Shown here: positions 1 through 64,000 of the stretch, one piece after another | How the letters are laid out: each line of letters begins with the position of its first letter | How positions within the stretch are numbered: the stretch's first letter is position 1 | Assembly: GCF_022045235.1 (NCBI RefSeq) | Contig: NW_027266270.1 | Span: forward strand, 9,486,001 to 9,550,000 | Length of the DNA stretch: 64,000 nt | Origin: Haliotis cracherodii | Taxonomy: Eukaryota | Direction of reading: 5' to 3' | Translations under genes and position numbers: made by a program | The notes under the pieces: generated by a model | Seen by the model: only the letters and a program-made list of their open reading frames with translations | Database searches by the model: none | What the model was told of the DNA's origin: nothing

Positions 1-693
1 CGCAACTGTGCATACAGAAATGCGGTGGTCGAGGCCACACATGTCAACAATGAAAATGAATGGATATGTATTTGGTATTTTTGTAACATTTTATTTTTTA
101 GAAAAAAATCGTAATTCTGATTAAATCGCAGTTCCTGTAATGCTCAGTTGAAATAATATATGATAATACATGTTCTTGAATGTATTGTATCTGTTCATTG
201 TTACAACATAAACTGTCACCATGCAAGCAATGTGGAAATGTAAAACTTAAACAGGTTCATATTTTCTGCCAATACTGTTTAATGAACATAGTAATACATA
301 ACATGTGTCGCTATTTTTATACATTCACACTGACACTGGCAAGGAACATAAGTACGATGACACTGTTAAGTACTTGTCGGTATGCTTTGTTCCTTCACAT
401 TAACAACAACGTACAATGTGCAAGTCAAGAATCGTGTTTGACAATGCTATTGTCTTCACACACAGAGTGTCTTGGTGACTTTATCTTCGTCTTCGTCAAC
501 CACAGCTTTGTGACGCTCTAAACGTTATGGGACTGAGCGACAGTGACTGGTGTCTTCTTCTTCATTTCGTCGTCTTCGTCATCTTGAACAACAGGCTTGC
601 TGCTGTTGGTTCATCCTCTCGTTGGGAACAGAGAATGTAGTGTGGATATTGATCCTACTGTTGGGAACCTTCATGTAAGCTCGGTTGCGGTTT

Positions 694-2145
694 TCATCTG
701 GTTACACACGACAGCTGGAAAAGAGTAAAGTATCCAAAATTAGAACAGCAATAAAGACTATTTGATCATCTAATATTCGAAGTTCTTTGCAGTCTATATT
801 TATCAATCCCTTAAAAATCATTCGGTTCCTTGAAATGTTCCTCAACCAAATCAATTACATATACGTTTATCATGCGTGTGGCCCAAGTGTGGTCAATGCC
901 AAGAGCATCTCAAGCTACATACCTGGCAGATGAGTTTCTGTGCTGGTCGTTTATGTTGGTAGGTCCAGGCTAAATCCAGAAGGGCTAGACCATGTCCCTG
1001 ACTTTGACATCTCTGGATAAACTGCATACAGGCCGTTCGTAGGTCGGAGAATCCAAATTCCACAGATGCACAGAGTAATCCTGAAAGAACCGAGGACATA
1101 TTGTAATGTGTTTGATAAAATATTATCATGAAGGTGAAGTTCATGTTATGGATAATTGTGTGTGTTTCGCGCATGTGTCATCACGATTAGTGGAATGGCC
1201 ATACTTTTGTGTTGAAATGAATATCCCAGTTAAACAAATGAAGATAGTACTTACCAATCACATTGTTAAAACCGATGTTAGCTTTCCCTGAGTGGACGAA
1301 TTTGAGAAACGCCTGAAAGTCTCCAATGTGGTAGTCAGGAATGGTGATGGTGAGTTTCTGTGAAAAGGGTGAGTCTTTGATCTTTTTGGTCTTGGGTCGC
1401 TCAACGGAGGACTGTTTCTGATGTTGAAGCAAAAGCTGATACATGTACCTAGAGAAAAGAAAGAAAAAATTGAAGACGATATTTAAACACAAACAGTCCA
1501 AAAATTGTTCCCATGTTGAGTACATTCACAGGGTATAAGAGCCAAATGTACTCTACTTAAACATACACTTATTATTGTTCTGACCTTTTTAATGGATTAT
1601 TGTTTTGTAGAATATCTTACCTGCTTCGTGTAGCCATTATGGCTTTGACTCCATGAACAGGAGCCTTCTCCTTCCCAACGAGAAAGGTGACGTCACACAT
1701 CTCTGGCATGTTTAGGATGAGGGAGAGACTGTCCTGTAAGTCCCCTGTGCTTTTAAGCATCATGACGTCACCCCGACCGGAGGACTGTGAGGGGTGAGAG
1801 CTGGATTGGCTGAAAGATCTTGACTTCGAGGTCGTGCTGACGCCTTCATCAGAGGAGTAGTCGCTTGAGTCATAGCCTGAAGAGGTACCTTCAGCTGGAA
1901 TAAGAAAACAAATCAGTTATGAAATAATATTTCATTTGTTGCAAATGTTAGTAAAGCTGAGTGTTGTTTCTTGAACAAAATGTGTCCTTGAAATATACTT
2001 TGAAAAAACCATCAAGGAATTATTATCCTGATGTGATAAAAGTGAATAATGCAAATGTCTCACCGTCTGCGTCATGACCAGTGTGGTCAATAGTTTCCAT
2101 GGCCGAAGAGTCCAGAAGACAAAGTCGGGAATCGTAATGATTCAT
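694..2145 (-). CDS. BTB/POZ-domain protein paralog A1 (gprs/serine-enriched-protein-like BTB, truncated BACK), 5 exons, 242 aa
   Basis: Manually spliced exons 2145-2064, 1894-1621, 1448-1255, 1080-923, 714-694. All introns GT-AG, phases 1/2/1/0, open frame. Translation MNHYDSRLCLLD...SSGYDSSDYSSDE...LSLILNMPEMCDVTFLVGKEKAPVHGVKAIMATRSRYMYQL...FQAFLKFVHSGK...GLLCASVEFGFSDLRTACMQF...LSCVTR*. The CDVTFLVG/VKAILATRS motif is BTB-type. Confidence 0.9.
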
Positions 2146-2283
2146 GTTACTTGTTGTTAGATCTTATTGATAATGAAAGACAGAACTGATATTTGGTTAA
2201 ACTCGGCGAATCTAAAGATCTAAGTATGTATCTCGATGTAATGTTTCCAAGATTGGAATGCCTTCTTCCTCTACCAGACCAGC

Positions 2284-2433
2284 TTTATACCTTTGCGTAT
2301 CACAACACAAATGACAGAGTCATTACTACAACTACATGTCAGGATTAAGTCAATGTTGACACGAAGGCTTCAGCTTAGCACATTTTGCTAGTGGCACGTG
2401 CTGCACTTGTTAATGAGCTGACATCACGTGACC
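2284..2433 (-). promoter_or_regulatory. Conserved proximal promoter of A1 (2 E-boxes, GAAGCC-N3-GTGTCAACAT, TATA)
   Basis: CACGTG at 2395-2400 and 2425-2430, motif at 2371-2353, TATAAA at 2289-2284. The same layout is seen in C, D and E, and in A2 at 6678-6827. Confidence 0.75.
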
Positions 2434-3469
2434 AATCTAAGAATAAGTGTTCTACGGTAATGTCGTCTGTTGTCAAAACACCGAGATAATAGAGTTTGGG
2501 TGATGATGTGTTTCGGGTGTTTGATTATTTAAGGATTTACGATATACGTGTTCATTTGTCGGTGATAAATGGTATTGTGTTATTAAGGATCCATTTGGAG
2601 TCAAGTTATGTTTAATGCGAGTGGAACTTTTAGATGCTAATGATGTAAATGTAGTAACGGTATGTTGATGGAATTATACATTATCTACCTGTATACGTAC
2701 GTGAATTATTTGCACTTGAAATATAAATGTCTAGCGTTATAGATTCCACTCACTGAAAACAGCCATTGTGATTTCCTTATTGAAATAAAATTGAACTAAA
2801 ATAGTTCTGTTATTGAACAGTGTATAAATATATAACTGATCTTTTTTGTTTCAATTTTTTCAAGTGCAAGTGTGATATGACAACAAAGTTAGAGTGTCAA
2901 ATGATTTTTTATTGTTCATGTGTGCAAATGACACCCTGCTATTTCAATAAAATTTGTGTCAGCCAAAGTCATTTCATCGTGTCATTCGTCAAACAAACAG
3001 TTTGCTGAACTGAACTTTATTGTACTCCGGATTACTCGTGACACATAACCACATCATTTGGGATTGAGCGGAGGCGCAGCGATTTGTTGAGTTGAGGGCT
3101 TGGCTATAGATGATATGCACAGTGAGGAGTATTGTTTAATCATAAATTGAATGTGTGATTGTACGATTGCTGATAGATGTTGTAGACAAGCTAGTCAAGT
3201 GGTACATGTTTTTTAAACAAATTGATTGGCAATCAAGGCGCTTTGATGAACAATCTTCCAACGTGTCACATATAACTAGAACCTTTGAAAACACAAAGAC
3301 CACGTGCACATTATCAGGAAATGGCACATGAGACTTGTAGTGATGACATTATTGATACACATGGTCCGCTCTGACTTCCGAAAAGCCAGAGACAGTTGCC
3401 AGTGACATGAAATGGTTCTGAGACAATAATGTCAATACATGTTTCCTTTGTTATTTCCAGCATTTGCTA

Positions 3470-3780
3470 CAATAGATTCTGCCACGCAATGCATTCGCGA
3501 CTACGATTAGCTTGTAGTGATCTCAGCTTACACAAAGCTCATAGAATGATTTCAAATAAGTCATCCTGCTCTTGTGGCGCTACTTGCGAAACTACAACTC
3601 ATTATTTATTTGGATGTCAATATTAGTACACACATAGAAATAATATGTTTGTTATCCAATTGGATACGATCTTGTGACCGTAAGATCCTAAGTGGAATAT
3701 GGAAATGTTGCAAAAATCGGTAAGTAAAAGGGTAGATTTCATTCAGTCTGTGCATCGTTACATCTGTCACATTAAATGAA
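3470..3780 (+). mobile_element. Decayed non-LTR (CR1/L2-clade-like) retrotransposon 3' ORF2 fragment; duplicated at ~7864-8174
   Basis: HSRLRLACSDL...SCSCGATCETTTHYLFGC is a C-terminal zinc-knuckle region typical of LINE ORF2. Confidence 0.65.
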
Positions 3781-5087
3781 GCAATTAGGGTTCATTGTTC
3801 AAACACATACTAGTATCTTATAAGCAAAACCTTCCATTGTTGAGTCGTGTTATTGAATTAACATCTGAATGCCAGGCTATATGTGCTTCCTATGAAATCA
3901 CAGCTCATACACTGATATCCCGTGCAGAATAGCTTGTAATGGATTGGCATCAACATAAGACATGGGCTTGTTTTCCAATCCAGTTTGATTTCAAGCAATA
4001 ATTTTATTTCAACCATTCTCAAATAATCATTTACGTAAAGCCTAAGAAAAGCTTCAACTTTCCACACTTTCTAATTATGGTTACATGCACTCTCAGAAAA
4101 AAACAACTCTTTAGTGTTGTATTGTCTCAGACGTACGTTTGAAATATCAAAGATCATTAAAATTTACATGTGCAACATACGTTACACCTAATTATATACA
4201 AATGAGCTAATGACATTAACATGCGTGTTCAAGTTCTTTTTACCACGAAAGCTCTTTGCAGATACAGTTGACAACAATGTGTCCTTTATTAATGAGATAA
4301 AATATGCAGTATTTCAGCTAAATATGGAAGGAAAGCCGCAAATGGCGTACAACTTCTAAATCTAGATTCAAACCAACAAACACTGGATTCTGGACGCAAC
4401 TGTGCATACAGAAATGCGGTGGTCGAGGCCACACATGTCAACAATGAAAATGAATGGATATGTATTTGGTATTTTTGTAACATTTTATTTTTTAGAAAAA
4501 AATCGTAATTCTGATTAAATCGCAGTTCCTGTAATGCTCAGTTGAAATAATATATGATAATACATGTTCTTGAATGTATTGTATCTGTTCATTGTTACAA
4601 CATAAACTGTCACCATGCAAGCAATGTGGAAATGTAAAACTTAAACAGGTTCATATTTTCTGCCAATACTGTTTAATGAACATAGTAATACATAACATGT
4701 GTCGCTATTTTTATACATTCACACTGACACTGGCAAGGAACATAAGTACGATGACACTGTTAAGTACTTGTCGGTATGCTTTGTTCCTTCACATTAACAA
4801 CAACGTACAATGTGCAAGTCAAGAATCGTGTTTGACAATGCTATTGTCTTCACACACAGAGTGTCTTGGTGACTTTATCTTCGTCTTCGTCAACCACAGC
4901 TTTGTGACGCTCTAAACGTTATGGGACTGAGCGACAGTGACTGGTGTCTTCTTCTTCATTTCGTCGTCTTCGTCATCTTGAACAACAGGCTTGCTGCTGT
5001 TGGTTCATCCTCTCGTTGGGAACAGAGAATGTAGTGTGGATATTGATCCTACTGTTGGGAACCTTCATGTAAGCTCGGTTGCGGTTT

Positions 5088-6539
5088 TCATCTGGTTACA
5101 CACGACAGCTGGAAAAGAGTAAAGTATCCAAAATTAGAACAGCAATAAAGACTATTTGATCATCTAATATTCGAAGTTCTTTGCAGTCTATATTTATCAA
5201 TCCCTTAAAAATCATTCGGTTCCTTGAAATGTTCCTCAACCAAATCAATTACATATACGTTTATCATGCGTGTGGCCCAAGTGTGGTCAATGCCAAGAGC
5301 ATCTCAAGCTACATACCTGGCAGATGAGTTTCTGTGCTGGTCGTTTATGTTGGTAGGTCCAGGCTAAATCCAGAAGGGCTAGACCATGTCCCTGACTTTG
5401 ACATCTCTGGATAAACTGCATACAGGCCGTTCGTAGGTCGGAGAATCCAAATTCCACAGATGCACAGAGTAATCCTGAAAGAACCGAGGACATATTGTAA
5501 TGTGTTTGATAAAATATTATCATGAAGGTGAAGTTCATGTTATGGATAATTGTGTGTGTTTCGCGCATGTGTCATCACGATTAGTGGAATGGCCATACTT
5601 TTGTGTTGAAATGAATATCCCAGTTAAACAAATGAAGATAGTACTTACCAATCACATTGTTAAAACCGATGTTAGCTTTCCCTGAGTGGACGAATTTGAG
5701 AAACGCCTGAAAGTCTCCAATGTGGTAGTCAGGAATGGTGATGGTGAGTTTCTGTGAAAAGGGTGAGTCTTTGATCTTTTTGGTCTTGGGTCGCTCAACG
5801 GAGGACTGTTTCTGATGTTGAAGCAAAAGCTGATACATGTACCTAGAGAAAAGAAAGAAAAAATTGAAGACGATATTTAAACACAAACAGTCCAAAAATT
5901 GTTCCCATGTTGAGTACATTCACAGGGTATAAGAGCCAAATGTACTCTACTTAAACATACACTTATTATTGTTCTGACCTTTTTAATGGATTATTGTTTT
6001 GTAGAATATCTTACCTGCTTCGTGTAGCCATTATGGCTTTGACTCCATGAACAGGAGCCTTCTCCTTCCCAACGAGAAAGGTGACGTCACACATCTCTGG
6101 CATGTTTAGGATGAGGGAGAGACTGTCCTGTAAGTCCCCTGTGCTTTTAAGCATCATGACGTCACCCCGACCGGAGGACTGTGAGGGGTGAGAGCTGGAT
6201 TGGCTGAAAGATCTTGACTTCGAGGTCGTGCTGACGCCTTCATCAGAGGAGTAGTCGCTTGAGTCATAGCCTGAAGAGGTACCTTCAGCTGGAATAAGAA
6301 AACAAATCAGTTATGAAATAATATTTCATTTGTTGCAAATGTTAGTAAAGCTGAGTGTTGTTTCATGAACAAAATGTGTCCTTGAAATATACTTTGAAAA
6401 AACCATCAAGGAATTATTATCCTGATGTGATAAAAGTGAATAATGCAAATGTCTCACCGTCTGCGTCATGACCAGTGTGGTCAATAGTTTCCATGGCCGA
6501 AGAGTCCAGAAGACAAAGTCGGGAATCGTAATGATTCAT
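5088..6539 (-). CDS. BTB/POZ protein paralog A2 (copy of A1 at +4394)
   Basis: Exons 6539-6458, 6288-6015, 5842-5649, 5474-5317, 5108-5088. The sequence is essentially identical to A1. Confidence 0.85.
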
Positions 6540-9480
6540 GTTACTTGTTGTTAGATCTTATTGATAATGAAAGACAGAACTGATATTTGGTTAAACTCGG
6601 CGAATCTAAAGATCTAAGTATGTATCTCGATGTAATGTTTCCAAGATTGGAATGCCTTCTTCCTCTACCAGACCAGCTTTATACCTTTGCGTATCACAAC
6701 ACAAATGACAGAGTCATTACTACAACTACATGTCAGGATTAAGTCAATGTTGACACGAAGGCTTCAGCTTAGCACATTTTGCTAGTGGCACGTGCTGCAC
6801 TTGTTAATGAGCTGACATCACGTGACCAATCTAAGAATAAGTGTTCTACGGTAATGTCGTCTGTTGTCAAAACACCGAGATAATAGAGTTTGGGTGATGA
6901 TGTGTTTCGGGTGTTTGATTATTTAAGGATTTACGATATACGTGTTCATTTGTCGGTGATAAATGGTATTATGTTATTAAGGATCCATTTGGAGTCAAGT
7001 TATGTTTAATGCGAGTGGAACTTTTAGATGCTAATGATGTAAATGTAGTAACGGTATGTTGATGGAATTATACATTATCTACCTGTATACGTACGTGAAT
7101 TATTTGCACTTGAAATATAAATGTCTAGCGTTATAGATTCCACTCACTGAAAACAGCCATTGTGATTTCCTTATTGAAATAAAATTGAACTAAAATAGTT
7201 CTGTTATTGAACAGTGTATAAATATATAACTGATCTTTTTTGTTTCAATTTTTTCAAGTGCAAGTGTGATATGACAACAAAGTTAGAGTGTCAAATGATT
7301 TTTTATTGTTCATGTGTGCAAATGACACCCTGCTATTTCAATAAAATTTGTGTCAGCCAAAGTCATTTCATCGTGTCATTCGTCAAACAAACAGTTTGCT
7401 GAACTGAACTTTATTGTACTCCGGATTACTCGTGACACATAACCACATCATTTGGGATTGAGCGGAGGCGCAGCGATTTGTTGAGTTGAGGGCTTGGCTA
7501 TAGATGATATGCACAGTGAGGAGTATTGTTTAATCATAAATTGAATGTGTGATTGTACGATTGCTGATAGATGTTGTAGACAAGCTAGTCAAGTGGTACA
7601 TGTTTTTTAAACAAATTGATTGGCAATCAAGGCGCTTTGATGAACAATCTTCCAACGTGTCACATATAACTAGAACCTTTGAAAACACAAAGACCACGTG
7701 CACATTATCAGGAAATGGCACATGAGACTTGTAGTGATGACATTATTGATACACATGGTCCGCTCTGACTTCCGAAAAGCCAGAGACAGTTGCCAGTGAC
7801 ATGAAATGGTTCTGAGACAATAATGTCAATACATGTTTCCTTTGTTATTTCCAGCATTTGCTACAATAGATTCTGCCACGCAATGCATTCGCGACTACGA
7901 TTAGCTTGTAGTGATCTCAGCTTACACAAAGCTCATAGAATGATTTCAAATAAGTCATCCTGCTCTTGTGGCGCTACTTGCGAAACTACAACTCATTATT
8001 TATTTGGATGTCAATATTAGTACACACATAGAAATAATATGTTTGTTATCCAATTGGATACGATCTTGTGACCGTAAGATCCTAAGTGGAATATGGAAAT
8101 GTTGCAAAAATCGGTAAGTAAAAGGGTAGATTTCATTCAGTCTGTGCATCGTTACATCTGTCACATTAAATGAAGCAATTAGGGTTCATTGTTCAAACAC
8201 ATACTAGTATCTTATAAGCAAAACCTTCCATTGTTGAGTCGTGTTATTGAATTAACATCTGAATGCCAGGCTATATGTGCTTCCTATGAAATCACAGCTC
8301 ATACACTGATATCCCGTGCAGAATAGCTTGTAATGGATTGGCATCAACATAAGACATGGGCTTGTTTTCCAATCCAGTTTGATTTCAAGCAATAATTTTA
8401 TTTCAACCATTCTCAAATAATCATTTACGTAAAGCCTAAGAAAAGCTTCAACTTTCCACACTTTCTAATTATGGTTACATGCACTCTCAGAAAAAAACAA
8501 CTCTTTAGTGTTGTATTGTCTCAGACGTACGTTTGAAATATCAAAGATCATTAAAATTTACATGTGCAACATACGTTACACCTAATTATATACAAATGAG
8601 CTAATGACATTAACATGCGTGTTCAAGTTCTTTTTACCACGAAAGCTCTTTGCAGATACAGTTGACAACAATGTGTCCTTTATTAATGAGATAAAATATG
8701 CAGTATTTCAGCTAAATATGGAAGGAAAGCCGCAAATGGCGTACAACTTCTAAATCTAGATTCAAACCAACAAACACTGGATTCTGGACGCAACTGTGCA
8801 TACAGAAATGCGGTGGTCGAGGCCACACATGTCAACAATGAAAATGAATGGATATGTATTTGGTATTTTTGTAACATTTTATTTTCTAAAAAAAATCGTA
8901 ATTCTGATTAAATCGCAGTTCCTGTAATGCTCAGTTGAAATAATATATGATAATACATGTTCTTGAATGTATTGTATCTGTTCATTGTTACAACATAAAC
9001 TGTCACCATGCAAGCAATGTGGAAATGTAAAACTTAAACAGGTTCATATTTTCTGCCAATACTGTTTAATGAACATAGTAATACATAACATGTGTCGCTA
9101 TTTTTATACATTCACACTGACACTGGCAAGGAACATAAGTACGATGACACTGTTAAGTACTTGTCGGTATGCTTTGTTCCTTCACATTAACAACAACGTA
9201 CAATGTGCAAGTCAAGAATCATGTTTGACAATGCTATTGTCTTCACACACAGAGTGTCTTGGTGACTTTATCTTCGTCTTCGTCAACCACAGCTTTGTGA
9301 CGCTCTAAACGTTATGGGACTGAGCGACAGTGACTGGTGTCTTCTTCTTCATTTCGTCGTCTTCGTCATCTTGAACAACAGGCTTGCTGCTGTTGGTTTA
9401 TCCTCTCGTTGGGAACAGAGAATGTAGTGTGGATATTGATCCTACTGTTGGGAACCTTCATGTAAGCTCGGTTGCGGTTT

Positions 9481-10237
9481 TCATCTGGTTACACACGACA
9501 GCTGGAAAAGAGTAAAGTATCCAAAATTAGAACAGCAATAGAGAGTATTTGATCATCTGATATTCGAAGTTCTTTGCAGTCTATATTTATCAATCCCTTA
9601 AAAATCATTCGGTTCCTTGAAATGTTCCTCAACCAAATCAATTTCATATACCTTTATCATGCGTGTCGCCCAAGTGTGGTCAATGCCAAGAGCATCTCAA
9701 GCTACATACCTGGCAGATGAGTTTCTGTGCTGGTCGTTTATGTTGGTAGGTCCAGGCTAAATCCAGAAGGGCTCGACCATGTCCCTGACATCTCTGGCAT
9801 GTTTAGGATGAGGGAGAGACTTTCCTGTAAGTCCCCTGTGCTTTTAAGCATCATGACGTCACCCCGACCGGAGGACTGTGAGGGGTGAGAGCTGGATTGG
9901 CTGAAAGATCTTGACTTCGAGGTCGTGCTGACGCCTTCATCAGAGGAGTAGTCGCTTGAGTCATAGCCTGAAGAGGTACCTTCAGCTGGATTAAGAAAAC
10001 AAATCAGTTATGAAATAATATTTCATTTGTTGCAAATGTTAGTAAAGCTGAGTGTTGTTTCATGAACAAAATGTGTCCTTGAAATATACTTTGAATAAAA
10101 ACATCAAGGGATTATTATCCTGATGTGATAAAAGTGAATAATGCAAATATCTCACCGTCTGCGTCATGACCAGTGTGGTCAATAGTTTCCATGGCCGAAG
10201 AGTCCAGAAGACAAAGTCGGGAATCGTAATGATTCAT
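9481..10237 (-). pseudogene. BTB paralog A3, internally deleted (exon 2-exon 4 fusion, frameshift)
   Basis: Exon 1 is 10237-10156 and exon 2 starts at 9985. The junction at ~9787 (gtccctg|acatctctggcatg) removes the equivalent of A1 1001-1696. The frameshift gives ...MPEMSGTWSSPSGFSLDLPT* (TAA 9740-9738), about 109 aa with no BTB core. Confidence 0.85.
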
Positions 10238-10361
10238 GTTACTTGTTGTTAGATCTTTTTGATAATGAAAGACAGAACTGGTATTTGGTTAAACTCGACG
10301 AATCTAAAGATCTAAGTATGTATCTCGATGTAATGTTTCCAAGATTGGAATGCCTTCTTCC

Positions 10362-10424
10362 GACTGACTGACTGATATAGAAGATTTAACGTGCGCTTTC
10401 CGACTACAGCGTATTTCGCACACG
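10362..10424 (-). mobile_element. Short retroelement 3'-tail insertion with (CAGT)n end in the A3 5' region
   Basis: Absent at the homologous A1 site (~2262-2270). Flanked by TTCTTCC repeats. Confidence 0.55.
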
Positions 10425-11020
10425 GTTCTTCTTCCTCTACCAGACCAGCTTTATACCTTAGCGTATCACAACACAAATGACAGAGTCAACTACAACTATA
10501 TGTCACGATTGCTGCACTTAATGAGCTGACATCACGTGACCAATCTAGCCGTGAGTGTTCCACGGTAATGCCGTCTGTTGTCAAAACACCGAGATAATAG
10601 AGTTTGGATGATAATGTGTTTCCTTTGCCGGTGTTAAATGGTATCTTGTTTGAAGCTTCTATTTGTACAGAAGTTATATTTGATGTGAGTTTAATGTTTA
10701 GATGCTAATAATGTAGATGTAGTTACAGAATGTTGGTGGAATTATACAATATCTACCTGCATAAATAAGTGAATTATTTGCACTTGACATATAGATATTA
10801 AATTGAAGACAGTCATTGTGATTTCCTTATTAATTTGAAATTGAACTGAAATAGGTCTATTATTGAACTGTGTTTAAGCATAACTGATCTTTTGGTGTGT
10901 TTTTTGCTGTTGCAATTTTCTCAAGTACGAGTATGATAACACAAAGTTAGAATGGCAAATTATAGAAGAGAATGTTTCTATTTCTGGTATGTGCATATGA
11001 CTCCCTGCTATTTCCTTAAA

Positions 11021-11187
11021 GGGGCGGTCGGGTAGTGGTGAAAGCGTTTGCTCGTCAGGCCGAAGACCCGGGTTCGATTCCCGACATGGGTACAATGTGT
11101 GAAGCCCATTGCTGTTGTCCCCGCCGTGATATTGCTGGAATATTGCTAAAAGCGGCGTAAAACCATACTCACTCACTCACTCACTCA
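11021..11187 (+). mobile_element. tRNA-derived SINE family 1, full-length with TSD
   Basis: GGTTCGATTCC B-box, body ...CCGCCGTGATATTGCTGGAATATTGCTAAAAGCGGCGTAAAACC, (ACTC)n tail. TSD ctatttccttaaa/ctattcccttaaa. Empty site at ~2939-2951. Confidence 0.9.
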
Positions 11188-13905
11188 CTATTCCCTTAAA
11201 ATTTGTGTCAGCCAAAGTCAATTCACCGTGTCACTCTTCATTCAGTTTGCTAAACTGAAACTTTATTGTGTTCTGGAATACTCGTGACACATGACCACAT
11301 CATTTGGGAATGTTGAAGAAAGCGAAGATGATTCTCAGCTTCACTCAACACAAAGCGCAAAAAAATCATTTTAAGATGTTTGTAGATGGTTTGCTAACAA
11401 CCGGTGTCAACATGATTTATTTTCAGAATTTATGATGATATTTTAAAGTTTACCAAAATGTACAACTTTTATGTATATAACCAACATGTTGAATAAACAT
11501 AAACAAGAAAGAAATGAATAACAAATCAGTTCAATCTGTTGTAGATCACATATTATATTATAAATTAATTCATGACCAAAATAATTAAGTCAGAATTAAA
11601 TCGTCATTTGCGATACGTTTTTTTAATAATAAAAAACCTGTATCATCAGTCCACTTTTCGTCTCTTTGTATGTGCATCTTTTAGGTGAGCTTTTGATGCC
11701 TCACCAGATAGCCAGATACTTCTCGTGTGGCATATGTTTCTAGGAAAGCGAAGTCCTTGGTACCCATTCACACAACCATTCATTTCTTCTGCAATATCTA
11801 TTTTCAACAACACTTACAAGCAATATTATATAAGGATGACATGGTGTGTACAGGCAAGGTTATATAAGGATGTCATCGTATGTATGTATATAAACCTGAA
11901 TGTACAAGGCAATGGCTGGAATTGTTCCTTACATATCCAGTACTACTTCATAGGTGTTACCACCTCATTTAGAAACTGGCACTCATCTTCAGGATTAAAC
12001 TTCCAAATCTAATAGAAATCTCTGCAAAGAAGTCGCAAACAGCAGAAAAGAGGCATGGGTTTTATAGTTTGAGCTCTTGTATCATTCCACAAAGTGACAT
12101 ATTTGTTTAGAGACAGAGACAAATGAAGTCGTTCCCTGAACCAAATAGGTTTTTTTAGTCGTACTAGATGTAAGGAAAATATCCACAGTGTCTCAAATTA
12201 AATACGTACTTTACACATTTTCCCTCATCACAAAATGACATTTTTCCATTAAAGGACACCTTTCCTTCTGACATTGTATTTTCAATGTTTAGCTTTAATG
12301 TGTTACTGTTCTGGCATAGTATTGTAATCACAAAGTAGATAACAATTAAGATAACAAGTGTATAATGTCCTGTTAATTAGATCATCAATTAAATTGCATT
12401 GGTGTGTGTATTCAGCTGTTTATGGGCAATTAACTTACATGATAATGGCAAGACAAACTTCAGGAGGAACTGACACATTACAGATACTGTATGTAATGCC
12501 CTGAGGGCGACTTCCAGAACGAAATAACCCGACATTTTTACAATAATATGTTCGTCAACATTACGACTTTTAAGCTGTCATGACACTGTTTATAGTAATG
12601 TGCAATAATTGTAATCAATAGGTATTTTATCATGTGCATTCTTAAGATCGATGAACATCAAAATATAGTTGTTTGATCTGGATTTGTGGGATGAAACTGT
12701 GTAGGGTCTTCGCAGAAAGAAACTTGTCGTAAATATATTCTTAGTATTATTCCTCGCTTAATTCTTTTCTTCAAACTATCAGATGGAATATCATCAAGTA
12801 ACCAATTAATAACATGTATCGTAATAAATATTTAATGGAAGATTATATGGTATGTTTAAGGAAATTCTCTTAAAGTCCTTGTGCCCTTTTTCATGCGAAT
12901 TCTATGATGAATAAGTCACACAAATACCTGGTTGGAATAGGTAGAATGTGTTTGATTTAAGTTGAAAGACAACAGTTATATTAATTACTTACCATTTAGG
13001 GTTACACATTTGGAAAAAATCAGTAATGACTGTAAACAAAACTTAGGTGAAACCTCAACAGTCGTATGCATTTTAAAATTCGCAAAGTTTAACTTGAGAC
13101 AACATCAAGTACATATACGAAATATGAGTAAAAATACTTGGGAGAAAATTTGCCGAACCATGCCATGCATATAACATTGTCCTAAAGATGTTGCAATGTC
13201 AATGCTTTTCCCCTTCGGGCTTATCAATTTATGTACCTATTTGCCTGAAATATCATAGTTACAATGGACTAAGTACGAATTGTGTTCCCAGGTTATAAGA
13301 CGCAGCCCCAGAGTAAAGAAAATGAAGTATATAACAGTTCAAACGAATTAACTAGTTAAAGTTTATATTAGGCTTCCTTGCTTTTATAGCGCAAACACGA
13401 TTGTTACTAAGGATAGCATAACCAACCGAAATAAACACATATCCCCGCTTCACCTGGAATCTGTGATTTCAATGTATTCAGTAGCGCTTAATTAAGATTC
13501 CGAAACACATTCATTGTATAGTTGTTTACTTATAGATGCCTGTAAAAAGGGAGAACCTCGCTGCATCTTTGTCATTCTACTTGGGTCTTAAATTCTTTTG
13601 TGTGTGCATTGTAGAAGTGATAGATCAACTTAATGAAAGCACATAAGCAAATTATCGGAAACATGAGTTTGTTATATGTATATAGCATTATAAATGATAA
13701 TAGGTGACTAAGGTATAAATATATTACACTGCCAATGCCACACGCCTATTTACAAATTGAAATGTAGCATCAACGTTTCGAACCATACTTCGTGCCTTCC
13801 TTTAATTTGTGAAATTGCATGATATCTATTTCTCTTTGCATCTCAACATGTTTACAAAAATGGACCCGTCTACTTGTCTATATACAGGCGTGTGTAGGTA
13901 CCATA

Positions 13906-14790
13906 TAGACAGACAGACAGACAGATTGTTTATTTGAGTCTCACCTCACAAAAATAATTACATAAATACATATAAAAGGACATAAAAGTGAGCCACCCGT
14001 TAAGGGTTACGAGAGACTTAAAATATATCACAGTATGTACAGCATAAATATATTGGTGTAAAAGGGGTATGAAAATATACTACCCGCAACTAGCCATGTA
14101 AAATATTTTTTCTTCGTGGGAGAATTAAAAAGCAGGTTTTGGCTGTTAAATATACATAATATTTAAAAAGTACAATAAGTATATCAGTATTGGATAACTC
14201 TAGATAGTTGGGATAGCTAAAACTCACCTTTTCGTATAAACTTTCACGCAAATCATCGTACACAGGACAATCAAGCAATACATGACATTCATCTTCAATA
14301 CTTCCCTTACACTGAAAACACACTCTTTCATTCCCATTCATATTCATATATCTGCCTGTTTCCAACTTCAGAGGAGCAGTACATGATATAAATTTGGAGA
14401 AGGCAGAGCGGTAAGAACGAGGCATATACATACTTACATAACTTTCACATCCATACCCATCTTTAAACATTCTATACGTACGTAATTTGTTACCACCCGT
14501 TCTTCCGCCAGGCTTGCATAACCGTTCATTGCAACCAGGCACATACTTTCCCATGCATATATCTTGCACACGTACAACTACACTTTTCACGCTAACATTC
14601 TCAGAAAAATTCAGACCCCATTCGTTCAGCTTTGCCCTCAGACGAAAATTCCAGTTTTTCACACGTCCACCAGCATAACGTTCAGACCACATAAAAGCAT
14701 ACTTATTTAATCTAAGGGACATTTTAGTAAAACGACAATACTGTCTAACAATACACATCCACTGTCTAACTATCGGAGGAATCCATCATG
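13906..14790 (-). mobile_element. 5'-truncated LINE (ORF2 C-terminus, 3'UTR, (TCTG)n tail)
   Basis: ORF 14090-14758 contains NKLRTYRMFK...APLKLETGRY...ERVCFQCKGSIEDECHVLLDCPVYDDLR. AATAAA followed by (TCTG)n at ~13935-13907. Absent from the homologous spacer at ~23655. Confidence 0.9.
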
Positions 14791-15769
14791 TCTTGTAGGT
14801 TGTGTGCATGTATATGTATGCCCAATAGGTGCATGTATGAATGTAGATGTCTGTGTGAAGATGCGTATGTGTGTGTGTATGCGGTGTTCATGTGTGAATG
14901 ATATGCTAGTTTACTATTATCCGTAAACGTGTGTGTTGCTTACGTAGGTAGTTATTTATCATCATTTTCTTCTTTTTAAAGCTTGTGATTTGGGAATAAA
15001 ATTAAAAAGAAGAGTCCCTGGAAGAATTCAATTCATATACCTGTTTGCCCGAAATATAATAGTTACAATGGACTAAGTACGAATTGTGTTCCTAGTTAAT
15101 AAGACGCAGCTCCATAGTAAAGAAAATGAAGTATGTAACAGTGTTGTAGGTTGTGTGCATGTTAGGTAGTTATTTATCATCATTTTCTTCTTTTTAAAGT
15201 TTGTTAATTGAGAATAAAATCAAAAAGAGGAATTCCTGAAGTGTGTGAAATATATTCTGGGTATGCATGTCTGAAATGACCCTTACTTGTCATAAAAGCG
15301 ACAAAACCACGTTCAGAATCATAAGCAATCTCCTTGTACGATTCCAATTATACCAATAACCTGCTTTTATGAATCAAAATCAATTAGTGATGATACCAGG
15401 TGACAGGTGGCTTTAGTGATAAATAGTGAGCCACCTTCTGTATATGGCACTTTTACCTTTGCAAAGGATGATTTTTTACCATGGTTTTAGATCACATTCT
15501 TTGAGCAGTCTCAACATATGATTTGGCAATGTAGTGGTGAAATGAAGGGAAACCGTTTTTTATCTATATGTTAGGCTTCCATGCTTTACAAAACAAACAT
15601 TGCAGTTATATAAGGGAATTATACCGACAAACAACAATATTATCCTGGTTTCATGACGACAATATTGCTTCAATTGAGCGGTGGGCCTAAAACAAAACAT
15701 CCGTTTAATTGTTTTCATATGAATGTCGCTTACCGCAAAAAGTGATAGATGTAGTAAGAAGATAAAGAC

Positions 15770-17070
15770 TTAATTGTATGGATCCAATTCATAATTTTAT
15801 TGTGTGCAGATGATGCTGTATTATTTGATGAATCACCAGAAGGTTTATAGAAAGGCTTAGACACTTTTAATGAACATTGTGAAGAGTGGAAATTACATGT
15901 AAATATAAACAAAAATTGTGATTTTCGGTGGTGACCCATCGAAAAATTCGAAACATAAATTTCACTATTCTGATAAAACTCTAAATATTGTCGACACTTA
16001 TACGTATCTAGGAATTGTACTTCACAGGAATAGAAAACTAGTATCAAGTCTTAGGTCCCTTAGTGATAATGCATTGAAAGCAATGTTTTGTCTGATAAAA
16101 AATCAAGAAATTTAAATTTACCTTTCGACTGTGTATTATCAGCTTTTGATACGATGGTATTACCAAATATTAACCTATGGTTCAGAAATCTGGGGCTTTG
16201 AAAATTTAGAACTTATAGAAAGAATACACCTCAAATTCCTCAGACTGATCACAGGATTAAGAAATTCAGCTCCTCTTTATATGATATATGGCGAATTAGG
16301 TAGGCTGCCGTTAAGAATAATAATTTGTAAAGGAATGATATCTTTCTGCTACAAATTAACACATCAAACTGGTGTGTATAAACTTTCACAGCTGTTATAT
16401 CAATATTTGTCAATTAATAGGAATAAGACTATTGCATCAAAAAAGCCCTGGGTTAGACGTGTTATGGATATATTAGACAGTATTGAATTATCTTATGTAT
16501 TTAACATTCCGTCAATTTGCACAACAAAGTGGCTAGTGTCAGAAGTAGAGCAAATGCTTAAAGATAATTCTTTTCAGAAATGGAGAAGTGACGTTAATTT
16601 TAGTTCTAAAGGATTATAATATAAACATTTAAAGGACACTCCGGCTCTCGATAAATATCTTCTATTGCCAAAACGAATAGCAATTCCAATACTACGATTT
16701 CGAACCTGTAATCATAATTTACCTAATGAGACTGGCCGATAGAAAAATATGTAAATCTCCATCTATTGCTGATGAATTTCACTACTTATTCAGATGTATG
16801 TTTTTTAAAAGAGAGACACAAACATTTCTCTCATCATATTATACTGAATGGCTAAATATTATAATAATATAAAACTCTTATCAACAACAAACACACAGGA
16901 TGTAAAGAATTTCTCGAAGTTTATTGTAAAAATGTCCATTAGTATTAAAAATGCTAGGTAATCACATGTTGTTTATTAACTTCCACCTTGTCTGCTTTTT
17001 GTACATATACATAATTATTTATTGTAATATGTACCACCTTTTATGGTTTTTGAGAATAAACTGATTCTGA
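15770..17070 (+). mobile_element. Decayed LINE ORF2 (RT domain end to 3' tail)
   Basis: LLCADDAVL (RT YADD motif), ILTYGSEIWG...MIYGELGRLPL, LRFRTCNHNLPNETGR, ADEFHYLFRC. Contains frameshifts and stops. AATAAA at ~17055. Confidence 0.9.
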
Positions 17071-17860
17071 CATCAATTATCACAGTCCAGCAATGATTAA
17101 CGAATTACAAGACATTACAATGAACACTTTTAATTGATTCTTTGAAATACAATCATTGCGTTCATTTGTTTCAACTAGATCAACACATCAAAATAATCGA
17201 TTATATGAAGCACACATTCATGTAATTATAAGTGTTATTGGGATTGTAGTTGCTGTGGAACTACTCCACTCTATATACAACCTGATGTGTCATCATAATG
17301 CGCAGGAAGTAACAGAGTGAAGCATGTGACAGATGTTTACCACTCCGGTGGTAACAGAGAACTTGTCTGGAATTCGAACAAATATCAAAAATTCCCGGTA
17401 ACAACTGTAACGTGTTGTACATTCTGCACAATTTATATTCGTGGCCCCGTGCCTGATTGGTACATCCACAAATTTGTCCTTCACAGGGATCAAGGCATGC
17501 TTGTGCGCTGACCTGGACTGTTCCGCAGCACCATGAACTTCCATGGTCATCCTCTCATTCACTGTGACATGACTTTGATGTCCTCGATCTATTTCTTCAG
17601 TCACCAACTGGAGCCCGGTAAGGGATCTGGGATTCGAACCTACACCCAGGGAGTCTATAGTCTTTGTATAGTTTCCCTGCTGTATCCAATGGAAACCAAT
17701 TTCAGCTTGTGTTCAGCTGTGCCTCCTTCAGGGCCGTACGACGACATTCCACGTCCTGTCCTGTCGAGACCTGTCGTTGATGTCCTCCATCTGTGTCTCC
17801 AGTCTTCTACTGGATCCCGGGGGTGGGCTGTTACTGAAACCTCTTGACGCATTGAGAACT

Positions 17861-20000
17861 TCAGCTGCTTACATTGGATAGCTGGAACAAACATGAATTA
17901 TGCAATGGCTAATTATGTCAAATATATTGAACAAATATCGGTTCACTGCACAACTGATCCAGTAATTACAGGCTAATGTAAGGTATTGTCTAGGAGTTGA
18001 ACCACTTTTATCCAAAATTTGATGTATGTTATTGTTACGAATATTTCACCAAAGCAATCAATGCCTACCACGCCTACGTATAACTCGGGATTGGTGCCGT
18101 GATATCACTGAAATGCCTTATTGGTGCAAAATAGCATTTTAACCACTCTCATCAGCCAAGCAATGACCTCGAGTGAGTTAGTATAATGTAAACATGTATG
18201 TATGGTTGTTGGTCAGTGTTCCATTAGTATAATGTCCATTGCTACATGTATTTCCCTTCTACACCAAGTGGAATCTGTTTCGGGAGAAAATCAAGGCTGT
18301 TTTTTCTCTTGCATTGACAATTTATCTTTATTGATCTGAATTGCACTTAAAATAGAGTAGAATAGTTATATGTGTATATATTACAACATAAATAATCATA
18401 TAGCATATGTTTTTCTTATACATACCCGACATATCAGTTTCTGTGCTGTACGTTTGTGCTGGTAGTTCCAAGCAGAGCCGATTAATGCTGATCTATGTCC
18501 CTTGTCTTGTAATATATCATTGAACTTCATGCAGGTCGACTGAAGGTCGGGAAATCCAAACTCGACAGCAGCACAAAGAAGTCCTACAAACAAAAAATAT
18601 TTATAAAAAATATTTGTCACGAAAAGACTTTCGACACACAAAAAAATCAATGCAACAGATATAGAAACAAAATAAGTAAAACAAAGAATGTTCCTTATTA
18701 GTGTTTATATAGAAATATAAAAGCACAAGATTAATGCACACACTTACCTATTACATTGCTGGAATCTATTTCTACCTTGCCCGAATGAACGAAACGTACA
18801 AATGCCCTGAAATCCTCAACTTGATAATCAGGGACCTTGATGCAGAGTTTGTGTTGGATTGGGGAAGGTTTGGATTTCTTTGATCTTTTCTTACTGGTGT
18901 TATCGTATTCGACTTGTTTTTGTTGTTGCAGAATCAGCTGGTACAGGTATCTGAAAATATGGAATTAAAAAGTGTAATGCAAATTCTTTACTGTTACTTT
19001 TCTTACATGGCAAAAATGGCTGAGAACAATCATTTGTACATACAAGTGTTGACCCTGTATTAAGATATGAGCTTACGTTTTGTTTGTATATTGTTCTTGT
19101 AAAATGGATACGAATATTCATACATCTATTTACACGGCTGATATTTTTTAATTTCATGCGTTAAGATGGCAAGCCTGTAACATGTATTACCTGCTTCTGG
19201 TAGCTAAAATAGCCTTGACTCCATAGATAGGAACCTGTTTTCTACCAACAAGGAATGTGACGTCACACATGTCTGGCATTTCCAAAATGAGGCTGAGGTT
19301 ATCCTGAAGCTTCCCTGTACTCCTCAACATCATCACATTCCCGCATGTCGGGTTTCGGATGGATCTACAACGTCCTGTAGGTTGCTGTTTAAAGGCAGAT
19401 GCTGGACATGCTGGAGGGGGGTTTAGGGGTAAGTGGTGGTCGTTTGCCTCCTCATCTGAGAAATCACTCGACTCATAGCCGGAGGAAGAACTTTCTGCTG
19501 AAATCAGTAAATTTGTTTTAAAACAGTGGTTAGATTTAAAAGACAAATACATCATGTATGATGTCGAGTATAACATGAAATAACATCTATAGGTATTATA
19601 TAAGGTAAATAATTTATCGATGTAAACCAGCACACTAATGTCTTGAATAACCTAAACTTCCACGCTTAGGAAAGTATATTAAATCTGAAGTGAATTCTGC
19701 AAAAAATAATTGAAAATATCTTATGATATGTGACTTGTGTATAGACTGGACAGTTCAGAGTACATAAAGAAACATATGATGGGTTCTGGAACGATAGTGT
19801 GACATTAAAACTATAACCCTATAACATTCTCTTATTGAAGGTTAGTGAGTTTGGATTTTAGTCATTTAAATAGCTAAGAAATGTAAACATCATAAACTAT
19901 ATGTATTCTTACCATAAACATCTGATTCGTAGTTACAATGGTCAACATGTTCCAAGACATCACTGTCAAGGAGACAAACTCGGGAATCATAACGGTTCAT
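17861..20000 (-). CDS. BTB/POZ protein paralog C, 5 exons, 258 aa
   Basis: Exons 20000-19913, 19497-19191, 18950-18748, 18583-18426, 17881-17861. GT-AG introns with the same phases as A1. Translation MNRYDSRVCLLD...SSGYESSDFSDEE...MPDMCDVTFLVGRKQVPIYGVKAILATRSR...LSNVSS*. Confidence 0.9.
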
Positions 20001-20110
20001 ATCCTCTGTCAGATAAAATGTTCAACTGTTCTTGAAGTATTACACTGTTTTCGAGGTCTTTGATCACAGTTATCTCAGGTAGCAATGTCACCCCATACAC
20101 TCGGCTAAGT

Positions 20111-20258
20111 TTTATACCCAAGCGTATCCAAACACAGCTGATAATGTAGTTCTAATCACTTCATGTCAACCAAAATCAATGTTGACATATCGGCTTCTGT
20201 TTCGATTGTTTGCTCGTGCCACGTGGTTCAGTGATGAATTAGTCGTAATCACGTGACC
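20111..20258 (-). promoter_or_regulatory. Conserved proximal promoter of paralog C
   Basis: CACGTG at 20220-20225 and 20250-20255; GAAGCCgatATGTCAACAT at 20197-20179; TATAAA at 20116-20111. Confidence 0.75.
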
Positions 20259-21289
20259 GCTACAACCAAAACAACTTACGGTTTTGACCATTTACTTGTT
20301 AAAACAACCATGATTACTAGAATATCTAGGCTCAGTTGTTTGTTTGTGTCAAGTGGTTAAATGAGACGTGATTGCCGGAAGAGAGTGGAGAGTGATAGAT
20401 TTGTTTTTATATATGTTAGAAATAATTTGTTTTATACTTGAATACAAGCAACAAAACCATTTCCCCAATGATGAGAAATATCTCCGCTTAAGCACAGTCT
20501 GTATTGCGATTCAGACTATATCATATCAAGGTTTAATAATGCATACAAAAGCCACACAAATTGTTATTTAAGTTCTCAAATGGAGGAATCTGTTTATCAA
20601 TATGTTTCGTTTCAGTACATACAATTAAAGGCTACAGTGTAATAACTGTGAGCAATATGAAGCTAACACAAGGCGCAAAAAAATCATATAAATTCGTTTG
20701 TAGATGGTTTGCTTATAACCGGTTTTGTAACGCTTGAAGAAATACTTTAAATGTGGCTCAGCATATCGATGATTAAAATACATGTTTAGACAAGATAGTT
20801 GATTATTTATATGTCAGGTGGAAGAATCTATGTATCAACATGATTGATATTAAGAATATATGATGAAATGTTAAAGATGAACAAAATGTGCAACCTTTAT
20901 GTACATTAACAACATATTGAATAAATATGAATAAGAAAGCGAGGAATAAAAAAATAATTGCAAGCTCTTGTAGATCAAATAGTGTATTATGAATTAATTC
21001 ATGACCAATATATTACTCAGAATAGAATCGCCATTTGCGATACGTCTTTTTCTTTTAAATGTCTGTGTCATCGGTCCATTGTTCGTCTCTTTGTTTTTGT
21101 ACCTTTGAGATTAGTTTTTCATGCTTCGTCAGATACCTTATCTTCTTGTGCGACACACATGTTTTTACGAAAGCAAAGTTCTTGGTACCCATTCACACAA
21201 CTATTCATAAATTATGCAATCTTAGTTTTCAACAACATTTGCAGCAAAGGTATATGAGGATGACATGGTACGTATTGACAAGGTTATAA

Positions 21290-21600
21290 AAGAAGACGAA
21301 GAAGAATATTTTATTATAGTGTCACCCGTTATACATATACAATGACAAGGCAAGGGTGTAAAAACTGATCATCGGCCGGCCAAAATAGCCTATGAGACAC
21401 TAAAAGACTCATAAAAACAATATTTTATTAAATATATGCACACCACTTTTAATAAATAACATTCAAAATATCCCCCGTACAAGCATCCTATTTACACACA
21501 ACCACATCCATTCCAACATCCAGTCCAGACACAGCAGCTTACTCAAACTGTTCAAACACACCCGCTCATTCAAACACATCCAAACCCTTATTGACAACCG
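21290..21600 (-). mobile_element. Probable LINE 3'-end insertion with (TTC)n tail
   Basis: Absent from the homologous spacer at ~11865. AATAAA followed by TTC repeats on the minus strand. Confidence 0.5.
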
Positions 21601-24399
21601 TTGTATCAGGATGTCACAGTGTGTATGTATATTAAACCGAATGTACAAAGGCAATAGCTGGAATCGTACAAATTGTCACTCGTCTTCAGGATTAAAAATG
21701 AGTTTGAAAAAACGTGTAAATCTCGCGTGTGAGGATGTCGTTTGCATTTATTTACTTGTCAATAAAAATGCCCATGTATTATTTCCAGGTATAAAAATAC
21801 GAATGGATAGAAATCGCAAACCGCAGAAAGGAGGCATGGGTTAGATATTTTGAGCCATATTTAGTAAGTGACATATTTTGTTGAAGAGGGATGAGTAAAG
21901 TCGTTCCCTAATCCAAATCAAAATACCCCTTTTTTACTCACACACTGGATTCCCATTGTCCATAGTGTATCAACTTAAACACGTACGTAACACATTTTCC
22001 CTCATCATACATTAAATGACACCTTTCTTCTTGATATTGTGTGTTCAATGTTTAGCATTAAGGTGTTACCGTTATGGCATATCATTGAAATCACATAGTG
22101 GATAACAGTTGAGATAAGAAGTGTATCGTGTCGTGTTAATTAGATCATCAATTAAATTGCACTGCTGTGTGTATTCAGCTGTTTATGTGCAATTAACTTA
22201 CAGGGTAATGCCAATACAAACAATATAAGCAACTGACACATTATAGATACTGTATGTAGAGCCCTGGATGCGACTTCCAGAACGACATAACATGATCCGA
22301 GTGTCAAATAATTAGCATTTTAATTTTTTGTCATGACTCTATTTATCAAAAAATATATATTACAATGTAGTTGTCTGATTTGGTTTGGTGTGGTTAATTG
22401 TGTAGGTTCTTCAAAATATCAGATGAAAGATCATCAAGTAACCACTTAATAAAGTGTATCACATTAAACATATAACGGAAGGTAAGCCATTAGTACATTG
22501 ATGCACACATACATTTGTCTTTTTATCTCATTTGCTAAACAAATCTTTCCAAGCTATTATGCCCTTCGTACAGCGAGTTCAATTGTGAATAAATCACACA
22601 AATATTATTTATTGGAGTATGTCGAAAGGAAAAGCCGAAATAATTAAACATTTGGGAAACAAATTTTTTAAACGAATATGTTCATGTAACTTAAAAGACA
22701 ACTAACCCTTCAGACATACACATTTGTACAAGTTTAATTTACGAAAAGTAATTACGCTTAATAAATTTTAGGTTAAGTCTCATCAGTCGTTTTTGTTTTG
22801 AACATTTTCAAAGTTTGACTGAAAACAACATGAAGTACCAAAATATGTGTCAAATAATTGGGAGAAAGACTTGTATTTCATGACATGCACATGAAAATGT
22901 CATAATAGCAATGTTTGTGTGATTTTATTCATCGAGATGTATTCATTATATGTACCTATTTACCTAACTTAACATATTTACAATGAACTGTGTACGCTTG
23001 TGTTCATAGGCTATTAGACGCAGCTTTAGCGCACAACATAACAGGGTAAAGAAAATAGGGACATTACAGTCCAAAAGAAATTAACTGGTTTTATGTTCAC
23101 ATGGGGCTTCCATGCTTTACAGAGCAAACAAGTTCGCTGGCGGGGATAGCATATCCAACTGAACTGAACACATATGCCTGCTTCACTTGGAAACTGTTAT
23201 TTCAATATATTCAGCAGGGCTTAATTGCGACATTCCGAAACACATTTATTGTTTCCTTGTTTACTTGTAGATGCCTATAAAGAGATAAACGTAGTGTTGT
23301 CAAAGTAAGAACCTCGTTTCTTCTTTGTCATTCTACCTTGATCTTTTATTCTTTCCCTGTACCATTGTGAAGGGATAAAGTAACACAATGAAAGTGTATA
23401 AGCAAATTGTCTACTACATGCGTTTGTTATATCTATGAAGCTTAATGAAGGATATTTGGGGACTAAAGTATAAACATATTATACTGCCAATGTCCCACAT
23501 CTATTTACAAATTGAAATATAGCACATACTTTCCGAAACAAATTTCATGCCTCAATTTAATTTGTGAAATTGTATGATATCAATTTCTCTTTGCATCTCA
23601 ACATGTTTACAATTTAGGACTTGTCTACTTGACTGTACGTGGGCGTGTGTAGGAACATATTTCCGCATGTTATTATACAGGTGTTGATGCTTGTGTGCAT
23701 GTATGCAATTGAACAATATTAAAAAGAAGCATTCATAAGGTGTGTGAAAAATAAACTGGAATGCATGCCTGTAATAACCCTTGTTGTTCGTAAAAGCGAC
23801 AAAACCACATCACGAACCATAAGCAATCTTATTGTACGATTCCAGCTATACCAAAAGCCTGTTTTTATGACTCAAAACTAATTAGTGATGATACCACGTG
23901 ACAGGTGGCTCTAGTGACAAATAGTAAGTCACATTCTATATCATGCACGTTTAACTTTTCCTAGGATGATTACATTTCATGGTTTTAGATCACAACTTGA
24001 ACATCTTGGCATATTTGCATCTGTGTATTCATTCACGTATGTTATTTTATAACTACAAAACGTCACTGCCAGAGAACAACCAGTCTCGATTATCCGCCCA
24101 AATAGTTTCCATTGGGTGTACAAGGCAAAACAACAGTGAACATCAGTGACGACATCGGTTAATACGGCCCAGCAATGATAACGAATTACAAGACATTCGT
24201 ACAAAAAACACTTTTAATTCATACTTTGAAATACAACCATTGCGTTCAATTGTATGAACCAGATCAATACATTAAAATAATAGATTATATTGAGCACACA
24301 GTCTCTGTAATTATAAGTGTTATTTGGATTGACGTTGCTGTGGAACTTCTCCAGTCCATATACATCATTGTGTGTCATTACAATGCGCAGAGACATGTA

Positions 24400-24557
24400 C
24401 AGTGAGTTTGATTTTACGCCGCTTTTAGCAATATTCCAGCAATATCACGGCGGGGACACTAGACATGGGCTTCACACATTGTACCCATGTCGGGAATTGA
24501 ACCCGGGTCTCCAGCGTGAAGAGCGAACACTTTAATCACTAGGCTACCCGACCACCC
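24400..24557 (-). mobile_element. SINE family 1 copy in the 3' region of paralog D
   Basis: Reverse complement of the 11021 element. Absent at the homologous C site (~17305). Confidence 0.85.
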
Positions 24558-25561
24558 AAACGACAGAGAGACGCATGTGGTAGATGTTTACCACTCTGGT
24601 TGTGACAGAGAAGGTGTCTGGAATTCGAACCAATATCAAATATTGCCCCGCAACAACTGTAACGTGCTGGACATTCTGCACAGCTTACATTCATGACCCC
24701 GTTCGTGGTTGGAACATCCACGTCTTTGTTCTTCATAGGGACCAAGGCATGCCTGTGCGTTGACCTGGACTTCTTTCTGTTCCATATATACGATGGCATT
24801 CCGTGGGCCGCAGCACCATGACTTTCCGTAGTCATCTTCTCATTCATTGTGACATGACGTTGATGTCCTCGATCTATTTCTTAAGTCATCTTCTGGAGGC
24901 TGGGAAGGTGTCTGAGATTCGAACCAATATCAAGGGTGTCTATGGTCTTTGTATTGTTCCCCTGTTGCATCAAATATCTCCGACAGCAAGCCGCATAACT
25001 TTAAATGCGGCATACAGTTTGCACAGCTTGCATTGATGGAACCAATGTGTGATCAGCTGAACATCCTTTAGGGCCGTACGACGACATTCCACAAGGTCGT
25101 ACGATGACATACGGTTCTCTTCTTCTCATCCACTGAGACCTGTCGTCTTTGTCCTTCACAGGGATCAAGGTATGCCTGTACGCTGACCTGGACAGTTCCG
25201 CAGCACCGTGACCTTCCGTAGTCATCTTCTCATTCACTGTGACCTGACGTTGATGTCCTCGATCTATTTCTTCAGTCATCTACTGGAACCCGGTAAGTGA
25301 TCTGGGATTCGAACCTATACCCAGGGAGTCTATAGGCTTTGTATAGTCTCTCTGCTGTATCCAATGGAAACCAATGTAAGCTTGTGTTCAGCTGTGCCTC
25401 CTTCAGGGCCGTAAGACATTCCACTGGGTCGTACGATGACATACGGTTGTCGTCTTCTCATCCACTAAGATCTGTCGTTGATGTCCTCCATCCGTGTCTC
25501 CAGTCTTCTTCTGGATCCCAGGGGCGGGCTGTTACTGAAACCTCGCGGCGCTTTGAGAACT

Positions 25562-40001: not shown

Positions 40002-40150
40002 GGTCACGTGGTGGTCATTACTGTAATCACAACAGTAACTGACATGAGAAAGGTAAAGTGGAAGCCTATGTGTCAACATAGGAGTTCTCGGGACAACGGC
40101 ATTGTGGCACTGCCATCTCCATCATTGTGTTGACAGTCAGGGGTATATAA
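40002..40150 (+). promoter_or_regulatory. Conserved proximal promoter of paralog F
   Basis: GGTCACGTG at 40002-40010; GAAGCCtatGTGTCAACAT at 40061-40079; TATATAA at 40144-40150. Confidence 0.7.
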
Positions 40151-40267
40151 CAGGCAAGTGACCGCTTGTGGTCATTCCTTCTCGGACTTCCATACATTCA
40201 CTTCGGATTACCAACAAGATCTGTGGATTTTATACGCATACTGGAATTACACACAACATCCAGAAAC

Positions 40268-42087
40268 ATGAACCGTTGTGATTCTCGTGTTCACCTGTTG
40301 GATTGTGATATCCTTGAGGATGTCCGTCAGGTAGAGCTAGAAGGTAGGTCATACCTGTGTTATTGTCTCTCTGTGCTATGATGTGGGATGCATACAAACC
40401 GACCTCAAGATAATAACTTCTGAAAGTTTCTGGAGTGTCCGAAATAAATATACTACCGTCGGTATACGTTTTGTACCCTTTCCATCACATTTTGGACATT
40501 TTCAGTAATTCTATCTACTTGATATATTTGATGAAATGGATGATCTGAATTCATGATTATGTTCCTTTTTAATATTAGTTTTATTCAGGAACAGGAAAGC
40601 ATGTGCATGACAGCTTATATTCAATAAATATTTATTTTTCAGCTGAAAGTTCCTCTTCTGGGTACGATTCCAGCGAGGACGACACCCCCTCTCGCTCAGC
40701 AATGAAGCCGTCCCGCTCCACCCAAGGGGAGGTCATGATATTTAGAAGCACCGGGGGTCTGCACGATAGCCTTGCTCTCATTCTTGATATGCCAGAGATG
40801 TGTGACGTCACATTCCTGGTCGGGAGGAGGCAGGTTCCTGTCTATGGTGTCAAAGCTATTCTGGCTACGAGAAGCAGGTAAGGTTCGATTACAAACCACC
40901 CATTGGGGAAGGGATGGGTCTGCCATTGTCCAGTAACAGTCCCTCCATGCTAGTTCTCACTTGTGAGACTAGTAGCCATTGCTGATTTAGCTAATAACAC
41001 TTGAACAACTCATTTTCCACACACACAAGAACGCCACCCGTAGAGGAAAGTATCACTACAATATCCCAAGTAGGTTGCCTGTACTCCATATTGGATAAAT
41101 GACAGTCCCACGTGTGACATGTATCCCGTCTATCACATGAAAACGTTACTAAATTAAGGTATAGAAGTAACATTGTTCTACCAAGGAAGTGCCGCTTCAT
41201 TCATTCATCAACTATGATGCATTTCTCAGCAGGCAATTTTTTATTCGTGTTGCAGATGCTTGTACCAACTAATTCTTCACCACCAAAGGAAGGCGGAGAC
41301 GGAATCATCCAACAAAAAGTCAAAGAAGGCAAAACGTTCACCCCTCCCCCAGAAGCTGGTGATCAACGTGCAGGACTACTCAGCTGAGGATTTCAGAGCG
41401 TTCATCACATTCGTACACTCGGGAAAGGTCAAGGTTGACGCCAGCAACGTAATTGGTAAGTCACTGGCCATTATAAAACGAATATACTACAAGCACTATT
41501 GACTCTTCATATTCCATCTCCTTGTTAAAAATCAGGGCCATTGTAATGATGTGTTTATTTTCAAATTAAGTTATTTTTCGTTTCTTCAGGTCTCCTCTGT
41601 GCTTCTGTCGAATATGGATTCTCCGACCTTCATGCCGCATGCGCAAAGTTCATCCAGAGATCCCAGGAGCAAGGTCAAAGCAAATACGTTCTTGATTCAG
41701 CGTGGACCTACCAACACAAGAAGGCGGCTCAGAAACTTATTTGCAAGGTAAGCATCCTGATCTATCTATACACTGCACTGATGTTTCTTTGATGTTTCAC
41801 AATACCCGTAGGCTTCACCAAAAATGGTAAACGCATAAGAACTGTATCTCTACAGGCTTCCTCCCACATTAATATTACGCGCCGTGATCTAAAATCCACC
41901 AAATGATGATAACGCTCACGTTAAAGCGTTACATTATTAACCTGCAGTCAGTGTGCACTCGATTTTCATTCTAAGCTTCCTCGGGAGTTTTAATTCTCGC
42001 AATGTCATCAGCTTATATATCGAATAATCTGTGAGACCGTATTATCATTTCTCATTACTCTTTCAGCTCTCCAGTGTCTCCAGATGA
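40268..42087 (+). CDS. BTB/POZ protein paralog F, 5 exons, 229 aa, head-to-head with E
   Basis: Exons 40268-40343, 40643-40877, 41256-41455, 41590-41747, 42067-42087. GT-AG introns with the same phases. Translation MNRCDSRVHLLD...SSGYDSSEDD...MPEMCDVTFLVGRRQVPVYGVKAILATRSR...LSSVSR*. Confidence 0.9.
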
Positions 42088-43984
42088 ATATGCCCAACTA
42101 CCCCTGGCTAATTGACGTCTCCTCACAATCAACAAGGGGCTTCGTTCTTCCAGGGAAGACAGACGTTGTACGAGAGCAAGGATGGATATACCCTTTCAGA
42201 AAAGGGATCAATATAGTGCTGAACATAAAGAATATGTGATACCTCGATCGAAAGACGGGGACAGTGTGCTGCTAGTCATTTGTAACCTCGAATATATACA
42301 CATGTATGACATAAGCTTGATGACTGCTTCAACCAGGGCTTCAGCCATTAACGAAGCAATGTCAGAAGTGTATTACATGTCTACATTACTGGAGTTACTG
42401 ATTAAGACCTATTTTATAGATGTGTATTTTATTCCAACTATGTGAGAGAATGTTATATCAGATTATTTTTACATATATGTTATTAAAGTGCTATTCATAT
42501 ATATACGTCTTTGTTGTTGTATTTTCGCCCTCCCATTACGCTTCCTTATGAATTAGATGCTTATACCGGCACAATCCATCGCGTGGATCCATGTGTCCTC
42601 TCTCTCTGTGTTGTTTCAAATACCTGTGATAAAGGTATAAAGTTGCTATCGTTTCATATTGTGGATAATATTCTAGTAAGCACGCCGATAGTCCATTAGC
42701 GAACATGACAAAGGTCGCAACAACGTGTCGCCGAAAATATCCATGTGACATCAGCAGGGGTACAAGAGAATTTAGCTGTATCAGTGCAGTCCAGAACCGA
42801 GCATATAGGGTTTTCTAAGCAAAACACTGTCACTAACCAAACACAGATTTGAAATATTTCGGTTTTGGCGCGGACTTTTTGCTGTTGAGCAATCAATAAT
42901 CAGAGAGCTATTTGCAGGTGGTCCGTTAATTACCGCAATTCATGGAATAACTAGTAAATATTTGCATTACAAAGTAGACACAATTTATAGATAACAACTT
43001 CATTAATAACTGCCATCCGTCATGCCTTTACAGTAATTAGAGAAGCTGTTATCCTTAAAGTGTGTCTACATTGTCATCCGTCAAGTATTTGCATTGCTTT
43101 GCAGCCTTCATGTTTTCGATTTGTACAATATTTCATGTTCACACTCATCTGGCTTAAATGCTTTTCTTTCCTTAGATTACCATGACTGGTTTACAAAGTC
43201 TTTAGCTTGATCATAGCCAGGCAAATGAAAATAACTTTCGTACATTGTGTTGAACCTCTTGTAAGTTTTGCTTAAATATATCTCAGCGTAGCATTGGGAT
43301 AGACCTAGGTGAATTTATTCGGTGGAGGTGGATTCCTATTAAAGGCAGAATATGTATATAATTAGTAACGTTGTGGATGACGAAACATATTTTCCAGCTG
43401 ATTGTAGCTTCTGCCCAGACCTGAGGTACAACCTATGGAAATTAGCATCCCAGAATTATCCTACATTTTCGCAGATGTCCTCTGTCGACCCGACCGTACT
43501 CCTAATGCGGAACGATTGGTCAGCTGGACCCTAGCCTACAATAACATCGGGAATCCCTGCTCTGGTCCTGACAGATTTAATCTGACAAATTTACTCTCTG
43601 AAGAGATATTGTTAGATATATAGTAAAACAATATTCACTCTTGGGTAAACTGTGAGGACGAATATGTACACGACATAGATATCGAAATCCTTTACATCTA
43701 CACACAAGGTAGTACTTTGTGAATAAAGTTTATTAGGAGCAGGAGATATACGTTTTTTCCGCCCACAAGACAAAATAACACAAATGCACATAGACTGACG
43801 CGAAAAAATGTGTACACTTTTAAAGATCTCTATAAAGGATTAACCAAACTTCATGTCCGAACACGCGTACACTTACGCGTCAAACTATTCAGTCGAATTG
43901 TTTACAACCGACTTGCCATTTAGCGAACACCCGGTATCATCACTATTTTATAAAGACAAACTCATGATATATATAGTGTATGAG

Positions 43985-44235
43985 TGAGTATGTTGGAGTA
44001 TGTTAAGAAAAGAAGAGGGGCGAAATGGGCTTAACCAATTGAGAGTGTACCGATGTTAGAAGCAAGTGTACGGGACAGAAGACCATGTAAGATGTCCAGT
44101 AACTATAGATCGGCACTAGACCAAGGTATACTTGTCCACAATATAAAATAGTTTCACTGGAATGACAGCGTAGAAGATGAGGTACATGTTTTGTTTCACT
44201 GCGTATTATATGACGATATCCGGCAACTCTTTTTA
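43985..44235 (+). mobile_element. Decayed LINE ORF2 C-terminal fragment
   Basis: 44167-44226 translates SVEDEVHVLFHCVLYDDIRQ (CCHC knuckle). Confidence 0.6.
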
Positions 44236-44531
44236 ATGTATTGATAAATCTGAGAATTTATTAGATAAACCTATTGTCTATCTGTTCTTCATTAATTAAC
44301 ACTAGCGATGATTTACAAAATGGGTAAATTCAAATATATAATGAAACTCAACGCCAGCTGACATTGTGCACAAAGGACATATTATATCAGGACTGAATGT
44401 ATCTATATATAGGTTGATAGTGATTGCTTCTTCTAAATCTAATCAAAAGGTTTTTACATGTTACACTTATGTACATGTAAGGTCCTTTCCCAAGCTGACG
44501 TTGATTCATGAATAACATTTACACATTTAAA

Positions 44532-45915
44532 CGTGATACAAGGGAGATCCCCAGTACCCATTCCGTGATACAAGGTTGATCCCCAGTAGTCATTCTGTGA
44601 TACAAGGTAGATCAACAGTAGCCATTCCGTGAAACAAGGTACATCCCCAGTACCCATTCCGTGATACAACGTAGACCCCAGTACCCTTTCCTTTATACAA
44701 GGGAAATCCCCAGTAGTCATTCTGTGATACAAGGTAGATCCCCAGTACCCATTCTGTAATACAAGGTGTATCCCCAGTACCCATTCTGTGATACAAAGTA
44801 GATCTCCAGTACCCATTCTGTGATACAAGGGAGATCCCCAGTAGCCATTCCGTGATACAAGGTTGATCTCAAGTAGCCATTCTGTGATACAAGGTAGATC
44901 CCCAGTACCCATTCCGTGATACAAGGGAAATCCCCAGTAGTCATTCTGTGATACAGGGTAGATCCCAATATCCCAACCCGTGAGAGACCGTAGATCCCAA
45001 GTACCCATTCCGCGAGACAAGGTATATCCCCAGTACTCGTTTCGTGATACAAGGTAGATCCCCAGTACCCATTCCGTGATACAAGGGAGATCCCCAGTAC
45101 CCATTCTGTGATACAAGGGAGATCCCCAGTACCCATTCTGTGATACAAGGGAGATCCCCAGTACCCATTCTGTGATACAAGGGAGATCCCTAGTACCCAT
45201 TCCGTGATACAAGGTAGATCCCCAGTACCCATTCTGTGATACAAGGGAGATCCCCAGTAGCCATTCTGTGATACAAGGTTGATCCCCAGTACCCATTCCG
45301 TGATACAAGGTAGATCCCAAGTACCCATTCCGTGATACAAAGGAGATCCCAAGTACCCATTCTGTGATACAAGGTAGATCCCCAGTACCCATTCCGTGAT
45401 ACAAGGTTGATCCCCAGTACCCATTCCGTGATACAAGGTATATCCCCAGTACACATTCCGTGATACAAGGGAGATCCCCAGTACACATTCTGCGATACAA
45501 GGTAGATCCCCAGTACCCATTCCGTGATACAAGGTTGATCCCCAGGAGTCATTCTGTGATACAAGGGAGATCCCAAATAGTCATTCTGTGATACAAGGTA
45601 GATACCCAGTACCCATTCTGTGATACAAGGTAGATCCCCAGTACCCATTCCGTGATACAAGGTTGATCCCCAGTAGTCATTCTGTGATACAAGGTAGATT
45701 CCCAGTACCCATTCTGTGATGCAAGGTTGATCCCAAGTAGCCATTCCGCGAGACAAGGTGCATCCCCAGTAGCCATTCTGTGATACAAGGTAGGTCCCCA
45801 ATATCCCAACCCGTGAGAGACCGTAGATCCGAAGTACCAATTCCGCGAGAAAAAGTATATCTCCAGTACACATTCCGTGACACAAGGTATATCTCCAGTG
45901 CCCAATCCATGATAC
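44532..45915. repeat. 32-bp minisatellite array (~43 units)
   Basis: Unit CGTGATACAAGGKAGATCCCCAGTACCCATTC. The ORF track shows 32-aa periodicity, equal to 3 units. Confidence 0.95.
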
Positions 45916-46775
45916 ACGGAGAGTACTAGACGAGTGTTTGTCAGATACGATTTATCTTACAACGATTTGTACCAACGATTTTTACCATTTGTCATTTGAT
46001 TATAAAATGTATGATGAATTTAGGGATGCATGTATGGCAGCTGAGTTTGAAATATACCTGCTCGAATAGGAGTCTCATAAGCTGCATACGTGAAACGTGA
46101 ATTTGCAAACACTATCCAATATGGCGGAACGTACACTTCAGCGTTCGTGTTTGCGTATTTTACTAAACATTTTAAATGAGACTAGGCTTATGGGAGACGT
46201 TTCAGAATTAGTGATTTGATGAAAAAAAGATACCCGTGATCAATAATAAGCTATTTTTGAAATTCAATAATTCGAGTAAATATCTGATATTTAGATTTCT
46301 AAACACACAGTATATAATGCTGTGAAGGGTGTTTTAGTGATGTGTCAAAAATGGAGAGATTTACGATGTACCTAATTTTCATAGGTCACTCTCAGTAATT
46401 TTGCTTTGCTTAATAAATTTATTGTCAGTGAATGATATCGCAGAAGAGGGAATTATCAGTCTATTAATGTGCGTGATATATTTTGAATTTCATTCGACTT
46501 CAAAGTGAGGGTTGAAGAGGAGGGATATACATGTCGCTGTGGCATCCAGTGGGTTATACTCTGAAAAGCCATAACGTTCAACACGGACGAAGGTGAACAT
46601 TAGACTGAAGCACGAGCAACTTATGAATGAATTACAAACAGGAAAGAGGTCCGCCATAAACCGACCTCAGGTCATCACCATGGAGTAGCCAATCATGGGC
46701 CTGGAATTGGATCTCACACATATGTTTGATACCAGTTATCGCAAATGGGTTTCTCACCCACAGGTGTGTAAGAAA

Positions 46776-47248
46776 AGGTAGATCCCCAGTACCCATTTCG
46801 CGAGACAAGGTAAGATCCCAAATACCAATCTGCGAGACAAGGGCCGAATACGTATTCTGTGATACACGGTACATCCCCAGTACCCATTCCGTGATACAAG
46901 GGAGGTCCCCAGTACCCATTCCGCGAGACAAGATAGATCTCCAGTACCCATTCCGTGAGACAAGGGCCCAGTACCCATTCCGTGATACAAGGTCGATCCC
47001 CAGTACCCATTCCGCGATTCAAGATAGATCTCCAGTACCCATTCCGTGATACAAGGTAGATCCCAAGTACCTATTCCGTTATACAAGGTAGATCCCCTGT
47101 ACCCATTCCGTGATATTAGGTAGACCCCCAGTACCCATTCAGTGATAGAACCAAGTACCCAATCCGTGATACAAGGTTGATCCCAAGTACCCATTTCGTG
47201 AGAGGAGATACATCCCCAGTAGCCTACCTGTGAGACAGCATAGATTCC
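46776..47248. repeat. Second array of the 32-bp minisatellite
   Basis: Same unit, more degenerate. Confidence 0.9.
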
Positions 47249-48169
47249 TAACAAACCAATCACTGTCATTTTTCAATATGAGATGGTTTGATTGAGCAAA
47301 TATTGAACATATGTGGTTCGAGCTCGTGGTTAAAGCTGGGCAGTGAGAACAAATATAAAATAGAATAACTACCAGCAGACATCCTTATGCGAGTTTCGTT
47401 GAAGTGATGTGTCACCCACCTACTTGAATACAGCATTTCTCGGAATTGCAATGCGGCGTCCTTCTTCTGAAAAACACTTCGGATCCTGTATGTCAGTATC
47501 TGTCGCCGCATGCACAAAGTAAAACATAGAAAGGTATAATGGTTAAAGGGAGACTTCACATTTTTCAGCCAAATTTGTCATGGTCTATAAAAGTTATAAT
47601 ACAAGTCAATTGTAAAATGATAATTGTTTCCGTGCAGGTTAATTATTAGCTGTTTAGAGTGACATACATCATACGGTTTGTGTTTGTGTACTTTTGAAGG
47701 CTTCAATAAACTTTCGACTGCTAATTTTTCAGAGGAGTGTTGACCTTTAACAGAAAGCTCGCCTGGTAAGACCCGAATGTTATGACAGTGATGTAACGCC
47801 GGTCAACATATGTTTACAGGGCAGGGTCCTGGTATCTGTCAAACACCTGTTCGCTTCATAACTGTACCAGGGTACTATTACATGTAGTGAGAGGAGTGTT
47901 TAACAGATATGATTACGATTGTGGGTCAAATCCTACTTCCTTCTTAACTTTAACCTATTCGGAGTGTGTGCCTATCTGTAAATGTGGTCGGTGTTCAGGA
48001 ACGACAGCTCGAGCTATAACGGTGATGTCGCTATGCTCTATTGAGAATTCAAACGTAACCAGTGATAACGTGACTGTTCTGTTTAAGGAACAACGGTTCA
48101 TATACTCGTTGAACTGTGATACTGTAAGCCAGCACACTCAGAGCAACCATCCGGTAATCAGTTTATTCC

Positions 48170-48430
48170 TGACGGGTAGGTTACGGGGAGGTTACTGGGA
48201 ATCCACCCCGTCTCACGAGTAGGTTACGGGTAGGTTACTGGGAATCTACAACGTCTCACGGATAGGTTACTGGATATCCACCCCGTCTCACGAGTAGGTT
48301 ACAGGTAGGTTACGGGTAGGTTACAGGGAATCTACCACGTCTCACGGGTAGGTTACTGGATATCCACCCCGTCTCACGGGTAGGTTACTGGGTATCTACA
48401 CCGTCTCACGGTGGGGTATTTGGGATCTGA
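48170..48430. repeat. Inverted, diverged 32-bp minisatellite variant
   Basis: Unit GGGTAGGTTACTGGGAATCTACAACGTCTCAC. Its reverse complement resembles the 44.5-kb unit. Confidence 0.8.
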
Positions 48431-48934
48431 ACTGCCCGACAGGTAGTGGGCTGGAAATTTAACCTGACTCACAGGTCGGGGGGTACTGGGGACCTGGCTT
48501 CCCCTCACCCGTGGGGTCCTCAATCGTCTCAAGAATTGGTTACTTGTGCATTTATTCTGACTCACGCATGGGGTATTCTATTTCTATCTCAAGGATGAGG
48601 ACCTATCCTGTTTCACAAATACGGGGAACTATGTTCCTGTCAGAAAGGATTACCATTCGATCCTGATAATATTCGTTACTCATGAGTACCAGGAATCAAA
48701 CCCGATTCAAGGTTGGGATACTACGAAACTACTCTGACTCTCAGTCGCGCGATGAGTACCATTAATATAACCAGACGTGTAATGGAATTGTGTAGTATAT
48801 ATTCTATTTAATAAAAGTAGGTAAATGACAAAGAGTACAATTACCCCCCCCCCCCCCCTCCCCGTATCCCTCTCTAAAGCCATGTTATATGTTTTGTAAG
48901 TAAGTTTGTGAATATTGTTCAGTGATATTGTATC

Positions 48935-49334
48935 ACTCTCCTCCCTCTCTATCTCCCTCTCTCAATCTCTATCTCTCTATCTCTACTCTCTCTCTCTCTC
49001 TCTCTATCTCTCCCCTCTCCCTCTATCTCTACTCTCTCTCTCCCCTCTCTCACTATCTCTATCTCTCCCCTCTCTCTCNNNNNNNNNNNNNNNNNNNNNN
49101 NNNNNNNNNNNNNNNNNNNNNNNNNNNNNNNNNNNNNNNNNNNNNNNNNNNNNNNNNNNNNNNNNNNNNNNNNNNNNNNNNNNNNNNNNNNNNNNNNNNN
49201 NNNNNNNNNNNNNNNNNNNNNNNNNNNNNCTATCTCTCTCTCTATCTCTCCCCTCTCCCTCTATCTCTACTCTCACTCCCCCTCTCTCACTATCTCTATC
49301 TCTCCCCTCTCTCTCTATCTCCCCCCTCTCTCTA

Positions 49335-49365
<31 letters not shown>

Positions 49366-50041
49366 CTCCCTCTCTCTATCTCTCTCTCTATCTCTACTCT
49401 CTCTATCTCTCTCTCTATCTCTCCCCTCTCCCTCTATCTCTAATCTCTCTCCCCCTCTCTCACTATCTCACTATCTCTATCTCTCCCCTCTCNNNNNNNN
49501 NNNNNNNNNNNNNNNNNNNNNNNNNNNNNNNNNNNNNNNNNNNNNNNNNNNNNNNNNNNNNNNNNNNNNNNNNNNNNNNNNNNNNNNNNNNNNNNNNNNN
49601 NNNNNNNNNNNNNNNNNNNNNNNNNNNNNNNNNNNNNNNNNNNNNNNNNNNNNNNNNNNNNNNNNNNNNNNNNNNNNNNNNNNNNNNNNNNNNNNNNNNN
49701 NNNNNNNNNNNNNNNNNNNNNNNNNNNNNNNNNNNNNNNNNNNNNNNNNNNNNNNNNNNNNNNNNNNNNNNNNNNNNNNNNNNNNNNNNNNTACCTCTCT
49801 CTCTATCTCTCCCCTCTCCCTCTATCTCTACTCTCTCTCCCCCTCTCTCACTATCTCACTATCTCTATCTCTCCCCTCTCTCTCTATCTCTCCCCCTCTC
49901 TCTATCTCTCTCTATCTCCCCCTCTCTCGCAATCTCTCTCCTCTATCTCTCTCTTCTCTCTTTATCTCTCTCCCCTCTCTCTATCTCTCTCCTCTCTCTC
50001 TATCTATCTCTCCCTCTCTCTCTATATCTTCTCTTTATCTC

Positions 50042-50079
<38 letters not shown>

Positions 50080-50282
50080 ATTATAGAAAAAATCTCTCCC
50101 CCTCTCTCTATCTCTCTCTATCTCCCCCTCTCTCTCAATCTCTCTCCTCTATCTCTCTCCTCTCTCTTTATCTCTCTCCCCTCTCTCTATCTCTCTCCTC
50201 TCTCTCTATCTCTCCTATCTCTCTATCTCTCTCCCTCTCTCTATCTATCTCTCCCTCTCTCTCTATCTCATCTCTCTATCTC

Positions 50283-50348
<66 letters not shown>
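48935..50348. repeat. Compound (CT)n/(CTAT)/(TA)n microsatellite spanning two gaps
   Basis: Direct inspection. Gaps at 49079-49229 and 49493-49791. Confidence 0.95.
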
Positions 50349-50350
<2 letters not shown>

Positions 50351-51225
50351 GATAGAAAAAACTTCCATGTAAATACCAGTGTTGTAAAGAAAGAAACGTG
50401 TGAATAGTCGTAAACAGGTATGTAACACATCTGTTCTCTTTGTAATCTAGGCATGTGGCCTTTAGGTGCTTGAATAAAGATTGAGTGCAAACAACTCAAA
50501 ATATCTTATGTTTACAGAAATGTTAGGTCACATTTTTAAATCCTTTTTAAAGGTTTCTCCAGAATTACTACACATTCACATAAAGTGCTCTGTTCGGGAT
50601 TTTCGAAGGCGTGACATGCCCCTGGGAAGAATTCAGGAAGTGGGCCACTACCTGGTTGCACGCGATGTCAGCTACCCACGAAGCAGCATCATGGGTACAA
50701 TGGTGTTTAATGTGAGTCGGGGCGAACACTTTAGTGTCAACGAGCCCTGAGTGAGAATATTTATCTTTCGCCAGATTACACCGCGCTGCGTTTAAGGGTC
50801 ACTGTGACCTGTGTGGGAAAATTGATCTGTGATTCATGTTTCTGTGTAATAATATCAATGGCGCTTTGTGAATAGTAAATATATCGTGCATAGGACATTG
50901 TATTTTGTATTAATTTGATGAACTATTGATATGTATCAAATATTGCAGATTGTATGTGACAAGCGTAAATTCCGAAAACATTTATTTTTTATTATTCTAA
51001 GTTATTTTTCAAGATACTTCTTTAAAGCGATGACGTTTTTCCTATTCTTCATATCTATTTCAGTATATATAGATAATAAAAATAACACTGTTTAATATAT
51101 GTAGAATTATCATCAGTTATCATTTACACAAGAATGTTAAGAAAATAGATAACGAAAAAAGTGTACTCTGAGCTGTTCCGAGTTTATGAATCAGGAAGCT
51201 AAAACACCCTGATTGCGGTTATGTA

Positions 51226-51294
51226 GGGAAATTCCCTTTGCCCACTTCCTGATTGGTCACAATCTAGCCAATCAGGAAGAAAGGGGGAATTTCG
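51226..51294. promoter_or_regulatory. Symmetric NF-kB / ETS / CCAAT composite element
   Basis: GGGAAATTCCC at 51226-51236. CTTCCTGATTGG (51245-51256) and CCAATCAGGAAG (51268-51279) form a perfect inverted repeat. GGGGGAATTTCG at 51283-51294. Confidence 0.6.
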
Positions 51295-51559
51295 TCATGT
51301 GTGTGCTGGACCCGCCCGGCACATGTATGTGGCTAAATATGAGACTGATGCACGCGCTTCCTTTAACGACCTTTATTTGGCTGGTGACAAGCCGCACGGA
51401 CACAATATGAACTTGTTCATTACATGGAAACTTCACCCTTGTGACTATCGTACGACAAACCCTGGATAAAGGTAAGGCTTAATTTGTGCATCCAACTTAG
51501 TATATGTATTGGAGGATGAGATGATAACGTCACTGAAAAGTTGCTTGCTCCTATTTGAG

Positions 51560-52915
51560 ACCACTCTACCACTATCACCCCACCCCAACTCTACCTCTAC
51601 CATCTCCACCCCAATCCCACACCACCGAAACTCTATCACTAACACCCCAACCCAAATCTATCACTACCACCACCACCCAATCCCACTTCACCTCTACCAC
51701 TATCACCCCCACCCAATCCCACCTCACCTCTACCACAACCACCCACACCCAATCCCACCCCAACTCTATCACTACCACCCCACCCAATCCTACCCCAACT
51801 CTATCACTACAACCACCACCCAATCCCATCCCACCTCTACCACTACCACCCCTATCCAATCTCAACCCACCTCTACTACTACCACCCCCACCCAATCCTA
51901 CCCCACCTCTACCACTACCACCCCCACCCAATCCCACCTCACCTCTACCACTACCACCCCCACACCAACTCTATCACTACCACGCCACCTAATCCTACCC
52001 CAACTCTACCACTACCACCCCCACCCAATCCCACCCCACCTCTACCACTACCACCTCCACCCAATCTCAACCCAACTCTACTACTACCACCCCACCCAAT
52101 CTCAGCCCACCTCTACCACTAAAACCTTCACCCTTTCCCAAAATACTTCTATCAATAACACCACAACCCAATCCCACCCCACCTCTACCACTACCACCCC
52201 CACCCCACCTCTACCACTACCACCCCTACACAATCCCATCTCACCTCTATCACTACCATCCCCACCCAATCCTACCCCAACTCTATCACTACCACCACCA
52301 CCCAATCCCACCCCAACTCTATCAGTACCACCCCATCCAATCCTACCCCAACTCTATCACTACCACCACCACCCAATCCCACCTCACCTCTATCACTACC
52401 ACCCCACCCAATCCTACCCCAACTCTATCACTACCACCACCAATCAATCCCACCCCACCTCTACCACTACTACCACCACCCAATCACACCCCACCTCTAC
52501 CACAACCACTACCACCCCCACCCAATCCCAACCCACCTCTACCACTACTACCCCACCCAATCACACCCCACCTCTACCACTACCTCCCCAATCCCACCCA
52601 ACCTCTCCCACTACCACCCCCAGCCAACCTCTACCACTACCACCCCACCCTCAATCCACCGATATCACTACCACTTTACCACTACCGCCTCCATCCTACC
52701 CCACCCAGCCTCTACCATCCCAACCCAATCCCACCCCACCTTTACTACTACCACCCCCACCCAATCCCAACCCAATCCTACCACTACCACTACCACACCA
52801 CTCTCAATCCACCGATGTCATTTCAACTCTACCGCTATCGCCCCCGTCCTACCCCACCTCTGACACCACTCATCCATTCCACCTCTACCACCATCCCCAT
52901 CACCATCATAAGCAA
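51560..52915. repeat. C/A-rich ~36-bp tandem array
   Basis: Unit ~CCCAATCCCACCCCACCTCTACCACTACCACCCCCA. The overlapping ORF shows 12-aa periodicity. Confidence 0.9.
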
Positions 52916-53129
52916 CCATACCTATGGTATAATCAATCCCCAATTATCCATTTATCATAAACTTTAGTTGCAGCGTTACGTGGATAACATTCCCCAAATC
53001 CATGCTGCCTTAAATTGCCTGAACACGTTATACGCAAACACGAAAGCTGAACGACGGCTTTGTTTACAAATTTTAACTACCTTTGACCTCAAAACACTCA
53101 TCACGTGACTGGCAAACCAAATTTCAACA

Positions 53130-53151
53130 ATGGCGGATACACTATATCGAG
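53130..53151 (+). CDS. Candidate first coding exon (MADTLYR) of the SAM-Pointed gene
   Basis: caacaATGGCG Kozak-like start and G|GTAATA donor. Phase 1 is compatible with exon 60577. TCACGTGAC lies at 53101-53109. Confidence 0.4.
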
Positions 53152-55299
53152 GTAATATCTCGTTTTCGCACCTGTATTTTTATTTCACCAATTTTCCGGA
53201 TATCCTTGAAGACGAGTAGGTCAATCTCACACAACGGCACACTGCACTCATTGACTGTCCAGCTGACAGCTTCATATTAAGAGCATCCTCTCATATCGGA
53301 CGGACACGCATATGGCAGGGAAACGGGTCGATTGCTATGCAGTCTGAAAAGTAACATAATTATTCGTTGTTATGTCGACCTGTTATTCCACTGATTTACA
53401 CCTATAAGTATAAAAAAGGCATGTATATGGAACATAGATAGGCAGTTGCTTTAATCTGATATGCATTCAAACTTTTAAACATTCTTTGTTATTTACGAGT
53501 TGCATTGTTCTTAATGGGAACACACTCGTGTGACATTCATCCTCACAGTTGGGTCAGGGTGCGCTGCTTTCTCCCTGCATGTTACCATATCTACATAATA
53601 AAGATTCAGTCGTGCAAGACATAATGTGCACTGGGCATGAAGAGAAGTGACTTGGTCTAGCTTTACCTTTGGAAATGTCATGTGACATTTAGCGTGATAT
53701 TTAAGCCTTGGTTGGTATCCGATGTACGTAATCAGCACATACTTCCACTACCTCGATACTACCTCGATACTACCTCGATACTACTTACTGTAGTACGTGT
53801 AGCCTCCATCCTACTTACTTGAGTAAGTATAGACTCGATGCTACTTACTTGAGTCATTATAGCCACGATAGTCAATACTTCCTTTCTATAAGTAAACATG
53901 TATGTGATACGATTGAGGCGGTGACGAGATTTATCATTTTCTGAAATTACGGCAATTTGTAGCAGACAGACAGACGGACGGGCGGACATAATTATATTTC
54001 TGGACTCAAGGCAATATGTTATGTTATGTTATGTATCTGTCAACATGCTGTATACAGAATAGCAAAACAATCAATGCTTATTATTGACACTAACAAAACT
54101 ATGAAAGAGGTTCACACAACGAGTGGCAGGTTCCTTATTTTCTTAACATTTTTCAGGAACAAAAAACAATACACATTAAAGTCTTGGTGCATGTACACTA
54201 CAACAGTCGCAGAAAACCTTTGACAGATGGATCATACGAAATATGAAGGGAAACATACTTCCCTTATGTTTTCGTATCGTTTACACTTCCCCAGCACAAG
54301 ATACTTAACATGTACAGTATGACAAGCGTGATCGCATTAACATGGTCTGTAACTAAATGCAGTCAGTTATGACTCCCAGGGTGGAAATGTATAACAGATG
54401 GCTATGTATCATTGATTTATATATTTATTTATATATTTATTTATTTAGAATGCATANNNNNNNNNNNNNNNNNNNNNNNNNNNNNNNNNNNNNNNNNNNN
54501 NNNNNNNNNNNNNNNNNNNNNNNNNNNNNNNNNNNNNNNNNNNNNNNNNNNNNNNNNNNNNNNNNNNNNNNNNNNNNNNNNNNNNNNNNNNNNNNNNNNN
54601 NNNNNNNNNNNNNNNNNNNNNNNNNNNNNNNNNNNNNNNNNNNNNNNNNNNNGCAAATATGCCAAAGCATACATATCAGCGTTTGAATATACTTTGAAAA
54701 TGAAATGCCACTTTATAAATTATATAAAGTGATAATCATTTTCATTATGAATTAAAACCAGGCTTTTGTGAAACAAAATTATTTATTTTGAAAATGTTAT
54801 GTTGAAAATAGAGGATAGTTTTCGTTAAGATATTATATGATTTACATCATACATCACTTGCCGTTTACTATGGAAATGGACGTGATCATTGACGCTACCA
54901 AAAAAATGTAACTTTGGCTCAGAATCACTCGATGGCAGAGGTATGAAAATAGGGTGTCTGACCAGTTAGGGTTCATTGACACGGGATTTGTCGCTCCCTG
55001 TAGCAGGCAAAGAAAACCAGAACGAAAGTGTATCGCTGATCAATTTCATTGCCATAGTTAATGTTTAATTCATGTTAAATTAAAATGTTTAACATGTTAA
55101 ATGTACATATTGATATGATACATTATATGTTCAAGGTGTTCATATATGTATATCATATGTTCAAAGTAAAGTAGTTCCGACTGAACTGAAAACAATATTA
55201 CCATATCATGAACATCTTTTCCGAGCGATCGGATCCGGTCAAGTGAAAGTTTGTACAAACACTCATGAAATATTATTTCCAGGTTCAACTTTTATCAAG

Positions 55300-55745
55300 A
55301 TTATTTTACACAACTTACGATTGTTTTCTCGATGTTTCTAATCCTGAGCTATAAGAAAGTAAATTCATTTCGAACATGTTAGGTTCAATATAATATTTTT
55401 TATGAGTTATTTCCTCTCTTTTTTCAAATGATGGACAAATAAACAAATTGTGAGAATCATCTCCTATGTCACGGTTGGCAGAGTGGGCATTTTTTTTGCA
55501 GTTTGTGGTATTTGCCTCCATCTGCCTGTCTCAAATGGTAAATTGTGATTGGGTAACCCCACCTTTAGTTAAATTCTCCTAACGTTTTCATCTGTATCAA
55601 CTAAATAGTTTTCAAAATTTAAACAATCACTCGTTTACAATTATGTAATGGATTCTTAGGAAGATTTATCTTTTGCAGCTACCCAGGATTGTAACTAGAT
55701 ATCATTTAGTATATCCCTAACTATATTTTAAAGATAACCTTGGCT
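55300..55745 (-). mobile_element. Decayed LINE ORF2 C-terminal fragment
   Basis: PNHNLPFETGRW and IGDDSHNLFICPSFEKRE motifs. Confidence 0.7.
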
Positions 55746-56469
55746 TTAAAGAGTTTGTGATTTGATCTTGACATACAAGTTTTGATCTTCTTAAGCGCTT
55801 TATCTGTAAACAGCATCGTGGGCTGACTCACTGCCAATTGGTTGTACAATGTTAATTTCGTGATCCGTTTAAATTAGTTGTATTTCTATGTAGGCATTTT
55901 TTTGTATTTGTCTGATGTTAAATATTCACATGTCTTAACTTTGTGACACGTATCACTGTTAAACATCTAAACAAATATCAAAGTTTGACAAAAATGCTTT
56001 GACCAGACCAATGTTATCTATGCTACTTGATATCCATTTTTTTTCTCTGCGGGTAAATCGTTTATTAATCGTGACACATTTTGATTTTTGGTTTCAAATC
56101 AAGGTCATCCGAATTAAAGAATTAACTCATATTGATTTTGTTTTTCAAATCATGGTCATCAGAATTGATAGCTCCCAATAGTAACACCGTTGATTTGATA
56201 TTTGTATAATTCAAAGGATCGGTGTGCATTTCATAGATTGTTAAACGAATGTGTTTATTATCTGGCAGCGAACATTATTTACACAACAGACGTAAAACAC
56301 ATGGTCTACAACGAGATGTGTACTAAGAATTTTCCCGTACAATTACTGGAGGCCAAAGGCACATTAAGTTAGCTCGTTTATGCATTCCCTTGGGCATCAA
56401 CTGTGTTCAACTCCTTGCTGATCTGTTTATTTGTTGTGATCTGTTTGATATTTAGATCTATGTAAATAG

Positions 56470-56990
56470 ATTCAGAGTGAACACAACTCTCCAACGACTG
56501 TATGAGAACAGGGATGACATCAACTTTCCAATAGTCAACTTTCCCTTAATGTCGAGCAATATTTCATCAGCTTCCGCCTTTGGTGTCTTCAGTTCACAGC
56601 GTTTGAGATACAATCGAGAATATTTTTTCTTCGAAGATTTCAAGGAGCGTCATGCGACTCTTACTCAAAACTTGTTTAATTAGGGTTACAACATTCAGTA
56701 CCCCAGTAAAGCGGCCAAATGTTTTATAGTAGACAAGTAGAGAACATTTCCAAATTTGATGCTTCGTTGACAAAAATGATGTCCGATGCGGTTCACCATT
56801 TTGACTTGTACCATATTTGAATTGCATCTGCAAGTGTTTGTGACGGGTGCCACTGGTAGGACATGACAGATACGCCCACCTTTTCGCGAACACCTGGTAT
56901 CATCACTATGTAATAGTGGTCCATAAACACATACTCATGATATATTTGGAATCGTTCAATTGACTCTGTTTTAGCATGTATTTCTCCTGA
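56470..56990 (+). mobile_element. Penelope-like element RT C-terminal fragment with conserved 3' terminal segment
   Basis: RLYENRDDINFPIVNFPLMSSNISSASAFGVFSSQRLRY matches the LYDKRDDFxFxIVNFPxLxSNIP...YGVYISQLIRY PLE-type RT thumb. The 3' segment is repeated at ~59060-59200 and partly at ~43915-43970. Confidence 0.75.
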
Positions 56991-58249
56991 ATATGGTAAT
57001 GGTTTGTTTACTAATTTGTAACGCTAACTTATTAATTGCATTTCATAGCGTATATCATATTTCAACTGATGATTACTAGTATATTGCTCATATTTGTTAT
57101 CATTTGTCTCTATTTTTGAAGTATTTAAATTTTTCTATCATTCTTGTCAATGACCATAAATACATTATTGCCCTGGTCTGTATGGTATAAATAAACAGCA
57201 ATGATATTTTACCCATTATAAAATCGTAGAAAACTTTGTAGGAAATAATCCAAATATACGATGGATTTAAAACGCGGTTTTCTTTGTCACTGACTATTAA
57301 TAAACCGATATCAAATGTTTAATGTATAAAAGTTGCCTCAAAGTGTGTCTTAGTTTCATTACTATCATAAAGCATACATTAATTTGCACTGTTGAAAATC
57401 CGAGAACGTCTCCTTGATATGAGGTATCTGTGTACGGATTTGCGCCTAGACGAGCATATGTTAATAAAGTGCTTGAAAATTAGTTCATAGAAACGAACGA
57501 CATTATGATCAGAAACGATTATATGTTACAAATACTTTACTGGCAAGCTGAATATATACATATAATTGTCCCAAAAGGACATCAAAACGCCAGCATGAAA
57601 AACGCGTCCTGAGTTTTCTTCATTGGCCAATTATCCAAAGAAATTCCTCAAATCTTCAGCAACAATTAAAGATATTGAAGTTCTTGACCCTCAAAATTAA
57701 TCAACATTACCGCTTTGACTTACTGTCTTACCGCGATGTACATTATGAGTTGGTGTATATCTTTTGTATTAAATGCTTTACAGAACATACATCATTAATC
57801 AATTGTTTAGTTTTCCTGAAGTAGTCTCACCTGGTTTTAACAAACCATTTCATGTACTCGTGTGTAATAATCAGCATGGGAAAAGAAACCAAGTTGTCTC
57901 TCTACTCTCACCGAACACTGATCTGCTTGTAGACATGTTTTGAATGTGTATATGAATATCAAAAGAAGATCACACATGAATAAGAGAAAAAACATTCGAA
58001 TTCATCAAATCTTCAGCAAAACGTCTTTACATTTATCTGAAAGGAACACATCCAAGAAAGTGATTAAAAAAATCCAAACATTCCCATGCGTACCAAGTTC
58101 AACATTTTCACAATTTTTTTTTTTTTTTTTACAATTTTAGACATGGTGCCTTTTAAAGAGTGTTCACTTGCAGCTATATAGGATTGCATTTGAGTTGCAT
58201 GTAATATCATTTGATTCATCCTTACCTACATTTCTTTTCTAAGATAGCT

Positions 58250-60110
58250 TGATCATGACTTTGACTTTGAACATTTTGTAACTAGGGCCTAGTGATTCAC
58301 AAATTCGTTTCGTGCATATCATCCATTATTTTCACATTTTCCCATTATTTTAAGTAATGTATACATGATGAAAGATAATTAAGATTTTTTTCCCAGACAG
58401 GAAGTTAGCATACATATACATAGAAATCATTCTTATTTTGAATAGGTTAGCGAGATGACATTTTCCAAGTTCACCATATATAATGTTATTTGGAGAACAC
58501 CTCTCAGTGACGTAAGGTGTTTAAGAAAATGAAAATGATTAGTTTCTGTGATCAGAATATTTTTAAATACGCATATCTCACTACCATAGAGAAGAATTAG
58601 TTTAACCACGGCGTCAAAACGTCTTAGTTGACATTCAGTTGACAAATGTAATTTCCGCCCTTGGCAAAGCATATTAATTTTGCGTCGTACAAGTAAATGT
58701 TCAAATTGTTTGCACAATAAAACCAAGGTATTTATAGGATTCCACTTGTTATAATGTCCTTTCACCCACTGCTTTAGTAATCACTTTTAGACCCCCGGAA
58801 CACATTACTGTAGTCTTGGAAGTATCAATAATAATCCTCCCGGTTTTACAATACCTATCAAATGAGTCTAACGTATTTTGTAAATACTTCGCATTTGATG
58901 CCAACAGAACTCCGTCATCTGTATACATTAATATATAGTTATAACATTTTCTATTCGTAATTTAGGAACAAAGCAAACAACAGAGGTGACTGTTGACTTG
59001 CAACAGACTTATATGAAATGAAGGAATGATTTGTACCAGTACTTGTACTTGTATTACTTGACTTTGCATGTGTTTGTGACGGGTGCTACCGGTGGGGAGG
59101 ACACCCTCACCTTTTCGCGAACACCTGGTATCATCTCTATTTGATAGTGATTCATAAGCACACATACTCATGACATAGTCGGAATCGCACTATCTACTCT
59201 GCTTTTATTTAGGCAAAGATTTCTATTGGATATGGAAAGGGTTTCGTCGATTTACTTAATTAAAATGCTTTTTCGAGATCAACAAAATGATTTCTTTTTC
59301 TCCACTTTCAACATTTTTCTATAAGCTATATACGGTAAAGGTAAGGTGATCGCTGGTGTGATATCCCTTTCTAAAACGTGTTTGAACTTCAGATCAGATT
59401 AAATTTGTTTCTTAAATATTTGAAAGCGGGTATTTATAACATTTTTTTCGATTCCCTTTATTCCCATAGATTGTCTTGATAACTCCTGTTAGCTTATAGA
59501 AAAAAATGAAAGTGGAGAAAAAGAAATCATTTTGTCTGGGATGATATGGCGTCGGGAAGTATATTGAAAAAAAGTTTAACATAAACCACCATGAATACAT
59601 CAATGGTGGTTGAAATATACTTGTTGAGGATGTTATCAAGTCCCGGAGCTTTGTTATTGTTAAAGAATCCATCACTTTATCTCTTATCACATTGTAAGAA
59701 CTGTGTTGTTTTCCGCGTTTATATTCTTAAAGTTATCGAAATATAACTTAAAGTCATCTGCCGTCTCCTCGCTCATGGTTTTGAAGAAATTAAATAATAA
59801 TATAAGTAATTAAATTTTGAGGTTTATGTTCTCCGACAGCCTGTTTTTGCTTTTGTAGTTTACAAAATGACCGAGGATCTGTTTGTTTCAACAATTGTAT
59901 CATTTCTCTTGCATTTTTTGTGTACAATTCTGTATACTTTGCACGACAATTTCCATATAATTTACCAGCATTCATCAATGATTGTTATTCTGGAAAGATG
60001 TGCAGTCTAATATGGTTTATATATTTTGTATTAAATGCACCACGGTTGTCATTTGCCATTTTAGTTTTCCTCAAATAGTCCAACCCAGTTACAACAAACT
60101 ATTATATGTA
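58250..60110 (-). mobile_element. Decayed, interrupted LINE ORF2 (RT region)
   Basis: KAPGLDNILNK (~59652-59620), YTDDGVLLAS (~58925-58896), LILLYGSEI (~58600). Interrupted by a PLE-end copy at 59060-59200. Confidence 0.7.
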
Positions 60111-60576
60111 TCTAACAAACAGTATCAAAAAATATATCATGATTAGACCACACATGCATCAGAGATAAATATTTAAGTTGATGTAATAAAACATGTTTTA
60201 AATCCGTAGTATGCTAGCATGATGCTTTGAAATTACGCACAACAATTGCTATAAATATGAAATATAACAAAAGTACCCAGGCTTTTGTAATAGTGTAATA
60301 GTATATCGATTTTTGATTGTGTACTTCTATTTATGGGTAACACCAAACGATGTATGCATGATACATAACAAATATATTCTGTATCATCTTGTTGAAATAT
60401 ACAGTGTTCACGTTATAGTTCATCGTTATTCCGAACATACTATTGTAACGATGCAACTGCACCTGCGCATATAATTGTGCAATTACACCACCCCTAACAT
60501 ATGAAAGGCAATTGTAATAAATAAAAACTTTAAAAAGATAAATATTGTACATTCAAAATGAACATTTCTTGACCAG

Positions 60577-60819
60577 ATCCTGCACCGCGCTGGACAATCC
60601 TCCACCCAGAGCACTGGACAACGGCCGAAGTAGCAGGATGGGTAGACTCCGTCGCCAGGGCGAACAACTTGGGCGAAGAGGACCATCACATTATTAGCCA
60701 AGCCTTTGAAACAGTGACTGGAAATCAGTTGATTGCAATGAAGAGAGGAGACTTTATCAACACCTTGGGAAATACTGGAGAGTTTATGTACCAAACCTTT
60801 AGGACCATGTTTATAGCAG
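60577..60819 (+). CDS. Exon encoding a SAM-Pointed (PNT) domain, ETS-family-type gene
   Basis: AG/GT-bounded 243-nt phase 1-1 exon translating PAPRWTILHPEHWTTAEVAGWVDSVARANNLGEEDHHIISQAFETVTGNQLIAMKRGDFINTLGNTGEFMYQTFRTMFIA. This fits the PxxWTxxxVxxW...F...GxxL.....F...GxxxY PNT signature. Confidence 0.8.
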
Positions 60820-61796
60820 GTATATTTACATTTACGTAGACCACATACAAATATCAACAAAAAGGAACATTGTAACTCATATGACATAACATTCAAAGTG
60901 ACAATCGATAATTGAGACGTTCTGATTTTCCTTGTGTGCAAATATTTCAAATGCTGTCTACTATATCTATTTTTTAAAGAAATACTGCACGGAGATGGGT
61001 TCAAAAAGAAACTTTCCTTTAACTTAAACATTTTTTGTGGTGTTAGTAAAGGAGATATTTGTTTTAGATGGTAGTTGTCTTGAGGACTGGAATGTAGCTG
61101 AAAGACATGTTGCGACAGTCCCATCTGGAGTATAGCGGTGGGCAGTTCGGCCCAAACGGTTTCATTTTTGTCTGTTAACATTTGATGACCGAAAGACAAA
61201 TTGACTTGTCTCATGTAAAAGCCACAAAATCATTTCCGTAATGAGTACGATTCCGACTGTCATACCCTTGAGTTTATGAATCACTACATCCCCTGCATTT
61301 CATGCGTATTTCTATTACATACAGCTTATCACATTTACATCGCTCAGTCCCTCTGACAATTATTGGTGTTTCAGCCAATGCAGCTTATACTAATCAGAAC
61401 ATGGTATCATTTAGTGTTATTTGTTGATTGCGACAGTATTCTGTTTCGAACTGTAGGTATGTGGTAACCTTGTGGCGATGACCGTATATTGAACCGCTCT
61501 TGGGATAAATGAAACGTCTTACGTATGTGTATCAATATCACGGTAAACTGATCGGCCTTAATCTATGCAAATGTTCTAGTGACGTTCCTATATTCGGAAG
61601 TTGTGTTTGTAAACGTCTCATCATTTTGGGGCTCCGATTTATTAAATTAATCAGGTCAGTCGACTTTGTGATCAAATGATGTAACATTTGTTTCATCGTT
61701 CAGGTGACTCTCTGGATTATATTGACAAATGTTAAAATATACCATTTTCTCTCTACCTTTACCAATATATGCCCCGACGGTCCTACAAAAATATTC

Positions 61797-61950
61797 GGGG
61801 TGGTGGGGTAACCTAGTGGTTAAAACGTTCGCTCGCCAAGCTGAAGTTCTGGGTTCGATTCCCCACATGGATGCAATATGTGAAGCTTATTTCTGGTGTC
61901 GCCCGCCGTGATATTGCTGAAATATATAGCTAAAACCACTCACTTACTCA
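61797..61950 (+). mobile_element. SINE family 1 copy
   Basis: A/B boxes (GGTTCGATTCC), same body, ACTC-type tail. Confidence 0.85.
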
Positions 61951-61988
61951 AATATATGTTTATGTTAAGTATTCTTTTTCTGCTGCAG

Positions 61989-62111
61989 TCGATGACAGAG
62001 GAATGAAAGATACTCGATCTCTCACACCAATATCAGAAAAGACGGACTCAGACAGTTCCCCAGAACCAGATCCCGACTCCCGTCAAGATCAACATACGTC
62101 CCAGCCCACAG
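61989..62111 (+). CDS. Next coding exon of the PNT gene (Ser/Pro/Asp-rich linker)
   Basis: Polypyrimidine-CAG acceptor and G|GTAGT donor, phase 1-1, open: DDRGMKDTRSLTPISEKTDSDSSPEPDPDSRQDQHTSQPT. Confidence 0.65.
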
Positions 62112-63109
62112 GTAGTGCCAGTCACTATTATGCTAACTTCAACATAAAACACACAACAATGCTCATTATATTTCGATGTATTGTATCAATAGCTGACGAT
62201 TTATTGTACTAAAATAACTGTGTGTTTGTTGTTGAACGAGTACCAGACTACCCCGTGATTGATATTCTCGAGGTAGGACGACAAAAAATCAACTTAGTCT
62301 CCGAGCTGGACCACGGATCCATAAAATCCATTTTAAGACAAACATAGGTTTCTTGGAACCAGTACTAACCCAACCCCCCCCCCCCCCCTGGAGGTCTTAT
62401 TTAAGATGTTGATGAAAATGATAAGTATGAGGAGTATTGTTTAATGATAATGATTTTGATTAATTGATGATGGTGATCGGTGTAGATGACTACTGATGAT
62501 TGTGTATTTTGGACTAGGTTGATGATGATGATGATGAGGATGACATATTTTTTATTACTATAGATATGTTGATAATTATTTATTATGATTGATAGTCATG
62601 GCGTGTGTGATTGACGGTGAAAGTGCTGATAACTGATGATTGGGAATGTGGATGCTGAGGTGTTGAAAATTGCGATGATGTGATTTTCTGTTCTACATTC
62701 CAGCATCCTCTCACCAACCGGAACATCACGAAGGAGGCAACTCGACGATTTGCTCTCAGAGATGACACAAAATGGATCATAGAAAATAACCAATTTGAAA
62801 TAAAGTAGCCAGACTGTATCATATGTCTCAATGTCTTTCACTTCAGAACACTATGTTGTGTCCTATCTGATAAACGTGCTCGGGGATAATCATACTCCAT
62901 TATTATTAGGTGCGCTAGAAACCTTTTATCATGGGTCTGAATCCGAGTTAGCTCTGATAATGTTTCTAGGTTTGTAAGCATGATGCTATCACGATACCTG
63001 CTTACCTTTCACAACAAGCTCACCCATCGGGCCATAACTGAAATAGTATGTAACACGACACGAAACACAACCTACACACATTCATTCACACTCTTGATCC
63101 ATTCCAAGT

Positions 63110-63257
63110 CGGGCGGTGGGGTGGCATAGTTGTTGTGCCGAAGCCCCGGGTTCGATTCTCATTTGGTACAACGTGTGAAGCCCATTTCGGGTATTACCCA
63201 CCGTGAGATTGCTGGAATATTGCTAAAAGCGGCGTAAAACTATATGCACTCACTCAT
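63110..63257 (+). mobile_element. SINE family 1 copy (an additional 3' fragment lies at ~63660-63727)
   Basis: Same body and tail. Flanked by ccattccaagt direct repeats. Confidence 0.85.
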
Positions 63258-63386
63258 TCCATTCCAAGTTACTATATTCGATGTACACTGGCAAAAGGGC
63301 GCTGGTATGAAGGAATGCTACATTTCGCTCGAATCAGCAATTTCATATAACAGCGTGAATCAGCCTAACTAGTGATGGATATTGTT

Positions 63387-63659
63387 TGCACGGGTGGCCC
63401 AGTCGTCTAAGAAGCCGCAATTCGCTGTGCAGAGTTGCGTCCCTTGGGCATGCCAGAAGCCTATGATTGTGGGTTCGAATCCCGGTTCACCCCGATTATG
63501 TTTCTAGGTTTGTCAGCACCATACCCGTGCCCGTGGGTTTCACCGAAGTGGTAAACGTCTGAGACCTGCATCACTGGCTTTCCGCCCACATTAAGCTGAC
63601 ACGCCACGATATAACTGGAATACTGTTAAAAGCGGCGTTAAACCCAACTCACTCACTCA
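63387..63659 (+). mobile_element. SINE family 2 copy
   Basis: Collinear with the reverse complement of 36974-37249. Confidence 0.9.
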
Positions 63660-64000
63660 TTTCTGGTGTCCCCCGCTGTGATATTGCTGGATTATTACTA
63701 AAAGCGGCGTAAAACCATTCACTCACTGACCACCCGATCCATTAAGTCGCCTCTTATTACCAGCATATGGCCAGTTGTAACCCATAATCCTCACGGCGGA
63801 GGTATGGTGGAAAGTGTAGGCAACGTTACACGAAATCGGGGTACGGTGACAAACTGTTAAACAGTCTGACAGCATGGTCACAAAACTGATAATTGATGGT
63901 CATATTCATGCACACAAGCCTTTATGGATTCCAATTTTAGTCTCACTTACTCAAAGAACGGCATTATTGAGGGGGTCGGAATGATGATAAAAATCCAAAA

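Follow-up and report, generated by a model that had tools for sequence, protein, structure and literature searches.

The 3-box hairpin is a Cullin-3 (Cul3)-binding element in the adaptors KLHL3, SPOP and KEAP1 (excerpts of PMC3616122 and PMC10564622), and the BTB-3-box part of KEAP1 or SPOP suffices for Cul3 binding (PMC10564622, in excerpt). According to the consulted sections of PMC3616122, KLHL3 requires a phi-x-E motif for this interaction and has an electronegative patch there; exchanges E85A or A77E abolish binding, and outside phi-x-E the Cul3-binding surfaces differ. Short beta-TrCP degrons are described for PER2 (degron D2, SSGYGS; PMC11223080, in part) and DEPTOR (SSGYFS; PMC5237168, in part). 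As to the BTB protein gprs, its transcripts occur in the developing fly CNS (excerpt of PMC5393633); our literature search found no functional study of the long gprs proteins or of the short form presented here. In abalone, Bmal1 is reported to act via CACGTG-type boxes in promoters (PMC9189711, in excerpt).

Gene models and splicing

The 64-kb stretch of abalone DNA analysed here (the window) contains seven paralogs with a common five-exon plan, as the preliminary description had proposed. Six are intact and encode proteins of 229-258 aa, and one (c3) is broken. When the window was searched by tblastn with c6 as query, the same seven were recovered and no eighth copy was found. The intact genes are:

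694..2145, minus strand, gene c1, 242 aa; exons 2145-2064, 1894-1621, 1448-1255, 1080-923, 714-694
5088..6539, minus strand, gene c2, 242 aa, coding sequence identical to c1; exons 6539-6458, 6288-6015, 5842-5649, 5474-5317, 5108-5088
17861..20000, minus strand, gene c4, 258 aa; exons 20000-19913, 19497-19191, 18950-18748, 18583-18426, 17881-17861
25562..27793, minus strand, gene c5, 257 aa, 93% identical to c4; exons 27793-27706, 27301-26998, 26758-26556, 26418-26261, 25582-25562
33306..35130, minus strand, gene c6, 255 aa; exons 35130-35043, 34580-34283, 34026-33824, 33682-33525, 33326-33306
40268..42087, plus strand, gene c7 (inverted), 229 aa; exons 40268-40343, 40643-40877, 41256-41455, 41590-41747, 42067-42087

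All 24 introns of these six copies are of the GT-AG type and the frames are open. Exon 4 measures 158 nt in each of them, and exon 5 consists of six codons and TGA (21 nt) in all six as well as in c3, both as originally described. Its first codon varies at the third position alone (CTG/CTA/CTT/CTC), which supports the short reading frame of this exon. Recent (c1/c2), older, inverted (c7) and dead (c3) copies are indeed found together in the window. Database protein P0022 matches the C-terminal part of c5, and P0011 is identical to the final 155 aa of c7. Several database models for the cluster are too short and miss the N-terminal motif discussed below.

Transcript evidence was drawn from contigs of related organisms, in runs taken, by a guess, as RNA-type. 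In a related organism, contigs of this type enter exon 5 by splicing and go on into the 3' UTR; splicing past exon 5 into a longer domain, which the preliminary description had named as the outcome that would speak against it, was not seen in them. For c6, contigs from runs X14 and X15 join exon 2 to exon 5 over 361 letters, which is the combined length of exons 3 and 4, and the same exon 2-exon 5 link is present for c7 in X14 and X15 contigs. Exon 2 of c5 is covered from edge to edge within a 931-nt RNA-type contig. Splicing of c5-c7 is judged from contig pieces aligned to exons, the listing of splice joints being swamped by repeats. Neither Kelch, MATH, PHR nor any other substrate-binding domain was detected in the spliced products (gene models, contigs, Pfam), in agreement with the claim that the proteins have no such C-terminal domain. 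Database models P0005, P0013 and P0045 read exon 5 in a different frame and so arrive at a longer C-terminus. We discarded this alternative, as the 361-letter gap of the c6 contigs and the synonymous changes within the exon favour the short frame.

Tandem array and the dead copy

Genes c1 and c2 are the last whole units of a head-to-tail 4,394-bp tandem array that runs past the left edge of the window. The array units, delimited by self-BLAST, and the pseudogene are:

1..4394, minus strand, array unit 1 with c1, its promoter and spacer (also contig depth)
4395..8788, minus strand, array unit 2 with c2, 99.95% identical to unit 1
9481..10237, minus strand, pseudogene c3 with a 696-bp deletion, found by self-BLAST

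The two units differ at two bases in 4,394 and their coding sequences at none, and c1 and c2 are thus non-independent copies. In c3 the deletion fuses exons 2 and 4 with a shift of frame (junction 9788/9789) and a stop after 109 aa, and an identical 10-nt word is present at both ends of the deleted segment. This deletion is seen in the window alone; no contig of another run among those listed bridges the junction.

It is conceivable, albeit somewhat unlikely, that the extra c1-type copies reflect neutral unequal crossing-over or an assembly artefact, with only the four older paralog types being of importance. This explanation concerns the array alone and is compatible with all other readings considered below. 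With two differing bases between units there has been too little time for selection to show, and c3 is dead already. On the other hand, depth counts against a pure artefact: in DNA-type run X2, contig depth over the array unit is 103-120 versus 7.4 at the c3 flank, and in X5, from another study, it is 204-243 versus 6.6-18, contig depth not being equal to copy number. Furthermore, c1-type splice joints are present in RNA-type run X14, so that spliced contigs of this type exist.

Relationship to gprs

The resemblance to gprs that had been pointed out is confirmed by all 81 longer matches listed, which are BTB proteins of gprs type. In a quick tree, which excludes 6 of the 81 chosen database rows (trimming motif not found), the short proteins are nested with gprs-type long forms in a group of 76 rows (SH-aLRT 91), and short proteins with the N-terminal motif form a clade of 55 rows (SH-aLRT 99); the members with species names come from gastropods and bivalves. 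Judged from this tree, the short BTB family is ancient and present in both snails and bivalves. "Lineage-expanded" is therefore an apt term for the array and local paralogs, and not for the short form itself. All six intact window proteins share its design, i.e. an N-terminal SSGY[DE]S followed by BTB and 3-box within 220-310 aa. Short mollusc proteins are labelled "serine-enriched protein-like" in databases.

Pfam profiles agree with the earlier view of a BTB domain without full BACK. Since BTB matches of single exons stay below threshold, database copies of the window proteins were used instead; in these BTB is above cut-off (E 2.6e-14 for P0011). BACK is matched in none of five short and all of three long proteins. 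Eleven of 13 exon-4-like stretches of related loci, long arthropod-type gprs included, have a phase-0 donor at 158 nt, and at locus L010 a BACK-type exon follows the intron after exon 4. Hence the 158-nt exon is not peculiar to the abalone cluster. By its gene structure, the short form derives from BTB-BACK proteins of the gprs type through truncation at an ancestral intron right behind the 3-box.

The dN/dS comparison that had been suggested as a check points to purifying selection, with values of 0.09-0.31 rather than near 1: 0.09-0.18 in the five of nine old pairs that are not saturated, and 0.31 for c4/c5 (Fisher p 0.00065). Among the 113 and 81 matches listed, no long gprs was found in a named gastropod or bivalve that might serve as heterodimer partner. 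A dominant-negative role against long gprs is unsupported, chitons alone having long molluscan forms among the named matches listed.

Promoters

Upstream of the genes we located the following elements:

2284..2430, minus strand, c1 promoter module: CACGTG at 2425 and 2395, GAAGCC at 2366, TGTCAACA at 2354, TATA-like site 144 nt 5' of the ATG
6819 and 6789, minus strand, E-boxes of the c2 promoter
10354..10538, minus strand, decayed c3 promoter: a single E-box remains at 10533; the other E-box, GAAGCC and TGTCAACA are gone
20180..20255, minus strand, c4 promoter module: CACGTG at 20250 and 20220, GAAGCC at 20192, TGTCAACA at 20180
27975..28051, minus strand, c5 promoter module: CACGTG at 28046 and 28016, GAAGCC at 27987, TGTCAACA at 27975
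35277..35353, minus strand, c6 promoter module: CACGTG at 35348 and 35318, GAAGCC at 35289, TGTCAACA at 35277
40005..40078, plus strand, c7 promoter module: single CACGTG at 40005, GAAGCC at 40061, TGTCAACA at 40071

E-boxes are paired with 30 bp spacing in c1, c2, c4, c5 and c6 and single in c3 and c7; the c3 promoter carries a 74-bp high-copy insertion at 10354-10427. Twelve of the 20 CACGTG occurrences in the window fall within the seven promoters. Two 8-mers are common to four independent promoters, compared with a mean of 0.0055 in 2,000 random quartets. The promoter code proposed to be common to the cluster thus exceeds chance, and the paralogs may be co-regulated. The exact words are absent upstream of three non-abalone loci (L001, L004 and L029); L004 has CACGTT-type boxes and AAAGCC upstream. 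CACGTG is a target of many factors.

The N-terminal motif

SSGY[DE]S is present in 36 of the 37 alignment rows with intact N-terminus and SSGY-x-S in all 37, the five fixed residues being invariant between variable flanks; the tyrosine is conserved in 38 of 38. Among the 81 long relatives listed, none has SSGY[DE]S. What had been called a common degron thus stands as a degron-like motif, near-invariant and matching the degrons of PER2 and DEPTOR. The motif follows the degron pattern [DS]SG-phi-x-S and, as that pattern would have it, lies in a predicted-disordered region (pLDDT 46-57, residues 1-60 in the model of paralog P0041); in most members 25-34 residues separate it from the N-terminus. 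Upstream lysine is lacking in all six window proteins and in 17 of 38 relatives, and present in the other 21; downstream, the first lysine follows at a distance of 12-73 residues. By its likeness to known degrons, SSGY[DE]S is likely a destruction tag for SCF-beta-TrCP, and the BTB proteins may have a short half-life.

BTB fold, dimer and phi-x-E

Structure models were obtained for P0041, a paralog from another locus and not a window protein. AlphaFold2 places residues 1-60 at pLDDT below 60, followed by BTB and two helices. This model aligns to the end of the SPOP (residue 321) and KEAP1 (residue 203) BTB-3-box constructs (3htm: Z 13.4, rmsd 5.1, 144 aligned). Its best Foldseek matches are SPOP, BTBD6, KEAP1 and KLHL3. 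In the VIA-align list the BTB proteins ZBTB8A, NPR1 and SLX4 are equally at the top, so that the fold is no specific sign of a Cul3 adaptor, and ESM Atlas returned generic BTB clusters only. As a homodimer the paralog scored 0.77 versus 0.00 for the best control, with runs sharing at least 53% of contacts and pLDDT of at least 71. In eukaryotes, the threshold applied is passed by 17 of 29 solved pairs and none of 30 single chains; since solved BTB dimers exist, the predictor may here be reproducing known structures.

In the register of SPOP and BTBD6, phi-x-E is found in none of the six window proteins, one of 44 short relatives and none of the 81 long relatives listed; at registers -1, +1 and +2 it occurs in 0, 0 and 1 of the 44. 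At the position matching KLHL3 A77 by spacing, 36 of 44 short forms have Gln, and 76 of 80 scored long forms have Lys. The alpha3-beta4 loop is lysine-rich, with a net charge of +5 to +8 in the window and a positive one in 44 of 44 relatives.

Interpretation

The preliminary description regarded these proteins as Cul3 adaptors or decoys. Such a model, either a substrate-less decoy or an adaptor holding substrates by its N-terminus, would draw on the protein end lying exactly behind the 3-box hairpin, on the sufficiency of BTB-3-box in KEAP1 and SPOP, on the Foldseek matches and on the variability of Cul3-binding surfaces beyond the motif (the last three points in excerpts of PMC10564622, our search and PMC3616122, respectively). 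It is not borne out by the near absence of phi-x-E, by the basic loop and the residues at the A77-matching position, nor by the unspecific VIA-align list. The protein end coincides with an ancestral intron position and needs no functional reason. We consider this model quite improbable. The lack of upstream lysine in the window proteins would suit a beta-TrCP pseudo-substrate, in which two phosphodegrons of the dimer, with no lysine nearby, would occupy dimeric beta-TrCP and so stabilise true substrates such as PER, IkB or beta-catenin. Remoteness of the first downstream lysine, position of the motif near the N-terminus, and a predicted dimer at high gene dose, suited to titration, are in its favour; upstream lysine in 21 of 38 relatives, a flexible lysine-rich loop that could accept ubiquitin, and a conserved BTB surface and loop that it leaves unexplained render it very doubtful.

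Alternatively, SSGY[DE]S might be a phospho-docking site (phosphotyrosine or kinase docking) in a small scaffold protein, whose location would depend on the basic loop and, among bivalves, also on a PDZ-type C-terminus. The invariant tyrosine would fit, as would the [ST]-x-V C-terminus, a class I PDZ ligand pattern, of 16 of 23 bivalve versus 0 of 20 gastropod members. However, abalone proteins keep the motif without this C-terminal pattern, and its spacing and residues agree with the two SSGY-x-S degrons documented in the consulted parts of PMC11223080 and PMC5237168. We regard docking as unlikely.

The reading we prefer, plausible although short of probable, is that of a short mollusc gprs BTB protein, predicted to dimerize, likely induced via E-boxes, likely destroyed by SCF-beta-TrCP and likely acting by dose on a partner, and not as Cul3 adaptor. 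It builds on the gene structures, on transcripts of a related organism spliced into the short last exon, and on purifying selection, all of which are established, as are the invariant motif, the common promoter words, the lack of phi-x-E and the cut at the ancestral intron behind the 3-box hairpin; BTB and 3-box fold, disordered N-terminus and homodimer are predicted. A bHLH-type factor would bind the CACGTG pair and elicit a pulse of BTB protein. CK1/CK2/GSK3-type kinases, aided by the acidic serine tract behind the motif, may then phosphorylate the motif serines, upon which beta-TrCP would bind. The lysine-rich loop is a likely ubiquitin acceptor or nuclear import signal. Meanwhile the dimer would hold a partner until its release or the degradation of both. 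Lacking catalytic and substrate-binding domains, the dimer would act in a stoichiometric manner; gene copy number would then matter, which fits the finding that the c1 unit has been amplified in full, promoter included. Against this preferred reading, the missing upstream lysine equally fits a beta-TrCP decoy, the 3-box hairpin is retained with the gene ending immediately behind it, and the exact promoter words are neither shared by the three non-abalone loci nor, in the case of CACGTG, factor-specific.

An extended version would see a snail and bivalve timer protein, made from gprs by a cut at an old intron and a PER2-type degron, which in abalone, under paired E-boxes of the CLOCK/BMAL type, would serve as an E-box-driven, quickly degraded feedback or output factor of a circadian or tidal clock without Cullin-3, its dose raised in this lineage by the macrosatellite; to this speculation we give little credence. 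Many mollusc "serine-enriched protein-like" proteins are without assigned function, and the locus presents one old clade of them. Its members are built alike: a degron-like motif that does not vary, a BTB dimer module that has no Cul3 motif, and a clean truncation at an ancestral intron.

Comparison with known systems

None of the component parts is of a new kind, and tandem expansions of BTB genes are frequent. With the gprs or "serine-enriched protein" family of insects, echinoderms, amphioxus and chitons, the abalone proteins share the BTB core (words CDVTFLVG and ILATRS), the alpha3-beta4 loop insertion, lack of phi-x-E and the 158-nt exon ending behind the 3-box. Long forms measure 340-1,340 aa, match Pfam BACK, have a tail and lack SSGY[DE]S, whereas the short form carries this motif and stops behind the first hairpin of BACK. 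Cul3 adaptors (SPOP, KLHL3, KLHL11, KEAP1, BTBD6) have the BTB and 3-box fold that is predicted here, and the homodimer is predicted likewise; in contrast to them, the abalone proteins have a basic loop instead of phi-x-E, lack Kelch, MATH and PHR domains and carry a degron-like motif at the N-terminus.

This motif agrees with PER2 D2 and DEPTOR at five of six positions and similarly lies within a serine-rich, predicted-disordered region. It differs in Asp/Glu at the fifth position and in the unrelated domains that accompany it, recognition being predicted here; unlike these beta-TrCP substrates, the abalone proteins have no lysine upstream. CACGTG E-boxes in proximal promoters are, at the level of sequence, common to the BTB genes and genes controlled by CLOCK-BMAL1. 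Finally, the array resembles gene-bearing macrosatellites: nearly identical units follow one another head to tail, every unit contains a complete gene and its promoter, and older paralogs that have diverged lie next to them. Here the unit is 4,394 bp long and the product is an intracellular BTB protein, a further abalone case of a whole regulated gene amplified as macrosatellite.

Organization of the gene cluster

Self-comparison and hand annotation of the window revealed seven copies (c1-c7) of one five-exon BTB gene, and tblastn found no eighth copy in it; the annotation agrees with the common exon plan of the preliminary description.

Annotated features of the window
Within 694-42087, minus strand: c1, c2, c3, c4, c5, c6 (self-comparison, hand annotation)
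Within 694-42087, plus strand: c7 (self-comparison, hand annotation)
14090-14785 (minus), 16116-16619 (plus), 58433-58780 (minus): open stretches, decayed LINE-like retrotransposon ends (by eye), no Pfam match
11022-11185, 25786-26069, 28934-29178, 32401-32634, 36970-37259, 63388-63660: very high-copy short repeats, SINE-like by eye
44532-45916, 46775-47237, 48172-48411, 51646-52790: minisatellites of 32 bp (43 and 14.5 copies), ~43 bp and 36 bp
60540-60720, minus: short Cys/Trp-rich open stretch
61985-62783, plus: two likely exons at the end of another gene; acidic, LD-like word

Six of the seven copies are intact: all their introns are GT-AG, and their frames stay open for 229-258 aa. As described before, exon 4 has 158 nt in all six, and exon 5 (21 nt) encodes Leu-Ser-x-Val/Ile-Thr/Ser-Arg/Ser followed by TGA, differing among copies largely at synonymous positions. 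The remaining copy, c3, is dead: a 696-bp deletion fuses exon 2 with exon 4 and the frame is lost, three of the shared promoter words are gone, and a 74-bp high-copy insertion lies upstream of ATG. Database proteins labelled Haliotis cracherodii (P0022, P0001 and P0011) match parts of c5, c6 and c7, respectively, which marks the window as abalone DNA. These models are shorter than the genes, and those for c5 and c7 begin at an internal Met and lack the N-terminal motif. In c4 and c5 (17700-17880 and 25400-25580), an alternative exon 5 frame is open for 30-60 codons and was adopted by database models P0005 and P0045; we rejected it. The spliced frame found here ends after six codons. One SINE-like high-copy repeat lies in intron 4 of c5.

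Copies c1 and c2 sit in 4,394-bp tandem units that differ at 2 bases. Contig depth, which does not equal copy number, is 103-120 over this unit versus 7.4 over the c3-unique flank in DNA-type run X2, and 204-243 versus 6.6-18 in run X5 from another study. We read these depths only as many copies of the unit, not an artefact of a single assembly. The cluster exceeds seven copies. A second c1-like 3' UTR variant (8950-9330), covered in both runs at roughly half the main unit's depth, suggests a further sub-array or locus. Whether the extra array copies are neutral, which we consider somewhat unlikely, is a question separate from the mechanism. The younger pair, c4 and c5 (93% identical), belongs to a duplicated block of ~9 kb (11347-20444 versus 20665-28271; 73-86% identical, insertion-broken; self-comparison). 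The window holds the end of a gene-bearing macrosatellite together with a broken edge copy, this younger pair and two old paralogs. Young, old, inverted (plus-strand c7) and dead (c3) copies do lie together, as had been claimed.

Splicing and selection

Splice joints were sought in contigs of X14 and X15, runs guessed to be RNA from a related organism. For c6, one contig in each run covers exon 2 and, after 361 letters (the summed length of exons 3 and 4), exon 5, and extends 232 and 382 letters beyond the stop along the genome. Contigs of both runs link exon 2 to exon 5 of c7 in this way as well. X14 displays joints of the c1 type at 9985-10156 and 9501-9710 (minus strand, GT-AG ends) and covers the 3' UTR. 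Splicing follows the gene models. In these relatives at least, the contigs run past the stop and not into a longer C-terminal domain, the outcome that the preliminary description had named as refuting it.

The genes are also under selection. Four of nine old pairs among c1, c4/c5, c6 and c7 are saturated at synonymous sites; in the other five, dN/dS is 0.09-0.18. For c4/c5 it is 0.31 (17 synonymous differences in 165 sites, 20 non-synonymous in 606; Fisher p 0.00065). None of these values is near 1.

Conserved promoter words

In each intact copy the promoter contains, in this order, TCACGTG, another CACGTG 30 bp further along (missing in c7), GAAGCC, TGTCAACA and a TATA-like site; TGTCAACA is located 10 bp after the GAAGCC start. 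Four independent promoters have two 8-mers and four 7-mers in common, against means of 0.0055 and 0.066 in random quartets from the same region, which upholds the earlier claim of shared words. With synonymous sites close to saturation, it is selection that has preserved these words. They were inherited from one ancestor and are therefore evidence of conserved control, no proof of co-expression. The CACGTG core is also used by MITF/TFE, USF, Myc and HIF-type factors. Abalone Bmal1 is reported, in an excerpt of PMC9189711, to act via CACGTG boxes. At the three non-abalone loci inspected, the upstream sequence lacks the exact words.

Relatives and origin of the short form

Profile searches listed 113 proteins of similar length, 150 cluster representatives and 81 longer proteins. 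Among the matches listed, the closest measure 220-310 aa and come from gastropods (Haliotis, Lottia, Patella, Gigantopelta, Littorina) and bivalves (Mya, Mercenaria, Ruditapes, Mactra, scallops, oysters, Mytilus, Solemya, Sinanodonta). A quick maximum-likelihood tree (80 rows) places these short relatives in one clade of 55 (SH-aLRT 99) nested in gprs-like proteins, in line with the kinship noted previously; long chiton and insect forms fall outside it. The window's four types belong to an abalone clade (13 rows, SH-aLRT 99). Since counterparts are present in H. asinina, H. rubra and H. rufescens, the local cluster is older than these species. Lineage expansion holds only for the array and the local paralogs; the short form itself is spread over gastropods and bivalves.

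Of the 13 exon-4-like stretches in 40 metagenome loci, 11 reach a phase-0 donor at 158 nt, in loci bearing the degron-like motif (bivalve-like by eye) and long arthropod-type loci alike. At one locus (L010), the exon after the 158-nt exon goes on into BACK-type sequence. The 158-nt exon is ancestral. Given this and the L010 continuation, the short form is best read as a gprs gene cut at an old intron, with downstream exons swapped for a short last exon. One motif-bearing member (L001:423-1079) is a single unbroken match, apparently intronless, with four TGTCA words upstream. Another non-abalone contig (L027:307-7000) carries two such copies with 5.7 kb between them, so tandem duplication has happened in other lineages as well. 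Literature listings on serine-enriched protein (including BTB and molluscs), gprs (including BTB and the fly) and Haliotis BTB tandem expansion contained no study of the family; supplementary tables may contain expression data on the genes. Fly gprs expression is covered in an excerpt of PMC5393633.

Protein anatomy

AlphaFold2 was given a 44-row alignment headed by P0041, an H. asinina paralog encoded at a different locus. Confidence in the model is low at residues 1-60 and high over the BTB domain, which has a flexible loop at 131-150. Two more helices follow; in structure comparison they align with the ends of SPOP and KEAP1 BTB-3-box constructs. Two P0041 chains, with the interface in the usual BTB elements, scored 0.77 as a dimer versus 0.00 for the highest of three controls; BTB dimers having been solved many times, this score shows likeness only.

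The degron-like SSGY[DE]S is a sharp conservation island in the N-terminus, present in 36 of 37 rows where this is intact (7 of 44 rows were left out as truncated models) and in none of the 81 long relatives among the matches listed. No lysine precedes it in the six intact window proteins. The acidic serine tract after it presumably suits CK1, CK2 or GSK3 priming, judged by consensus rules. Further upstream, residues 5-17 of c1-c7 contain a looser conserved word of the S-R-[LV]-x-L-L-D-x-D-x-L-E type (20 of 35 rows match a loose pattern), which has low confidence in the monomer model and is not named in the dimer interface. A C-terminal, PDZ-ligand-like [ST]-x-V occurs in 16 of 23 bivalve members (P0009, P0024, P0026, P0046 and others) versus 0 of 20 gastropod members.

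Possible mode of action and comparison with known systems

We favour, at slightly less than even odds, the reading that the BTB protein would be induced and then dimerise, that SCF-beta-TrCP would set the timing of the dimer, and that the dimer would act stoichiometrically on a partner without Cul3. A role as docking scaffold seems unlikely, and one as beta-TrCP decoy more unlikely still.

The preliminary description had proposed Cul3 adaptors or decoys. In SPOP/BTBD6 profile alignments, hydrophobic-x-Glu stands 12-14 residues past the Arg of the 'RS' word; we take it to be SPOP's Cul3-binding phi-x-E, consistent with its description in PMC3616122. At this site the window proteins read Gln-Lys-Gln or Gln-Arg-Lys, and among the matches listed phi-x-E occurs in 1 of 44 short and 0 of 81 long relatives. 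Gln occupies the KLHL3 A77-equivalent position (by spacing, eight before Glu) in 36 of 44 short relatives. The net charge of the loop is +5 to +8 in window proteins and positive in 44 of 44 relatives. According to PMC3616122, the E85A and A77E substitutions leave KLHL3 with no measurable Cul3 binding, and a negative patch at phi-x-E is the sole constant electrostatic feature. On balance, judged by the motif that defines Cul3 adaptors, the window proteins do not belong to that class, and the proposal is not supported in that form. The 3-box is kept, however, a BTB-3-box suffices for Cul3 binding in KEAP1 and SPOP (excerpt of PMC10564622), and another binding mode could operate; even so, we regard a Cul3 adaptor or decoy as improbable. 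Long gprs forms (P0250-P0327, P0159, P0162, P0165), with phi-x-E in 0 of 81, have Lys at the A77-like position. The entire gprs family may be Cul3-independent.

As to the proposed Cul3-independent, beta-TrCP-timed dimer, abalone SSGY[DE]S resembles both PER2 degron D2, SSGYGS (PMC11223080, in part), and the DEPTOR degron, SSGYFS (PMC5237168, in part). With the Cul3 adaptors SPOP, KEAP1 and KLHL3 the window family has the 3-box in common; in place of that class's phi-x-E and negative patch it has a basic loop.

Follow-up and report, generated by a model that had tools for sequence, protein, structure and literature searches.

Several described systems combine elements of the kind discussed here. 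In promoters that DAF-16/FOXO binds together with HLH-30/TFEB (PMC6199276), an E-box and a forkhead-like word lie together in the proximal promoter, which gives a precedent for the pairing of bHLH and forkhead factors that an earlier note on the present locus had suggested. The CLOCK:BMAL1 tandem element presents two E-boxes at a fixed distance, and the Per1 promoter combines E-boxes with a CRE (bioRxiv 2025.09.04.674342). BMP-Smad composites of the GC-SBE/SBE type (PMC11907993, PMC3203580) join a 6-mer ending in GCC, a 5-nt spacer and GTC, and exonic enhancers, or dual-use codons (PMC4745165, PMC4207465), are factor sites in coding sequence that constrain codon choice. As for the product, SPOP/KEAP1-type BTB/3-box CUL3 adaptors have a BTB fold with following helices, as is predicted for the protein encoded here, and the arthropod gprs 'serine-enriched protein' has in common with it a CDVTFLVG stretch. 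To our knowledge, few mollusc promoters have been mapped at base level.

Here we analyse 64,000 nt of the abalone Haliotis cracherodii (assembly GCF_022045235.1, contig NW_027266270.1, positions 9,486,001 to 9,550,000), a stretch that we call the window. Seven copies of a single gene (A1, A2, B, C, D, E and F) occupy its first 42 kb, and the motifs studied are the proximal promoter of this tandem abalone family of 'serine-enriched protein-like' BTB genes. Whereas the DAF-16/HLH-30 sites are described as mere combinations, the abalone promoters have near-fixed spacing, the word TGTTGAC and an attached GAAGCC half. In contrast to the tandem element and to Per1, the gap between the abalone E-boxes is 24 nt and not 6-7 nt, and the CRE lies inside a coding exon. 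Both halves of the abalone motif differ from every tested functional BMP-Smad sequence, and five more of its bases are invariant. With regard to exonic enhancers, the difference is that one 8-bp palindrome, of putative activity, is unchanged between abalone and bivalve-like loci, the control being long gprs loci that encode the same residues. Finally, and unlike SPOP, KEAP1 and gprs, the abalone protein, of ~250 aa, has an N-terminal degron-like tail, and no domain of MATH, Kelch or Pfam BACK type is listed for it. The parts are mostly familiar; the novelty, within the main texts of open-licence papers, is the composite motif together with the deeply fixed exonic CRE, neither of which was found there.

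The locus comes with natural controls in place, namely saturated paralogs, a broken copy without the module, and long gprs loci in which the same residues have free codons. It offers a clean case of codon choice constrained, over deep mollusc divergence, to spell a factor site, its uncatalogued composite motif can serve as bait for the cognate factor, and it gives a testable role to a BTB family without mollusc literature that we could find: the gene name 'serine-enriched protein' led to a yeast paper and to nothing for molluscs in the main texts of open-licence papers, and mollusc transcriptome supplements may list these BTB genes as responsive. If induced by fasting, heat or the clock, the gene would be a marker for farmed and threatened abalone. 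Reading the sequence, we give about an even chance to a promoter inducible by feeding or stress, at which USF/TFEB-type bHLH factors, CREB and a cooperating dimer would control a short-lived, CUL3-adaptor-like product.

Seven gene copies in four old lineages

The ATGs lie on the minus strand at 2145 (A1), 6539 (A2), 10237 (B), 20000 (C), 27793 (D) and 35130 (E), and on the plus strand at 40268 for the inverted copy F. The earlier note had listed six copies of the motif, which stands, but had missed the seventh gene copy, B. Exon 2 of A1 (1621..1894, minus strand) encodes a serine-rich stretch and the start of the BTB domain. It has up to 89-92% identity to Haliotis 'serine-enriched protein-like' BTB proteins, and a H. 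cracherodii protein entry is identical to the exon 2 query over the 32% that it covers.

Over 4394 bases, A1 and A2 show 2 differences, and C and D are separated by a dS of 0.10. In pairwise comparisons of A, C/D, E and F, pS is 0.67-0.79 and dN 0.22-0.27, the same base being found in all of them at 5 of 27 four-fold sites; corrected dS between the old lineages runs from 1.7 to undefined and is unstable. Such near saturation of synonymous sites makes A, C/D, E and F four old lineages. Because A1 and A2 are near-identical and C and D are recent, the E-box pair described below counts as evidence from three independent lineages, and the bipartite motif as evidence from four.

Copy B (9300-10950) belongs to the A type and is broken, with a coding deletion of ~690 nt from exon 2 to exon 4 and an early stop. 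Its decayed promoter (10354..10538, minus strand) keeps E-box 1 at 10533 and has lost ~53 nt with E-box 2, the N-box-type word and the motif, while its core promoter has gained 74 nt from TATA to initiator, where a 66-nt insert that ends in (TCAG)n is framed by 8-nt direct repeats. This is one case in which the module was lost together with decay of the gene.

The start of the window falls inside the A array. Depth of A-type contigs over positions 2060-2620 was ~113 + 113 in run X7 and 215-240 in run X13, far above the 11-13 seen in both runs for the E promoter. This suggests that the 4.4-kb A unit has been amplified roughly 10-20-fold in two sequence types, with the reservation that contig depth is not copy number. 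Over exon 2 of E, high-depth paralog contigs are stacked in all three DNA runs, X6 included. Upstream of B (11404-13906) and of C (20832-23660), which are genes of different lineages, we observed common blocks of 73-84% identity, suggesting an older segmental duplication or shared repeats.

Architecture of the promoter

In A1, all elements lie on the minus strand. The first in the direction of transcription is a TGTT-type block (2475..2480), which precedes E-box 1 by ~45 nt (by 35 nt in F). E-box 1 (TCACGTG, 2425..2431) is followed after 30 nt by E-box 2 (2395..2400), which is present in A, C, D and E and not in B or F. One base past E-box 2 comes an N-box-type word, CACNAG (2388..2393), found in A1, C, D and E with only N varying, and absent in B and F. 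The bipartite motif GAAGCC-N3-RTGTCAACAT then occupies 2353..2371, and the inverted partner of its TGTCA, TGACA, lies at 2337..2341 (A, C, D and E; GGACA in F). The TATA box (2284..2289) and an initiator-like CATT (2256..2260), the A of which, at 2259, is the predicted transcription start, complete the promoter.

The module of A2 lies at 6747..6824 (exonic CRE 6082-6089), that of C at 20179..20255 (TATA 20116, initiator A 20086, exonic CRE 19258-19265), that of D at 27974..28051 (TATA 27910, initiator A 27880, exonic CRE 27065-27072) and that of E at 35276..35353 (TATA 35230, initiator A 35200, exonic CRE 34350-34357), again on the minus strand. In F the module is on the plus strand (40005..40079), consists of E-box 1 and the bipartite motif only, and is followed by TATA at 40144, the initiator A at 40174 and the exonic CRE at 40803-40810. 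The initiator A lies 30 nt past the start of TATA in 5/5 intact copies examined (A1, C, D, E and F).

One contig of run X16 skips intron 1 of E with exact ends (35043 to 34580), and an E-type gene thus appears to be spliced. The X16 contig also covers the E motif and extends upstream past the predicted start by ~120 nt; transcription may begin upstream of the predicted E site, contigs being unable to fix a start. For the A promoter there is one X16 contig at depth 2.2 and none in X19, which counts neither way. Within intron 1 of E, a short, MITE-like element (34827-34997) has a summed depth >200,000 and joints on opposite strands.

Spacing of the elements

The earlier note had described a rigid, enhanceosome-like module with two CACGTG words exactly 30 bp, or about 3 helical turns, apart in A1, A2, C, D and E, and the bipartite motif 22-23 nt further on. 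The coordinates proved exact: start-to-start, the pairs are 30 nt apart at 2395/2425, 6789/6819, 20220/20250, 28016/28046 and 35318/35348, and these five are the sole CACGTG pairs less than 100 nt apart among the 20 such sites of the window. They amount, though, to three independent lineages and not to five copies, and 30 nt make 2.86 turns at 10.5 bp per turn. The motif indeed begins 22-23 nt past E-box 2 on the gene strand (minus in A-E, plus in F), and inverted F, as had been noticed, holds the motif and one E-box; the retained one is the distal, 56 nt from the motif versus 58-59 nt elsewhere.

For A1, C, D, E and F, in this order, the distance from E-box 1 to the motif is 59, 58, 59, 59 and 56 nt, from the motif to the inverted TGACA 30, 29, 30, 30 and 30 nt (TGACA thus beginning 29-30 nt past the motif start), and from the motif to TATA 82, 81, 82, 64 and 83 nt. 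The 30-nt E-box pair is one step of a roughly 30-nt lattice. Non-coding DNA of C and D differs by ~0.12 indels per substitution, and the probability of an indel-free 24-nt E-box spacer over three lineages is 0.012-0.0003 for tree lengths of 1.5-2.7. Suppression of indels in the E-box spacer is the part of the enhanceosome reading that holds. However, F lacks E-box 2 and is shifted by 3 nt, and in E the stretch from motif to TATA is 18 nt shorter, a difference that does not correspond to full helical turns; what the spacing supports is a constrained promoter and not a demonstrated enhanceosome.

Conservation of the motifs against their flanks

The bipartite motif occurs six times in the window, all copies being exact even when 2 mismatches are allowed, against 0.22 expected, and 0/100 shuffles reach six. 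Since raw shuffle counts are inflated by paralogy, the motifs were tested against their flanks. In the four-lineage alignment, invariant columns make up 15/19 of the motif, 8/12 of E-box 1 and its flanks, 7/14 of E-box 2 with 8 further bases, 6/10 of TATA and 5/8 of the initiator. The corresponding values are 4/21 and 3/15 in the spacers (7/36 together), 1/17 in the gap between TATA and initiator, 7/111 in the 5'UTR, and 10-19 of ~150 in the introns, where the longest runs are 1-2 nt and where the ends of several control introns were misplaced by some bases. The motifs are thus conserved well beyond their flanks (15/19 vs 7/36 columns), a comparison by which, according to the earlier note, its proposal could have been refuted.

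An alignment-free approach gave a similar picture. Over the 360 nt that precede the ATG, 10 hexamers are common to A1, C, E and F, and their lone common 9-mer is the right half of the motif (0/300 shuffles in each case); two distal 360-nt windows and three introns yielded no 7-mer common to these four copies.

Run X7, which bears the label of another organism, provided a second A-type contig with 21 substitutions in 322 nt. In this one contig, which makes up the whole of the cross-species test, 1 substitution falls in the 83 four-lineage-invariant positions (5.4 expected, P 0.013) and 2 in the 124 three-lineage-invariant positions (8.1 expected, P 0.003). At the 27 positions that the earlier note took as fixed, there are 0 substitutions versus 1.76 expected, which falls short of significance (P 0.149). 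At 2362, the substitution leaves the R of the motif intact, and the indels of the contig lie outside the E-box spacer, ~10 nt beyond E-box 1. In a same-species run, a 2-nt deletion lies just outside E-box 1 of E. Among the differences listed for X7 and X13, none fell in the E promoter, which was not counted as evidence of conservation.

With homologous, colinear copies and with A1/A2 and C/D of recent origin, the shared words might be read as a neutral residue, left by duplication, by gene conversion or by a common transposon. Synonymous saturation, unalignable introns and the interspersion of short invariant blocks all speak against such a residue, to which we give hardly any probability. The E promoter, moreover, is found at the single-copy depth of 11-13, versus >200,000 for the intron 1 repeat; a transposon origin was rejected on this depth, neutrality being already largely refuted. 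We conclude that the module is very probably a selected promoter.

Related loci outside abalone

In metagenome contigs we found 34 related loci. Four of them (L001-L004) fit short mollusc proteins better, L002 and L003 being nearly identical, and 30 fit long BTB-BACK proteins, which L034 does only marginally better. The proteins closest to L001 and L004 are from heterodont bivalves (59-63%), and both loci include promoters. That of L001 has GTCACGTG 76 nt before TATA; no CACGTG was found near the TATA of L004. The bipartite motif is absent from both promoters, the best matches reaching 9 and 10 of its 15 fixed bases, and is hence abalone-specific so far. Looser matches (2-3 mismatches) occur in 7/34 loci, which is chance level, and in none of L001-L004. 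Metagenome contigs contained 0 instances of the strict pattern of two E-boxes and motif, no relative came from viral contigs, and prokaryote genomes gave two weak, unrelated matches only. CRE-like and E-box words overlap at 136-153 of the L001 promoter, and CACGTG also occurs inside exon 2 in L002 (399) and L004 (1617).

Candidate factors at the E-boxes

E-box 1 has a 5' T in all four lineages, extended to GT in A, B, C, D and F, with T only in E. The GT-flanked form, GTCACGTG, is of USF / MiT-TFE type, is found in A, B, C, D, F and L001, and is what we take to be a CLEAR-type site. The ChoRE of ChREBP/Mondo has its E-boxes 5 nt apart, and was rejected here on account of the different gap. The CACNAG word beside E-box 2 has the form of a HES N-box. 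The term N-box was not found in PMC8431614, a source in which a 5' GT flank of the E-box favours USF over MYC-MAX; the 5' T/GT flank rules against MYC-MAX at E-box 1.

CLOCK:BMAL1 tandems in highly rhythmic targets have E-boxes 6-7 nt apart (bioRxiv 2025.09.04.674342). The abalone E-boxes are canonical CACGTG, but their 24-nt gap is not the 6-7 nt required, and this element was rejected; the clock bHLH input that had been proposed for the module is not borne out by this geometry. A clock-controlled gene with Per1-like logic, possibly a component of a mollusc clock loop, would use CLOCK:BMAL1 at the E-boxes, repression by HES/Cwo at the N-box, CREB for resetting by light or another stimulus, and a PER2-like degron. 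Canonical E-boxes together with a CRE are the arrangement of mouse Per1 (bioRxiv 2025.09.04.674342), the SSGY(D/E)S of the protein resembles SSGYGS of PER2, and a rhythmic Bmal1 is reported from abalone (PMC9189711). Yet the gap is 24 nt where the clock element has 6-7 nt, and the GT flank of E-box 1 suits USF, so that we regard clock control as unlikely, and keep USF/TFEB-type factors as the preferred candidates.

Candidate factors at the bipartite motif

In the earlier note, GTCAACA was read as a forkhead-type core through which FoxO might act. Forkhead proteins have a broad consensus, RYMAAYA, and forkhead-type words number 1-4 per promoter versus 0.9-1.4 in shuffles, at or near shuffle level. 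T-box sites have a GG 5' flank, which is absent at the motif. Read on the other strand, the right half of the motif is TGTTGACA. The canonical FoxO DBE, TRTTTAC, which is also the DAF-16 element (PMC6199276), was rejected, the motif having TGTTGAC in 6/6 copies, one base off. Conversely, TGTTGACA equals the T-box word TGNTGACA (PMC12000411) in 6/6 copies, and a T-box / TALE site (TGNTGACA / TGACA) is matched. As TGTTGAC departs from the DBE and is an exact T-box match, FoxO stays as a candidate only. The right half also resembles words of conserved sites in PMC551538, which have no assigned factor there.

The whole motif can be read as GCC-N5-GTC in 6/6 copies, with the 5-nt spacer and the back-to-back GnC of Smad sites. 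The canonical Smad element was rejected, since GAAGCC is not GGCGCC, GGAGCC or GNCGNC, and GTCA is not GTCT; in BMP-Smad composites, single substitutions largely abolish the response (PMC11907993, PMC3203580). The fixed 3-nt gap of the motif suggests one dimer or one long binder.

These observations bear on a developmental or tissue-specific module, built on T-box/TALE proteins or on a divergent BMP-Smad composite (GCC-N5-GTC) with bHLH partners. Such a module would account for the match of TGTTGACA to TGNTGACA in every copy and for the inverted TGACA partner that TGTCA has at a fixed distance, and a 6-mer, a 5-nt spacer and GTC reproduce the back-to-back G(+1)/C(+3) geometry of Smads (PMC11907993). 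But both Smad halves depart from functional sequences, the Smad reading leaves five invariant bases unexplained, and the CRE and degron point to fast inducible control; we hold a developmental module to be quite unlikely. An inducible promoter, with a cooperating pair at the motif, is still the reading that we prefer.

A CRE palindrome fixed in exon 2

The most deeply conserved element of the locus had escaped the earlier note. It is the palindrome TGACGTCA, the full form of the CRE consensus, which in A1 spans the Cys-Asp-Val-Thr codons (1688..1695, no strand assigned); a second exonic CRE (1763..1770, likewise) exists in A-type copies only, also at 6157 and 9854. All 9 perfect CRE palindromes of the window lie in exon 2 of the BTB family, against 0.96 expected in the window. 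The Cys-Asp-Val codons are identical in 7/7 short-family lineages (A1, C, E, F, L001, L002 and L004), and 0/20 other invariant residues keep one codon across them. Under the codon usage of the family, chance would produce this with a probability of ~6e-6 for seven lineages, before correcting for ~20 possible triplets. Among long gprs-type loci with the same residues, 2/26 use the CRE codons (Fisher P 8e-6, a value inflated by the relatedness of these 26 loci); 4 of the 34 loci (L019, L020, L023 and L034) yielded no value in this comparison. Measured from the predicted start, the CRE is 570-850 nt further downstream, and ~700 nt in both bivalve-like loci, an unusual position; the word could also be a splicing or RNA signal. 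L004 has four perfect CREs in 5.8 kb (1762, 2465, 3175 and 4113).

Synonymous constraint in exons is often due to splicing. Together with the X16 contig that covers the E motif up to 35321, this favours the possibility that the conserved words act at the RNA level, through a longer 5'UTR isoform, a structure or an exon 2 splicing signal. On the other hand, positions 1-43000 gave no Rfam match, and for the consensus fold the covariation term is unfavourable (+1.08), its pairs being confined to invariant palindromes; with neither an Rfam match nor a covarying fold, a structured RNA element was rejected. Action through RNA is also at odds with the fixed TATA-initiator geometry downstream of the motifs, and with an exonic word that is a perfect, CpG-holding DNA palindrome not kept in long gprs loci with the same exon end. 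We consider it very improbable, and read the word as a putative CREB site of the inducible promoter.

The encoded protein

For the short family, with proteins of ~250 aa, PF00651 is the only Pfam domain listed; exon 2 alone gave no Pfam match, and a search by sequence found no solved structure. A structural model is confident over most of residues 61-230, with low-confidence termini, and matches the BTB/3-box structures of SPOP and KEAP1, the top match being the SPOP BTB/3-box (E 1.5e-6). A separate substrate-binding domain was not found, no MATH, Kelch or Pfam BACK being listed. In the disordered N-terminus, SSGY(D/E/S)S is present in 18/18 aligned family proteins that include the N-terminal part (SSGYDS in A1, codons 1866..1883, minus strand). 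This degron-like hexamer fits a DSGxxS-like beta-TrCP pattern and is one residue from SSGYGS, the beta-TrCP degron of PER2 (PMC11223080). From fold and hexamer, we infer that the protein would bind CUL3 and turn over rapidly.

A proposed model of inducible control

The conservation and spacing of the motifs, their loss in the broken copy, the fixation of the CRE codons and the splicing of the E-type contig are direct observations. Under the inducible reading, class-B bHLH dimers of USF/TFEB type would occupy the E-boxes, and competition with the activator would come from a HES-type repressor at the N-box, which is one base away from E-box 2. The bipartite motif would be bound by a cooperating pair, likely including a forkhead or T-box/TALE protein, and CREB/ATF would act at the CRE of exon 2. 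CREB, FoxO and TFEB act together in fasting. The product would be a BTB/3-box protein that carries a beta-TrCP-type degron and is short-lived, and because an unstable BTB/3-box product would have no separate substrate domain, the output of the gene would be pulses of a CUL3-pathway modulator. In this model the factor names, the start site, the inducibility and the protein turnover are all what we infer from the elements above.

A bolder version can be put forward, which we think unlikely: the short BTB family would be an unrecognised immediate-early or clock-loop component with a Period-like build (E-boxes, CRE, N-box and beta-TrCP degron), acting on CUL3 ligases, with a CRE retained in the BTB coding exon from the gastropod/bivalve split onward and a motif that is an undescribed dimer site.

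Other features of the window

Beyond the BTB genes, the open frames at 14090-14785 (minus strand) and 16116-16619 (plus strand) had no Pfam match at E 0.01; by eye, they look like the C-terminal portion of proteins from non-LTR retroelements. The interval 44450-47300 is a long tandem repeat in which frames are stop-free, and microsatellite tracts with strong GC skew lie at 48900-53000. Further downstream, at 60573-60839 (plus strand), there is an exon with a SAM/Pointed domain (PF02198, E 7e-8), which likely belongs to an ETS-family gene.
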